DNA of 64,000 nt from Eledone cirrhosa. Taxonomy: Eukaryota. The position numbers were made by a program, and so were the translations under genes. This document shows, in pieces, positions 1 through 64,000 of the stretch (position 1 is the stretch's first letter; the number at the start of each line of letters is the position of its first letter). Location: the NCBI GenBank assembly GCA_964016885.1, contig OZ024743.1, positions 261,764,001-261,828,000 on the forward strand. The letters are read 5' to 3'. The notes below the pieces were generated by a model. The model searched no databases, was not told the DNA's origin, and was given only the letters and a program-made list of their open reading frames with translations.

Positions 1-451
1 TAAGAAGTTAACTTTGCAATTATTAGGTTCTGGGTTCAATTCCACTGTATGGCATCTTATGAGTGACATTGGGTAGACTGAAACTGTTAGAAAGCCCATC
101 AGTTATCAGATGGACTGTACCTCTAATTCAAAGGTTCAACTTTGTCACATTTGCTGATTCTCCCTAAGAATTACGTTATTGTGGAATGTTCAGCTACTTA
201 GACATTAGTTTCATGAGCAGTCTTTCAGTGATTGAACAACTGGAATATTCATCATTGAAAGTGATAGACGTCCTTTTCATTCTATTCCAAGAATTGACAC
301 GTATTAAAAACGGCAGCCATCGGAATTCACCACAGAGTTAAATATATTAAGTTAATCTCTAAATATCTCATCCTTAATATATGATATAAGATTGTGTATG
401 TATGTGTAACTCCTGGTGGACTCGTAGGTAAAGACCCCCATGGGATTTGTA

Positions 452-745
452 CCTAGAAAGTCCTCGTCCGAGGTGCAAGTCAGGCAAGGTTTGTGGAAGA
501 CCAGCCATTGCCCATGCATACCAGTCTCCCCTCTCCATGCCACCAATGTTGTTCAAGGGAAAGCAATGGCCAATACAGCTTGGCACCAGTGATGTTGCAA
601 CTCATTTCTACAGCTGAGTGAACTGGAGCAACGTGACATAAAGTGTCTTGTTCAAGAACACAACACAAAGCCCAGTCCGAGAATTGAACTCACAACATCA
701 CAATTGTGAGCCTGGCGCTCTAACCACTAAGCCATGTGCTTTCAC
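452..745 (-). mobile_element. tRNA-derived SINE (CORE-like central domain)
   Basis: Minus strand reads gcacatggcttagtggttagagc (A box) ... gagttcaattc (B box), then tgtgttcttgaacaagacactttat. Related copies at ~3795-3930, 10590-10800, 14180-14327, 24475-24715, 37140-37390 and 42110-42425. Confidence 0.7.
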
Positions 746-3329
746 GGTGGAGTCATAGGGGTGCCGTAATGACATAGTTTCTTGGTTATTTTTAAAACCT
801 GACAGAGCCCATCCCCTTTCCAGATCTAAACCCAGCCGATTTCTTTCAGAGAAGGATAGAGAGTGAGAGAGAGGAAGTGAGAAAGAGATATAGAAGAATC
901 AACTCCAGTATTGGACTGGTACTTTTGTATCAACTGCGAAAGGATGAAAGCAAAGTTGACCTCAGTAGTATTTCAACTCAGAATGCAAAGAGTTGGAACA
1001 GCAAAGCGTTCTATCTGATGTTCTAACAACTCTGCCAATTTGTCGCCCAATATAAGATTACAAATGATATTAATTACTAAATAGATAAAGATAAATTAAT
1101 TGTTGTATTTGTTTACACATATGTCCTCTGTCAGGGTCTGTTGGCTGTAGTACCAAGTACAGTCATTTTTACCATCCTAGATATTGACCTCTTTTTACAA
1201 CATACACATACATACAGAAACACACGCACTAAAACATGCACACACACACTAAAACGTGCACACACACACACACACATGCATACAGAAGCATACACATACC
1301 CACAAACACACGCATACACATACACGCACAGATGTGTGGTTCCTTTAACCCTTTCATTACCAAATATTTAATGAAATACACTGCATTTAAAGTAATTCTT
1401 TCTCTTTCTTATTTCCTCTCTCTTCTCTTGAAGAAATCAGCTATGTTGAAACCTGGAGAGGAGATGTGCTCTGCCAAGTTTAAATGTCAAAGAAACACTG
1501 TATATAACTACAGCACCACAATGACTCCAACAGGAGTTATGGGTCCATACAGACATATTATAGAGATTGGAGCAAATGTTGTACTGGTTACTCTAAAGAC
1601 CTAGCTCTGGAGATTAATAATCAAGTCTAGAGAAAGACTCAATACAAGATGTATAATTAATATTCGGAAAGGGAAGTGGCATATCAAAACTATCATCTCC
1701 ATTACTAAATTGACCCTGTGTTTCAGAAGAGATCAGTAATCAGTAGGACCAGGCACCCATTTTTTACAAGCCATTCTTTAATGTGTGTTAAGTTCTAGTG
1801 GAATCAGTAGTAGAATTCTTAGAGCATAAGACAAAATGCTTTGTGGTATTTGTTCTGGCTCTTTATATTCTGAGTTCAAATCTTGCCAAGGTCAACTTTG
1901 CCTTTCATCCTTCCAGGGTCAATAAAATAAAGAACCAACAGAGACATAATTCTGACTATATTGAACCTGAATGATTCAGGTGGTTCTAAAATCATTTTTG
2001 TACCAGTTATTTGGTCTGAATGTTCTCTTTCGGAGTTTGTAGGGTGAGGTGTGGCTCATAACCCCAAAATTTATCTTTTTTTAGTAAAAGCTAGAAATAT
2101 ATTTTATATAAAATTTATTCATATTACACCAAAGGATATATCTCATAATTTTAAAAATTGTTTTTAGTTTAGTATACTGTGAACTTAGCTCTGTACTGCA
2201 CTGTACCTTACTAATCCTTTGAATTACTTGGAATTATGTCAGTTTTTATAATGGAACAAGTGTATAGTATAGATTAAGTAACCCACCTCCAATACATCAT
2301 GTTGTTGATGTAATTGTTATTAACTTCAGGTCAGTCCTGATCCAGTAGATCTATGATCAAAAGCATTCCAACCATGGCAATACTGTCTTTGTAAGAATAT
2401 CTAATGTTCTCTTCTAATATGTAAGACAGTAGGGTGCAATCTGATGGATATTTGGCTATTTCTAACAAGTTGATAAACCACACACAGGCTACTTCATATC
2501 TCATGTACATTATACAACTACCCAAGAGAGGAAAGGCAAAGTTAACTCTGGCTAGATTTGAACCTGTGAACTGAGGCTTAAGATAAAACATACAGCATCT
2601 GATACAGATCTCTGTAGAGTCTGCATCAATGTACATTATCTATGAAGTTATGTCTGTAAACTTGGCATCTGTCATTGCAGTATGATAGTTGAGGTACATT
2701 GTACATTGTCTGGTATGCCTCATACAGAATGATGGATCCTCCACCAGTTTTAATGATGATCAATTAGGTATTTGATTGACTGAAGTTTGACCCCTTGAAT
2801 AGGGGCTCATTCAATAAACACACATGTACCTTTAGCATGATTCTCAAGGTGATACAATGTGATAATGCTGGACGTGTTCCTTTGAATTACAGGTATGATC
2901 CATCTGATGGACTTTTGCACAGTTTCTGCCCACCCAATTTTGCTCATAAGCTAACTATGAAGGAGTGATGCTAGAGCTGTGAAATCTTGCATACATTAAT
3001 TTTATCTCTTGTTATTAACTGTATTGTTTATTTTCAGGTACTGTTGCAAAATAAACCTCATTTGGTTATTCCATGATAGTATCTTAGTCAGCATATGAAC
3101 TTTTCAGCCGACCCACATACACTGACAGTATGTTTCAAATAATTTTGAAAATAATCAAATATTTGAACGAATTTAATCAAATAATTAATTAGTAAGCTGT
3201 TATTTAGATAATGCCTTAAATAAAATTATGGTGGAAGGATTTAGTATAGATGTTTTTACCCAAGATTCATTACTAAAGGTCATGAATCTTGGGTAATGTC
3301 CGAAAGAATATAATTGTAAATACAAGTTG

Positions 3330-3723
3330 CTGAAATGGGATTCCTCCAAAGAGTCTTTAGAGTAATGTTATTTGATAAAGTGTGTAGCTTGGCGATAGGG
3401 AGTCACTCCAGGTAGAGCTGTTACATCTCTGATTTGAGAGAGCACAGCTCCAATAGTACGGATATATGGTTAAAATGTTTAAAGAAAGAATCGCGAGACA
3501 GATTTTACAGACAAAGCCAACTGGCAGGAGACCCAAGGGTAGACCTCGAGAAACATGGTTGGATAATATCCCTGAGCTCAGTTGGTCTCCCTTCGGAATC
3601 CAGCTGGATCAATTAGAGTTGGTTGGTTCTGACAGGACTTGCTGGAAAGCATGTCTGAGGACTATACCCCATGACTCTCTCAGGAATATCTGGGCAAAGA
3701 AGGAGGATTTAATATATGACTAA
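3330..3723 (+). mobile_element. Degenerate RTE-clade LINE 3' fragment
   Basis: Translation ERIARQILQTKPTGRRPKGRPRETWLD...SDRTCWK matches the RTE C-terminal GxRxxGRPxxxW...DRxxW motif. Frameshifted. Confidence 0.7.
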
Positions 3724-4296
3724 ACATTTTAAAATAAGCAGTTCTATATAAATGTAGGACAGTTTCAGGTGGTTTGGTACAGTTCTGAAGGCTCGTGGCT
3801 TAATGGCTAAAGAATTGGATTCACAATCTCCCAGTTGAGAGTTTGATTTCCAGACCAGGCAATGCATTATTTTCTTAAGCAAGACACTTTATTTCATATT
3901 GCTCTTTCTGCCAGGTAGATCAGTGGTAGATAGTATCAGTAATGGAAACATTGTTCCTTGGTCCAATTTGATGAGTTCCACCTCACTCAGAAAGTGAATG
4001 AGGTCTGGTATCTTGTTGGTCAATTTGATCATATTATAAATGTAGAATGTTTCAGGTTGTTTGGTATAAAAAGTGTTAATGTAGTTCCTGCTATACAAAA
4101 AGATGGGATGGCTTGGAATGATCCGGAATGAGTTAGGTCATAGGATTACTAAGTCAGTGCTGACTTGGGAGTGTAAACAACAATGAACCAATGAATACTT
4201 TAAGATTTGATTGGTGGAGAGTCACCTGAGCGATGGCCTGCCACCACATCACATACACTCACCTGCATAAATATGTACACTTACACACACATATAG

Positions 4297-5020
4297 GGAT
4301 ATACGCAGACTGGAGAGGAACGAAGCTTGCATGCTCACATGTAATAGTAATATACGTGAACGGCAAAGCATAAACGAATTAAGGGAGAAATTAGGAATAA
4401 GAGGGATCAGATGTTGTTTACTCGAGAGAAGACTACGTTGGTACGGTCACGTGATGCGCATGAAAGACGACAGCTGTATAAAAAAGTGCAGGGCGATAAA
4501 GATAGACGGTAGCCACGGAGTAGGCAGACCCAGAAAAACCTTGGATGACTTGATAAATTCCGACCTCACACACTTACACCTCTCCAAGACAATGTCACTG
4601 GACCGAGATCTTTGGCGCTACACAGTAATACAGAAGACCCGCCTTGCCTAAGTACAAAGCGAAACCTACAGTCTGTAGGCACCTCTTAACAAAAATACAC
4701 CCCCCCGTCCCACTACCCCCACCCCATCCCTTTCTATGTAAAGTTATGTTGGTACCACAACATCCAGTCCGAAACAAATGAGGTCGTGTAGGTGTCACAA
4801 CAAAAAAACGCACAGTCCACACTGTAATGTGGCCGTGTAGGCAACACGGAAAAACCTCCCAGTCCACACTGTAAACGTGGTTGGTGTTAGGAAAGGCATC
4901 CAGCCATAGAAAACCTGACAGACAGTCCTATACGAGCAAGACAACCAATCTTGCCTCAAGTGGGAAAATTCCCGTCCAAACCCATGCAAGCGTGGAAGAT
5001 GGACGTTAAACGATGATGAT
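4297..5020 (+). mobile_element. RTE LINE family B, 5'-truncated
   Basis: ORF 4331-4651 (RRLRWYGHVMRM...GRPRKT...DRDLWR) is nearly the same as the C-terminus of 30975-32891. Shared 3' UTR and (GAT)n tail. Confidence 0.92.
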
Positions 5021-5289
5021 AAGCACACATACATACACCCAAACACAGCCGATAAGCACAAACGTGGCGCGTAGTGCTCATTGAAGTCCTTACACCCTCT
5101 ATCCATACAACCTGAACTCATAACAGCCACCACCACCAATACCACCTTTTCTATGACCACCATCACTACTACTACTACTACTATCATCAGCACCACCACT
5201 ACACAGTAATTACAGACAGCTTAATAATAAAACAGTAACACAATAGGCCTTTGTTACTGCAATCACTGACTGACAACCAGTAGATATCT

Positions 5290-5460
5290 TGTAGTAATAG
5301 CTGTGGTGGTACTTGTAGTAATAGCTGTGGTGGTACTTGTAGTAATAGTTGTGGTGGTGGTAGTAGCAGTAGTGGTGGCAGTAGCAGTAGTGGTGGCAGT
5401 AGCAGTAGTGGTGGCAATGGTGGTGGTGGTGGTGGTAGTAGTAGTGATGATTAAGGTGAT
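5290..5460. repeat. Compound (GTA/GCA/GTG)n low-complexity repeat
   Basis: Direct reading. Similar tracts at 10100-10380, 11365-11580 and 45590-45890. Confidence 0.9.
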
Positions 5461-6066
5461 TGTTGTGGTCATGGTAAATGTGGTGTTAGTATGTATACAT
5501 GTATATATGCATGCATGTCCATATAGAAACACATGTATATATATGTGTGTATACACACATATACACATGTAGGTGTGTGTGTGAGTGTGTGTGTGTACTC
5601 ACATACATACACATAAAATGTGTGTGTTTGTGTATAGAAGCCCTATGTAAGGGAATAAAGAGACAATACTTCTTTGAATTCCTTACAACGGTGGAGATAT
5701 TTTGTTACTAGCATGGTAGACTTAATGTTACACAGATGGCATTGAGAAACTTATTTAAGATTCCCTTTGCACTTCCCCGTTCCTATATCACACACATGCA
5801 TACATACATGCACACACACACACGCAAGTATGTACACACAATGCGTTTAAACTCGAATGTTTTACATAAGTCCTTGGTTTAAACAAAGTTGAATTCATCA
5901 TCATCATCGCTTAATGTCTGTTTTCCCTGTTAGCAAGAATTGGATAATTCATCACAGACCAAGTCAGTAGTTCATCACAGCTACTGACCTCTCTTTCATA
6001 CAATTCAACAGCCCTGCTTTCATTCACTCTTATAGAGGATTTTCAGAAACTGAAGGAATATATATA

Positions 6067-6760
6067 TCATCATCATCATCATCATCTTCGTTTAACGTCC
6101 TTCTTCCATGCTAGCATGAGTTAGACGGGAGTTGTCCCACTTGAGGCAAGGGTGACAGTGTCTCGCTCATATAGGACTATCTGGCAGGTTTTCTATGGCT
6201 GGATGCCCTTCCTAACACCAACCACATTTACAGTGTGGAACTGGGAACTTTTTACCATGTTACCTACATGGCCACATTACAGTATGGACTGTGTGTTTTT
6301 TTGTTGTGACACCTACACGATCTCGATCTCATTATCTCATTTATTTGGACTGGATGTTGTGGTACCAACTTCATAGAGAGAGGTTGGTGGGAGTGGGAGG
6401 ATAGGGTAGGGGTAGTGGATTGGGGTGTATATTTGGTTAAGAGGTGCCTACTGACTGTAGGTTTCGCTTTGTACATAGGCAAGGCAGGTCTTCTGTATTA
6501 CTGTGTAACGCCAAAGATCTCAGTCCAGTTACATTGTCTTAGAGAGGTGCGAGTGTGTAAGGTCGGAATTTATCAGATTGTCCCAGGTTTTTCTGGGTCT
6601 ACTTACTCTGTAACTACTATCAATTTTGATCACCCTGCACTTTTTTATACAGCTGTCGTCTTTCATGCGCATCACGTGGCCATACCAACGTAGTCTTCTC
6701 TCAAGTAAACAGCATCTGATCCCTCTTATTCCTAATTTCTCACTTAGTTCATTTATGCTT

Positions 6761-6762
<2 letters not shown>
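6067..6762 (-). mobile_element. RTE LINE family B, 5'-truncated
   Basis: Minus-strand QSINELSEKLGIRGIRCCLLERRLRWYGH..., (CAT)n tail at left, 5' end abuts (TA)n. Confidence 0.92.
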
Positions 6763-6793
<31 letters not shown>

Positions 6794-7294
6794 TCTTTTT
6801 GAGACAGATTTAATAATTTCATAATATTACAGACTAATATAAATGTGACTACCATATTGAAAATATTCTGCTAACTTCAGAGAGACTGAATGGATAAATA
6901 AAATATTATCCTTGGAAAAAGCTTTACCTTTGCAAAGGGTATTATTTTAAGGAAATTTTTCAAGTGCATAAATCTTTGAGGCATGAGCTATGACCCATTG
7001 TTTGATATTCTCTGAGTATGAAAAGCATTTGTAGTGTAATGGTTGTTTTAAACATTTTATGAGTGTTTTAGGTCTTTTAACCATCATTTACCTTATAAGT
7101 ACATGCAGTATCTGATACAAAATATAAACTTTCTGCACAAAATTAGATATAGAACTACACAAGCAGGAATCAACTGCATATGAAAATAATCACTGTAATT
7201 GAAGGTTCTGTTTTGATGACTTAAATCACCCTAAGGGGTGTCTTCCCTCTTTCGAGCGATCCCATTTTTGTTTCCTATTTTGTTATTTCTGTAT

Positions 7295-7490
7295 CAGTAG
7301 AGCGCTGGACACCATGCTTCACGGTATAGTTATGGCCCTTTACGTTCTGAGTTCAAATCCTGCCAAGGTTAGCTTTGCCTTTCATTCTTACAGGGTCGAT
7401 AAAATAAAGTACCAGTCACCGGTTGATTTAATTGACTTTCCCCTCCCCCAAAATTGCTGGCCTTGTGTCTAAATCAGAAACCATTATTTG
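7295..7490 (+). mobile_element. Second tRNA-derived SINE family (central domain resembling the MetaSINE domain, from memory)
   Basis: gagttcaaatcc B box, then actttgcctttcatccttacggggtcgataaaataaagtaccag and tail aattgctggccttgtgcc. Many copies: ~900-1050(-), 1800-1935, 7690-8270, 21775-21980(-), 41900-42040(-), 45384-45562, 47850-48010. Confidence 0.7.
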
Positions 7491-8521
7491 TTATTTATTA
7501 ATATGTCATTGTTTATCACTGAATCCACTCTCTTACTTAATGAAAATCTGTCACAGTTCCTTGTTCTCTCTCCTCTTTGTGGCCAGTAAAAGAAATCTGT
7601 ATTATTGTCACTATCATCATGCTATAGTGGATTGGCAAAAATTGTTAGGCTTCAGAATATAAAGAGAAAGAACATATAATACAAAGCATTTTTCTGTGTT
7701 CAAATCTTGTCATGGTCAGCAGTGATTTTCATCTTTCTGGGGTCCATAAAGTAATACACCATTCAAATACTGGGATTGATATAATCAACTTTCCCTTCCC
7801 TCAGAATTGCTGGCTTTGTGCCTAAATTAGAAACCATTCATTTTTCTTTTCCTTCTTCTTCATTGTTGTACTCCTTCTCCTCCTTAAGGGTGTTGGATTA
7901 GTTGGATTGTTGGATGATAAAATACTTCTGGGTATTTTTTTTGGCTCTTTATGTTCTGTCTTTGAATCCCACTGCTCAACCTTTTCTTTTATTCTTTTGA
8001 GTTCAATAAAATAAAGTACCAGTCCAGTACTGAGTTCAATGAAATAAATTTCCCCCAGGCACTAAAAAAAAAAAAAAAAAAATTCCTGGCCTTATTCCTA
8101 AATTAGAAATCATTATTGTTAGTGTAGTGTTTTGGTAGAATCATTAGAGCAGCAGTAAAATACCTTGTGGTATTTGTTCTGGTTCTTTACAGCCTGTATT
8201 CAAATTGTCATGATCAACTTTTGCTTTTCATTCTTCAGGGATCAATAGAATAAAGTACCAGTTGAGTACTGCACTTAATCATACTAAAATGGTCCCAGTA
8301 CAGGCCTTAAACTAGTTGGCAGTATGAAAGGAATCCAGCTGTAGAAACCAAGCTAAAACTGGAATGCATGTGCAAGACATGGTCACTTGACTAATCTAGT
8401 TTCAGTATGTGACAACCCATCTCACCCATGCAAACATAGAAAATAGGCATTACATGGATTTATGATACACAATTGCTCATTTTAAAATGTTTTGTCATAA
8501 TTTTATTTTAGGAATTTTTGT

Positions 8522-8937
8522 TTGTGGGTGTAGGTAATAGGGGAGGGATGGTTACCGCATACACCTCCCTTTGTGGTAACCATCCCTCCCCTATTACCTA
8601 TGTCCGCAATTTCCCCAAGCTTCCTCTCCCCTCCCTAGTTCCAAGACAAAAGTGCCCAGTCCCCACTGTAAAGTGGTCATGTTGGTGACACGACAAAAAG
8701 TTCCCAGTTCACACTGTAATGTGGTCATGTAGGTGACATGTCAAAAACCACCCAGCACACACTGTGAATGTGGTTGGCGTTAGGAAGGGCATCCAGCCAT
8801 AGAAAACCAGCCAGAAACAGTCCTATATGAGCGAGACACGATCACCCGACCCAACTTGCCTCTAAATTGGGACAAACCAGTCTAACCAATGCTAGCGTGG
8901 AAGATAGACATTAAACGATGATGATGAGGATGATGAT
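8522..8937 (+). mobile_element. RTE 3' UTR fragment with 5' fold-back
   Basis: Contains gtggttggcgttaggaagggcatccagc and a (GAT)n tail. 8522-8559 is an inverted copy of 8572-8609. Confidence 0.75.
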
Positions 8938-9025
8938 TTAAACATCAGCTTGCTAATGAAAAGATTTAGTTATTTCATTAAATCCCTCCAAATGTTTGGT
9001 TATTTTCAAAATCAATTGAAACATA

Positions 9026-9365
9026 CTCTCAGGTCCCAAATGATAGGTGGTGGGAATAAGGGTGGGTGGAAAATTAATAATTTTTCTAGGTTGCCTCCCT
9101 TGTTTGTTTTTAAATCAGAATTAGTCGTTTAGTTTAGTTTAGATATTGAGACCCCATCCCATCTTATTTATTTTATAAAGTATGAGATTTCTTGTGTTCT
9201 TTTTTTGTCATATATAATGTTTTTTAATGTCTAAAGAAAATTTTCACAGAAATATTACCATTTGAACCAGAGATAGATAAGTAAAACTTTATAAGCGTTG
9301 GGGTTGGAAAAAAATCTGAAAAATTAATAAGTGTGGGGTGGGTGGTGGTATTTGAGACCTGAGAG
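9026..9365. mobile_element. MITE with ~16-bp TIRs (Tc1/mariner-type, TA at left)
   Basis: ctctcaggtcccaaat ... atttgagacctgagag. It interrupts another repeat. Confidence 0.6.
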
Positions 9366-12300
9366 TTGGCAGTATATTTTATTAGAAATATAGTAATAGT
9401 AGCATTAATACTATTTTCTGTTGTTTATTTAAGTCCCAGGGCTTTAGTTTTAAGTTGATTACCAAAACAGTTGAGTGGCACAGCTAATGAAGTGTTGCAC
9501 TAAAAGCTTTGCGTAATGACAGAAGGTGTGTGTGTGTTTGTGTATATGGGTAGCTGGTATTTATATGTATGTGTGTATGTTGTTATTTAACCTCCAGGTC
9601 AACCTAGATCAAGCAAATCTATGATTAAAGGTTGAGTAGCTACATCATACCCATTTTGTCTATTTTTCAGGCTCGTGTATCCAATGTGTTCTACCTTAAG
9701 ATGAGGAAGATTTGGTTGCTATTTCTAGCAGGTCGAATGACTGCATGGATTGTATAGTGTCTGCTGTTTATGTCTAAATCTGAGTGTGTGTGTGTCTCCA
9801 GAGCATAAATATTTGTATATGAGAATATGTTTGCTCATGTTTGTATTTGCTCCTGTTGTGTGTGTTTTTGTATATTTCATGCATGCAGGTATGTATGTAT
9901 TGTTTATGTTGTGTGTTCGTGGAGAGAGAGAGCATAGGTCTGTTTACCCCCTCCACCCCCATTCACTATCAGTTTGTAGTACCATCACCTCCACCCTTCC
10001 CTCAAACTACCACCCACAGATCAGTCTATATTCCATGCTGTGTTCTACTGTTTATACAATTGGCTTCAAGGGACCCCCCCCCACTTACAGCTTATTTCAG
10101 AATGGTGGTGGTGCTCTAGTGTAGTGGGGGTGGCAGTAGGGGTAGATGTAGTGGTGGTAGATGAGATGCTAGAGGCGGTGGTGAGCTGGGGGTAGGTTAG
10201 TAGAGTTGGTGGTAGAGGTGATATTGGTGATGATGTCCAGCAGATGGGAGTAGAGTGGTGCCCACCCATGGTGGTAGGAGTGTTAGTAGAGTGGTGAGAT
10301 GTAGTGGTAGTAGTAGAAGAGGTAACCGTGGTATTAATAGTAATAGTAGTGGTAACAGTAGTATAATAGCAGTAGTAGTTGAATAACATTCTGTCCTTTC
10401 TTGAGGTTACATACTATTACTCCATATGTACACACATACCCCCCCCCCCCTGTTCACCAAGTCTCTGTCTGTGTGTCTGTCTATCTCTCTCTCTTCACCT
10501 CCACTTTCACTTCTACATGATACATAATCTGTTGATCTGATGCAGGCACCATGTGTTTTGCTGTGGACAAAGTCAAAGAATTGTGATAGTGTGTGGTTTA
10601 GTGGTTAGGGTGTTCAAGTTACAATTGTAAGGTTGTGAGTTGGATTTCTGGTGGCACATTATACCCTTGAGCAAGACACTTTATCTCTCAGCTGGTAAAA
10701 AATGAGTTGTACCTATAATTCAAATGGCTAGCTTTGTCACATCCTGTGTTATGCTTAATCATATTTAGAATTACCTTAAGTCTACACGTGTCTGTGTGAA
10801 GGTGTGTGGCTTGGCGTGGTAGTTAGGTTATTTGGTTCTTGATTATAAGGTCGTGAGTTTGATTCCTGATGGTGTTCCAGTCCATTCAGCTGGCAAAAAT
10901 GTGCTGTACCTGTAATTTGAAGGGCCATCCATGGCACATTCCATGTCACATTGAATCTCCCTGAGAACTATGTTAAGGGTATGCATGTCCGTGGAATGCG
11001 CAGCCACTTGGACGTTAATCTCACAAACAGGCTGTTCCATTGATCAAATCAACTGGAACACTCAGCGTCAGAACTGACAGATGTTGAGCACAAGTTATAG
11101 AGTTAAGATGTGACAGCAAGGTCTGAGTGTAATCCCTGCTGTTACAAGCATATGTTTATGCGACATATATTTGTGCCACACCTTTTTCTGTATCTATCAA
11201 GAGAGGTTCGTTGTTTGATCCAGTATAATTAAGTCAAATGTAACTCAATTGCAATTTACTATCTTAAAAACAAAAGCTATTGAATAGTGTAGTCCCAGAT
11301 ATGCTGTCTTGCCTGAAAATATGACAGGATGGTCACAGACGGAAGACCTTTAATCAAGATCTGCAGCAGTGGTGATAGTAGTAGTAGAAGTGGTGGTGGT
11401 GGTGGTAGTAGTAATAGTAGTAGTAGCAGTGGTGGTGGTGGTGGCAGTAGTAGAAGCAGCAGTGGTGGTGATGGTGGTAATAGTAGTAAAAGCACTGGTG
11501 GTGGTGGTAGTAGTAGTAGAAGCAGTGGTGGTGGTAGTAGTAGCAGCAGCAGTGGTGGTGTAGTAGTAGTGGTAGTTGTAGTCCCAGATAGGATGGCCAA
11601 GGGTCAAATGTTTTTGACCATATGTCTACTGGATGAAGGTTGACTCCAGCAATAGAAGCAAAATAGCAAAATAAGTTGGTATGGATTTGGACTACAGGTT
11701 CATAGGTCTTGATCACCTGCTTATCATTTCATTGTATTAGGATAATAGATACTCTTAATTCTATATACCTCAGTTCATGAACCAACAAAGGAGACCCTGG
11801 CTGATTACCTGACCTGCTTCAAACAGCAGCCAAATCTCCCTCAAATCACATCATACCATCTTAATTGTTGTGTGTCAATGTATGAAGGATGAATGAAGAA
11901 GAACCTGTAACAGCGAATTGTGATGTGGATTGTGTGGGCTTTTGGGGGAATTTTAACAGGTTTTCTTTAACATTGGAATATTTTTCACTATCTTTGGAGA
12001 AGGAAAAAGTAATTATATTTATTTAATTTCTATTAAATGCCAACTGAATTCTGATGACATTAAGTTTTTTTTTGTGTGTTTCAATTAATTTTGGAAATAA
12101 TTAAAAACTGTCAAATTCACTTCATATTTATCATTTATTTTCTGGTGTTGAACATTTTTGTTGCAGTGTTTGTGACCTGGTCACTGACACTGTTAGTGAA
12201 ACTATGTTAGTGACAAAGTCACAAACAGCGCAACAAATATTTTGACACCAGAATATAAAGTAAATTTGATAGTTTTTGGATGTGTGTGGGTGTGTGGGGG

Positions 12301-12607
12301 TTTTTTTTTGTTTTTTTTTTGTTTTTTTTTGTTTTTTTAAAATCAGAATGGCTAAAAGGGTTTTTCTGTAATGTAATTGTTTTATGTTCAACATACAGTC
12401 TGAAATCAAATCACTTACCAAACAAGTGCAACTCCTAAATATTCATAAAATTTAGTAACTCCTTAATTTATTGAGTGTTGTTGTGGAAGACCAGCAATCA
12501 CCAATCATACCAGTCTCTCCTCTTTATGCCACCAATGTAGTCCTAGGCTAAGGCTGATACAGCTTGGCACCAGTGACATCACAACTTATTTCTACACTAT
12601 ACATACA

Positions 12608-14158
12608 CATCATTATCATCATCATCACCGTTTTACGTCCGTTCTTCCACGCTAGCATGGGTTAAACGGGTTGTCCTGTTGTGGGCAGTGTCTGGTCGGC
12701 TGACCATGCTTTGCTCATACAGGAACTGATCTGGCTTGATTTCTACAGCTGGATGCCCTTCCTAACACCAACCTCATTTACAGTGAGTGCTGGGTGCTTT
12801 TTCGTGGCGCCTACACGTCCACTTTACAGTGTGGGCTGGGTGCTTTTTTGCCTCCACGACCACCTTGCGGTGTGGGGGCATATTGTCTATATGCTTCAGC
12901 TTGTACCCATGGGAGGTCGGGTACTCTGTATTACTGCGTGACGCCAGAAGTCACGGTCGTGTGTCATTGCCTTTGAGAGGTGTAATTGGGTAAGGTCGGC
13001 TTTTATCACCTCATCCCAGGTCATCTTGGGTCTCCCCACTCCGCGGTTTCCATCAACTTCTAGTGCTCTGCACCTTTTTATGCAGCTGTCATCCTTCATA
13101 CGCATCACATGTCCATACCAGCGCAACCGCCTCTCCTGCACACAGCATTTGATTCCTCTTATGCTCAGTCTCTCTCTCAATTCATTTATGCTTTGTCGTT
13201 CACGTATATTACTGTTACACATCCATCGGAGCATGCAGGCTTCGTTTCTCTCTAATCTACGTAAGTCTTCCACCTTCAACGCCCAGGTCTCACTACCATG
13301 CAACATTGCTGTTCGGATACACGCATCATACAGTCTGCCTTTCATTCTGAGGGAGAAGCCTTTTGCAGTTAGCAGTGGTAGTAGTTCCCTAAACTTCTTC
13401 CATCCCGTTCTTACCCTAGTTATTGTACTTTCTGAACACCCACCTCCGCTGCTAATTCGGTCACCTAGGTAACAGAAGCTGTCTACTGTTTCTACAGAGC
13501 CCTCCCAGAGATTGGTGGTACTTGTTTCCTGTGGCTGTTTGCTGCTTGCTGTCTCAGCACAGCTGCTGCATGTGAAGCCTACATTCTTAATTAAGCTTCC
13601 TGAGATCCCGCTACATCTCTTGTGTACCCATTGTTTGCATTTGGGGCAGAGAATGGAGTTCCTACCTACACCTTTCCTACATACTGAGCAAGGCCATTTC
13701 CCTGAGGGGATCTGGGTTCTGTTTTCTCGTCTACTTACAAGGACCTTAGTCTTTGTCATGTTGACTTTGAGACCCTTTCTTTCTAGTCCCTGCTTCCAAG
13801 TTTGGACTTTATTCTCTAGTTCTACCATAGATTCAGCTATGAGTGCGAGGTCATCAGCATACAGGAGTTCCCATGGGCATCCGGTCTTAAACTCCTCCGT
13901 TATTGCCTGCAGGACTATGATGAACAGGAGGGGGCTAAGAACAGAGCCCTGGTGGACCCCAACCTGTACGCTAAATTCCTCGCTATACTCATTGCTAATC
14001 CTAACTTTGCTGACTGCTCCCCTATACATGGCTTGTACCGCTTTCACAAGCCATTCATCTACTCCTAGTTTTCTAAGAGCCCACCAGATTACAGCACGTG
14101 GAACTCTGTCAAAGGCTTTCTCAAGGTCGACAAATGCCAAGTAGAGTGGCTTACTTTT
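12608..14158 (-). mobile_element. RTE LINE family A, 5'-truncated
   Basis: Contains RT ORF 12896-14185, 3' UTR and (CAT)n tail. Near-identical to 16634-20473 and 54213-57495. Confidence 0.95.
12896..14158 (-). pseudogene. RTE reverse transcriptase, C-terminal part (open, N-truncated)
   Basis: Motifs FVDLEKAFDRV, GVHQGSVLSP, LLYADD, YLG. The ORF-track start at 14185 lies in flanking DNA. Confidence 0.93.
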
Positions 14159-14569
14159 ATATACATTAGATAAGCAACATGGCACCAGAGTAGTCGCAAC
14201 TCATTATTTTCCAGCTGAGTGAACTTGAGCAGCATGTCTTGCGCAAGGACACAATGCTCTTCCTGGTTCGGGAATCAAACTCACAACCTCATGATTGTGA
14301 GCCCAATACTCTAACCACTAAGCCACATAGTAGATTAGTATGGAAAGGGTTTAACTGACCTAAATTAACATCTAGTGCTCTATGGTGTGGCAATCTCTTA
14401 TCCTACTAAACCACTACATAGGCTATCTTTAACTAAAGACTTCTCTAAAGTTAGTCACTTATCAGCTGCCTTCTGCCACCAAAACCATCTCCTGTCCCAA
14501 TCTGTTATCACTATAAAAAGTGAATTTATGTCACATTTCTCTTGGCAGTGGTGGCAGTGGTGCGGCTGC

Positions 14570-14890
14570 TGCTCTTTCTTCTTTTTCTTTTTTCTTTCTT
14601 CTTCTTCTCCTCCTTCTCCTCTTCTTTCTCCTTCTCCTTTTCCTTCTTTCTCATTTTCCTTCTCTCTTTCCCTCTTTTCTTTTCTCTTTTTTCTCTTTTT
14701 CCTTCGTTTTTCTTTTTTTTTCTTTTTCCTTTTCTTTTTTCTTTTCTTTTTTCTTTTTTCTTCTTTCTTTTTCTTTTTTCTTTCTTTTTCTTTTCTTTTT
14801 CTTTTTTCTTTCTTTTTCTTTTTTCTTTCTTTTCTTCTTTCTTTCTTTTTCTTTTTTTTCTCTCTCTTTTTTTATCCTCTTCTTCCTCCT
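14570..14890. repeat. Polypyrimidine (T/C) low-complexity tract
   Basis: Direct reading. Confidence 0.95.
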
Positions 14891-15587
14891 TGCAGTTATG
14901 ACTTAAACAGTTTAAAAAAAATTATTATCAGTTGTCAGCTCTCCACTCTTAGAGTATGTTGAGTGATGCTAATGTTGTATGTGTGTGTGTAAATACACAC
15001 ACACACACACACACTTATACACTTATGTACTATTGTTGCTACTACTACTACTACTACTACTCAAGCTAGAAATAGCAGCTAAATTCTTCTCAAATCACAG
15101 ACTCAGTTGTCTTAAAAAAGGGAAGGATACATTGGATAATCTAATCCTAGATACACTTATGCATGAAAAATACTTTTAAAAAGACATGGTCAGTTTTTTA
15201 ACACCTTTGACCATCGGTCTGATGGGTTAGAGCTGAAGCTAAACACACACACACACACACACATATCACTATAGGTTTTTCTTGCTCTGCTAAGTAGAGT
15301 TTCAGTTTGTTTAAAGGTATTTTAGATTTTTCAGGTAATCCTGGAATATTTCAAAAGATATACACACACACACAATTGTTTATATACATACATCTATACA
15401 CACATACACAGATACATAGCTAATTGCAAAAATACACACACACGTGTGTGTATGTATATATATATATGTGTGTGTGTGTATATAAGTATGTGTGTGTATA
15501 TATATATGTATATATGTATGTATGTGTATATATGTGCGTGTGTATGTATGTGTGTGAATATATATATATATATGTGTGTGTATATAT

Positions 15588-15813
15588 ATGATGACCGATG
15601 GATGAAGAAGTGCCAGGAATTGCCAGTTGAAGGAAGACGTGGTAGAGGTAGACCACGAAAAACATGGGCGGAGGTGGTGAGAACAGACCTCAGATCATTG
15701 AAGCTCACGGTGGAGATGACGAGGGACCGTGACGAGTGGAGAGATGCTGTGCTGAATAAGACCCGTCCCACCCTTGCAAGCAGGGAGGAGCGGATGTAAA
15801 ATGATGATGATGA
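15588..15813 (+). mobile_element. RTE LINE (third family) 3' fragment
   Basis: DDRWMKKCQELPVEGRRGRGRPRKTWAEVV...RDRDEWR, (GAT)n tail, flanked by TA-rich microsatellite. Confidence 0.85.
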
Positions 15814-15820
15814 TATATAT

Positions 15821-16068
15821 TAGGGATTGTAACGTCCAGTTGCTGTAGGTTCCCCAGAATGAGCACTCAATGCGTAACTCCCAGTAGGTATATTGGTGTT
15901 GTACTAAGCAGAGTGTAATACTGATACTGTAATTACCATAACAGAAGTCCGATGAGATTTTGATTCCAGATTGATACAGATCGAACCTTGAGCTGATCAA
16001 TCGAGAAACGCGCGTCACACCTCAATAAACGTAATGAAGACCTAACACTTCATCTTTTTTATTATTAG
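15821..16068. mobile_element. (TA)n-embedded hammerhead-type (retrozyme/Penelope-like) element with inversion
   Basis: GAAACGCGCGTC (palindromic stem III + GUC) at 16005-16016 on +. Conserved TT-bulged hairpin at 15864-15915 on -. TA flanks. Confidence 0.6.
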
Positions 16069-16148
16069 TGTATATATATATAAGCGTGAAACTAAAAACC
16101 ATATCATTTGTACTGCCTCTCTGTTTTTTGTTCTCTGTTTATTTATTC

Positions 16149-16179
<31 letters not shown>

Positions 16180-16389
16180 ACGAAGGAAATGTGGTAAGGA
16201 ACCAGGTGGACCATAACGCACCAAAGTACTCAATACTTAGGGTAGTAGAGTGGGTAATAGGAACGAGTAGGACCCCGACGGCTGAGCTCAAGCCGTTTCG
16301 ACGGCTAATTCTGGACTAGTTTTATTCTAGTCCAGAATTAGCCGTCGAAACGGCTTGAGCTCAGTCGTCGGTGTCCTACTCGTTCCTAT
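16180..16389 (-). mobile_element. (TA)n-embedded hammerhead-type element with 63-bp fold-back
   Basis: Arms 16257-16319 and 16327-16389 (2 mismatches) each carry GAAA-CGGCT...AG(C/T)CG-TC. TT-bulged hairpin at 16228-16251. Confidence 0.65.
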
Positions 16390-16395
16390 ATATAT

Positions 16396-16524
16396 AACAT
16401 CCGCTAAGGTGAAACAATTGTTCTCGGTATGGTGAACTAACTGTTGTGTAACCACTTCTACCTAACTCATCCCTTGGACTGAGTGCTCTACCACTACGGA
16501 TATTACCTTCCAGTGTTCCACCAC
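16396..16524 (+). mobile_element. 5'-truncated (TA)n-embedded hammerhead-type element
   Basis: GAAACAATTGTT at 16411-16422. ACTC-aTCC-ctt-GGA-CT-GAGT at 16465-16484. TA on both sides. Confidence 0.45.
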
Positions 16525-16588
16525 TATATATATATATATATATATATGTGTGTGAGTGTGAATATATATGTGCATGCATATGTGTGTG

Positions 16589-16633
<45 letters not shown>

Positions 16634-16635
<2 letters not shown>

Positions 16636-19600
16636 TATCTTAGTTTTATGACGTTATTATTGTTAATATTACTACTGTTTTTCTGCTGTATTATTGATAA
16701 ATTTTCGAAGGTATCTTAGTTCCTATGACGTTATTATTGTTAATATTACTGCTGTTTTAACTTCGGATATTTACCATGCGGTATTCTAATTCTATCGCAT
16801 CTCTCTCGGTTATTTACCATGCGACCCCCAGTGCCTACCTCACAACCCCCCCATCCCACCCACCCCCTCACACCACCATAGCCTATTCGACCAATCAAAC
16901 CTCAGCATGCCATTTCCACGACTGCTGCTACTACTACTTAACTAACTCTCTCCTCCTCTGGCGCAGCCCAACACACCCTGCCATTATCCCACCACCACTG
17001 TTCTTCTAGCCCTCAATTTTCCCACCGTTATGGATGGATGAGCTGAGAATAAATTTGAGCAACTGTGAATCAATAGATGAAATATGAATCTGCGAGCTAC
17101 CAAGCACCCACGTGAAGCGCCAACCCAGAGACCCTCCCCTACGAGTGTCGACAAATGCTCAAAACTCCGAGTTGGTACCATCAATGTAGGCTCAATGAAA
17201 GGAAGAGCAGGAGAAATCGTAGAAATGCTAGAGCGAAAGGAAATTGACGTATGCTGTGTGCAAGAGACAAGATGAAGAGGAGAGTCTGCCAGAGTCCTCG
17301 TAGGAAAAAGTCGGTGCTACAAATTTTTCTGGGTGGGAAATGACGATGGGATGGGTGGTGTAGGTATACTACTAGCTGACAAGTGGGTAGATAAAGTAAT
17401 CTCAGTGTACAGGGTAAACGCAAGAATCATTAAACTCAGACTAGTCCTGAATAAAACAATTACCACAATAATATCAGCTTACACACCCCAATCGGGGCTG
17501 CCAGACGAACTTAAGGATAGGTTTTACGAGTCCCTAATACACACTACTGCTCTAACAGACGACAAGGACTTCCTAATCATCGCAGGAGATTTTAACGGAC
17601 ACGTAGGTAAACACTGCGACGGCTACAATAGAGTACATGGAGGCCATGGGGTTGGCACAAGGAATGAGGAAGGATTCAGACTTCTAGAATTCTGCGACGC
17701 CAATGACATGTCGATATGTTACACAAACTTTAAAAAACCCGACAACCACCTGATCACCTATAGATCAGGGGAGCACTCTAGTCAGTTAGATTTTATCCTC
17801 ATCAGAGGACATGACAGATGGACGGTCGTAAACACAAAAGCCTTCCCTAGTGAGGAATGTACATCCCAACATAGCTTAGTTGTCAGCGACCTCACGGTCA
17901 GAACTAGACGAGCCCTGAAACAGAGGCCAACCTGGAGAAGAAAGATCTGGAAGCTGAAAGTCCCCTCAACCAGTAACAGAATTAAAAATATCTTACTCAA
18001 CGCCTACGACAGTAAAGAAGAACAGATAGAGACATTTAATGTAGAAGAGAACTGGGAGTTCCTAAAAAATAATTTACTAGAGGCGATGGACGAGGTCTGT
18101 GGCTGGAGTAAGACCTCAAGCAGGAGGAGAGTGACTTGGTGGTGGAACAATAAGGTAGATGAAGCAGTCAAGGCCAAGAGACAGGCATGGAAAGAATGGA
18201 AGAACGGGGGGAGCAGGGTACATTACATAGAGACCAAGAGGGAAGCTAGGCGACAAGTATACTTAACTAGGAGGGAAGCAGAGGATAGAAAATTCAAGCA
18301 TGTTTTACAACGTGAGGACCAGAAACAGGAGGTATTCAAGATTGCGAGGCAGTGTGTCAGAGATAGTTGTGATGTCATTGGAGAGAAGTGTATCCGGAAT
18401 GATAAAGGTGAGCTTGCCCTCACAAGTGCTGAGAAGAAAGATACATGGAGGAGTCATTATGATAGATTACTAAATGAGGAGAATGCATGGGAAGAAGAGA
18501 CCCTACCCCAAGTAGACCCTATAGAGGGACCAGCAGTACAAGTCAGCGGCAGCGTAGTAAGTAAGGCAATCAGAGATATGAAGATGGGGAAGGCAACCGG
18601 TCCATCGGGTATAGCTGCCGAGATGCTGAACGCATCTGGGTCTGTAGGTCACACTATAACCACACGTATCGTTAACCAGGTAATACTAGAAGGGGCCATA
18701 CCAAAAGATTGGTGCAGTAGCATCATTGTCAACTGCTACAAAGGTAAAGGCGATGCACTAGATAGAGGAAACTATAGAGGTATAAAGTTGATGGACCAGG
18801 TCATGAAAGTAACAGAAAGAGTTATAGCACAGCTGATTAGGGACCGGGTGAAAATAGACGAGATGCAATTTGGGTTTGTACCAGGAAGAGGCACCACTGA
18901 TGCCCTCTTCCTTGTGAGGCAATTACAGGAAAAGTACCTAGCTAAAAGTAAGCCACTCTACTTGGCATTTGTCAACCTTGAGAAAGCCTTTGACAGAGTT
19001 CCACGTGCTGTAATCTGGTGGGCTCTTAGAAAACTAGGAGTAGATGAATGGCTTGTGAAAGCGGTACAAGCCATGTATAGGGGAGCAGTCAGCAAAGTTA
19101 GGATTAGCAATGAGTATAGCGAGGAATTTAGCGTACAGGTTGGGGTCCACCAGGGCTCTGTTCTTAGCCCTCTCCTGTTCATCATAGTCCTGCAGGCAAT
19201 AACGGAGGAGTTTAAGACCGGATGCCCATGAGTTTAAGACCGGATGCACTAGAGAATAAATTCCAAACCTGGAAGCAGGGACTAGAAAGAAAGGGTCTCA
19301 AAGTCAACATGACAAAGACTAAGGTCCTTGTAAGTAGACGAGAAAACAGAACCCAGATCCCCTCAGGGAAATGGCCTTGCTCAGTATGTAGGAAAGGTGT
19401 AGGTAGGAACTCCATTCTCTGCCCCAAATGCAAACAATGGGTACACAAGAGATGTAGCGGGATCTCAGGAAGCTTAATTAAGAATGTAGGCTTCACATGC
19501 AGCAGCTGTGCTGAGACAGCAAGCAGCAAACAGCCACAGGAAACAAGTACCACCAATCTCTGGGAGGGCTCTGTAGAAACAGTAGACAGCTTCTGTTACC

Positions 19601-20473
19601 TAGGTGACCGAATTAGCAACGGAGGTGGGTGTTCAGAAAGTGCAATAACTAGGGTAAGAACGGGATGGAAGAAGTTTAGGGAACTACTACCACTGCTAGC
19701 TGCAAAAGGCTTCTCCCTCAGAATGAAAGGCAGACTGTATGATGCGTGTATCCGAACAGCGATGTTGCATGGTAGCGAGACCTGGGTGCTGAACGTGGAA
19801 GACTTACGTAGATTAGAGAGAAACGAAGCCTGCATGCTCCGATGGATGTGTAACAATAATATACGTGAACGACAAAGCATAAATGAATTGAGAGAGAGAC
19901 TGAGCATAAGAGGAATCAAATGCTGTGTGCAGGAGAGGCGGTTGCGCTGGTATGGACATGTGATGCGTATGAAGGATGACAGCTGCATAAAAAGGTGCAG
20001 AGCACTAGAAGTTGATGGAAACCGCGGAGTGGGGAGACCCAAGATGACCTGGGATGAGGTGATAAAAGCTGACCTTACCCAATTACACCTCTCAAAGACA
20101 ATGACACACGACCGTGACTTCTGGCGTCACGCAGTAATACAGAGTACCCGACCTCCCATGGGTACCAGCTGAAACATATAGACAATATGCCCCCACGCCC
20201 CCCACCGCAAGGTGGTCGTAGAGGTGCCACGGAAAAAAAGCACCCAGCCCACACTGTAAAGTGGACGTGTAGGCGCCACGGAAAAAAGTACCCAGCACTC
20301 ACTGTAAATGAGGTTGGTGTTAGGAAGGGCATCCAGCTGTAGAAATCAAGCCAAATCAGTTCCTGTATGAGCAAGGCATGGTCAGCCGACCAGACACTGC
20401 CCACAACAGGACAACCCTTCTAACCCATGCTAGCATGGAAGAACGGATGTAAAACGGTGATGATGATGATGAT
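16634..20473 (+). mobile_element. RTE LINE family A, near full-length
   Basis: APE endonuclease (TINVG, QETR, SAYTPQ, GDFNGH, SQHSLV) plus RT, 3' UTR and (GAT)n tail. (TA)n on both sides. Confidence 0.96.
17084..20172 (+). pseudogene. RTE APE-RT polyprotein, inactivated
   Basis: Premature TGA at 17273-17275. The YADD region is deleted and the frame shifts at ~19230. Confidence 0.93.
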
Positions 20474-20490
20474 ATATGTATATATATATT

Positions 20491-20523
<33 letters not shown>

Positions 20524-20534
20524 GTATATATATG

Positions 20535-20589
<55 letters not shown>

Positions 20590-20623
20590 TTGTCTGTGTG
20601 TATATACACACACACACACACGT

Positions 20624-20781
20624 GTATAGAGTTGGGTAAAATCCCAACCAAGCAGTTTCAGCTAAAACTGCTTGGCGCTGTGGTTGGGATTTTACCTATC
20701 TCTATACCCACTCTGCAACTCCCTATGTATTGAGTACTCCTATGATTAGTGGTCTCCTCGGTCACAGCACTGCAGCCTCTC
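20624..20781 (+). mobile_element. Microsatellite-embedded hammerhead-type element with fold-back
   Basis: Imperfect inverted repeat 20624-20707. TT-bulged hairpin ACTC-TGCA...TGTA-TT-GAGT at 20710-20735. Confidence 0.55.
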
Positions 20782-20799
20782 TATATACATGTGTGTGTA

Positions 20800-20835
<36 letters not shown>

Positions 20836-23800
20836 TGTGTCTATACATATGTGTATGTATACATCGCACACACACAAAAACAAACACACACATATATGTG
20901 TTTGTCGTCATCGTGATGCCGGCATGGTTAAACAGAATATTTTGAGGCAATGTTTTACAGCTGTTCCTAATGATCACTCACCCTTTTACTCATTTCTTAC
21001 AACACACAATGATACAGTGTATCTATACTAAACTGGATAAACACGCTGTATGTGTGTATCTCTTTCTCTCTCTATACATACACACACACGCGTGTGTGTG
21101 TGTGTGTGTGCATGCATGCATGTATGTGTATATATATATATATACGTGTGTGCATGCAAGTGTATATATATGTGTATATATATATACATATATATATACA
21201 CGTGTGTATGTGTGCATGTATGTATATATATACGTGTATGTATGTATGCATGTATGTGTGTGTGCATGTATGTATGTGTGTGTAAGTATGCATGCATGTA
21301 TATATGTATGTTTGTGTAAGCTTGTGTATCTATATACAGGTTGAGTCATAAGTAACTGGGCAGTGAATGCATTTTTATTGCAAGACCGAGATGTTCTTTT
21401 TTCGAAGAACCAGTGATGGGTACCAAGTTTTAAGAAATGACCGCATGGTTGTCAGATATGGTTCCAATTTTGTCCCTGCTTGTTAATTGCAAATGATTTT
21501 GAAATTATTAAAGTATTTGGAGAATTTACTATCATAACTAACTTTCTCATTATTATGTTGGTGTTTAACAAAGGTTCTTACAGAAAATTATGATGGAAGG
21601 TTTTTAGATAAATATAAACACTTTAAAATAAACATTTTGTATCATAAAGACTGGGAGTGATTTGAGGTGGTTTGATACTATTGCTGCTTCTGCTGCTACT
21701 GCTGCTGTTACTACTACTACTACTAGTACCATCACCACTACGACGACCACCACCACTACTACTAATAATAATAATGGTTTCTTATATAGGCACAAGCCCA
21801 GCAGTTTTTTGGGAGAGGGGAATGTCAATTAATCGACCCAGTGCCTGCCTAGTACTTTATTTTATCGACCCCTTAAGGATGAAAGGCAAAGTTAACCTTT
21901 GAACTCAGATCATAAAGGGTCGTAACTCTATGCTGCAAAGCATGGCACCCGGCCCTCTACCGATTCTGTCAATCCACCAATAATAATAATGATACTGTTA
22001 TTAATTGCTGGAGTGTTATTTATCATGTATTACGAGAGGGACTAGTGATGTCTATGGTAGATATGTAGTAAAGTGGACTCAGTGAGACAGTCACTTTTAA
22101 TTCTTTGGAATTTTAGTAGAGGGTGGGTGTAGCAAACAAACCCTATTCAATACAATACATACAGGGTATGACCCTTATGAGAACTAGCATGATTTTTTGG
22201 GGGGCTGAAGTAAGGAGCTTGAGCCAGAGTGATTCTAACAGATCAGATGGCTTATGCAACTGTTTCATTTTCTCTTATGGATTACAACTTCCACCATATG
22301 GTCCAAACATGTAGTACAGTAGGGATTTGTTTAAAGAAAGATTTGGATATTGTACCAGAGTGAATAGAATACATCTTGCTATTTTTTTGTATATATGTTC
22401 TCAGAGCAGCTGTTCCTTAGCTCATTACCCTTTCTGGTGCCTTCTTCTGTTTTTTCATTGGGGCTTTTTCATTAGTTATTTCTTCTGCTATTTTTAGCAA
22501 AAGTTTCTTAAAAGAAACTATAAACCTTCTGTTCTATCATTCATTATACCTTTAGCTTTTCTTTCGCTCTCTGTTAGTTTAAGGTTGTAGGATTGTGTGT
22601 GGCTTGTCAATTGGTATAAACTTTTTTCAGTATTTTTTACTGCTCTTTTATTTCACCAACTCAATTATAACATCATGGTTTAAACCTAAATCTTTTCTTA
22701 GCTTCCACATCTTTCTTCTCTGATTTATTCATATATTTTGTAAAAGTGCTGTTTATGGCAGAATTTCAAGCACCTTCCAACACCATTCAAGACTGTTTCT
22801 GATTTCCTCAGAAACATTTTCCTGATAATTATGGAGTTTTGTGATTTATTTGCAAGATAGATATATAGACAAATGGATATATAGATAGATAGATAGATGG
22901 ACGGATAGAGAGGCGGAGGAGGTTTGAAATCTAAGATTGCTTCATTTTTTTAATTGTTTAGTAATCCTCAAAGCAGGATCCATAGACTCTATATTTTTTG
23001 GGTGCCTCTGTGACTTGTGAGAGAAAGTGCATTTATCTTCAAAGCAGAGACCTGCCCATATCTAAAATTAATAGAGAGGGCTCTTCAGTTGTGTCAAAGG
23101 CATGGTAACCCACCACGTGTTGATGACATGATAAAATGCCCCAGTACTCTGTGTAAAATGACTGGTGATACGAAGGATATCCAGTTCTAGAACACATGTC
23201 AAACAAAGGGGTGTGAGGACACTTCTGTTGTGTGAAAGACATGACAAATTTCCTAGTGCTGGTGTCACAATAAAATGCACAGTGCACTCTATAGAATTCA
23301 GGAATGTATGTAAAAGAGATCAGTGGCTTGGTCTGTGATGACCTGTTCAATCCTTGATAGCAGGGAAAGTAGACATTAAATGGAAGTTGGTGATAATGAT
23401 GTGGATGTGTATGACGATGGCAAATCATTGAATAGTTCTACATAATCAGGCAATAATTGTTGCTGGTTTAAACATAGAAAAAAAGTTGAGCTGAGTTTGA
23501 AAATAAAATTGTAAAATAAGAGTGGCAGCAACAAATAGCAACTACAATAACAACAACATGATTCATTTACAAAGCAGGTGTTGCTTTTAGTTTTTGAGAG
23601 TTGGTAAATGCCAAGAGTTAGCGAAAACCTAAGGTAGCTTCAGGTAACTCTTAGATCTAAATGGCAATTAGTCTGCCAAATTGGAAGAAGTGTGTGTGCG
23701 CACGTGTGTATATTTGAGTGTGTCTGTTTGTATGTATGTACACTTGTATAGGCGTGTGTTTGTGTGCTTGTACGTTTGTGTGTGTGTACGTATGGACATT

Positions 23801-24763
23801 TGTATGTATATGTTTATGGACATTTGTATGTATGTGTGAATGTATGTGTGTGTTTGTGTGCTTGTATGTTTGTGTGTTCATTTGTGTTTGTATATGTATG
23901 TTTCTGTGCTTGTGTCTGTGTGTCTGTACTTGTGTATGTTTGTGTGTTTTTTTATGTATTTGTATATATATATATATACATATTGTGTGTATGTTTATGA
24001 CTCTGCGCATGTTTCTGTGTCTATGTTTATGTCTATTGTAGTTGTGTGTGTGTGAAAAAATACTTTTTGTTTCTTTTTTGTGCTTCTGTCTGTATGAGGA
24101 GATTGAACTTGGTAACCTTCACTGAATTATGTAAGTTCAGACCTGGGTGGCTATAAATTGTAATTTACTGCATGGCCAGGAATTGAAATTGCAACCTTTA
24201 TGTTGCTGTGATTAATGTGAGGTTTCTCACCAAATATTATCTCTGAGAACTAAACTCACTCTCTATTCCTCCCTCTATCTATTACACATACATACACACA
24301 TACATACTCACATAAATGCACATACGTACATGCTCATGTATACATGTACATATATAGACACACACATATATGCACATATACATGCCCACATATACGTTTA
24401 TTTTAGTGTGTATGTGTGTTTATTTTATGTGTGTATGTGTGTCACTGTGCATCACCATGTGTGTGTGTGTGTGACATAGTAGTTAGGGTGTTCAGTTAAC
24501 AATTGTAAGGTCATGAGTTAGATTCTCAGCAGTGCTTTGTCTCCTTGAGCAAGAAACTTTATTTCATGTCGCTCCAGTCAACTTAGTTGGCCAAATTGAG
24601 TTTTACGTGTAATTCAAAGGACCAGTTTTGTCACTGTCAATCTTAATCTCCCTGAGAACTATATTAAGGGGTATATGTATCTGGAATGCTCAGTCCCTTA
24701 CACATTAATTACACATGTATGTGTGTGTGTGCATGTGTATAGAATGAGCTGTTTGTATAGATA

Positions 24764-25540
24764 TGAGGCTGAAAAGTTTTGATCCTCATAAAGAAAAAGA
24801 AAACAAATAGATATGCAAATGAAATTTTATCTGTGAAATCTGCAACATGTTCTTAGTGTTAGCTAGGTTTCATAGTCTAAACACTTTTTCATTTCTTTTT
24901 GGAGATTCTTAAAGTTGATGTATTCAGGCGTGTCATGAAAAATGGAGAAACTTGAGTATTGAGCAGTGATAAATTATCTGCAGTTGAAAGCATTTCTTCC
25001 AGCGAAGATCCATGCAAGTCACATTAAGGGAAGATGTCCCATCATATCCCACTGTCACATGCTAGGTCACTGACTTCAAGCATGGAAAGTCAGGTGTGTA
25101 AGATGACCTGAGGTTTGGGAGGTCATCAACAGTGACCACATCAGAGAACATTGATCTTGTCCTTGCTATGGTGATAGAGGATTGACAACTGTCATCTCAT
25201 CAGATATCAAACATGTTAGGCATCTCCCAGGAGTGAGCCAAATAATATTCTGACGAATATCATCACTCATCCACCAAACCTCCAACTTCCACCTGTTCTC
25301 AAACATGAAAAAGGATATGGCCAGACAGCACTACCCCACAGATGATGTCATAGATGTTGTGGACACCTACCTGGAGGACCAAATTAAGGAGTTTTACTTT
25401 AGTAGGATCCAGGCACTTCAACTCCGGTGGAAGAAGTGTGTAGAAAAATAAAACAAGAAAATATTTGTATAAATAAAACAAGAAAATATTTGTATATGCT
25501 ATTGTTTCTTGGAAGCTCAAAACTTTTCAGTCACCCCATG
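24764..25540 (+). mobile_element. Internally deleted, degenerate mariner
   Basis: TIR remnants ctgaaaagttttga / tcaaaacttttcag. Transposase N-terminal remnant MEKLEY*AVINYLQLK from 24942 and a C-terminal remnant near 25290-25445. Confidence 0.7.
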
Positions 25541-26318
25541 TATATGTTAGCTTTTTACAACTCATAGTGAACATCCAGACAGTGCACTCAGTGGGCCTTA
25601 GTTGGTTCTAACTGTGAGTGTACCAGTTGTTTGATCAACAGGATTGTCTGCTCATGAAATTAACATGTAATTGGCTGAGCCTTCCGTAAACACGTGTATC
25701 CTTAACTGAATTTTCTAGGAGATTCAACACAAGTGTATGACATGGATGCCCCTTTGAATTACAGGCACAATCCATTTTGACGTGATTCCAAACAGTTTCC
25801 GTCTACTCAATGTCACTCTCAAGGCATGGGTAGACCCAAGGCTATGGTAAATGACATTTGCTGAAGGTTCCAAGCAGTGAGATTGAACCCAGGACTTAAT
25901 GATTGTGAAGCAAAGCGCGTAACCATTCAGCCATACTCCCTCCATTGTGATACCTAAAATAAAACTAAAGAATTAACCTTATTTCTGAAATTTTATCTCC
26001 CGAGATAACTGGAACCAGACAAGGATGTTGTTAGTTGAGTTTCATACTCATGTAAGCCTTCAAACTGTTAAAGTGGTGTAGCTAGGGCTGGGGGAAGTGT
26101 GCTGGGTTGTATTCAACAATAGTCTGTAGTTTTAATACATGGCTATCTTGAAAGGTTGAATATAATGTCATGGATTATCATGGAACTAATCAGGGGGCAT
26201 AAATTCCATATCTTTGGAATTCCTTTAATTGAACCAAATCTATATGAATTCAAGAGAGTACAGTTGTGTCAAGCTATAAATAGCCGTGTGTGTGTGTGTA
26301 TATATGTGTATGTATGTA

Positions 26319-26897
26319 GTTTTAAGGACTGCATCAAGGGGGCGCTCAAGAAAAGTAACATCCCTTGTGAGCACTGGGAAGCATGCGCTAGCAACCGATC
26401 GCATTGGAGGAAAGCAGTGGCTAGTGGCAAGAGTCTATTTGAGGAAACAAGAAGAAGGCACGTGACACAAAAAAGAGATGTCCGGAAAGGAATCCATGTT
26501 GGCCTTCCCGAAAGCACTGACAGACGGCCTGACCTGACATGTGGGACCTGTAATAGGGTTTGTCTGAGCATGGCAGGTCTAAAGAGTCACCTGAGAGTGC
26601 ACCAGAACAGGGAAGCAGGCACCTGTGGAGCTATAAGTGTTCATCAGACGACGACATGTAATGTTTGTGGAAGGGTATGCAGGTTGAGTAGTGATCTCAC
26701 ACAACACCTTGGGTCCCATGGTACCATGGGCCCAGCACTAGGTGTCAATAATTGTCACAAGTGTCGTGTTTGTACCAGAGTTTTAAAGTCGCTGGCTGGA
26801 CTAAAAAGCCACACTCGTTCAGCGCATCGGTAGGGGTTCTCTTACATGGATATATAGTAGTGGCCGTACTCGAAAACGAGTTGGCAGCCACCACCAT
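26319..26897 (+). mobile_element. RTE-BovB-type LINE 3' fragment with three C2H2 zinc fingers
   Basis: FKDCIKGALKKSNIPCEHWEACASNRSHWR, then CGTC..HLRVH, CNVC..HLGSH, CRVC..HTRSAH. Stop at 26833. Microsatellite flanks. Confidence 0.8.
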
Positions 26898-26994
26898 GTA
26901 TGTAGTATGTATATATGTGTGTGTGTATGTATATATATATATACATACGTAAGAATAAAGTAAAAATATTTTCGAAACAGCAAGTTGGTTTGAA

Positions 26995-27177
26995 ATTATT
27001 AGAAATGTAAGCTATCGCCGTATTTTAACTAAAGAAATTAAATGGAAAAATATGAGTATTGACGTACATGTACGTCAATACTCATCTTTTTCCATTTCTC
27101 TGAGGGTTCTTAACCCCACTATCAGGCTAAATAATTTCTTTAGTCAAAATACGGCGATAGCTTACATTTCTAATAAT
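26995..27177. repeat. Spacer-less palindrome / fold-back insertion between TA-rich tracts
   Basis: Centre gacgtaca|tgtacgtc at 27068/27069. Arms match out to 26995/27177; the right arm has ~35 extra bp. Confidence 0.85.
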
Positions 27178-27402
27178 ACATATAGTAATAATAATAAATT
27201 TGAAGACTAAAATCCAAAGAGGGCTTGATAAGGATAAATACATTTCAGATATATAAGAACCGTAGAGCAAATATTTATTAAAATAACAGATTAAAGTTTC
27301 TCTCTCTCTCTCTCCCCCCCCCCCTCTCTCTCTCTAAAAAGAAGAAGAAATCTCTCTCTCTATATATATTTGAATATGTGTTTAAAATACCATAGCATTT
27401 AA

Positions 27403-27565
27403 CCTTTTGGCATCTACATTACTCTATATTTACTATTATATTTTCACGGTAAACACTTTCTCACATAATTATCTAACATAAGTATGAGCAGCCAGTTATG
27501 GGTGGTTTGAACAGAAAGAGGTGAGAAAATTCTGGACGGATATGGCCGGTTTAAATGTTAAAGGG
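27403..27565. mobile_element. piggyBac-like MITE (deleted copy)
   Basis: TTAA flanks, degenerate CCCTTTAGCAT TIR, homologous to 28265-28485. Confidence 0.65.
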
Positions 27566-27807
27566 TTAAAGTATTTGAAAATTAAGTGATTGAATGAGCA
27601 CTCAATACTGGTGTAAAGAGTGTAGAAATTTATTTTCAAAATAGAAAAGTGCAGTTTATCTACACTTGTCTATCTGTCTGTCTGACTCTAAGGAACAGAT
27701 TTTCTTTTAAACATGTTTTATTGAAAACATATCATCTTTATTAAAGATTTTTGTGTTTCCTTATTAGTTCTTTGTTTAATTTGGAACAATTGAGTTCATA
27801 AATACAT

Positions 27808-27885
<78 letters not shown>

Positions 27886-28264
27886 GTATGTATGTAATCC
27901 AGGCCATACAAGAAAAGAATGGACCCCAAAATTATGTGCGTGTACAGCGACTTTTCTATGCCAGCATGGCACAATACAAATCTTTGGTTCACAAGAGGTG
28001 TAATGGGATAAAAGGCAGATAAACATGAAAGGAAGACTTTGTATGTAGTAGATGTTCAGAGTGTTCCTGATATAAACCTTTTCCAATCCCATGAAGGAAC
28101 CATAAGTATGGAATAGTGGATGGAAAATGATGATGATTCATAACCAACCTTTTTACCTAACACTAACCTTTTTAGTCATTTCTTTAGAAGATGCAGGGAT
28201 GTGGTGTACCTATTCAAAGCCTGTTATGCATATATCATAAGAACTACTTCAGAATCTGGCTTAA

Positions 28265-28485
28265 CCCTTTAGCATTCACATTACTCTATATATACTATTG
28301 TATTTTTGTAGTAAACACTTTATCTTACATAATTATCACACATAATATCGAATGTATGAGATTTTGATATTATTTATTTTCAGAACAATACCTTAACATC
28401 TGTATAAGTGGTCAGTTTCAACTGGTTTGAACAGAAAGAGGTGAGACATTTCTGGCTGGATATGGCCGGTTTGAATGCTAAAGGG
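28265..28485. mobile_element. piggyBac-like MITE
   Basis: TTAA|CCCTTTAGCATTCA ... TGAATGCTAAAGGG|TTAA (14-bp TIR, TTAA TSD). Confidence 0.8.
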
Positions 28486-28611
28486 TTAAAGCGTCTGTAA
28501 GCATCTAGTGAAAAAATTGTGTTGTATGGAGGTGTTCTGGTTTTTTCTTGCTAAACTGAGTGTAGTCGCGCACACACACACACATATATATACATGAATA
28601 GATAGATATGT

Positions 28612-29010
28612 ATCATCATCATCATCATCATCGTCCACCTTCCACGCTAGCATGGGTTTGGATGGTAATTTTCCCACTTGAGGCAAGATTGATTGTCTTG
28701 CTCGTATAGGGCTGTCTGGCGGGTTTTCTACGACTGGATGCCCTTCCTAACACCAACCACGTTTACAGTGTGAACTGGGAGGTTTTTACCGTGTTACCTA
28801 CACGGCCACATTACAGCGTGGACTGTGTGTTTTTTTGTCGTGACACCTACACGACCTCATTTATTTAGGACTGGATGTTTTGGTACCAACATAACTTTAC
28901 ATCGAAAGGGGGTGGTGTGGGTGGGATGGGGTGTATTTTGGTAAGAGGTGCCTACTGACTGTAGGTTTCGCTTTGCACTTAGGCAAGGCGGGTCTTCTGT
29001 ATTACTGCGT
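28612..29010 (-). mobile_element. RTE family B 3' UTR fragment
   Basis: Reverse complement of the 3' UTR at 4620-5020, with (CAT)n tail. Confidence 0.9.
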
Positions 29011-29639
29011 ATGTATATATGTATATATTTATATACATATACATATATGTATATATTTATATACATATACACACATTTCTATTCTTTCAGTTTCCCATAC
29101 ATTGCACTCCAACCTTAGCATGCATATCAGTAGTACATATATATATATGTATATGCATGTGTACAGTAGATATATATATATATATATATGTATGCATGCA
29201 TGCACTATGTGTATATATATGTGTGCAATGTGTATGTATGTTTACAGTATGTATGTGTGCAGTATCATATACATATATATATATATATGATGGCTGCAAC
29301 TCGATTTTGAGTCAAGTAATATCATCACTTGATACTTAAGATGAACATCACAGGCGTGGCTTTTTACTCCTGCTAGGGACTTGCCTATGGTCAGCAATAC
29401 CATGCATCACAAAAAATGTCACATATCAAATAATAAAAAAAAAAAATACTTTCATAACTGTATACTTTTGTTTGTTAATACTCTCATTTATTGAATACTT
29501 TCCATTTATGTGTGTTGGTTAAAAATAATTTCAGAAATCTTATCAACATGCCTTTTTCCTATAGCAATTTCTATCCTCATTCCAATTCTTGTTTCACTAC
29601 TAGCCATTCCATCCTATTTCCTCCTGTATTCTATGTATT

Positions 29640-32600
29640 CTCTCTCGTATTTTCCAAAACAAATCTTGTATTTTTGTTATTGCTTGTTAAATACGAAAGT
29701 TTTTGGCGTATTTTAGTAAACAAATCTTGTAGTTTTGTTATCGCTTGTTAAATACGAGGATCTCACTTAAACCTATTCTTCTCGCTAACAACTCAACACC
29801 CCTCCCTCCCGCCCCCACGCACCACCATTATTATTACGTGGACCAATCATAAGCCAGAGGCCTATACTATCGCTTACCTGGTCGCCTTCGATATGTAGGA
29901 TGGAAGGACTACGGAGTTCCGGAGAGTTGAAGAGAGAAAAATCTGGACGCTCAGCGACAATGCCAAAGATAAAGACAAACACACCTCGTGGACGAGAATG
30001 CGAGCATTCCTCTTTGTTTCGGCCGCGGATGGCTAACATAACCCCATCTCCCCCCGCTCCCACCCTCCAAACGCAATCCAAAACTTCAGAGTTGGTACCT
30101 TGAATGTAGGCACCTTAAAGGGTCGCTCTAACGAGGTTGTAGAAATGCTTGAACGTAAGGAGGTCGATGTTTGTTGTATTCAAGAGACCAGGTGGAGGGG
30201 TGGATCTGCTAGATTCATTGTGGGTAAAAAACGATGCTATAAGCTTTTCTGGATGGGAAATGACAATGGGCTGGGTGGAGTAGGAATCATGGTAGCAGAA
30301 AAGTGGGCAGATAAGATAATAGACGTAAATAGAGTGAACGACAGAATAATTAAAATAAGACTTGTCCTCAATAGAACTACGGTGACAGTAATATCTGCGT
30401 ACGCACCCCAATCCGGACTGCCCAGCACTATAAAAGACAGATTCTATGAGACACTGATGCTCACTACTTCCCAAATAACCGACAGTGACTATATAATTAT
30501 TGCAGGCGACCTAAACGGTCACGTTGGACAACATTGTGACGGCTACGACGAAATCCATGGAGGCTATGGGTTTGGTACTAGAAATGAGGAAGGCTCCAGA
30601 ATCCTGGAATTCTGTGACGCAAATAACCTAACTATCTGCAACACTAACTTCAAAAAATGAGACAATCACTTGATCACCTACAGTTCAGGGGAACATACCA
30701 GCCAGGTAGATTATATCCTTACCAGAAGACGTGACAGAGTGACTGTTGTAAACACTAAATCCCTCCCCCATGAAGAATGCACCTCCCAACATAGACTGAT
30801 AATTAGCGACCTCATAGTCAGGACGAGACGTACTCGACAGCAGAAGAGGACTATCCTCAGGAGAAAAATATGGAAGCTAAAGGACCCCACAGCCAAAAAT
30901 AAATTTCAAAGCATATTACTTGATGCTTTCGACAGTAAGGAAGAGCAATTAGAGTCGTACAAGGTAGAGGAACAGTGGGAATTCCTGAAAGCAAACCTGC
31001 TGACGGCGGCAGACGAAGTCTGTGGCTGGAGCAGGCCTGTAGGCAGGAGGAGAGTAACAGGCAATGTGTCAAGAAAAACAGCGATATTGTCGGGGAGGAC
31101 GGCGTACTTGCCATCACCGACGCTGATAAGAAGGTAGCTTGGAAGTGTCACTATGAAAGGCTACTAAATGAGGAGAATAAATGGGAGAAAGATAGTCTGC
31201 CCCAAATCGATCCAATAGAAGGACCAGCGGTGCAAGTTAAAGGTAGTATAATAAGTAAGGCAATCAAAGATATGAAGACAGGCAAGGCAGCTGGGCCTCC
31301 AGAGATAGTTGCTGAGATGTTGAAGGCATCTGGTATGGTGGGACACACTACTGTCACCCGTATAGTTAACCAAGTCATACAGGATGGGGTTGTTCCGAAG
31401 GACTGGCGTAGCAGCATCATCGTTAACTGTTATAAGGGTAAAGGAGATGCCCTAGATAGGAGTAACTATAGAGGCATTAAATTAATCGACCAGGTCATGA
31501 AGGTCACGGAAAAAGTAATAGCGCAACTAATCAGAGAGCGAATTGATCTAGATGAAATGCAGTTCGGGTTTGTGTCAGGAAAAAGTACCACAGACGCTCT
31601 TTTCATTGTACGACAACTACAGGAGAAGTACCTAGCTAAAAGTAAACCCCTATACTTAGCTTTTGTTGACTTGGAGAAAGCCTTTGACAGAGTCCCCCGC
31701 TCCATTATCTGGTGGGCTCTTAGAAAACTAGGTGTTGATGAATGGCTTGTGAGAGCTATACAAGCCATGTATAAAGAAACAGTCAGCAAGGTTAGAATTA
31801 ACAACGAATATAGTGAAGAGTTTAGTGTAAAAGTTGGTGTTCATCAGGGCTCTGTTCTTAGCCCCCTACTATTTATTATTGCCCTCCAGGCTATAACAGT
31901 GGAGTTCAAGACCGGCTGCCCATGGGAACTCCTATACGCAGATGATCTAACGCTCATAGCTGAATCAATGGCCGAGCTAGAGAAGAAATTCCAAACATGG
32001 AAGCACGGCCTAGAATCAAAAGGCCTTAAAATTAACCTGGCTAAGACTAAAGTTCTAGTTTGTAAGAAAGAAAATAAGGCGGCGGTCCCCTCCGGGAAGT
32101 GGCCATGCTCAGTGTGTAGGAAAGGCGTAGGTAGAAACTCCATTTTGTGTCCCAAATGCAAAGTATGGGTGCATAAAAGATGTAGTGGGATCACAGATAA
32201 GCTAACTAAGAACATAGATTTTACATGTGGCCGGTGTTCTGGGGTAATAAGTAGCAGCAAGTGCCCACAAAATACTAGCTCTTTCAACTGCGCAGAGGGT
32301 TCTATAGAAATAGTGGACAGCTTCCGTTACCTGGGTGACAAAATCAGTAGTGGGGGAGGGTGCTCTGAAAGTACAGTAGCTAGAGTCAGAACTGGGTGGA
32401 AAAAGTTCAGAGAGCTTATACCTCTACTAGCCGCTAAAGGGTTCTCCCTAAAAATGAAAGGCAGGCTGTATGAGGCCTGCATACGAACAGCAATGTTGCA
32501 TGGCAGTGAGACTTGGGCAGTGTGTGCAGAGGATATACGCAGACTAGAGAGAAACGAAGCTTGCATGCTCCGCTGGATGTGTAATAGTAATATACGTGAA

Positions 32601-33273
32601 CGGCAAAGCATAAACGAACTAAGGAAAAAATTAGAAATAAGAGGGATCAGACGTTGTTTATTTGAGAGAAGGCTACGTTGGTATGGTCACGTGATGCACA
32701 TGAAGGACGATAGCTGTATAACAAAGTGCAGGGCAATAAAGATAGACGGTAGCCACGGAATAGGCAGACCCAGAAAAACCTGGGACGAGCTGATAAATTC
32801 CGACCTCACACACTTACACCTCTCCAAGACAATGTCACTGGACCGAGACCTTTGGCGGTACTCAGTAATAGAGAAGACCCGCTTTACCTAAATACAAAGT
32901 AAAACCTACTACAGTCAGTAGGCATCTCTAACAAAATACACCCCGCGTCACCACCCCCACCCCACCCACACCGCCCCTTTCAATGTAAAGTTATGTTGGT
33001 GCCACAACATCCAGGCCGAAACAAATGAGATCGTGTAGGTGTCACGTCAAAAAAACACACAGTTCACGCTGTAATGTGGGCGTGTAGGCAACACGGTAAA
33101 AACCTCCCAGCCCCACACTGTAAATGTGGTTGGTGTTGGGAAGGGCATCCAGCTGTAGAAAACCCGCCAGATAGTCCTATGCGAGCAAGATAATCACTCT
33201 TGCTTCAAGTGGGAAACCCCCGTCCAAACCCATGCAAGCGTGGAACACGGACATTAAACGTTGATGATGATGA
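29640..33273 (+). mobile_element. RTE LINE family B, near full-length (5' boundary approximate)
   Basis: APE domain (30100-30820), RT (YADD), 3' UTR and (GAT)n tail. Confidence 0.94.
30100..32891 (+). pseudogene. RTE APE-RT polyprotein, inactivated
   Basis: TGA at 30658-30660. An internal deletion with frameshift at ~31058 removes the WWWN...KIA segment present in family A. Confidence 0.92.
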
Positions 33274-33480
33274 ATGAATAATATCAATTAGGTTAATTTC
33301 TATAGATTTTCTGCTGGTATACAATGTCATTTCTGCTATTATGATAGTAATTCGACAGATTTAAACAAATATTTTCTAAATTGTTTTCATGTTTGTATAT
33401 ATTGAAGAGTTTTGGCTGTTTTTTAGATATTTTGTTCAATGGCTTGTCTGTATATCATATTTACATATATTACATAAGGA

Positions 33481-35092
33481 TAGCTTTTGTCGACTTGGAG
33501 AAAGCCTTCGACAGAGTCCCCCGTTCCATTATCTGGTGGGCTCTTAGAAAACTAGGTGTTGACGAATGGCTTGTGAGAGCTATACAAGCCATGTATAAAG
33601 AAACAGTCAGCAAGGTTAGAATTAACAACGAATATAGTGAAGAGTTTAGCGTAAAAGTTGGTGTCCATCAGGGCTCTGTTCTTAGCCCCCTACTATTTAT
33701 TATTGCCCTTCAGGCTATAACAGAGGAGTTCAAGACCAGCTGCCCATGGGAACTCCTATACGCAGATGATCTAACGCTCATAGCTGAATCAATGGCCGAG
33801 CTAGAGAAGAATTCCAAACATAGAAGCATGGCCTAGAATCAAAAGGCCTTAAAATTAACCTGGCTAAGACTAAAGTTCTAGTTTGTAGGAAAGAAAATAA
33901 GGTGCCGGTCCCTTCCGGGAAATGGCCATGCTCAGTGTGTAGGAAAGGCGTAGGTAGAAACTCCATTTTATGTCCCAAATGCAAAGTATGGGTGCATAAA
34001 AGATGTAGTGGGATCACAGGTAAGCTAACTAAGAACATAGATTTTACATGTGGCCGGTGCTCTGGTGCAATAAGTAGCAGCAAGTGCCCACAAAATACTA
34101 GCTCTTTCAATTGCGCAGCGGGTTCTATAGAAATAGTGGACAGCTTCCGTTACCTGGGTGACAAAATCAGCAGTGGGGGAAGGTGCTCTGAAAGTACAGT
34201 AGCCAGAGTCAGAACTGGATGGAAAAAGTTCAGAGAGCTTATACCACTATTAGCCGCTAAAGGGTTCTCCCTAAAAATGAAAGGCAGGTTGTATGTTGCC
34301 TGCATACGGACAGCAATGTTGCATGGCAGTGAGACCTGGACATTGTGTGCAGAGGATATACGCAGACTAGAGAGGAACGAAGCTTGCATGCTCCGCTGGA
34401 TGTGTAATAGTAATATACGTGAACGGCAAATCATAAACGAACTAAGGAAAAAATTAGAAATAAGAGGGATCAGATGTTGTTTACTCAAGAGAAGGCTACG
34501 TTGGTATGGTTACGTGATGCGCATGAAAGACGACAGCTGTATAACAAAGTGCAGGGCAATAAAGATAGACGGTAGCCACGGAGTAGGCAGACCCAGAAAA
34601 ACCTGGGACGAGCTGATAAATTCCGACCTCACACACTTACACCTCTCCAAGACAATGTCACTGGACCAAGACCTTTGGTGGTACTCAGTAATAGAGAAGA
34701 CCCGCCTTACCTAAATACAAAGTAAAAACCTACTACAGTCAGTAGGCATCTCTAACCCCCCCCCCCCCCCCCCCCCAATCCACTCCGCCCCTTTCAATGT
34801 AAAGTTATGTTGGTGCCACAACATCCAGGCCGAAACAAATGACGTTGTGTAGGTGTCACGACAAAAAAAACAGTCCACGCTGTAATGTGGCCATGTAGGC
34901 AACACAGTAAAAACCTCCCAGCCCCACACTGTAAATGTGGTTGGTGTTAGGAAGGGCATCCAGCTGTAGAAAACCCACCAGACAGTCCTACGCGAGCAAG
35001 ACAACCACTCTTGCCTCAAGTGGGAAAACTCCCATCCAAACCCATGCAAGCGTGGAACATGGACGTTAAACGATGATCATGATGTTGATGAT
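33481..35092 (+). mobile_element. RTE LINE family B, 5'-truncated, frameshifted
   Basis: AFVDLEKAFDRV...YADD, frameshift and stop near 33810-33822, same 3' UTR and tail. Confidence 0.94.
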
Positions 35093-35261
35093 AATCTTAG
35101 TCTTCCACTCATACATACATGCTTGCACATACACTTGCACTCAGGCACAATTATTATGAAATTTTGTGTGTCCAACACCTTTCTCTTTTTCTTTTAATCT
35201 TTGTCTTTCCATATTTTACTTTCCATACACTATCTTTTTAAACAGTGCTTCATTTGTGCCT

Positions 35262-36090
35262 GTTGACCTAGATGAGATGAAGTTTGGCTTTGTGCGAGGA
35301 AGAGGTGCTACTGATGCCTTCTTTCCCATGAAACAATTTCAAAAATACTTAACTAAGAATGACCTCCTCTACTTCGTACTAATTGACCTGGTACCTCTTT
35401 CTATAGTCTGGTGGGTTCTTAGGAAATTAGTAATAAATGATTGGCTTGTGAGGGTTGACAGGGTATATACAGAGGTGCACTTAGCATGGCTAGGGTTAAC
35501 AATGAGTACAATGAGTAACAATGAGTACAAGGATTTAATGTACAAGTAGAGGTTCACCAGGTCTCAAAGTAAATTTAGCAAGAACTCTCCTACATGTAGG
35601 AAAGAAAACAGCTCTGATTTCATCAGAGATATGGCTGATCTCAGAATACAAAGAAGGAGTGTGTACAAATCCCATACTATGTACATAATCAAATAGGCCC
35701 TATCAAATGCTCATATGCCTCCCTAGAAGTAGTTGACAGTTTTTGTTACCTGTGTGACCTAATTGGAAATGGGGGTGGATATTCTGAAATTACCGTAGCT
35801 ACAGCATGCTGGCTATGAGGGGTTTCTTTCTTAGAGTGAAAGGCAAATTGTATGATGTCTGAGTGTAGTGTGATGCAGCATGGGAGTGAAAAGTAGACAT
35901 TGAATGGGAAAGATTTGCAAAGATTGGAAAGAAAAAGGTGAGCATGCTGTGATGGATGTGTCATAGGAGTGTACATGAATGATGAAGCGTTAATAAGCTG
36001 AGAAGATGGAGTGCAGTGTACAAGAGAGAAGATTGCACTGGTATGGACATGTGATGCATATGGAGGATGACAGCTGCATATAAACAAGGT
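35262..36090 (+). mobile_element. Old degenerate RTE RT fragment
   Basis: DLDEMKFGFVRGRGATDAFF...WWVLRKL. Heavily disrupted. Confidence 0.8.
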
Positions 36091-36359
36091 GAAAGTAAAA
36101 TGGAAATGATTGTGTGATATATCTACATTTAGGTCAATCCCCTTCCATCTCCTCCCTCCACCACCAACACTACTACCTCACTCTATTGATATGTTTCCTT
36201 CCTTCTCTGAATCACCTTCACTCACTTTCTCATTTTCTGTATCTCACTGTTCACATAACTGGGGGCAGCTTAGGACTTGCCAGGTCTCCATCGCCCTCTG
36301 ATGCTCACCCACTCTTCCATAATCACTAAAAAATGCTGCCCATAGAAGGGTACCTTTAG

Positions 36360-36396
<37 letters not shown>

Positions 36397-38558
36397 ATCA
36401 TACACACCAATCTTATGAATCTACCTTTCTTTCTCTCTTCCCCACCACAATCTTTTCTCTGACCTGCCAGCCATCACTGCCTCTCCTCAAGGCCACTTTT
36501 AGCAATATCCACTACACAACACTTGTTTCCTCCCTGTATATCTTTCTATCTCTTGCTGTTTCTCCCTCTTTCTCTGTATTTCTCTCCCCATTCTCTCGCT
36601 GTCTGCTTGTCTCTCTCCTTCTCTGTCACCCCCCTCTCTCTGCATCTCTATCTACACCTGTCTCTTTCCCTTTCTATCTCTCTCTGCATGACTTTCTCTC
36701 CCCCACTCTCTCTTTGTCTGCATATCTCTCTGCTGCTCCATCCCTCTCTCTGCTGCTCCATCCCTCTCTCTCCTTTGCCCCACTCTCAGTCAACCACAAA
36801 CATGTAGCTACCTTTACTCCCTCCACAGTGTCATTCCATCATACTCTCCCCCCAATCATGGACACTCGTCACTTCACTCTTGCAGTCATGACTTTTTCAC
36901 CATGTGCTCTTATGTTCTATCCCACTGTGTGGCATCTTGCACAAGTGTTTTCTCCTATAGCGTCAGGTTGACCAATTCTTTGTGAGTGAATTTGGTGGAC
37001 AACACTAAGAAATCTCACTGTGTAAGTGTGTGTGTGTGTGTGTGTGTGTGTGTCAGAGATAGATAGTTAGAGAAAGAGTTTGTCTCACATTGTCTTCACA
37101 TTGAACATCTAAGTTTAAAGTCTGTCTTAAGCCAGAAGACTCATTTGGCCGGTGCTTATCCCAGTTTCATGGTGTGAAGCGACTGAGAGTACAAGACTTC
37201 CCTCTGGACAGGACACCAGTCCATCACAGGGTTAAACCCACAGCTATTGCTGGTACTCATTTTCAGCCGAGTGTACTGGAGCAAAATGAAATATGTTTTG
37301 CTCAAGGACACAACACGCAATCCAGCCCAGGAATTGAACCCACAACATTATGATTGTAAGTCCAACACTCTTACCACTAGTCCATGAACCTCTATACATT
37401 GAACATCACAGGTGATAAATTATTGTTTATGTTCCAAATAAAGTGATCATGTTGTTCAGCAAAGATCCAAATCTTACTTAACTTTTAACATCCTGTACCA
37501 CATGAAACTGCATTAACAAGACATTCTTGAAAAGTATAAAACAGCACTAAGACTGTATTGGATTAAAAATTTAAGTCTTTACTATTCTTAAGCTGCAAAT
37601 TTTCACAACAATCTGTTCACTAGTAAAGATACTATAAACATTTGAATTAGCAAACCCATTTTTAGATATTTTTCTGCTAAATCATTACAGGATGTTGATT
37701 TAGTTAAGGCAGTTGAAGGTTGGCACCAGTAAAATCATTTAGATATAGTAATCTGCCTTTAAACAGTTGTTAGACCCATGCCAATATGGAAATAGGAGCA
37801 TAAAACTGATGATGTTATGTTCAAATTTATATAAAAATGGTTTATAATCTATATATAGGTGTGTGTGTGTGGGGGGGGGGGGGGTCGATGCATGTGTTTG
37901 TGTGTGTATTGGTGTGTATGTATGTGTGTATGTGGTGTTATGACAAGGTTATGTTTTCAATGGCAGTGTTAATTCCTTGTAAATATTACTACTGTCTTAC
38001 CAATAGACACTGCTGCCACCACCACCACCACCACCACCACCAGTAGCAGCAGTAGCGGTAGTAGTGGTAACTGTTGTGGTAGTAGTAGTTGTTGTATATA
38101 TTTATCTATCAGTGCAGTGATGGATCAGTGTATCTGATTGTGAAAACCTATCTAGTTGGCTGGAAACTCAATTCCTTTCTTTAATTATCTGTTATCATGG
38201 AGGAGGCATTCTTGGAATCACTTAGCTAAAGTTACTACTCTACAGAAAGATGCTGCTACAGAAACTTGGGCTGCGGTGTGTAGGGACTTTCGCTCATCAT
38301 CATCATCATCATCATTATTTTTAATGTTATCTTTTTGTTGTTGTTTATTTTTGTTTTTTGTATGTTGTGTTGTTTGAGATTTAGGTTCTTTCAAATAAAA
38401 AAAAATATTCACTGTATGATTCTTTCAGTGGCAGGACACACACTCACTCATTGGAGAGAGTAAGACGGAAACATAAATAAATATATAATATATATATATA
38501 TCAATTTTTACTTAAGTTTAATGTTTTACACACACATTCACTCACACTCACACACACA

Positions 38559-38590
<32 letters not shown>

Positions 38591-38592
<2 letters not shown>

Positions 38593-38682
38593 CCCAAAAA
38601 TGTATACACACTTTGATTACCTGTACAGGCAATATTTATTAAAATGCTGTTAAAGTGTGTATACATTTTTGGGGACACCCTG
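38591..38682. mobile_element. Tiny Tc1/mariner-type MITE
   Basis: gtcccaaaaatgtatacacacttt ... aaagtgtgtatacatttttggggacaccctg|ta. Confidence 0.6.
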
Positions 38683-39128
38683 TATATTATAAAGATCTTG
38701 CTGTTTCAACAGCAAAAGAGTAAGGGCTCAGCCATTGGGCAGTAATTCATTACATTACCTACACTCTACTTTCTTAAGTATCAAGTAGTAAGCTGAACAA
38801 TGGTCTCACTAGTCTAAACTGGTAACTCCCAATTTATAAATACACACACACACACACACACACTTCAAGAGAAATATGTGTGTGTAACTCTATATATGTG
38901 TGTGTGTACATATGTATATATGTGTTTATGCACGTTTGATACAACCACATAGTTACTTCCTACTTGCATTATATATATATATATATTATGTGTGTATGTT
39001 TTCACACCGGTATCAATACCAGTGCAAATAAAAACAAATACTCAATATTGTTAAGCAGAGTGGAATGTTTATTGAAAGCTGATTCTGTGTGAAGAATCAT
39101 CACTATTTGGAGATTCTCATTCCTGATC

Positions 39129-39183
<55 letters not shown>

Positions 39184-39982
39184 GTCCAAACTGTCAATGG
39201 GTCGTTTTGTTGCCACAATAAAAAGTACCCAGTCCACACGCTAAATGTGGTTGGCATTAGGAAGGGTAACCAGCTGTAGAAACCAAGCCAGAAACAGTTC
39301 TGTATGAGCAAGACATGGTCACCTAATCTGACTTGTCTCACAATGGAGGAACTCGTCTAACACATATTACTGTGGAAAATTGACCCTAAACGATGATGAT
39401 GATATATATCATCATGGTCATTGTTTTAATGTTCACTTTCCCTGCTAGCAAAGTTTGGAGGGTCTACAAAGACCCAGTTAATACTGAAGCGGAACCACTG
39501 ATCTCCCAGGCAGGCCAGGGATCTGTGCCTCGCTTATGTATGGTCAACGCTCAAGCGAGTGTACAAGAGAGGTTGACATGTCTTTGACACAACTGAGGGT
39601 CCTCCCATCCCTTTGTATGGCTAGATTTCTACTGCTAGATTCCCTTCCTACCATCAACCACTTTACAGCATGTACTGGGGTTGTTTATCGTGTAGGCTAC
39701 CAAACACTAGGGAGGCTGTCATGTCCTTGACATGACTGTCTCCAGACCCTTTGTCTGGCAAGCTTTCTATGGCTGGATGGAATGAGGGGTGGGTGGCATG
39801 TGCAGGGTTGAAATAATAATGTTGAGAAGAATAACTGTTGGGGAGTGCTAGTAGAAGTGGGATAGGTCAGGTCACATTGCATGCTGCACGCCGAGTCTTC
39901 CTCAGGACTGTATAGCGCTAGCCCTCACACTCTTTAGTCATTTCTGTTGTGAAGTTTAGTTTTTTAAAGTTGGTCTTCACCA

Positions 39983-40024
<42 letters not shown>

Positions 40025-40425
40025 TTGTGATACAGGAATGTGTTTTACTGACATAACTTATTTCATATATTTCATGAAGTCTCTGATGACATAGGATTGA
40101 GTGAAATTAAGGTTTGATACCAAATTCTTTGTATCAATGCTCAGATTGTAATGTATAAACACATCTATATCTAAACTATAATAAAGTAAGGAGTGCGCGA
40201 CTGCATTCAGAATATATTTTTTTATCCCGTTTGTAAAATAAGTTGGATTACATAATTTATCTACTAAATTTCGTTGTTCTTGATTAAATATAAATAATTT
40301 TGTTGCTTATTTTAAGATTCACTTCTTTAAAATGTTCAAATGTCAACACTTCCGGTTAGCGATCGCTCAAATAAACATTCATATATTTCCGTCACTAATT
40401 TTCCCCTAATGCAGTTTATATACAA

Positions 40426-41282
40426 CTAGCAGCTGAGCCCGGTTGCACCCGGGGCCACTTTTTATTAGGTTAATAATTTGAAAAATATTATTGAAAGTTT
40501 ATTATAAAGAAGCAGTTTCAGGAAAAAAAAATAGAAATATGCACTTGGTGCTGGATGGCGTACAATGAGAAGTGGAGCGACGTGAAAAGCGTTGTTTATT
40601 AACAGCGAAGTAGCAATGTCGATGATTTGCAATTTGAAAAATACTACTTACTGTTAGTGGTGGTTAACATGTATTAGAATTAAAATAAAAACACGCGTCC
40701 CTTCTTCGCAATTTAAGGGTTTTATTTAATGGAAAACAGTGACCGTACTGCAGAATCGATTTCATAAAACGGTACTGTGAAAATGAAACGTACTGTAGAA
40801 GGCAACAGTTTATTAATCTGCATTTTCAAACTTGCATATCATCGACATTGCTATTTCGCTGTTAATAAACAATGCTTTTCACATCGCTCCACTTCTCATT
40901 GTACGCTGTCCAGCCCCAAGTGCATATTTCTATTTTTTTTCCTGAAACTGCTTCTTTATAATAAACTTTCAATAATATTTTTCAAATTATTGGTACTGTA
41001 TATTAACAGTGAAAGAACGTTGATGAGTTTAAAAATTTGTATGAAATTGTAAATAACTCATCCAAGTATTAGAACAGGGGGAAATAACTCACCGAACGCG
41101 ATAGTATTGGGGCCCCAGGGACCACATTTTTCAAGTTAGAGATTTGAAACCTCGTCTATTTGCTTCCTTGGCACTTTTTACATAGGTGTGTAAATTTTCA
41201 TGTCTGTCTGACCACGTCTACTACCATTTAACCGTGCACATCTGAATTTCAACCACCACCCATTTCACAAATATATATTAGA
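40426..41282 (-). mobile_element. Non-autonomous Helitron (nested, opposite strand)
   Basis: Minus strand A|TCTAATATATAT ... cccgggtgcaaccggg hairpin, ctcagctgCTAG|T. Confidence 0.75.
40472..40991. repeat. ~170-bp inverted repeat pair (MITE/foldback-like) inside the Helitron
   Basis: 40472-~40641 is the imperfect reverse complement of ~40822-40991. Confidence 0.85.
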
Positions 41283-42786
41283 TATCGTCTTTTTTTAATG
41301 TATCATGGATTACGTTACTGATTACATAAGACAGTGTAACTCAGTCTTCGTTCAATTTCTGTGTATATTGTCAATTGTGATTTTATTTGATGTATCATAT
41401 CTACATGCATATATACTTGCGTATAATATCAATATGCACACTACACATGCTAGCAGAAAACCACCCGAAGGGTGGTTTTTCTGCTAGTAGTAATAATGGA
41501 GCTTGAGCATGGTTTTTTATTTCACCACTTCTGTTTTTCCTCTTATTGTAGGAACATGTGTAAGATAATTAAAAGGGTTTAACTTTTTCGTCGTGCAAAT
41601 CCATCTATTTTTATGCATGTTCTCTTTACTTCTACATTCATAAAACACATCAGATTTGTTTACTCAAAGTTTGATTCCTAATACTGTATGGATTATACCT
41701 GTGATGAGGCGATTCACATTTTTGCGGATTATGGAACTTCATTGAGCTTGAAACTTTGTTGACATAACTCTGGTGGAGGCATACAGATATTGTAGTGGCA
41801 TACAGCGTTTCTTGGGCATTTTAAACTTGGCAGGGCCCATCTCTTCAAGTCTGAACATAGCTAATTTCTTCCAGAAAAATGGAGGGAATGAGAATGAGCT
41901 ACAGGGGAATAATCGACCCCAGTATTGCATTGATACTTTTTTTATCAACGTTGAAAGGATGAAAGGCAAAACTGGCCTCACATGGGATTTGAGGTCAGAA
42001 TGAATACTGCAAAGCATTCTATTCAACATTTTAACAACTGCCACAAATGTTCCTGCTTTGGCATGGTTTCTGGAGGCCCTTCCTGTTATTAACCACTTTA
42101 CATAGTATGTTGGACCTCTGTTAGTTCTGACGACGGGTGTTCTAGTCATTTGATCAATGAAATCACCTTCTTTTGAAATTGTCGCGCAAGTAGCTAAGCA
42201 TTTCACAGACACGTGTACCATTAACACAGTTTTCAGGGAGATTCATTATGAAACTGGTATACGGTTGGCTCTTTGAATTACAGGTAAAACTCATTTTTGC
42301 CAGCTGAATGAACTGGAGCAACGTGAAATAATGTGTCTTGTTCAAGGACACAATGCACTGTCAGGAATCGAACACACAGTCTTACAATTGTTTTGCTTGA
42401 ACACCCTAACTATTAAGCCACATAAGCCTTCTTATAGACTGTACTAGGTGCATTTTATCATGATACCAGAACTAGGGAATTTGTCTTGTCCTCTTAAATC
42501 TTTGCTGGATACTCTTCCTAATGCCAACCATTTTACACGGTGTACTATGTGCATTTTATTGTGGTACTATCACTAAAGAATATATATACATATTTCTTAA
42601 GAGAGAGAGTCTGTGTGCGAGAGAGGTATATATAATATATTTTCCAATGTTTGTCTATGTGTATGTCTGCTGCTTCACCCCTCTTTTCTATATATCTATT
42701 ACCTGCTCTTTGCTGTCATTCTCGTTCATTCATTGTCTTTTTTTTTTTCACTTTCATCTAAAATGCCTTATTTCTTACTGAAAATA

Positions 42787-43260
42787 GGGCGGTGAATTGG
42801 CAGTATCGGTAGAGTGTTGGACGCCATGCTTTCTAGCATAGTTACGTCCCTTTACGGTTTGAGTTCAAATCCTGCTGAGGTTAACTTTGCCTTTCATCCT
42901 TACGGGGTCGATAAAATAAAGTACCAGTAATGTACTGGGTAATTGCTGGCCTTGTGCCTAAAGTAGAAACAATTATTTCTTACTGAAAATAAAGTATCAG
43001 TAACGCACTGGGGGTCAATTTAATCGATTTTCCCTTCCCACATATTGTTGGCCTTGTGCCTATATTAGAAATCATTATTGGATTGGCAGTATCGGTAGAG
43101 GGTCAGACGTCATGCTTTGACGCATGGAGTTACGGCCCTTTCCATTCCGAGGTCAACTTTGCCTTTTATCCTTACGAGGTCGATAAAATAAAGTACCATT
43201 AATGTACTGGGTAATTGCTGGCCTTGTGCCAAAAGTAGAAACAATTATTTCTTACTGAAA
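42787..43260 (+). mobile_element. Tandem cluster of second-family SINE copies
   Basis: Two near-complete copies (42787-42975, 43080-43250) with a partial tail between them. Confidence 0.75.
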
Positions 43261-43619
43261 AATTCTACCTGTTTGCAATCTAGGTTCATATCACTATATA
43301 TCCTATTTGGCTGTTATACTTAATTACTCATTCAGTTTAACACCACCACATAGGTCTTGGCTGGTAGACTTAATCCATTGTCCAGTTTAATACCACCACT
43401 TGAGCCTTGGATATGATTGAAGCAACTATCATAGAATTAAGGGAATGGTATTTTTTCTTAAATACTTCTCCAAAAAGATGATCATTTCAAAATGAAATTC
43501 ATCAACAATTTACTAAAGTATCAGACCAAATTGTTGGATTAATGGAATTGTTTGAGCATTGGCTGTGATGCATTGCTGTAATTCTTCTTTCTCTTTGCAT
43601 TCTATATTCAGAAACTGCT

Positions 43620-44930
43620 GTGGCCTACTTTAATGGTAGACTAAATCTGTCACCCAGTTTAACACCTTTGAATATCATTAGTGGGATTTCTCTTTCCCTT
43701 TCAAGAATTACTCTTTCCCTTTCTCCTTGCCTGTGCAGCTGTAGTCACCTACCATACCCCCGGATGACACGGCATACCTGTCTGATGCCTAACCTTCACT
43801 AGTCAATATGGCTCAGCTCACACAAGATACCCCTCAAGGTCCTAGGTGTTAGTTGCCAATGTCTTTGTGGCCTCAATCTGTAAAGCCTTGGACTCTGATC
43901 GACACAGTGATTAGGAGTGATTTCATTCTGCTCTACTCGGCCTGGGTTTCCCAAACTCTGGTACCGATTGAGGAGGCTTGTCAACAGTAGTCCTGGTCAA
44001 GGCCAACATCTCAGTATGTCTGAGGCAGTCACACTCCACACATTTGTGTGCCCATAGTCCTCCAATGCTGATGCCAGCTCAAAGAATTTATGCGATCAAA
44101 TAAACACCAAGCCTATCGAGGGTGATGTCTTGACTGCCATCAGTGTAGTTGCCTCTGATGACACCATCCTCTACCCCATTGAGGAAGTCTTGGCTACTTT
44201 CCGACACAAACATACTGAGCCACCTGCAGACCTCAGACCCATACACCCACCTAACCAACCACTTTATCTGCCCCCCCCCCCCCCCACCCAGGAGGACAAT
44301 ATCTCTGCTCTGAGGTCATTCTTTGCCAGCTGCAGCAGTGGTGTCGATAGTCTCAGACTCAGCCACCTCAAGGTATCCTCCTTCACTGCCGAAGCCAGGA
44401 GCCACCTGCTGAGCACCATTGTGGCCATCACCAGCAGGTTCATTTATGGTGCCCTGGACCCTTATTCCTGAAGTCTCTTCTTTCCGGCCTCCCTCACCAC
44501 TCTCAGGAAGAAAGACAGTGTAATGTGCCCCATTGCAGTAGTAAACGCCTTCCGGAGGTCTCTCATCTGGGATGTTACATTCTATGACACCTCCTATGGC
44601 AACGTGGTGCATTCAGCTACTAACCCAGGCTCTGTTGCCTGCCAGGCTGAAGAGAGCAAACTGTCCAAGTATCAGCCACTTTCTGATAGGTTTATGGTAG
44701 AGTCTGTAGCAGTAGAAACTTCCAACATTCTTGGTCCCTGGACCACATCCCTACTCTACTTAATGCTATCGAAGTGAAGTTGTCTGTCCGTAGGTGCAAG
44801 CCCTGTGAGGTTGAGTGGCTGTTCCAGCACATCTTCCTCACCGTCCTCTGGGGCAATGTTTTCTCCATCCTGTCTGCTGGGAGCAAGAGACGACGGATAA
44901 GTTGGTTGGAAGTGGAGGATATTCGTTTCG
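43620..44930 (+). mobile_element. Degenerate CRE-like (RLE-type) non-LTR retrotransposon, RT mostly deleted
   Basis: SSGVDSLRLSHLK and PIAVVNAFRR joined directly to LIWDVTFYDT...AEESKLSKY...VAVET (restriction-like endonuclease motif). Confidence 0.65.
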
Positions 44931-45674
44931 ATATTACACATATATACACATACACAAGATAGATAAAACAAGGAGATATTAATATTTAATACGTAGAATA
45001 ATACGTATATCTCCAATCTTGCAACTTCATTTTACATCAATTATTACATATACTATTCCTATTAAATGTATATCTGGAGCATAAATCTGTATTCTGGCCA
45101 GTTTATTACTACTTCTCAACCTGGACAGAACCGGATGTGTGTGTGTGTGTGTAATTTTTTTTTTGTTTCTATTGTTTTTCTGTTTCTTCCTCTTCTCATT
45201 CTCATCTCTCTTTCTATTCTATTATTTCTCATTCTGTCTTCAAATGAAGGACTAACATCCGAAACATTGAAACGCTTTTCATTTTATTTTAAATGTTAAA
45301 CTAATTTATATCTTCATTCTACTGTATTGTTTTGCTGTGTTGTTTATCTGTTTACTTTCACACACACACACACGGACACACATTGGCAGTATCGGTAGAG
45401 GGTTGGATTATGCTTTCCAGCATAGTTACGTCCCTTTACGATGTGAGTTCAATTCCCGCCGAGGTTAACTTTGCCTTTCATCCTTACGGGGTCGATAAAA
45501 TAAAGTACCAGTAATGTACTGGGATAATTGCTGGCCTTGTGCCAAAAAATAGAAACAATTATTTCATCATACATCTATGTAATTAAGATGTCGATGATGA
45601 TGATGTAGGGGTGGATAGAGGGAGGAGTATGGCAGTGACGATGGTGTTTGAGATGAAAGAAGTGATGTTAGTGA

Positions 45675-45706
<32 letters not shown>

Positions 45707-46107
45707 CCAGCAGCAGTAGCAGGAATAGTAGTAGTAGCATGGTTATAGTAATGATGATGGTGTTTGAGATGAAAGAAGTGGTGGTGGTTGTAGTAGTAGT
45801 AGTAGTAGTTATGGTGTTTGAGATGAAAGAAGTGGTAGTGGTGATGGTGGTTGTAGTAGTAGTAGTAGTAGTAGTAGTATCATCAGCAGCAGCAAGGGTG
45901 TTTGGATACAGAATGTGGCAGGGTTCCAAGTTGTTGTAACTTCTGGAGATGTTGTCTCCCCACCTCTCCTCCATTTAATCTCTTGAATAAGGTTAAAGCT
46001 GTTCAAAATAACCCAGTAGTAGTGGTGGTGATGGCCATGGTAGGATTGGAGAGTTTAGTGTGTGCATGAGGGAGGTTGTTTGTGTGTATACATGTGGTGT
46101 GTATATA

Positions 46108-46143
<36 letters not shown>

Positions 46144-46503
46144 GGGTGAGTTACAGTGAATGTGTCTTTGTTTTGTGTGGAGTTTTGTGTATTCTAGTGT
46201 ATGTGTGTGATAGTGAGTTTGTTTTTTGGATTGTATGTATATGAGGAGCTTGTATACAGTATTGGAAACTGTATTATTTTGTAATGTATGATATATGTGT
46301 GTGTGAGTGTGTGTGCATGCACGTGTGTGTGCAAGGGCAAGTGTGCATTTATGGGTGCATGCATGTATGTTTGAAACTATAAATATTAACTTTTCTGTAT
46401 AGGTGTATTTTGGGCTGGAATGTGTTTGAGTTTGTGTGTGATCGGTGTAGGTGTGTGTACTTTTATATATATTCATGTGTAGCTGTGTGTACTTTAGTAT
46501 ATA

Positions 46504-47816
46504 CGAGGGGGGGATCAAAAAGTTCGCAGAATTTTTCAGAAAATAATCTATTTTTCCAAAAATATGATTTACCTTCAACTTATTTTTCTACATATATGCC
46601 ATCCAGGCCAATACACTTCACAAGGCGATGCTTCCAGCTTCGTAAGCCATCTCTAAAGAAAGTTGAAGGCCTTGTTCGAAGCCATGTGTTGGCAGTGTTT
46701 TTAGCTTCTTCAACACCACTAAAACGGGTTCCTTTTAGCATTTCTTTGAGTTTTGGAAAGAGGAAAAAGTCTGATGGGTCTAAATCTGGACTATAAGTCG
46801 GGTGAGAAAGCACTTCCCATCAAAATTCTCGAAGAACTTCTTTTGCAACCTGCGCAGAATGCACTGGTGCTTTGTCATGGTGAAACAAGATCTCACCATG
46901 AAGTTTCCCTTTTCGTTTCTTGACTAATGCCTCTTTCAGCTTCCTTAAAACATTTGCATAGTAAGCTCCTGACACATTTCTTTGACCTTCAAGATAATCT
47001 ATTAGTATCACCCCATCTGAATCCCAGAAAATGATGGCCATCACTTTTTGATCCGACTTTTGAGATTTGAACTTGATTGGCCCCGATGATCCACATGGAA
47101 GCTACTGTTTTGACTGCTGTTTGGATTCAGGATCATACTGGTAGATCCAAGTTTCATCTCCAGTGATGATTCTGGTCAGGAAATGCTCTTCATCAACTTC
47201 AATTTTGTTTAATATCGCCAAAGACAGATCACTTCGAAGAATCAGCTGATCAGGGTGCAATGCTTTTGGGACCCATCGCGCTGAAAGCTTACTTAGTCCC
47301 AAATTATCGTGCAGAATTGAATTTACTGAACCATATGAAATGTCTAGGGACTTAGCTAATTGGTTAACTGTTATTCTTCGATCTTCTTCAATTAAAGTCT
47401 GATCAGCCTCAACTTTTTGGTCATTTTTTGATGTTCCTGGTCTTCCACTGCAATGGTCGTCTTCAAGGTCGTCTCTCCCTTGTTTGAATCGCTGAATCCA
47501 CTTCTAGACAGCAGTTTTCTTTGGAGCAGTAGTACCGTAAACTTTAACTAAAGCCTCCATAATCTGTGTCCCTTTCCATTTGAGTTTCACCAGAAACTTG
47601 ATATTCGATCTTATCTCAAAATAACTATTTTCCATTGTTCCAAAAAGAGGTTTTTTAAAGAGTGTCAGTACTGTACAATAGTCCACGCATGACTGACTGC
47701 AAGTGACTAATAGCAAGGTTAACACCTAGTGACAATGTTCTGACATGTTTAATATTGTTTTAACCTGATTTTTTCTTGCTACAATAAAATTCCACAAACT
47801 TTTTGATCCCCCCTCG
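46504..47816 (-). mobile_element. Full-length mariner transposon
   Basis: TA|CGAGGGGGGGATCAAAAAGTT ... AACTTTTTGATCCCCCCTCG|TA. 1313 bp. Confidence 0.95.
46580..47635 (-). pseudogene. DD34D mariner transposase with in-frame stops
   Basis: MENSYFEIRSNIKF...WVPKAL...TGDETW...HHDKAPVH...YSPDLDPSDF in one frame. Stops at 47504, 47102 and 46820. Confidence 0.93.
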
Positions 47817-50016
47817 TATATATTTATATGTAGGTGTGTACATGTATCGAGGTGGTGAATTGGCAGTCATTAGAACATCGGATAGAATGCTTTGTGGTAT
47901 TTATTCAGACTTTCTGCTCTCTGAGTTCAAATCCGGCAGAGGTCAACTTTACCTTTTGATCCTTTCACTTTCAATAAAAAAAAAAGTACCAGTCCAGTAC
48001 TGGAGTCAATTCTTCCTCTATAACACTTCCTCTCTCTCACTCTCTATTTTTCTTTGGAAGAAATCTTCTCCACCAGGTTTAAACAAAATTCCCAAGAAAC
48101 ATTGTACGTCACTATGGTGCCCTTACAATTCCACCAGCAGTTATGGATTAATAAAAATAAAAATATATTTTCATTCTTTTGTCAAATATGGGAGACAACT
48201 CTTAGCATGCTTCAGTTTTATGAAACTTCCTCAGCAAGGTATAGACTCTTTTATATCACGTACTCAGTAGAAAGGGCAATTCCATGATCCTTCTAAGGAG
48301 CTTCCAAGACTGGTGGGAGGAAGAAAGATATCAAACTGAAGACTTGCAATAGAATTGACTCCACAAAAAGAGCCGAGGGAGGGGTATTAAACCAGGCAAC
48401 ACATTAATTTCACCACTGAAGTAGCCCATGGCCAGTAGTTGTACTTAGAACACAAGGCCAGAACAAATGCCACAAGACATCCTATCCAACACTTAAACAA
48501 TTTCACCACATGAGGCTGTAAAACACTCAATGACCTATTTTTCACTAAACTATATCATCTAACTCCTTTTGCTATCATTCTTTTCTTAAGTTTTCTTAAC
48601 CTTCAAAGAACCTAATGTTATGCCTTCTCCAAAACACTGGTGCAAAATGGCACTAAGAACCTTGAATAAAGCCCAATCTCTGTGTTTGAGAGTAATTTGG
48701 TTGATCTGTTCACTTGATAGGTCATTTGTCAATTTTTGTTAGATTTTCCTGCTGGAACAATGAAGCTCAGCATTATTTTAAATTAATTTAGTCAGGTCAA
48801 GAGAGAAGCAACAGTACACATGACTTGTGCGGATCCTCTTAGATTGAGGAGATTGATGCAATTCATCACCATCATCTTGGTTTCTTGGTTGCATGGATTA
48901 CCATGATGTATGTATGTGTGTGTGTGATAAGAAAACAAAAAATAACAAAACAAACAACACAGTACATTGAAGAAATATATTAGTTTAATGCTTGAAATAG
49001 CAGGAAAAGTCCCTCATGGGCAGATAAAGTTAGAAATAGAAGATAAAATAGAAAGATAAAGAGTGAGAAGAGGAAGGAACAGAGTAGGGGATTATCACAA
49101 AAAGGGCAGGGAACACATGTGTATTGAGTCAGCCATTTTATATATATGTATTGCTATTAGGAGAGTGTATATTATTATGTATGAGTTAACAAAGTTTCAC
49201 TTTAAAATGTTTTTATTACATATTGAATGTTATGTTTCACAGATGCTTGGTTCTAAGTATTTATTATGTGATCAACATAACTCCAGTATTGTGTGGACTC
49301 AATCATGAAAATGCTTTGAGTCCACATGTCTGGTGATGATACCTGAGAGGTCATTTCAGTTATGTTGAGAACAAGACAATACCCCTTGTGCTGGTGACAT
49401 GATAAAATGCACCCACTGCACTCTTTGAAGTGATTATTGATAGGAAGAGCATCCAACTCTAGAAACTATGCCAAAACTGGAATGTATATAAGCATGATAT
49501 GGCCCCCATTCTGTCAGGTTGGACAGTTGCTCTGATTAAGTACTGATCTGGTCTGAGATGATCTGTCTAACCCATGTGAGCATGGAAAAAGGGATGTTAA
49601 ATGAAAATGATGATTTGAATACACACAGTACACTGTAAAGTGGTTGGTGATAGAAAGATTGCCAAACAAAGGGTGAGGAGGACCCTCAGTTGTGTCAAAG
49701 ACATGACAATTTATCTTGTGCACTCAGTAGAATGTGAGACTGTACATAAGACACAGATCCCTGGCCTGTCTGGTTGATCAGTACCCTGCTTCTGTACCAA
49801 CTTGGTCTATGTACTGACTTGGTCTACTGACCTGTCCAGCAGGGAAAGCGGACATTTAAAACGCTGATGTTGATGATGATTTTAGTGTTAGTTTTTAATT
49901 CGTTTGGTACCAAGCCACCTGAAACTGTGCATGGGTCTATGACATGAAGCTGTTTATTTCGAAGAGTATCTAAAATCCTTCCATCATAATTTTATGTGGT
50001 GGTTGTGGAGGTGTCA

Positions 50017-50260
50017 TCACGAAAAGCACCCAGCCCACACTGTAAAGTGGTCATGTAGGCAACACAGAAAAAAAGCACCCAGCACTCACTGTAAATAAGG
50101 TTGGTGTTAGGAAGGGCATCCAGCTGTAGAAATCAAGCCAAAATCAGTTCCCGTATGAGCAAGACAAGGTGACCCAACCTGGCACTGCCCACAACAGGAC
50201 AACCCGTCTAACCCATGCTAGTGTGGAAGAATGGATGTAAAACGGTGATGATGATGATGA
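50017..50260 (+). mobile_element. RTE family A-like 3' UTR fragment
   Basis: Matches 20230-20470, with (GAT)n tail. Confidence 0.88.
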
Positions 50261-51079
50261 TCTTTATTAAGTTAAATTCAAAACACTAGCTTAATAATGA
50301 GAAAGTTTATATTACTAAATCCCTCCAAATTCTTGATTATTTTCAAAATGATTTGATAATCCTAAGTAGTGTCTTTCATTAGAAATATGGAAACAAAAGA
50401 GTTAAACATTCAGAAGGCAGTAGATGTTAGATTATAGAATACTTAACAGAATAATTCAGTATTTAACTACATGTTTTTGGCCAGCAATAAGCTACAGAAA
50501 ATCAGAGATAAGTGCTATTCCTATGTATTCTTTAAATTTGGAATGAATTATTCTTGTCTTGTAGCATAAAAAACAAACTCAACTTTTTATTTTATCTCTT
50601 ATATCAGACCTCCCCTCCCCAACTCTTGATTTCTCTATATTTTTAACTACATGACATTTTAAATGTTCTTCTTCACATCTTTCATTTTGTTTTCTAAAAT
50701 TTCCTTCTTTGTGTTATATACGCATGTGTGTGTATATGTGTGTATACATATATATATATATATATATGAACACACACACACATATTTATGCACATATACG
50801 TATGTGTGTGTGTGTGTACATATATGAGTATTCTGCCTAGTTAGGGTATGATTTATAACCATCTAACAACTCCATGTAATGTTCATGTGAATATTTAATC
50901 AGAGAAGAGTGCCACCTATTCCCATAGCCTGATGATCCCCTTGTCACCGAGTATTAAAACTGAACAAGGCTAGTAGAGAAGACATATATATTAAGACTGA
51001 TGGTATAGAGTTACATAATTACCATTAGTTAACCTGCACAATAGTATTCTGCTTACTGAAACAGCTTCAGTGCTTAATT

Positions 51080-52450
51080 GCTTTATATTATGCTGCTGTC
51101 AACCTTTATGGCTGGTCCCTCAGTAGGATCCTCATGAGGTAGGACCTCATTGTCCCAATCATTTTCCTCATTCAGCAGTCTCTCATAGAGTCTTCCATGC
51201 CCCTGTCTTTTTGTCGTCATACAGAGCAAGTGCTCCGCTATCATTTCAGAGACACTTTTCTCTAACGGCATCATGATTTTCTCCAGCTTACTGTCTCGCA
51301 ATCCTGAACACTTCACGCCTCTGATCTTCATGACACAGAACATGCGCAAACTTTTTCTTTTCTGCCTCTTCCCTCACTAGATATACTTGGCACCTGGTCT
51401 CCCTTTTTGCTATCTGGTATTGCTTTCTGTCTCCTCCATTTTCTCTAGGCTTATCTTTTTGTTTTAATGGCTCTTTCTACTTTGTAATTCCACCATCATG
51501 TCGCCCTCTGTCTGCGTGAGACCTTGCTCCTGCCGCAGACCTGGCTTGTGGCTTCCAGCAGGTTGTCACGTAGAAATTTCCAATTTTTCTCTGTCACATG
51601 TCACGAACTCTTCTTCCTTATTGTCATCAGCATCAAGTAGGATTTCTCTAAATGTGTTACCTACAAAATATTCTCTCAGCTTGCAAGTCTTCCTTCTCCA
51701 GACGCTTTTGTCTCTTGGTCCACCTTGCCCTTATTTTTAAGGTCACTGACAACTAATCTATGTTGCGAGGTACATTCCTCCCCAGCGAAAAACTTGGTAT
51801 TTATGACCAATTGCTTGTCTCGTTTCCTAGTGAGGATGAAGTCTATTTGGCTTGTTTGTCCCCTTGGTTGGTAGGTAATCAAATGGTAGGCTTGTTTCTT
51901 AAAGTTTGTTACAGATCATTAAGTCGAGATCATCATAGAACTCCAGAAGCCTAGTTCCCTCCTTGTTTCTTGTGCCAAATCAGTAGCCTCTGTGTATGCA
52001 AGGGAATCCATCCTGATATTTTCTCAACATATCCATTGAAATCACCAGCTGCTATCATAAGATCACTGTCATCTGTCATTGCAGTAGTCTGTAGGAGGGC
52101 CTCATATAAATGGTATTTTTGTTCATTGACAAGCCCAGCTTGTGGGGTGTATGCAGATAGTATAGTAGCTGTAGTATTGCCCAAGGCTAGTTTAACTTAA
52201 CTATTTCATCACTCACTCTGACTACCTCAATTACCTGGTCTACTCATTTCTCTGTAAAGAGCATTACTACTTCACCAACCCCGTTTTTGCCACCACCCAG
52301 AATTTGTACCAGTGTTCCTTGCCTGTGATAAATCTGGCTGAACCCCCTTCCACCTCACTTCTTGCCCACAGCACACATCTACTTCTCTCCTCTCTAACAT
52401 CTCCACAATCTCACTGCACTTACCTCTCATTGTTCTGACATTCAATGTGG
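51080..52450 (-). mobile_element. Old degenerate RTE APE/linker fragment
   Basis: ATLNVRTMRGK...EMLERREVD, SAYTPQAG, GDFNG, SQIDFIL, ECTSQHRLV, YERLLNEEN. Confidence 0.85.
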
Positions 52451-52615
52451 CAAATCTGATGTCCCATGCTTGGTGGGAAATAGGATGCATGGCTGTCTTT
52501 CTCTTTTACTGGGTTTTATGGGTAGGAGAGCTTTCTAACTTTGTGTATGTGTGTGTAAATATATCCATCTATCTATCTATCTATCTAATATATATCTATA
52601 TATATATATAGGTAT

Positions 52616-54047
52616 TAGAATGATCGAGTATCGAAAAATCGGCGCACGAGTTCACGATAAACAAAATTCGAAATGAGCGGCAGAGGGCTCAATAATTCAG
52701 ATGAATCAGAGCTATAACTATCGTTAAAATACCGTCACACATAGAACAAGTCTAAAATCAACCATACGATAAAAAAAATCGATAATAGAAGATTCGGGAC
52801 AATCAGATAAAAAGTATCAATAAATCAATAAATCAATAATTTAAATGAATGTAAAATCATACCCGGACCCGCTAGAAAGGTGTTAAATCTAGCTTCTTGG
52901 GTTTCTGTAAATCCTTAGACTGTACTCTATCAGCTCACATATAAATATATAAGACTTCTAGAATAAGCGGACTGGAAATTTACTTTTTCAACGAGCTTCG
53001 TCCTAGCGGATAAGAGGCTAACTACAAGCAAAATACGCACATGGAATCCGGCAAGGGAGATAACCTCTACATCCGCGAAAACTATTCGAGGAAATGTGGA
53101 AATACACATATCGAATAAAAGTGCTCAATAGACATGTTAAAATAAAACAGGAGCTATTCATCACTCAATAGAATCGACAAAAAATGAGCAATAAAATTAA
53201 CTGGTGGATAGCTATGTCCAGAGCTAAAAATATTAGAATGATCGAGTATCGAAAAATCGGCGCACGAGTTCACGATAAACAAAATTCGAAATGAGCGGCA
53301 GAGGGCTCAATAATTCAGATGAATCAGAGCTATAACTATCGTTAAAATACCGCCACACATAGAACAAGTCTAAAATCAACCATACGATAAAAAAATCGAT
53401 AATAGAAGATTCGGGACAATCAGATAAAAAATATCAATAAATCAATAAATCAATAATTTAAATGAATGTAAAATCATACCCGGACCCGCTAGAAAGGTGT
53501 TAAATCTAGCTTCTTGGGTTTCTGTAAATCCTTAGACTGTACTCTATCAGCTCACATATAAATATATAAGACTTCTAGAATAAGCGGACTGGAAATTTAC
53601 TTTTTCAACGAGCTTCGTCCTAGCGGATAAGAGGCTAACTACAAGCAAAATACGCACATGGAATCCGGCAAGGGAGATAACCTCTACATCCGCGAAAACT
53701 ATTCGAGGAAATGTGGAAATACACATATCGAATAAAAGTGCTCAATAGACATGTTAAAATAAAACAGGAGCTATTCATCACTCAATAGAATCGACAAAAA
53801 ATGAGCAATAAAATTAACTGGTGGATAGCTATGTCCAGAGCTAAAAATATTAGAATGATCGAGTATCGAAAAATCGGCGCACGAGTTCACGATAAACAAA
53901 ATTCGAAATGAGCGGCAGAGGGCTCAATAATTCAGATGAATCAGAGCTATAACTATCGTTAAAATACCGTCACACATAGAACAAGTCTAAAATCAACCAT
54001 ACGATAAAAAAATCGATAATAGAAGATTCGGGACAATCAGATAAAAA
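52616..54047 (-). mobile_element. Tandem 617/618-bp non-coding element (~2.3 units) with 16-bp TSD, retrozyme-like
   Basis: Units start at 52613, 53231 and 53848. Flanked by atatatatataggtat at 52600-52615 and 54048-54063. TT-bulged hairpin at 52687-52712. Confidence 0.8.
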
Positions 54048-54159
54048 ATATATATATAGGTATACAAGTTACCGTTTTCAGTTACTCTGTAAATGCCTGA
54101 AATAAATCCTATTGTATTGCTAATTTGTGTAAATCTTTATTTATCTATTTGTATAAATG

Positions 54160-54212
<53 letters not shown>

Positions 54213-54216
<4 letters not shown>

Positions 54217-57200
54217 TCATCATCATCATCATCATCACCGTTTTACGTCCGTTCTTCCACGCTAGCATGGGTTAGACGGGTTGTCCTGTTGTGGGCAGTG
54301 TCTGGTCGGCTGACCATGCCTTGCTCATACAGGAACTGATCTGGCTTGATTTCTACAGCTGGATGCCCTTCCTAACACCAACCTCATTTACAGTGAGTGC
54401 TGGGTGCTTTTTCGTGGCGCCTACACGTCCACTTTACAGTGTGGGCTGGGTGCTTTTTTGCCATGGCACCTCCACGACCACCTTGCGGTGGGGGGAGTGG
54501 GGGCATATTGTTTATATGCTTCAGCATGTACCCATGGGAGGTCGGGTACCCTGTATTACTGCGTGACGCCAGAAGTCACGGTCGTGTGTCATTGTCTTTG
54601 AGAGGTGTAGTTGGGTAAGGTCGGCTTTTATCACCTCATCCCAAGTCATCTTGGGTCTCCCCACTCCGCGGTTTCCATCAACTTCTAGTGCTCTGCACAT
54701 TTTTATGCAGCTGTCATCCTTCATACGCATCACATGTCCATACCAGCGTAACCGCCTCTCCTGCACGCAGCATTTGATTCCTCTTATGCTCAGTCTCTCT
54801 CTCAATTCCTTTATGCTTTGTCGTTCACGTATATTACTGTTACACATCCATCGGAGCATGCAGGCTTCGTTTCTCTCTAATCTACGTAAGTCTTCCACCC
54901 AGGTCTCACTACCATGCAACATCGCTGTTCGGATACACGCATCATACAATCTGCCTTTCATTCTGAGGGAGAAGCCTTTTGCAGCTAGCAGTGGTAGTAG
55001 TTCCCTAAACTTCTTCCATCCCGTTCTTACCCTAATTATTGTACTTTCTGAGCACCCACCTCCGTTGCTAATTCGGTCACCTAGGTAGCAGAAGCTGTCT
55101 ACTGTTTCTACAGGGCCCTCCCAGAGATTGGTGGTACTTGTTTCCTGTGGCTGTTTGCTGCTTGCTGTCTCAGCACAGCTGCTGCATGTGAAGCCTACAT
55201 TCTTAATTAAGCTTCCTGAGATCCCGCTACATCTCTTGTGTACCCATTGTTTGCATTTGGGGCAGAGAATGGAGTTCCTACCTACACCTTTCCTACATAC
55301 TGAGCAAGGCCATTTCCCTGAGGGGATCTGGGTTCTGTTTTCTCGTCTACTTACAAGGACCTTAGTCTTTGTCATGTTGACTTTGAGGCCCTTTCTCTCT
55401 AGTCCCTGCTTCCAGGTTTGGAATTTATTCTCTAGTTCTACCATAGATTCAGCTATGAGTGCGAGGTCATCAGCATACAGGAGTTCCCATGGGCATCTGG
55501 TCTTAAACTCCTCCGTTATTGCCTGCAGGACTATGATGAACAGGAGAGGGCTAAGAACAGAGCCCTGGTGGACCCCAACCTGTACGCTAAATTCCTCGCT
55601 ATACTCATTGCTAATCCTAACTTTGCTGACTGCTCCCCTATACATGGCTTGTACCGCTTTCACAAGCCATTCATCTACTCCTAGTTTTCTAAGAGCCCAC
55701 CAGATTACAGCACGTGGAACTCTGTCAAAGGCTTTCTCAAGGTCGACAAATGCCAAGTAGAGTGGCTTACTTTTAGCTAGGTACTTTTCCTGTAATTGCC
55801 TCACAAGGAAGAGGGCATCAGTGGTGCCTCTCCCTGGTACAAACCCAAATTGCATCTCGTCTATATTCACCCGGTCCCTAATCAGCTGTGCTATAACTCT
55901 TTCTGTTACTTTCATGACCTGGTCCATCAACTTTATACCTCTATAGTTTCCTCTATCTAGTGCATCGCCTTTACCTTTGTAGCAGTTGACAATGATGCTA
56001 CTGCACCAATCTTTTGGTATGGCCCCTTCTAGTATTACCTGGTTAACGATACATGTGGTTATAGTGTGACCTACAGACCCAGATGCCTTCAGCATCTCGG
56101 CAGCTATACCCGATGGACCGGTTGCCTTCCCCATCTTCATATCTCTGATTGCCTTACTTACTACGCTGCCGCTGACTTTTACTGCTGGTCCCTCTATAGG
56201 GTCTACATGGGATAGGGTCTCTTCTTCCCATGCATTCTCCTCATTTAGTAATCTATCATAATGACTCTTCCATGCATCTTTCTTCTCAGCACTTGTGAGG
56301 GCAAGCTCACCTTTATCATTCCGGATACACTTCTCTCCAATGACATCACAACTATCTCTGACACACTGCCTCGCAATCTTGAATACCTCCTGTTTCTGGT
56401 CCTCACGTTGTAAAACATGCTTGAATTTTCTATCCTCTGCTTCCCTCCTAGCTAAGTATACTTGTCGCCTAGCTTCCCTCTTGGTCTCTATGTAATGTAC
56501 CCTGCTCCCCCCGTTCTTCCATTCTTTCCATGCCTGTCTCTTGGCCTTGACTGCTTCATCTACCTTATTGTTCCACCACCAAGTCACTCTCCTCCTGCTT
56601 GAGGTCTTACTCCAGCCACAAACCTCATCCGTCGCCTCTAGTAAGTTATTTTTTAGGAACTCCCAGTTCTCTTCTACGTTAAATGTCTCTATCTGTTCTT
56701 CTTTACTGTCGTAGGCGTTGAGTAAAATATCTTTAAATCTGTTACTGGTTGAGGGGACTTTCAGCTTTCAGATCTTTCTTCTCCAGGTTGGCCTCTGTTT
56801 CAGGGCTCGTCTAGTTCTGACCGTGAGGTCGCTGACAACTAAGCTATGTTGGGATGTACATTCCTCACTAGGGAAGGCTTTTGTGTTTACGACCGTCCAT
56901 CTGTCACGTCCTCTGATGAGGATAAAATCTAACTGACTAGAGTGCTCCCCTGATCTATAGGTGATCAGGTGGTTGTCGGGTTTTTTAAAGTTTGTGTTAC
57001 ATATCGACATGTCATTGGCGTCGCAGAATTCTAGAAGTCTGAATCCTTCCTCATTCCTTGTGCCAACTCCATGGCCTCCATGTACTCTATTGAAGCCGTC
57101 GCAGTGTTTACCTACGTGTCCGTTAAAATCTCCTGCAATGATTAGGAAGTCCTTGTCGTCTGTTAGAGCAGTAGTGTGTATTAGGGACTCGTAAAACCTA

Positions 57201-57491
57201 TCCTTAAGTTCGTCTGGCAGCCCCGATTGGGGTGCGTAAGCTGATATTATTGTTGTAATTGTCTTATTCAGGACTAGTCTGAGTTTAATGATTCTTGCAT
57301 TTACCCTGTACACTGAGATTACTTTATCTACCCACTTGTCAGCTAGTAGTATACCTACACCACCCATCCCATCGTCATTTCCCACCCAGAAAAATTTGTA
57401 GCACTGGCTTTTTCCTACAAGGACTCTAGCAGACCCTCCTCTCCATCTAGTCTCTTGCACACAGCATACATCAACTTCCTTTCGCTCTAGC

Positions 57492-57495
<4 letters not shown>
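54213..57495 (-). mobile_element. RTE LINE family A, slightly 5'-truncated, inserted in (TA)n
   Basis: APE plus RT, (CAT)n tail, (TA)n on both sides. Confidence 0.96.
54521..57493 (-). pseudogene. RTE APE-RT polyprotein with one nonsense codon
   Basis: ORFs 56768-57493 and 54521-56587 are in the same frame, separated by TGA (W codon) at 56768-56770. 3-aa deletion in ETW--VED. Confidence 0.93.
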
Positions 57496-57537
<42 letters not shown>

Positions 57538-57677
57538 CTTTGGGAGGGTCATGTTGCCAATAAGAAACACATGCACCAGTTGCTTTCACTCCAATTTATT
57601 ATAAATTAAATTTATAAATTTAAGAATTTATAAATTTCCAGTTGGTTGGTTGGTTCCACAACCGGACGGTTGTTCAT

Positions 57678-57732
57678 ATATTGTCAAAGTTCTTTCGTCA
57701 CACATTCTGTGACCTCTTCAGTATAACAATAT
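57678..57732 (-). ncRNA. Degenerate type I hammerhead ribozyme in a (TA)n-flanked insert (57535-57789)
   Basis: atattgtta-ta-CTGAAGA-g-GTCACA-gaatg-TGTGAC-GAAA-gaactt-tgacaatat. Stems I and II pair; stem III is poor. Confidence 0.55.
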
Positions 57733-58047
57733 CGGTTTCAACACACGTTTTCAGATAAAGAATCTTGCTAAACAAATTCAGAAACGAAATATATATATAT
57801 AATTACTGTTTAATTACGGAAGGAAGAGCATAACCCATTGACCCTTTTCCAGGTATACATGGCTGGTCAGATGGAGGATCCAAAAGCTTGCAACTGAGTG
57901 GACTATGATAGGATAGTATATCCTTATGCCTGCCTTTATACATCTTTAATCCTGTCATGTTTCTTTCATTTTACATCCCCACCACACATTCTATTCTTAT
58001 ATTCTCCCAAATGACTTTATCGTTATCTCATTCTCTTGTTATTACAG

Positions 58048-58125
58048 GATAAACGCTACCATGTTGCTCAAGAACTCTACAGAAATGAACAGGAATACGT
58101 GGATGCTCTCAGAACTTTAAAAGAG
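58048..58125 (+). CDS. Internal exon of a RhoGEF (Dbl-homology domain) gene
   Basis: ttctcttgttattacag|GAT...GAG|gtaaat, 78 bp, phase 0/0. DKRYHVAQELYRNEQEYVDALRTLKE matches the DH conserved region 1 pattern (KRxxVxxELxxTExxYVxxL). Confidence 0.8.
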
Positions 58126-58541
58126 GTAAATATCTCTCCCACTTCATACATTGTTTCCTCTCTCTCTCCGATCTAAGGTGGGTAACCCCCATGATATAGT
58201 GCTATGTCTTATTAACATGATATTTACTTACATTTCATACTGGAGCCATTATCATTTTACATCTATTTACCATGCTGACTTGAGTTTAACAGATCATCAT
58301 CATCTGAGTCTTTTCTTAATCTGAATTCCTACTCTCCTAGACAGATTGGGGTCCTATGCCTTGTTCATACATTCCCTTTTTAGCATAGTTTTACTGACTG
58401 GATGCCCCCTCTAATGTCAACCACTTTGCAGAGTGGCACCATCACGAGAGAGCTTGTCACGCCCTCATTGTGATTAAAGCGCCTTCTCTACCTTATGTTG
58501 TCTCTTTGATCACCAATCAATTTACAGAATGTACCACCCTG

Positions 58542-59468
58542 GAACCAGCAGTACTAGTGTGGATGCCTTGCAGTTTGTTGTGGTACCTGCAACATTATTG
58601 TGGCACCAGCAGCACTATTGTGGTTGCTTTGCAGTTTGTTGTGGAACCAGCAGTAGTATTGTGGTTGCTTTGCAGTTTGTTGTGGCACCAACAGCACTAT
58701 TGTGGTTGCTTTGCAGTTTGTTGTGGCACCAGCAGCACTATTGTGGTTGCTTTGCAGTTTGTTGTGGCACCAACAGCACTATTGTGGTTGCTTTGCAGTT
58801 TGTTGTGGCACCAACAGCACTATTGTGGTTGCTTTGCAGTTTGTTGTGGCACCAGCAGCACTATTGTGGTTGCTTTGCAGTTTGTTGTGGCACCAGCAGC
58901 ACTATTGTGGTTGCTTTGCAGTTTGTTGTGGCACCAACAGCACTATTGTGGTTGCTTTGCAGTTTGTTGTGGCACCAGCAGCACTATTGTGGTTGCTTTG
59001 CAGTTTGTTGTGGCACCAACAGCACTATTGTGGTTGCTTTGCAGTTTGTTGTGGCACCAGCAGCACTATTGTGGTTGCTTTGCAGTTTGTTGTGGCACCA
59101 GCAGCACTATTGTGGTTGCTTTGCAGTTTGTTGTGGCACCAACAGCACTATTGTGGTTGCTTTGCAGTTTGTTGTGGCACCAGCAGTAGTATTGTGGTTG
59201 CTTTGCAGTTTGTTGTGGCACCATCAGCACTATTGTGGTTGCTTTGCAGTTTGTTGTGACACCAGCAGTAATATTGTGGTTGCTTTGCAGTTTGTTGTGA
59301 CACCAGCAGTAATATTGTGGTTGCTTTGCAGTTTATTGTGGCACCAGTAGTACTATTGTGGTTGCTTTGCAGTTTGTTGTGGCACCAGCAGTAGTATTGT
59401 GGTTGCTTTGCAGTTTATTGTGGCACCAGTAGTACTATTGTGGTTGCTTTGCAGTTTATTGTGACACC
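58542..59468. repeat. 41-bp minisatellite, ~22 copies
   Basis: Unit gcaccagcagcactattgtggttgctttgcagtttgttgtg. Variants accumulate at both ends. Confidence 0.95.
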
Positions 59469-60076
59469 GCACTAGGGTGGTTGCATTGTGCTCTATCAGA
59501 TGAAACAGTACTCACTACATTATCTTCATGCATTCATGTAAACAAAATAGTGGACAAAAAGAGAGAGCAATGACAGAAGAAGATCTTGGGTGAGTGAATG
59601 AAGAGAGCAAGAATATGGTGGAGAGACTGGGTGATTGGGGGGAGAAGTGGCAGAAAAATGTATCACTGAGGAAAGTGTCCTTTTAGGCACAATAAATTAT
59701 GTACCGCAAACCAATGGAGGTGCCTCTCTGCAGCTGTTGAAACTGATAGAAAAAGCAGCCAAACCTCTCTTAAACCACACTTCTGTTTAAAAAATTAAGG
59801 ATACAATAGATATACTATACAATAGTAACAGCTAGAACTCCTTTGACCACAGGTCTGCTTAATAAGAACTGAATTGGCCTAAACAACAATAATAATGATT
59901 AAGTACCAGTAATATATCGTTACTCTCTTAAATGAACCATATCTACTATTTTTGTGGCTTTGTGCTCATGTATTGTTATTGCTTAGCTCCAGGTCAGCCC
60001 AGATCGTGACCTATGATTAAAGGCATCCCATCACGTACATCAGGAATTAACTAGTTTTCAATGTTTTTCCTTTTAT

Positions 60077-60141
<65 letters not shown>

Positions 60142-60221
60142 GATAAGCAGAACAAGTAAAATTCAATCAATTTTTCAAAATACATTAAAAAATATAATAT
60201 AAATATTTACCTCTTCTAGTG

Positions 60222-60303
60222 GCCCTTACTGATCAGTTTCGCTTTGTAAAACCTCATAAATCCGATGGATTCATGATGGAAAACCAAAGCTCATCAGAGA
60301 AGC
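60222..60303 (-). ncRNA. Type I hammerhead ribozyme (unit 1)
   Basis: Reverse complement of 61806-61887. TCATCAG at 60291-60297. Confidence 0.82.
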
Positions 60304-60697
60304 ATTTTCCCATCCTAGGGCTAAACGTCCCAGGAACGACAAAATATACAACCTCCTGCCAGCTAATAAAGGTCGTAAAAGTGACCCGTATGTAAACTGG
60401 ACCGAAGTAAAAGCGGGAAAATCAAAGACTTGCTGTCTACAATTACTACTAAAGAAATAGCAGCCTAGTAAAGCAACAGATTTGTTCTCAACGGACGGAG
60501 AAAAAGGTATAAGTTAATATGTCCAGGGATACTAGGTACCCCTAGAAATACATAGGTTGTCTATGATTCAGGGTTGTTCAATGGTGTTAATTTGATACAC
60601 CAGAACTTTAATATTAAGATAAGCAGAACAAGTAAAATTCAATCAATTTTTCAAAATACATTAAAAAATATAATATAAATATTTACCTCTTCTAGTG

Positions 60698-60779
60698 GCC
60701 CTTACTGATCAGTTTCGCTTTGTAAAACCTCATAAATCCGATGGATTCATGATGGAAAACCAAAGCTCATCAGAGAAGC
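60698..60779 (-). ncRNA. Type I hammerhead ribozyme (unit 2)
   Basis: TCATCAG at 60767-60773, same sequence as unit 1. Confidence 0.82.
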
Positions 60780-61182
60780 ATTTTCCCATCCTAGGGCTAA
60801 ACGTCCCAGGAACGACAAAATATACAACCTCCTGCCAGCTAATAAAGGTCTGAAAGGTCGTAAAAGTGACCCGTATGTAAACTGGACCGAAGTAAAAGCG
60901 GGAAAATCAAAGACTTGCTGTCTACAATTACTACTAAAGAAATAGCAGCCTAGTAAAGCAACAGATTTGTTCTCAACGGACGGAGAAAAAGGTATAAGTT
61001 AATATGTCCAGGGATACTAGGTACCCCTAGAAATACATAGGTTGTCTATGATTCAGGGTTGTTCAATGGTGTTAATTTGATACACCAGAACTTTAATATT
61101 AAGATAAGCAGAACAAGTAAAATTCAATCAATTTTTCAAAATACATTAAAAAATATAATATAAATATTTACCTCTTCTAGTG

Positions 61183-61265
61183 GCCCTTACTGATCAGTTT
61201 CGCTTTGTAAAACCTCATAAATCCGATGGATTTTATGATGGAAAACCAAAGCTCATCAGAGAAGC
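61183..61265 (-). ncRNA. Type I hammerhead ribozyme (unit 3)
   Basis: TCATCAG at 61253-61259. Small change in distal stem II. Confidence 0.8.
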
Positions 61266-61805
61266 ATTTTCCCATCCTAGGGCTAAACGTCCCAGGAACG
61301 ACAAAATATACAACCTCCTGCCAGCTAATAAAGGTCTGAAAGGTCGTAAAAGTGACCCGTATGTAAACTGGACCGAAGTAAAAGCGGGAAAATCAAAGAC
61401 TTGCTGTCTACAATTACTACTAAAGAAATAGCAGCCTAGTAAAGCAACAGATTTGTTCTCAACGGACGGAGAAAAAGGTATAAGTTAATATGTCCAGGGA
61501 TACTAGGTACCCCTAGAAATACATAGGTTGTCTATGATTCAGGGTTGTTCAATGGTGTTAATTTGATACACCAGAACTTTAATATTAAGATACCTTTTTC
61601 TCCGTCCGTTGAGAACAAATCTGTTGCTTTACTAGGCTGCTATTTCTTTAGTAGTAATTGTAGACAGCAAGTCTTTGATTTTCCCGCTTTTACTTCGGTC
61701 CAGTTTACATACGGGTCACTTTTACGACCTTTCAGACCTTTATTAGCTGGCAGGAGGTTGTATATTTTGTCGTTCCTGGGACGTTTAGCCCTAGGATGGG
61801 AAAAT

Positions 61806-61887
61806 GCTTCTCTGATGAGCTTTGGTTTTCCATCATGAATCCATCGGATTTATGAGGTTTTACAAAGCGAAACTGATCAGTAAGGGC
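61806..61887 (+). ncRNA. Type I hammerhead ribozyme (inverted unit)
   Basis: gcttct-CTGATGA(61812-18)-GCTTTG...tcatgaatcc-atc-ggatttatga...CAAAGC-GAAA(61869-72)-CTGATCAG-TA|agggc. Intact core, palindromic stem III, predicted GUA cleavage after 61882. Confidence 0.85.
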
Positions 61888-62073
61888 CACTAGAAGAGGT
61901 AAATATTTATATTATATTTTTTAATGTATTTTGAAAAATTGATTGAATTTTACTTGTTCTGCTTATCTTAATATTAAAGTTCTGGTGTATCAAATTAACA
62001 CCATTGAACAACCCTGAATCATAGACAACCTATGTATTTCTAGGGGTACCTAGTATCCCTGGACATATTAACT

Positions 62074-62108
<35 letters not shown>

Positions 62109-62110
62109 AC

Positions 62111-62320
62111 ATGAGCCCCAGGTTCACTTGGGGGTAACCACAGTAAGTAAGGTACTCAATACATTAGTAGAGTGTAAAACTCAAATTTAATATAGAAATG
62201 GCTTCTACAGGACTAGAACTGTTTCATTCAAAGGAAGGCATCAGGAAAACCATTTCCTGGTGATTTCCTTTGAATGAAACAGTTCTAGTCCTGTAGAAGC
62301 CATTTCTATATTAAATTTGA
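62111..62320. mobile_element. Hammerhead-type element with 140-bp fold-back
   Basis: Inverted repeat 62181-62320. tttc-CTGGTGA-tttcctttgaat-GAAA-CAG-ttctagtc-CTG-TA|gaag on +; the other arm has core CTGATGC. TT-bulged hairpin at 62154-62173. Confidence 0.7.
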
Positions 62321-62999
62321 TACGCATGTGTGTGTATATGAGAGAGAGAGAGAGAAATTGCATACATAAAAACGAAATATGTGAGACGAATGAACAGAAG
62401 CATCTATCTTTGTCATCATCCACCAATTTTATGCATAAGGGTGGTAATGCTTAATATTGAGCCCAGGTTACATGATAACAACCCCCCAGAAAGATTCATG
62501 AGACAACACAGAAACATACAGTGGATAACAAGGGAGTGTCTGTTGAATAGAAAGAACAGGATACAGCATAGACAAGTGTAAATAGTAATGCTCGAAGGAG
62601 GGAAATATTATGACTTTCATTAAAAAAGAGGAGAGAGTGAATGTGAGATAGAGAGCATACATAAATGCATGTATACATCACGTTCCCCACTATTGACCAC
62701 ATCCCCCACACCAGTATATCCCCTCTCCCCATATACTAATCAGCTACCCCAACCCCTTATTCATTCCTTACCCCCTTATCTATCTCTCCATTTCTCTCCC
62801 ACCCTATTGACCATATCTCCCATACCACTATATTCCCCCATCTCCCCATTACACTAATTGGCCACCACTTACTCATTGCCCTGCCAAATCACCACATACA
62901 CCTATAACTACATACATATCTCCCTCTCCTATTGCTTGCCCTCCCCGTAGCTGAGAGAGCTCTACAGTTGGATCTGTGATCGGCAACCTTTCAAATAAT

Positions 63000-63693
63000 G
63001 GTGCCACGAAAATGCACCCAGAACACTCCGTAAGGGTGGTTGGTGACAGGAAGGGCACCCTACTGTGGAAACCATACCTTAAAGGATTGAGTGGACCCTT
63101 TAGTTGTGTGGAAGACACAGCAATCTCTGTAGTTTTGGTGTCTACACGAGAACCACACAGTACACATTGTAAAGTGGTTGGTGATAGGAAGGGCATTCAG
63201 CCATAGAAAGCTTGCTAAACATAGAACATGATAGCCTCACTAGTGTTGGTGATCTACACAATAATCACCCAGTACATGCTGTAAATGGGTTGGTGATAGG
63301 AGAGACATCTAGCTGTAGAAAGCTTGCCAAACAAAAGGTTGGACAGATCCTTTAGTTGTGTTAAAACCTGACAACCTCCCTAGTGTCGGTGATCTACATG
63401 ATAAAAACATCCAGTACACACTGTGGGGAGGTTGGTGTTGGGTGTGGTAGAGATGTAGAGATCCAGCTGTTGAAAGCTAACTAAAGAATAAGTTGTGAGG
63501 ACTCATCAGTTTGTGTCAAAAGGCATGACAACTTCTCCTCCGCACTTGATAGAACATACAACCGAGCGTAAGCAAGATGTAGACCCCTTGACCTGTATCA
63601 GGACTCAGTAGCTCTGCTTCAGTGCTGACTTGGTCTATATAAACCCATCCAACCCTTGCTAGTAGGGAAAGTGGACATTAAACAATGATGATG
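63000..63693 (+). mobile_element. Non-autonomous element with reiterated RTE-3'UTR-like modules and (GAT)n tail
   Basis: About four diverged copies of cacccagtacactgtaaagtggttggtgataggaagggcatccagctgtagaaa, ending ggacattaaacaatgatgatga. Relatives at 23040-23400, 39410-39960(-) and 49330-49880. Confidence 0.6.
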
Positions 63694-64000
63694 ATACATA
63701 TATAGCACATTTACAAAATGATCAGATAAAAGGAAAAAAAAAATCATTTCATACTCTAAAAAAACAATTATTATGTTTACATACAGACTGAAGTGAAAAA
63801 TACTTGAAGAATGGTATGTTTGACCTGGTTGATTGTTTTCAGTTTCAGTATAATTTGGGGTACAGATGTTCACTCAATTGGGGTGTTTATATTCAAATTA
63901 GATTATCTGGAGATGTAGATATAGTAATTATCTTTCAGAGTAATTACATAACGCATCAGAGAGCAAATGAATTAATTTGATATAATAAAATCTTGCATTG

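What the first reader, a model, noticed from the sequence alone, without database searches (positions are those of the whole stretch)
15821..62173. A covarying UU-bulged hairpin unites otherwise dissimilar (TA)n-targeted hammerhead elements
Seen, written in element sense: CACTC-TGC...GCA-TT-GAGTG (15864-15915,-); ACTC-TACT...AGTA-TT-GAGT (16228-16251,-); ACTC-TGCA...TGTA-TT-GAGT (20710-20735,+); GCTC-TGATTC...GAATTA-TT-GAGC (52687-52712,-); GTTC-TGGTGT...ACACCA-TT-GAAC (61979-62009,+); ACTC-TAC...GTA-TT-GAGT (62154-62173,-). Looser versions lie at 16465-16484, 39040-39061 and 27599-27622. Only TC-T...A-TT-GA is invariant; both helices show compensatory changes (ACTC/GAGT, GCTC/GAGC, GTTC/GAAC; TAC/GTA, TGC/GCA). 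The motif lies ~40-70 nt upstream of the element 3' end at the microsatellite junction, and downstream of the hammerhead where one is present. Established: hammerheads occur in Penelope-like elements and metazoan non-LTR retrozymes. I do not know this hairpin from that literature. Inference: a cis-recognition signal for the trans-acting RT that positions priming, defining a diverse family of ribozyme-bearing parasites.
Basis: partly seen in the sequence, partly recalled or inferred. Interest (0 to 1): 0.9.

Follow-up and report, generated by a model that had tools for sequence, protein, structure and literature searches.

The report
Twin hairpins mark retrotransposon copying starts
A small bulged hairpin occurs twice near the end of a widespread group of telomerase-related jumping genes, each copy a few bases from one of the two places where inserted copies end, so it likely tells the copying enzyme where to start and would explain these elements' long-puzzling optional tails and mirror-image insertions.

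Summary
The hairpin is real and belongs to Hydra-clade Penelope-like retrotransposons (PLEs). One sub-pattern has 57,481 genome matches against 9 for its control. The 16228 copy comes from an intact autonomous Hydra PLE.

In 90 foreign Hydra loci chosen by protein alone, the motif (RYUC-N..N'-UN-GARY-RCU) occurs twice between hammerhead and start codon (HP1, HP2). Its bulge-closing pair switches U-A/C-G at least 7 times on the tree.

Insertion ends lie 0-6 nt 5' of HP1 (short end) or of HP2 (tail end) in 21 of 29 foreign comparisons and in four host families. The PLE 'tail' is thus the HP1-to-HP2 spacer.

In the main host family, short and tail ends number 20,003 and 20,642. Inverted insertions pair one of each (21 of 21 and 16 of 17 resolved cases).

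Best reading: each hairpin is an RT-binding start signal, and two RTs prime from both sides of a (TA)n cut. Not found in Rfam or in the papers searched. No binding or RNA data exist here. The 618-bp family shows tail ends only.

The parts
16228..16251 (-). HP1 of a foldback insertion (16177-16389) of the autonomous Hydra-clade family 1; tail arm ends at 16177, inverted short arm ends at 16389, 5 nt before HP1 in element coordinates
16277..16299 (-). 3' half of the family-1 hammerhead (GAAA, stem III, cleavage triplet); 5' core lost by truncation
   Evidence: architecture read by eye
15864..15915 (-). HP1 with long loop; tail arm ends at about 15820; this arm starts only about 10 nt 5' of the hairpin
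15949..16016 (+). Hammerhead (core with one changed base) in the inverted short arm of the 15864 insertion; short end at 16069, about 5 nt before HP1 in family coordinates
20710..20735 (+). HP1 of a foldback insertion; the other arm stops 2 nt before HP1; parent not traced
62154..62173 (-). HP1 of a foldback insertion; the other arm stops 7 nt before HP1
62206..62244 (-). Type I hammerhead with a changed core upstream of the 62154 hairpin
   Evidence: relatives with intact CUGAUGA core
60135..61592 (-). Three tandem 485-bp units (no ORF of 120 aa or more), ending at the short end 60135, 4 nt before HP1; HP1 copies 60576-60606, 61061-61091, 61547-61577; HP2 copies 60486-60501, 60971-60986, 61457-61472; hammerheads 60227-60297, 60703-60773, 61188-61259
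61593..62077 (+). Inverted single 485-bp unit ending at the tail end 62077 (6 nt before HP2 in unit coordinates); HP2 61599-61614, hammerhead 61812-61882, HP1 61979-62009
52613..54053 (-). Tandem 618-bp units, tail-ended at 52613 (6 nt before HP2), 5'-truncated, flanked by an apparent TA-rich target-site duplication; HP1 52687-52712, 53305-53330, 53922-53947
53740..53841 (-). HP2 of the 618-bp unit with a long internal insert (second copy 53123-53224); forms in the minimum-energy fold
53483..53550 (-). Hammerhead-like element of the 618-bp unit with a non-canonical core
   Evidence: read by eye; not verified
27223..27268 (-).
27599..27622 (-). Probable decayed HP1
39040..39061 (-). Probable decayed HP1, inner helix broken
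16482..16491 (-).

Best explanation
The hairpin is a conserved element of Hydra-clade Penelope-like retrotransposons that occurs twice between the hammerhead and the start codon, and each copy likely binds the element's telomerase-like reverse transcriptase and makes it start copying a few bases on the hairpin's 5' side. Shown: two copies, covariation, and insertion ends 0-6 nt 5' of HP1 (short end) or HP2 (tail end). Inferred steps: the GIY-YIG nuclease cuts (TA)n on both strands; one RT bound at HP1 and one at HP2 each pair a DNA end with the U/A-rich bases just 5' of the hairpin and copy the RNA towards its 5' end; the two cDNAs are joined, which gives an inverted insertion with one tail-less and one tailed arm. 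When only one end is extended, a direct insertion results. Non-coding tandem units (485 bp, 618 bp) keep both hairpins and would be moved in trans.
For: Parent: a 784-aa open frame with Hydra motifs in 3.53-kb tandem units carries the 16228 hairpin and a second one right after the tail end. Clade-wide: of 37 hammerhead-to-ORF segments in 34 foreign loci, 28 have two sequence-only matches (27 without L273, counted twice on one anchor), 7 one, 2 none. Covariation without selecting on pairing: HP1 closing pair Watson-Crick in 35 of 39 families (U-A 19, C-G 16; shuffle max 29 of 5000), next pairs 25 and 22 of 39; at least 7 changes on a 36-taxon tree, 5 forced by well-supported branches. Ends: 21 of 29 foreign 3' copies diverge 0-6 nt before HP1 or HP2; host family 1 -5/-3, 485-bp unit -4/-6, 618-bp unit tail -6 (offsets to HP2 counted from the printed reference), L151 family tail -4. 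33 of 40 inverted arms stop 2-10 nt before HP1. 20,003 short and 20,642 tail ends. Opposite ends: short-anchored 21 tail, 0 short of 30; tail-anchored 16 short, 1 tail of 30. Frangieh 2024 (PMC11167929): a Poseidon RT starts at two internal sites bounding the tail, needs RNA 3' of them, extends both strands, and is predicted to be a dimer.
Against: No binding, probing or RNA data. In context the hairpin is absent from the minimum-energy fold for 16228, 20710, 62154, 39040 and the family-1 read-through. The 618-bp family has no inverted arm in 25 of 25 loci and only tail ends. One tail-plus-tail insertion (L388) and 9 and 13 unresolved of 30. 19 of 33 foldbacks have arms of nearly equal length, which snap-back copying would also give. 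HP2 inner pairs 2 and 3 do not beat shuffles (322 and 190 of 5000). G-U over A-C asymmetry is weak (17 to 8). 8 of 29 foreign comparisons do not fit. The motif was not seen in the Hydra-1_Obim consensus, nor at Neptune- or Poseidon-like ends here, so it does not explain all PLE tails. TA microhomology blurs the exact start by a few bases.
Confidence: 0.68

Rival explanations
1. One priming event plus snap-back: cDNA starts at HP2, folds back on itself and is copied until HP1, which acts as a stop or boundary signal rather than a start signal.
For: It predicts tail-plus-short pairing and near-equal arms; 19 of 33 foldbacks have arms within 8 nt of each other.
Against: In 9 of 33 the short arm reaches more than 8 nt further 5' than the tail arm; in L389 and L395 the tail arm lacks HP1 altogether. 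In the window the short-ended arm has three 485-bp units against one, and the 15864 short arm holds a hammerhead that the tail arm lacks. HP1 and HP2 are the same motif at the same offset from their ends.
Confidence: 0.12
2. The motif is read as DNA by the endonuclease or by end-processing (in cDNA or the donor copy), which trims the transposition intermediate next to each hairpin.
For: Craig 2021 ascribes the tail to EN-mediated resolution. Frangieh 2024 cites that the Penelope tail was needed for EN recognition. Strand asymmetry here is weak.
Against: Compensatory changes across a loop with a one-sided bulge need a single strand. A cDNA that ends at the short site never contained HP1 if it started there. 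Frangieh mapped the two ends to RT start sites directly.
Confidence: 0.1
3. The hairpins serve translation or RNP assembly (HP2 lies 16-67 nt before the ORF), and the ends are set independently by U/A-rich microhomology with (TA)n.
For: HP2 is close to the start codon; the bases 5' of each hairpin are U/A-rich.
Against: Non-coding units keep both hairpins. Other TA-rich places in the AT-rich UTRs are rarely used: 43 sampled family-1 ends fall on two positions and 8 more within 6 nt of the tail end. It does not explain the 1:1 pairing of ends.
Confidence: 0.1

Closest known systems
Hydra clade of Penelope-like elements (Craig et al. 2021, PMC8557442)
   Same: Single RT-EN ORF with RW(K/R), DKT, CxCx5C, CxxC and CxH motifs; hammerhead; (TA)n targets; tandem and inverted copies with an optional tail. 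By eye the hairpin is in Hydra-2_Amil, Hydra-2_Ajap and (twice) Hydra-1_Ajap, degenerate in Hydra-1_Amil and Hydra-1_Crog, not seen in Hydra-1_Obim.
   Different: The paper does not mention it ('hairpin' and 'stem-loop' 0 times in main text and supplement text). Tails here are 55-105 nt rather than 30-40, and the host unit is 3.5 kb with a hammerhead whose core reads UUGAGAA.
Poseidon PAc internal initiation (Frangieh et al. 2024, PMC11167929)
   Same: Two internal RT start sites bound the tail; RNA 3' of the start sites is required; AT-rich DNA is cut and extended on both strands; uncleaved RNA is the template.
   Different: They place initiation inside one AC-rich stem-loop and name no conserved or repeated signal. 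By eye the printed PAc template has no RYUC/UN-GARY motif. Pairing of one short and one tail end per insertion is not reported.
Metazoan non-LTR retrozymes (Cervera and de la Pena 2020, PMC7229834; Li et al. 2026, 10.64898/2026.07.22.740005)
   Same: Non-coding tandem units with a type I hammerhead, proposed to be moved by PLEs and derived from pLTRs.
   Different: Neither text seen names a cis signal for the PLE RT; the 485-bp and 618-bp units carry the two Hydra hairpins and end next to them.
L1 twin priming; telomerase RNA template positioning; hepadnavirus epsilon (all recalled, not from a call)
   Same: Two primers on one target give 5' inversions; an RT-bound RNA helix fixes the template register; a bulged stem-loop is an RT start signal.
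   Different: In L1 the second priming is opportunistic and internal, not set by a duplicated signal. Epsilon templates from its bulge with a protein primer. Here the start lies just outside the hairpin on its 5' side.

Membership tests
Hydra-clade PLE (host family 1) | Single ORF with a PLE/telomerase-like RT and C-terminal GIY-YIG nuclease | tested here: met
   784-aa open frame; 822 homologues at E<=1e-30; model of homologue P0009 (pLDDT 91) is nearest to TERT structures. The nuclease part is assigned by likeness to the published Hydra proteins only; Pfam gave no hit.
Hydra-clade PLE (host family 1) | RWK-type motif, DKT, no GxKF/Y | tested here: met
   LRWR, DKT, no GxKF/Y in P0001; definition
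Hydra-clade PLE (host family 1) | CxCx5C linker; C-terminal CxxC and CxH; CCHH absent | tested here: met
   absence of CCHH judged by eye
Hydra-clade PLE (host family 1) | Canonical hammerhead in the pLTR | tested here: inconclusive
   Type I fold read by eye with core UUGAGAA, which matches a U3-A8 variant recalled from memory; other host families have CUGAUGA
Hydra-clade PLE (host family 1) | Insertion into (TA)n; tandem and inverted copies with optional tail | tested here: met
Hydra-clade PLE (host family 1) | Generally shorter than 3 kb | tested here: not met
   Unit 3.53 kb because of a long 3' UTR; a tendency in the paper, not a strict criterion
Hydra-clade PLE (host family 1) | Placement in an RT tree with reference Hydra, Neptune, Nematis and Poseidon proteins | not tested
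   Reference proteins were available only as paper text
Non-LTR retrozyme (485-bp and 618-bp units) | Non-coding tandem units each with a type I hammerhead | tested here: inconclusive
   Met for the 485-bp unit; the 618-bp unit has only a non-canonical hammerhead-like core
Non-LTR retrozyme (485-bp and 618-bp units) | Self-cleavage and circular RNA in vivo | not testable with these tools
Neptune or Poseidon PLE | Motif at the 3' end of GIY-YIG-bearing Neptune- or Poseidon-like families | tested here: not met
   50 GIY-YIG loci: model hits that were inspected belong to neighbouring Hydra insertions; one internal look-alike in a Neptune-like UTR
Known Rfam family | Match to a covariance model | tested here: not met
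   0 hits at gathering in the window; only microsatellite-driven miRNA hits below gathering in 11 loci

The most novel reading that the evidence does not exclude
Hydra-clade PLEs use programmed twin priming: a duplicated RNA hairpin loads two telomerase-like RTs on one uncleaved transcript, one at each end of a double-strand cut in (TA)n. The PLE tail and the inverted pseudo-LTR are then the direct footprint of two cis-encoded start sites, and any RNA with the hairpin pair can be mobilised.
Probability: 0.5. Interest if true: 0.88.

Novelty: new variant of a known kind. Interest (0 to 1): 0.8.

Why it matters
How PLEs form their tails and tandem or inverted insertions is named as an open question by Craig 2021, and the only in vitro study found the two start sites but not the signal that sets them. 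A motif of about 25 nt, conserved in Hydra-clade elements from cnidarian, echinoderm and many unnamed marine sources and tied to both ends, makes this directly testable with a few mutations. It gives a cis link between retrozyme-like units and their PLE driver. It gives a classifier for tens of thousands of tiny palindromic inserts that hold no protein sequence. It may also define the minimal RNA handle of a telomerase-related RT.

Tried and rejected
Rfam: nothing. Pfam and PDB by sequence: nothing for the ORF. Viral contigs: no relatives. A sequence-free scan for bulged hairpins was swamped by microsatellites. The first relaxed pattern gave 55 hits in 790 kb, of which only 17 lay 30-90 nt from (TA)n; control bulges gave similar totals, so short patterns alone are mostly chance.

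A Neptune-like family first looked like the parent because of a hairpin about 300 nt after its stop codon. I rejected it: the UTR runs on past it, and both arms pass through it. A first end-mapping of foreign loci failed on indels and was redone by local alignment. MAFFT did not align the variable loops, so model R1 was seeded with 15 equal-length hairpins; pair counts on A4 lean towards that structure, and the independent counts are. The tree is the quick one; the careful search did not finish.

Earlier scan findings: none. Lunse 2017 and Pyatkov 2004 are not held, so they could mention the motif unseen; Repbase entries could too. Supplements of the bioRxiv preprint were not seen. Parents of the 15864, 20710 and 62154 families were not traced to an ORF.
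Full report
Observation. The strict motif occurs 11 times in the window against 0.83 expected. One sub-pattern alone has 57,481 matches in the 3.0-Gb genome against 9 for the reversed control. The host was not identified.

Anatomy in the window. Four inserts (15864, 16228, 20710, 62154) are foldbacks between microsatellites. One arm carries the hairpin and a 43-62 nt tail; the inverted arm stops 2-7 nt before the place where the hairpin would begin. The 60135-62077 locus has the same plan with 485-bp hammerhead units: three units ending 4 nt before the hairpin, and one inverted unit running 99 nt past its start. Genome copies of this unit repeat the two ends (11 short and 7 tail ends among overlapping loci). 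The 52613-54053 locus is a direct 618-bp tandem.

Parent. Long copies of the 16228 family led upstream into an RT-like frame. A search with it found intact 784-aa frames in 3.53-kb tandem units. The protein has the features that Craig 2021 lists for the Hydra clade, and a homologue's predicted fold is closest to telomerase RT. In read-through units the hairpin (HP1) lies in the leader of the next ORF, and a second copy (HP2) begins 3 nt after the tail end; the short end is 5 nt before HP1. Another host Hydra family shows the same: tail end 4 nt before HP2, then the start codon; its HP1 is at 27223-27268 in the window. The 485-bp and 618-bp units have an HP2 6 nt after their tail ends.

Clade-wide test. 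I took 90 loci from public metagenome and genome contigs by protein likeness alone. With a sequence-only rule that asks for no pairing, 28 of 37 hammerhead-to-ORF segments (34 loci) hold two matches, 7 one, 2 none (one of the 28 is a double count). That is 63 matches in 7,339 nt against 129 in 316,310 nt of reverse strand. Spacings are 69-103 nt from hammerhead core to HP1 and 55-75 nt (once 125) from HP1 to HP2. One HP1 per family gives Watson-Crick pairs at the three inner positions in 35, 25 and 22 of 39, each above all 5000 shuffles. HP2 (22 families) gives 19, 10 and 10, and only the first is unusual. The U-A/C-G switch of the closing pair needs at least 7 changes on a quick tree of 36 proteins, 5 forced by well-supported branches (36 of the 39 families, three mis-anchored ones left out). 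The outer helix is nearly invariant in these loci, so it says nothing on pairing there. In the host it varies as ACUC/GAGU, GCUC/GAGC and GUUC/GAAC, but those rows were selected by pairing. In 790 kb of unselected genome, 33 of 40 model hits have (TA)n 15-110 nt downstream against 9.2% background; these hits are not independent, since families repeat. The published Hydra consensi carry the motif clearly in 3 of 6, degenerately in 2, and not visibly in 1 (by eye). Four 9-mer probes of its 3' half hit the Hydra file 4 times and the much larger Naiad and Chlamys files 3 times, none of those at an element end.

Ends. In 29 comparisons of a 3' copy with a complete leader, 21 diverge 0-6 nt before HP1 or HP2. 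In the host, 33 of 40 inverted arms stop 2-10 nt before HP1; 3 of the other 7 are read-through copies inside tandems, 1 is the Neptune look-alike, 3 stop earlier. For family 1 the genome holds 20,003 exact short ends and 20,642 exact tail ends. Of 30 loci anchored on a short end, 21 have an inverted tail end opposite, none a short end, and 9 are unresolved by script (2 of them are tail ends by eye). Of 30 anchored on a tail end, 16 have a short end opposite, 1 a tail end, and 13 are unresolved (the two sets overlap and come from the start of one contig). The short arm reaches more than 8 nt further 5' than the tail arm in 9 of 33 foldbacks, the reverse holds in 5, and 19 are near equal. Most arms stop inside the hammerhead, past its predicted cleavage site, which points to an uncleaved or re-ligated template.

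Mechanism. Shown: duplication, covariation, end positions, end pairing. Inferred: RT binding to each hairpin, priming on the U/A-rich bases just 5' of it, two RTs working from the two sides of one cut. This agrees with Frangieh 2024, where a Poseidon protein starts at two internal sites bounding the tail, needs RNA 3' of them, extends both strands and is predicted to dimerise. Against: the hairpins are weak and often absent from the minimum-energy fold; the 618-bp family has no inverted arm in 25 of 25 loci; no RNA or protein data exist here; and Neptune- and Poseidon-like families in this genome lack the motif at their ends. Rivals are snap-back with HP1 as a stop, end-processing at the DNA level, and a translation role.

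Literature seen. Frangieh 2024: parts 1-3 of 4, and a search of the supplement text. Li 2026 preprint: parts 1-3 of 5. Craig 2021: passages, outline, section 11, supplement parts 1, 2, 52, 53 and two searches. Passages only: PMC7229834, PMC8969392, PMC13282606, PMC6765202, PMC4209133, PMC5737381. Ten searches showed no description of this motif or of end pairing. Subscription papers, Repbase notes, Lunse 2017 and Pyatkov 2004 were not visible. L1 twin priming, telomerase template positioning, epsilon and the U3-A8 hammerhead variant are recalled.

Verdict. The elements are members or derivatives of a known clade. The duplicated hairpin, its tie to both insertion ends and the one-of-each pairing appear undescribed and turn an open question about PLE integration into a direct experiment. 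New variant of a known kind; interest 0.8.

Noticed in passing
L212 about 6785-6870 (+); L117, L093: The family-1 hammerhead core reads UUGAGAA in the young subfamily (a U3-A8 type, recalled) and CUGAGAA or UUGACAA in older copies; a very active family with a non-canonical ribozyme.
   Followed up: partly
L204-L213; one search list: Dozens of intact 784-aa Hydra ORFs with the same score suggest a currently active PLE; with about 20,000 foldbacks it is a major source of short palindromes in this genome.
   Followed up: partly
L293-L303 (genome contigs): Hydra-clade PLEs with hammerheads and (TA)n ends lie in 13 loci filed under bacterial genomes or MAGs, likely animal contamination.
   Followed up: no
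window 52613-54053; L304-L328: The 618-bp unit inserts without an inverted arm, with an apparent TA-rich target duplication, a non-canonical hammerhead core and an HP2 with a long insert.
   Followed up: partly
L135, L128, L145, L170 (about 300 nt after the stop codon): A Neptune-like family has an internal look-alike of the motif in its 3' UTR; probably chance, but conserved within the family.
   Followed up: partly
L202+L203, first unit: About 15 tandem copies of a stretch of roughly 50 nt from inside the ORF precede the 5'-truncated unit, suggesting repeated RT template slippage.
   Followed up: no
window 12896-14200, 17276-20172, 30037-34714, 54521-57493: Several RTE-type LINE copies with endonuclease and RT frames, some nearly intact.
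   Followed up: no
window 57495-57800 (-): A separate hammerhead-bearing insert between (TA)n tracts (core at 57693-57721) without the hairpin, probably another PLE clade.
   Followed up: no
window 58598-59468: 41-bp minisatellite with 21 copies; a Tc1/mariner-like transposase fragment lies at 47102-47503 (recognised by eye).
   Followed up: no

What the first reader, a model, noticed from the sequence alone, without database searches (positions are those of the whole stretch)
52600..54063. 2.3 turns of a 617-bp non-coding unit inside a 16-bp target-site duplication
Seen: near-identical CpG-rich units, no ORF of 60 aa or more, TSD atatatatataggtat, and the UU-bulge hairpin ~70 nt from the left (3') end, which ends in TAATA microhomology with the target. 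Inference: a single TPRT event on a circular or multimeric RNA, i.e. a retrozyme-like insertion. The unit is larger than the metazoan retrozyme monomers I recall.
Basis: partly seen in the sequence, partly recalled or inferred. Interest (0 to 1): 0.8.

Follow-up and report, generated by a model that had tools for sequence, protein, structure and literature searches.

The report
Retrozyme with hidden variant hammerhead
This is one copy of a widespread non-coding 617-base repeat that carries a predicted self-cutting RNA with an unusual core; its insertion pattern suggests it is likely pasted into TA repeats by a borrowed Penelope-type enzyme that would start copying just before a small bulged hairpin, so it is a new family of a known kind with a testable start signal.

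Summary
Observation confirmed: 2.33 turns of a 617/618-bp unit, a 16-bp target duplication, CpG o/e 1.36, longest ORF 59 aa. Copies share one end at (TA)n and vary at the other; 54 of 84 are under one turn and none runs on into a larger element.

19 of 84 variable ends fall in the 35 nt before its predicted cut (6.6% expected, p=1.7e-6). The only internal junction seen lies exactly at the cut.

There are two bulged hairpins. The missed one starts 6 nt past the main end. A Hydra-clade Penelope element has the same hairpin after both its ends; a Neptune element does not.

Verdict: animal retrozyme, likely Hydra-mobilised by internal priming. Cleavage, RNA and circles are not shown; circle versus multimer is unresolved. 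The scan found similar families and the Hydra hairpin before, on other DNA of this genome.

The parts
52600..52615 (.). Target-site duplication, left copy (last 3 nt shared with the unit start)
54048..54063 (.). Target-site duplication, right copy (first 4 nt also fit the unit)
52613..53230 (-). Turn 1 (618 bp); 52613 is the family's fixed end, the inferred main start of reverse transcription
53231..53847 (-). Turn 2 (617 bp)
53848..54047 (-). Partial turn 3 (200 bp), the variable 5' end; stops 48-52 nt short of the next predicted cut and has no ribozyme
53478..53613 (-). Predicted type I hammerhead, copy 2: stem I 53613-53609 with 53482-53478; core UUGAAAA 53608-53602; helix II 53600-53593 with 53531-53524; GAAAC 53522-53518; GUC with C17 at 53483
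52861..52996 (-). Predicted type I hammerhead, copy 1, C17 at 52866; cutting at both copies would free a 617-nt monomer
53123..53224 (-). Hairpin H2 (GCUC, 7-bp stem, long insert, UU bulge, GAGC), starting 6 nt 3' of the main-start position; candidate handle for the reverse transcriptase
53740..53841 (-). Hairpin H2, second copy
52687..52712 (-).

Best explanation
The locus is one insertion of a non-coding tandem element with a fixed end in a TA-rich target, and it likely works as a non-LTR retrozyme: a predicted variant hammerhead would cut tandem transcripts to 617-nt units, which a Penelope-like (probably Hydra-clade) RT-endonuclease would copy into (TA)n. Inferred steps: (1) a copy longer than one turn is transcribed on the minus strand; (2) the hammerhead cuts part of the RNA after GUC; (3) the protein binds bulged hairpin H2, nicks a TA tract and primes through about 3 nt of TA pairing some 6 nt 5' of the hairpin, inside the RNA; (4) on a cut linear RNA it runs off after at most 252 nt, or after one or more turns plus 252, which gives the pile-up of ends; on a circle or uncut multimer it continues; (5) rarely a second cDNA starts before H1 and gives an inverted arm. 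Shown: anatomy, end distributions, motif conservation. Inferred: transcription, cleavage, partner and template shape (partner Hydra about 0.65; cleavage in vivo about 0.65; circle about 0.5).
For: Fixed end: in the 109 matches all but two begin at query position 1-2 (both exceptions are at one locus), and 30 of 37 insertions chosen without regard to flank abut four or more TA. An exact TA-anchored 31-mer occurs 189 times, control 0 (some are internal junctions). Length: of 84 insertions, 54 are under or at one turn, 21 have 1-2 turns and 9 have more, up to 14.6. Ribozyme: the hammerhead fold is the unconstrained minimum-energy fold of the 136-nt segment. Among 95 distinct segments the core reads UUGAAGA 55, UUGAUAA 13, UUGAUGA 6, UUGAAAA 3, not parsed 18. 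Family D (648 bp) keeps core, helix II, GAAACC and GGUC, with a G-C to A-U swap in stem I. Ends: 19 of 84 variable ends lie in unit 218-252 against 6.6% exposure, p=1.7e-6, best of about 550 sliding windows, next independent window p=0.05; equally A+T-rich bins hold 1 and 3 ends. The one internal junction found joins C17 exactly. Hairpin: it follows 7 of 10 fixed ends tested, background 108 of 20000. H2 was called in 214 of 221 anchored copies (overlapping loci count twice). The predicted minor start gave 3 of 3 hits as inverted arms, control 0. [quoted passage not shown]
Against: Stem I pairs only in the isolated segment (0.65-0.81) and is displaced with 20 nt or more of context (0.00-0.18). 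Most copies have a U3·G8 wobble and an A·A mismatch at the base of helix II, which I found tested in no paper read. Within the close subfamilies there is no two-sided change and shuffles equal the observed score. No variable end reaches position 252 exactly (the highest in the window is 248), and 8 more lie in 253-287. The junction at C17 is a single case; the genome-wide pattern gave 2 hits, one of them a point mutant. The hairpin descriptor was drawn from these same cases; it misses one 485-family end and the 459-family end, and a third match in the unit (position 561) showed no use. There is no alignable homology to 31 Hydra-family or 40 GIY-YIG loci. Both Hydra copies with ORFs that I read are broken. 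There is no A-to-G editing excess.
Confidence: 0.75

Rival explanations
1. Same element, but the template is a linear, partly cut read-through multimer; no circle exists, and long arrays grow afterwards by DNA duplication.
For: The pile-up before the cut recurs in later turns (11 of the 19 ends lie beyond the first turn), which needs linear ends or re-opened circles. The 14.6-turn array repeats with a period of 6 and the 8.7-turn array with 2-4. In vitro, uncut RNA was the main substrate of a Poseidon PLE (PMC11167929).
Against: Turns within an insertion agree at 2701 of 2729 family-polymorphic sites, and 26 private variants are shared by all turns. This fits one template read repeatedly, but a homogeneous unsampled master fits too.
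Confidence: 0.4
2. The hammerhead is a conserved but non-cutting relic, and the end pile-up comes from RT stalling at the foot of helix III or from TA microhomology.
For: Variant core, and stem I is sequestered in context. 8 of 9 Xenopus retrozyme dimers did not cut in vitro. No reads ended at the PAc cut site.
Against: Core and helices are conserved in distant family D while the inserts have diverged. One junction sits at C17. Bins before other stable hairpins show hazards of 0.065-0.074 against 0.17.
Confidence: 0.3
3. The mobilising partner is a Neptune-clade PLE rather than Hydra.
For: A Neptune family with a 938-codon open frame ends in the same 8 nt at (TA)n and carries a U3-A8 hammerhead. 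The GIY-YIG search gave 10,596 candidates; nearly all of those I read were Neptune-like.
Against: No bulged hairpin follows the Neptune ends tested. The shared 8 nt are mostly the TA-like priming site.
Confidence: 0.2
4. An ordinary satellite, or dead terminal fragments of a longer element, amplified at the DNA level.
For: Higher-order periods in long arrays; 54 of 84 copies are under or at one turn.
Against: One fixed end, dispersal over many chromosomes, insertion into (TA)n, a 16-bp duplication here, and no shared continuation beyond the variable ends.
Confidence: 0.04

Closest known systems
Animal non-LTR retrozymes (Cervera and de la Pena 2020, PMC7229834, parts 2-4 of 6 read; Li, Clavereau and Pollet 2026, bioRxiv 10.64898/2026.07.22.740005, parts 1-3 of 5 read)
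   Same: Non-coding tandem units, one type I hammerhead per unit, GC under 50%, TSD longer than 4 bp, co-existing PLEs.
   Different: 617 nt against 170-400 in the first paper (within 51-972 in the second). U3-based core, a 79-nt helix II region and a long helix III, missed by Rfam. Stem I is predicted to be blocked in the circle, unlike most metazoan cases. No alignable homology to a PLE terminal repeat was found. RNA not shown.
Hydra-clade Penelope-like elements (Craig et al. 2021, PMC8557442, section 11 and passages read; supplement rows list Hydra-1_Obim with (TA)n preference)
   Same: (TA)n target, fixed 3' end, partial tandems, inverted arms with a second end; the same GCUC-stem-UU-GAGC hairpin 7-8 nt after both ends of the Hydra copy here.
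   Different: No ORF, no alignable sequence beyond the hairpin, a different hammerhead.
PLE hammerheads with U3-A8 core (Cervera and de la Pena 2014, PMC4209133, parts 1-2 of 4 read; Perreault et al. 2011, PMC3088659, section 8 and passages read)
   Same: U3-A8 covariation, an extra or mismatched base at the foot of helix II, a short helix I.
   Different: U3·G8 is the majority form here; helix III is long and stable rather than minimal and palindromic.
Poseidon PAc of Anolis (Frangieh et al. 2024, PMC11167929, parts 1-2 of 4 read)
   Same: Internal initiation, two start sites, needed RNA lying 3' of the start, AT-rich target.
   Different: PAc is autonomous, its starts are 30-40 nt apart (about 100 here) inside an AC-rich stem-loop, and no in vivo ends were seen at its ribozyme cut.

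Membership tests
Animal non-LTR retrozyme | Non-coding head-to-tail repeats, dispersed | tested here: met
Animal non-LTR retrozyme | A type I hammerhead in each full unit | tested here: met
   By sequence and fold, with a variant core; a canonical CUGANGA scan finds none
Animal non-LTR retrozyme | GC under 50% and TSD longer than 4 bp | tested here: met
   35% GC and 16 bp; most other copies sit in pure (TA)n where a TSD cannot be read
Animal non-LTR retrozyme | No LTR, PBS or PPT | not tested
   No LTR pair is apparent; PBS and PPT were not searched
Animal non-LTR retrozyme | Self-cleavage of the transcript | not testable with these tools
   Indirect only: end pile-up and one junction
Animal non-LTR retrozyme | Expressed as linear and circular monomer RNA | tested here: inconclusive
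   No RNA holder listed
Type I hammerhead ribozyme | Core N3-U4-G5-A6-N7-N8-A9 with a 3-8 pair; G12-A13-A14; A15.1-U16.1; H17 | tested here: met
   U3-A8 in both window copies; U3·G8 in 8 of 11 aligned copies. Canonical C3-G8 is not present
Type I hammerhead ribozyme | Three helices around the core | tested here: inconclusive
   Minimum-energy fold in isolation; stem I displaced in context; compensatory change only against family D
Type I hammerhead ribozyme | Paired 10.1-11.1 next to the core | tested here: not met
   An A·A mismatch precedes the G-C pair; U·U here is reported in PMC3088659
Type I hammerhead ribozyme | Loop 1-loop 2 tertiary contact | not tested
   Not looked for
PLE-mobilised non-autonomous element (Hydra) | (TA)n target, fixed 3' end, variable 5' end, partial tandems | tested here: met
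PLE-mobilised non-autonomous element (Hydra) | Inverted arm with a second fixed end | tested here: met
   3 cases genome-wide; none among the 84 sampled insertions
PLE-mobilised non-autonomous element (Hydra) | Alignable 3' similarity to an autonomous element | tested here: not met
   None in 71 PLE-related loci; only the hairpin motif is shared

The most novel reading that the evidence does not exclude
A two-nucleotide-bulge hairpin is the start signal of Hydra-clade Penelope RT and positions priming 5-8 nt upstream whatever the size of its loop (7 to 92 nt). This family has captured two such signals plus an active U3·G8 hammerhead, and its genomic 5' ends record in vivo ribozyme cuts and round-the-circle copying of an animal retrozyme.
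Probability: 0.35. Interest if true: 0.75.

Novelty: new variant of a known kind. Interest (0 to 1): 0.52.

Why it matters
The papers read propose, but do not show, which enzyme moves animal retrozymes and how a circle without a 3' end is primed. This family names a candidate enzyme clade, a candidate RNA handle and exact start and cut positions, all open to a simple in vitro test. It also shows that canonical hammerhead screens miss abundant families with a U3 core and long helix inserts.

Tried and rejected
Rfam found no ribozyme in either tandem family. CUGAUAGA (52933-52926) first looked like the core; I rejected it because it cannot form stem I, it lies inside the helix II insert and family D lacks it. 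I first took the 459-bp tandem in L052 as a Neptune terminal repeat, then rejected that because it is a separate (TA)n-flanked insertion. The editing test was null: private A>G 17 against T>C 41 on the RNA strand. The circle-versus-multimer test was inconclusive. Covariation within close subfamilies was null. The control junction pattern gave 0 hits and the third-hairpin start pattern 0 hits; neither proves absence. No RNA holder was listed. Contigs of three runs showed the family but no joint across the insertion, with the repeat junction skipped, so the empty allele is open. Rows dropped before the 84-insertion count: 6 of 90 loci (three repeats of one insertion, one segmental twin, two picked from the full-length list). 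That sample is the first 100 of 189 pattern hits, contigs C1-C4 only, and not all 100 were fetched. In one search one of the 37 flanks (L014) was mis-scored by the script and left as a miss. Literature searches that returned no description of this family or of a bulged-hairpin start signal: (open-access library only; bioRxiv supplements unseen, which may list related units).

Full report
Observation. The window holds 618 + 617 + 200 bp of one unit (52613-54047) between two exact copies of a 16-mer (52600-52615 and 54048-54063). The turns are 99.5% alike, CpG o/e is 1.36 against 0.41 for the window, and the longest ATG ORF is 59 aa. The fixed junction shares 3 nt with the target and the other 4 nt. 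The insertion lies in a microsatellite tract between two RTE-like LINE pieces (the RTE label is recalled).

Family. The genome (3.0 Gb) gave 2301 candidate places, of which 40 were scored and 109 matches listed. Nearly all begin at the same base and stop at variable points. A 605-bp subfamily (86% alike) and a distant 648-bp family D (global score 243 against 156 ± 14 for shuffles) behave alike. 30 of 37 fixed ends chosen without regard to flank abut (TA)4 or more. I sampled by the fixed end (189 exact hits) and kept 84 insertions of 90 loci. Of these 54 are under or at one turn, 21 have 1-2 turns, 6 have 2-3, and three have 3.7, 8.7 and 14.6. Every copy that passes position 617 re-enters position 1. 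The 150 nt beyond the variable ends give only 5 weak pairwise matches, not aligned at the junctions. The copies are therefore not fragments of a longer element.

Ribozyme. Rfam and a CUGANGA scan found nothing. Comparison of subfamilies showed a type I hammerhead on the minus strand: a 5-bp stem I, core UUGANRA, an A·A mismatch, an 8-bp helix II with a long insert, GAAAC, a long helix III and GUC with C17 at 53483 and 52866. Position 7 varies freely, and position 8 is A in the window and G in most copies. U3-A8 is a described natural variant (PMC4209133; PMC3088659); I saw no test of U3·G8. The fold is the unconstrained minimum for the 136-nt segment, but stem I is displaced once flanking RNA is added. 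Close subfamilies keep 97.4% of pairs without two-sided changes, no better than shuffles. The real covariation comes from family D, which keeps core, helix II and cut site, swaps G-C for A-U in stem I and has diverged inserts.

Footprints of cutting. The predicted cut lies 252 nt from the fixed end. 19 of 84 variable ends fall in the 35 nt before it, against 6.6% exposure (p=1.7e-6; next independent window p=0.05). Bins of similar A+T content hold 1 and 3 ends. Ends were called by BLAST and can shift a few bases in TA-rich sequence; none reaches 252 exactly, and 8 fall just beyond it. The only internal junction in all family loci joins C17 to position 159 with no shared base; it is a single case. 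Two of the three inversion joints also lie at 231-247. This fits an RT running off the 5' end of cut RNA. Stalling at helix III is the main alternative. The window's own 5' end (200-204) is outside the peak.

Start signal. It was called in 214 of 221 anchored copies and is kept with compensatory changes in family D. If such hairpins set the start, H1 should mark a second start near position 105. A genome search gave 3 hits (control 0), all inverted second arms beginning at 101-106. A third descriptor match at position 561 showed no use. The bulge is not always UU: GC, UC and UA occur in H1-type hairpins.

Partner. Neptune-type PLEs are abundant. One family ends in the same 8 nt and has a U3-A8 hammerhead, but no such hairpin follows its end. 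Earlier scan notes pointed to the Hydra clade, and I tested that lead. [quoted passage not shown] Its main end abuts (TA)n in 19 of 27 matches, 5 of the rest being internal read-throughs. Both of its ends are followed 7-8 nt later by the hairpin. Overall 7 of 10 tested ends fit, against a background of 0.54%, with the caveat that the descriptor came from these cases. No alignable homology links the unit to any PLE locus read. Internal initiation with needed RNA 3' of the start is shown for a Poseidon PLE (PMC11167929).

Circle or multimer. 56 of 84 copies read past the first cut site, so the template must often be circular, uncut or re-entered. Turns of one insertion agree at 2701 of 2729 polymorphic sites and differ by 0.7%, against 6% for the median other insertion, but the nearest other insertion is also 0.7% away (53 insertions). 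Long arrays show higher-order periods, and there is no editing bias. No RNA run was listed. The question is open.

Verdict. This is an animal non-LTR retrozyme-like element with an atypical hammerhead, likely mobilised by a Hydra-clade PLE through internal priming. The kind is known and PLE dependence has been proposed (PMC7229834; bioRxiv 10.64898/2026.07.22.740005). The paired start hairpins, the U3·G8 core and the end pile-up at the cut were not found in the searches. The scan has noted other U3-A8 families, two-armed insertions and the Hydra hairpin elsewhere in this genome; a sequence look-up for this unit found nothing. The repeat landscape suggests a cephalopod-type genome, which is inference only.

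Noticed in passing
window 60135-62053: A second retrozyme-like family: 3 turns of 485 bp plus an inverted arm, with a canonical CUGAUGA hammerhead, long helix II and palindromic loop 3. The two outer ends are different fixed points, both at (TA)n; 1891 candidate places in the genome.
   Followed up: partly
L142:1735-2345, L213-L232: Family D, a 648-bp distant homologue with the same ribozyme and both hairpins; 2927 candidate places.
   Followed up: partly
L051, L056, L060 (G000:C1:145867500-145877400 and others): A Neptune-type PLE with a 938-codon open frame, long terminal repeats and a minimal U3-A8 hammerhead about 130 nt before its end.
   Followed up: partly
L258, L259: Hydra-clade PLE copies with broken ORFs and a hammerhead-like motif with a CCGAAGA (U4C) core, read.
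   Followed up: partly
L052:6700-7640: A 459-bp tandem hammerhead element about 70% like the 485-bp family, flanked by (TA)n.
   Followed up: no
L167, L166: Arrays of 14.6 and 8.7 turns with higher-order periods of 6 and 2-4 units.
   Followed up: partly
L071, L089, L142, L149: Different families stack in the same (TA)n tract, one inserting into the TA tail of another.
   Followed up: no
window 12896-20172, 30037-34714, 54521-57493: Several RTE-like LINE copies with long RT and endonuclease frames (label recalled).
   Followed up: no
window 58598-59468: A 41-bp minisatellite, 21 copies, 95% matches.
   Followed up: no
window 62186-62314: A long near-perfect inverted repeat; it resembles a fold-back copy of a small hammerhead-bearing repeat seen in L053, L056, L060 and L069.
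   Followed up: no

Follow-up and report, generated by a model that had tools for sequence, protein, structure and literature searches.

A young non-coding hammerhead retrozyme family in Eledone cirrhosa with two fixed 3' ends and Penelope-like insertion features

Background

Non-coding, AT-rich tandem units that carry a type I hammerhead ribozyme and are dispersed as monomers to multimers characterize the animal non-LTR retrozymes described by Cervera and de la Pena (2020; PMC7229834) and by Li, Clavereau and Pollet (2026; bioRxiv 10.64898/2026.07.22.740005). In the passages of the two papers considered here, Penelope-like elements (PLEs) are proposed as helpers and circles as templates for tandem cDNA. 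The same passages state that most invertebrate retrozymes cleave efficiently (PMC7229834) and that one of nine Xenopus retrozymes cleaved in vitro (2026 preprint).

The endonuclease-bearing PLEs (Arkhipova et al. 2013, PMC3846280; Craig et al. 2021, PMC8557442; Frangieh et al. 2024, PMC11167929) possess an ORF and show 5' truncation, partial tandems, a head-to-head inverted arm, a tail of 30-40 nt at one end only, two start sites for reverse transcription (RT), AT-rich or (TA)n targets and a hammerhead upstream of the end. In the in vitro work on an anole PLE, as described in parts of PMC11167929, both strands of AT-rich DNA were cut and extended, RT started at two internal sites bounding the tail, the enzyme was predicted to form a dimer, and unprocessed RNA was used and preferred, the hammerhead not being needed. 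Circles have already been proposed as templates for PLE insertions longer than one unit (Cervera and de la Pena 2014, PMC4209133, in the passages considered), and PMC8557442 names as the next task how the inverted repeat and tail of PLEs originate.

The window analyzed here is a 64-kb stretch (64,000 nt) of the Eledone cirrhosa genome, in which an initial annotation had described a hammerhead retrozyme locus. The retrozyme class and each single feature of the locus are already known. At 485 nt its unit exceeds the 170-400 nt RNAs of PMC7229834 but is well within the limits of 51-972 bp given in the 2026 preprint, and its long, two-part stem II is unlike that of the animal retrozymes in the published passages considered. 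Insertion ends, inversions and per-array haplotypes, mapped here, do not appear in the passages of either paper considered, and in the titles and passages covered by our literature search, drawn largely from open-access main texts, we found neither counts of end pairing nor maps of retrozyme insertion ends. The family shares the truncations, partial tandems, inverted arm, one-ended tail, paired start sites, targets and hammerhead position of the endonuclease-bearing PLEs, but it has no ORF, its tail is 101 nt long, and in both of its arms a small unit can be repeated over several turns. We conclude, with somewhat better than even confidence, that at the window locus a young non-coding hammerhead retrozyme was inserted once, by PLE two-site priming and probably on circular RNA.

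Methods

We read 80 family loci, made up of the 39 best hits to the monomer, 18 loci on contig C1 from the matches listed for the tail hairpin and 23 from those listed for a 43-nt word of the unit. These loci do not form a random sample, since the 39 are best hits to the full monomer and are biased toward loci that contain one. L148 and L149 were dropped as duplicates of L147, L067 (at a contig end, with many indels) was left out of the variant and length counts, and the final turn of L147 in the haplotype table is an alignment artefact. Automatic classing gave 29 inverted loci (25 A+B and 4 A+other, A and B being the 3' end sites described below), 46 single-armed loci (36 A, 9 B and 1 mis-extended) and 5 unclassed; inspection moved L159 and L168 to A+B and L147, L057, L161 and L179 to single A. 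Unit phases are numbered from 61591 (phase 1), which places the predicted ribozyme cut after phase 292 (A61882).

Results

Anatomy of the window locus

The locus consists of two arms of the same 485-nt repeat, placed head-to-head within a (TA)n tract (Table 1). Its left arm, in which the anchor atattaagata recurs at 60135, 60611, 61096 and 61582, is composed of units of 476, 485 and 486 nt and a further 11 nt (1458 nt in all); the first unit lacks 9 nt of a short direct repeat and the third bears a C>TT change. The earlier description of this arm as three turns plus 11 bp is thus correct in phase but not as a length of 3x485+11. The right half had been called exactly one 485-bp monomer, and it is: positions 61591-62075 are the exact reverse complement of left unit 2, with the exact match reaching 61590 and 62077. 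The halves are joined through microhomology as proposed, although the overlap is 3 nt (ATA) and not 2, and both outer ends merge into (TA)n as had been reported.

Table 1. Features of the retrozyme locus in window coordinates
Feature	Position	Strand	Remarks
(TA)n target tract, left part	60092..60138	.	preceded by short (TG)n
Left arm	60135..61592	-	RNA sense on minus; 3' end at 60135 = site A, unit phase 384
Hammerhead, left unit 1	60222..60303	-	core start 60297; predicted cut after 60227; limits and cut by offset from right-arm copy
Hammerhead, left unit 2	60698..60779	-	core start 60773; predicted cut after 60703; by offset from right-arm copy
Hammerhead, left unit 3	61183..61265	-	core start 61259; distal stem II with one extra base
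Inversion junction	61590..61592	.	head-to-head; 3-nt microhomology
Right arm	61590..62077	+	one 485-nt monomer (61591-62075) plus overlaps; 3' end = site B, phase 485-2
Type I hammerhead, right arm	61806..61887	+	predicted cut after A61882
Stem I of right-arm hammerhead	61806-61811/61883-61887	+	core 61812-61818
Stem II of right-arm hammerhead	61819-61868	+	long, interrupted; GAAA 61869-61872
Stem III of right-arm hammerhead	61872-61881	+	palindromic
Site A within right arm	61964..61974	+	phase ending the left arm and 40/49 single-arm loci
101-nt tail between A and B	61975..62075	+	two hairpins, ~61979-62009 and ~62032-62069, conserved across sister families
(TA)n target tract, right part	62074..62099	.	

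GC content is 0.35 over 60001-62000, and the unit is non-coding, its longest ATG-started frame being 34 aa and its longest stop-free stretch 83 aa. A tblastn search with a PLE protein from the same genome gave no RT or GIY-YIG match anywhere in the window, in agreement with the earlier statement that no PLE ORF is present; with no ORF in the unit and no such match in the window, the retrozyme family is not an autonomous PLE. Two other features adjoin the locus: a 41-bp minisatellite (21 copies, 95% matches) at 58598-59468, 650 nt to its left, and, just past the right (TA)n, a small near-palindromic element at 62116-62321, similar to sequence that follows PLE ends in L104 and L115.

A recently spread family and its sisters

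The 43-nt word of the unit has 429 exact copies in the 3.0 Gb genome and its reversed control has none, so that the repeat is not due to chance; a pattern for the tail hairpin finds 905 matches, again with none for its control. Arms range in length from 24 nt to 20 turns. Over the part from hammerhead to tail, 14 relatives are 61-97% identical to the window copy, and the sister families retain sites A and B and the two tail hairpins. These sister retrozymes (L100:5500-6420 and L119-L138) form a wide set with units of ~459-490 nt, are as little as 61% identical and have the same two ends; CUGAAGA occurs among them as a core variant, and the stem III palindrome is imperfect.

Contigs from four public runs (at most two samples, from one study) contain both the head-to-tail join of units and site A followed by (TA)n, and those of runs X1-X3 have, at two diagnostic positions, only the letters of another subfamily, which would fit a burst of the window's subfamily that is very recent and polymorphic. 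The 485-base ribozyme-bearing repeat is real and recently spread. Judged from its sequence, the family shows every testable hallmark of a non-LTR retrozyme, the identity first given to it: intact hammerhead cores, short tandem units, GC below 50%, no coding capacity and many dispersed copies.

The hammerhead

All four CUGAUGA...GAAACUGAUC cores of the locus are intact, at 61812 on the plus strand and at 61259, 60773 and 60297 on the minus strand, as the initial annotation had claimed for each unit. Across 12 family and sister sequences 93% of cells in the type I fold are paired and 11 of 24 pairs are changed on both sides; slid controls are 27-49% paired, and 0 of 500 shuffles reach the hammerhead score, a count that is not a probability, the sequences being related and the structure having been drawn from them. 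The predicted hammerhead structure is thus conserved across families that are only ~60% alike. Stem III comprises 3 bp and a tetraloop, is 100% paired and has one covarying pair, and stem II is ~50 nt long. The earlier label 'minimal' therefore does not suit this ribozyme. It resembles the minimal hammerheads of PLEs, in the passages of PMC4209133 considered, in its type I core and in a palindromic helix III region that permits dimers, but differs from them in both helices, helix III there being absent or vestigial. Rfam hammerhead models gave no match at the gathering score, nor any among the 13 matches up to E 10, and the long stem II is a likely cause.

The 10-nt stem III palindrome is predicted at 0 kcal/mol when folded alone and at -13.6 when paired with itself, which makes a dimer hammerhead possible. 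The 485-nt monomer is strongly structured (z -6.1), and its minimum-energy fold as a whole does not contain the hammerhead. The loop of stem II may form a pseudoknot with the 5' flank of stem I; 86% of cells there are paired and no pair is changed on both sides, a result that is suggestive only. We discarded a stem joining sites A and B, seen when the tail was folded alone, because it is absent from the consensus of 16 sequences and from the whole-monomer fold. Two arrays, L057:2056-3944 and L061:2050-4050, alternate with period 2, and both do so at unit position 242 in the stem II loop, with different substitutions; the base is not clearly paired, and a circle of dimer length or the duplication of two units could account for the alternation.

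Two fixed 3' ends

In the 80 loci 3' ends fall at two fixed sites, A and B, 101 nt apart. The 31 inverted loci comprise 27 in which A is paired with B and four in which A is paired with another end (L032, L062, L067 at a contig end, and L181, which has a 21-nt fold-back), and neither A with A nor B with B occurs; the 49 single-armed loci end at A in 40 cases and at B in nine. Under an independent 50:50 choice, 27 mixed pairs out of 27 would have p ~7e-9. At all 99 A or B ends in the automatically classed loci (TA)4 lies within 25 nt, and site B moves by a few bases with subfamily sequence, tracking where the RNA resembles TA. The two circular permutations reported for the window locus are accordingly real as phases, but they are better described as two fixed start sites used throughout the family. 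The strictness of this pairing differs from the in vitro PLE study, which, in the portion considered, saw no strand difference in start site (PMC11167929).

The 5' ends, by contrast with these fixed 3' ends, are variable, spread over the unit and joined through short microhomology, and at 25 inversion junctions the overlap averages 1.56 nt against 0.72 nt for random pairs (p 1.5e-4). The same junction (phases 192/106) is found at L048:2319 and L143:2752 despite different haplotypes and arm lengths, so that some junctions must recur independently. In L1 twin priming both target strands prime, the inverted arms are likewise joined by microhomology, and the second start is a random internal match. 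Here the second start is fixed, the arms overlap in sequence, there is no poly(A), and the target is (TA)n. Rare haplotypes are common to both arms in L048, L052 and L065, which argues for a single RNA template for the two. In one further locus, L066:1060-1775, a retrozyme arm adjoins at its 5' end a GC-rich element that contains a tandem repeat of ~150 nt, has an end resembling the R2 target site of 28S rDNA and ends in (TA)n.

PLEs of the same genome

The genome is rich in elements that encode an RT with a C-terminal GIY-YIG domain and end in (TA)n, with 10,597 GIY-YIG candidates in our scan. The protein P0001 has the linker motif CX4CxxC, which PMC8557442 ascribes to Neptune and Nematis; it is a 938-aa frame in a tandem Neptune-like PLE (L099:2273-7551, period 4979) that also has an upstream frame and, close to the 3' end, a degenerate motif resembling a hammerhead. 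Several more PLE families that target (TA)n, with tails of ~34-65 nt, occur at L101-L118. The inverted locus L104, of an RT plus C-terminal GIY-YIG family, ends at two sites ~62 nt apart, and in a PLE-end family with a 34-nt tail, linked to an ORF family by 77-80% similarity only, the 20 B-ended loci include eight with an inverted partner, and every one of these partners ends no more than 9 nt from that family's own site A. PLE ends of the same genome thus follow the two-site rule, which supports a helper of PLE type.

No autonomous PLE sharing the 3' end of the retrozyme, of the kind that the initial annotation proposed to look for, was found: among 50 of the 10,597 GIY-YIG loci, blastn and nhmmer with a family profile gave no PLE end homologous to the unit, and the only match was the sister retrozyme in L100. 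No parent PLE was found among these loci to set beside the PLE helpers proposed for animal retrozymes. Neither the family loci nor 20 sister-family loci have an attached ORF, only neighboring PLE fragments. Within each PLE family sampled the copies are 93-99% alike, which picks out no single helper. The mixed arm of L170 was considered as a co-integration that might name the helper and was rejected, its PLE part being at most 95% like any of the 40 copies scored; as the retrozyme arm has few changes, the PLE part is taken to be an older neighbor. L166 also has an apparent mixed arm of retrozyme and PLE 3' end, and the 3' end at L166:1953-3391, which is rich in AC, bears a small hammerhead of the classical type and runs into (TA)n; relatives of it lie beside the retrozyme loci L140, L182 and L065.

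Discussion

Judged by its footprints, the retrozyme inserts as a PLE does, with fixed 3' ends, an optional tail, variable 5' truncation, inversion and a microsatellite target. The A+B pairing is the known pattern of the PLE tail, and the PLE ends of this genome obey the same rule; priming on both target strands at TA-like sites, as first suggested for the window locus, is therefore well supported, and together with the (TA)n ends it makes PLE two-site priming very probable. A Penelope-like, likely Neptune-type, reverse transcriptase-endonuclease would cut both strands of a (TA)n tract. Tandem transcripts would self-cleave and be ligated into 485-nt circles, the tail domain would be bound by the PLE protein, perhaps as a dimer, and each cut strand would begin at its own side of the tail, two cDNAs being primed at A and B on a single RNA, probably a circle. 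Each reverse transcriptase may then roll a variable distance before the two cDNA ends are joined head-to-head, and where one strand alone extends, its cDNA end would join the target and leave a single arm; long arrays probably expanded later in place too. Against the scheme stand the four inverted loci with one end elsewhere, a tail of 101 nt where 30-40 nt are published, and start sites that did not differ between strands in the anole study (PMC11167929). The most specific form of this scheme, in which a PLE enzyme dimer docks on the tail of one circular RNA and makes two rolling cDNAs that flank the tail and are joined head-to-head, we put forward tentatively, as a serious candidate that falls somewhat short of an even chance.

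The nature of the template is the point on which the strongest alternative turns. Of 104 arms 96 cross the cut site, 47 of them at least twice, and three 5' ends lie within 5 nt of the cut where 2.4 are expected, so that cleaved linear monomers are not the usual template and the choice lies between a circle and an uncleaved multimer. Were PLE two-site priming to act on an uncleaved linear multimer, the homogeneity of arrays would have to come from a few homogeneous donors and later unequal crossing-over. Some observations fit such an origin: one haplotype is common to 14 of 36 long loci, autonomous PLEs here form tandems too (L099), and repeated variant blocks in L054, L173+174 and L038 demonstrate duplication in place, which can also homogenize arrays. 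The anole PLE's preference for unprocessed RNA, the cleavage of only one in nine Xenopus retrozymes and a minimum-energy monomer fold that lacks the hammerhead likewise count against a circle. Yet 16 haplotypes account for the 36 loci that span 970 nt or more, every array being fixed for one of them, and for at least eight rare or private variants all units covering the position carry the variant (for example L058 15/15, L051 4/4, L065 5/5), which calls for repeated monomer bottlenecks; among the matches listed for 12 compared 5' flanks, moreover, no two share junction-adjacent sequence in register, and a linear multimer leaves the continued selection on the hammerhead unexplained. The haplotype-fixed arrays and the retained hammerhead, with its pairs changed on both sides, favor a circle, which we regard as the probable template, and we consider the linear multimer unlikely, though the most credible of the alternatives. 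That the inverted arm arose by self-priming or fold-back of one strand, as proposed for PLE inverted repeats (PMC3846280), would suit so highly structured a unit and accounts for the one 21-nt fold-back, at a hairpin, in L181. The junctions are not palindromic centers, however, 27 of the 31 loci have a second arm that ends at the other of the two fixed sites, and fold-back copying is excluded in L159, L163 and L168, where part of the B arm has no counterpart in the A arm, and in L143, where each arm has sequence missing from the other, so that as a general account it is very improbable.

The initial annotation had also proposed that rolling-circle RT halts on returning to its start and so leaves arms of integer turns, and the window locus (3.0 and 1.0 turns) and the 2.0-turn arms of L035 and L049 do look that way, as does the skew of arm length modulo 485 toward the first 100 nt of a new turn (26/66). 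When phases and lengths were tabulated across loci, however, the rule was not borne out: the 63 arms that reach one turn or more include five that come within 12 nt of a whole number (3.2 expected) and seven that do so within 25 nt (6.6 expected). For the 5' ends, the random lengths that the initial annotation had named as refuting its reading are thus what the other copies show. By length, four of the 63 are within 5 nt (1.4 expected), two of these being the window locus, which is the only one of the 31 inverted loci with both arms near-integer. A three-turn arm, furthermore, has passed its start twice, and decaying arm lengths, sampling and TA-like microhomology at A, B and phases 305-345 would likewise give the skew. 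We therefore reject the integer-turn rule for the family, leaving the halting mechanism barely tenable, and read the integer lengths of the window locus as a coincidence, helped by the TA-like character of A and B, which favors joining there. It is hardly conceivable, finally, that an error of assembly produced either the tandem or the inversion. The junction of the window locus was unseen in the contigs of the four public runs, but these carry the letters of another subfamily and cannot show absence; the three left units have distinguishing indels of their own, the same design recurs at 31 loci with different flanks, and the public contigs include the head-to-tail join and the ends from site A into (TA)n.

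Mobilization of animal retrozymes by PLEs and the use of circles as RT templates are published proposals drawn from co-occurrence, homology and RNA data, to which the present family adds a countable footprint of the insertion step in the strict A+B pairing, the single haplotype in both arms and the arms that cross the ribozyme site. Because it is young and has many mutually identical copies, it offers an unusually clean record of PLE-type integration, and its small, defined RNA with a conserved two-hairpin tail is suited to in vitro study of circle versus linear templates and of two-strand priming. If the most specific scheme, that of a PLE dimer docking on one circle, is true, the family would record in the genome both circRNA-templated insertion and a one-step origin for the PLE tail and inverted repeat, and the 485-nt unit would provide a self-contained substrate for testing.
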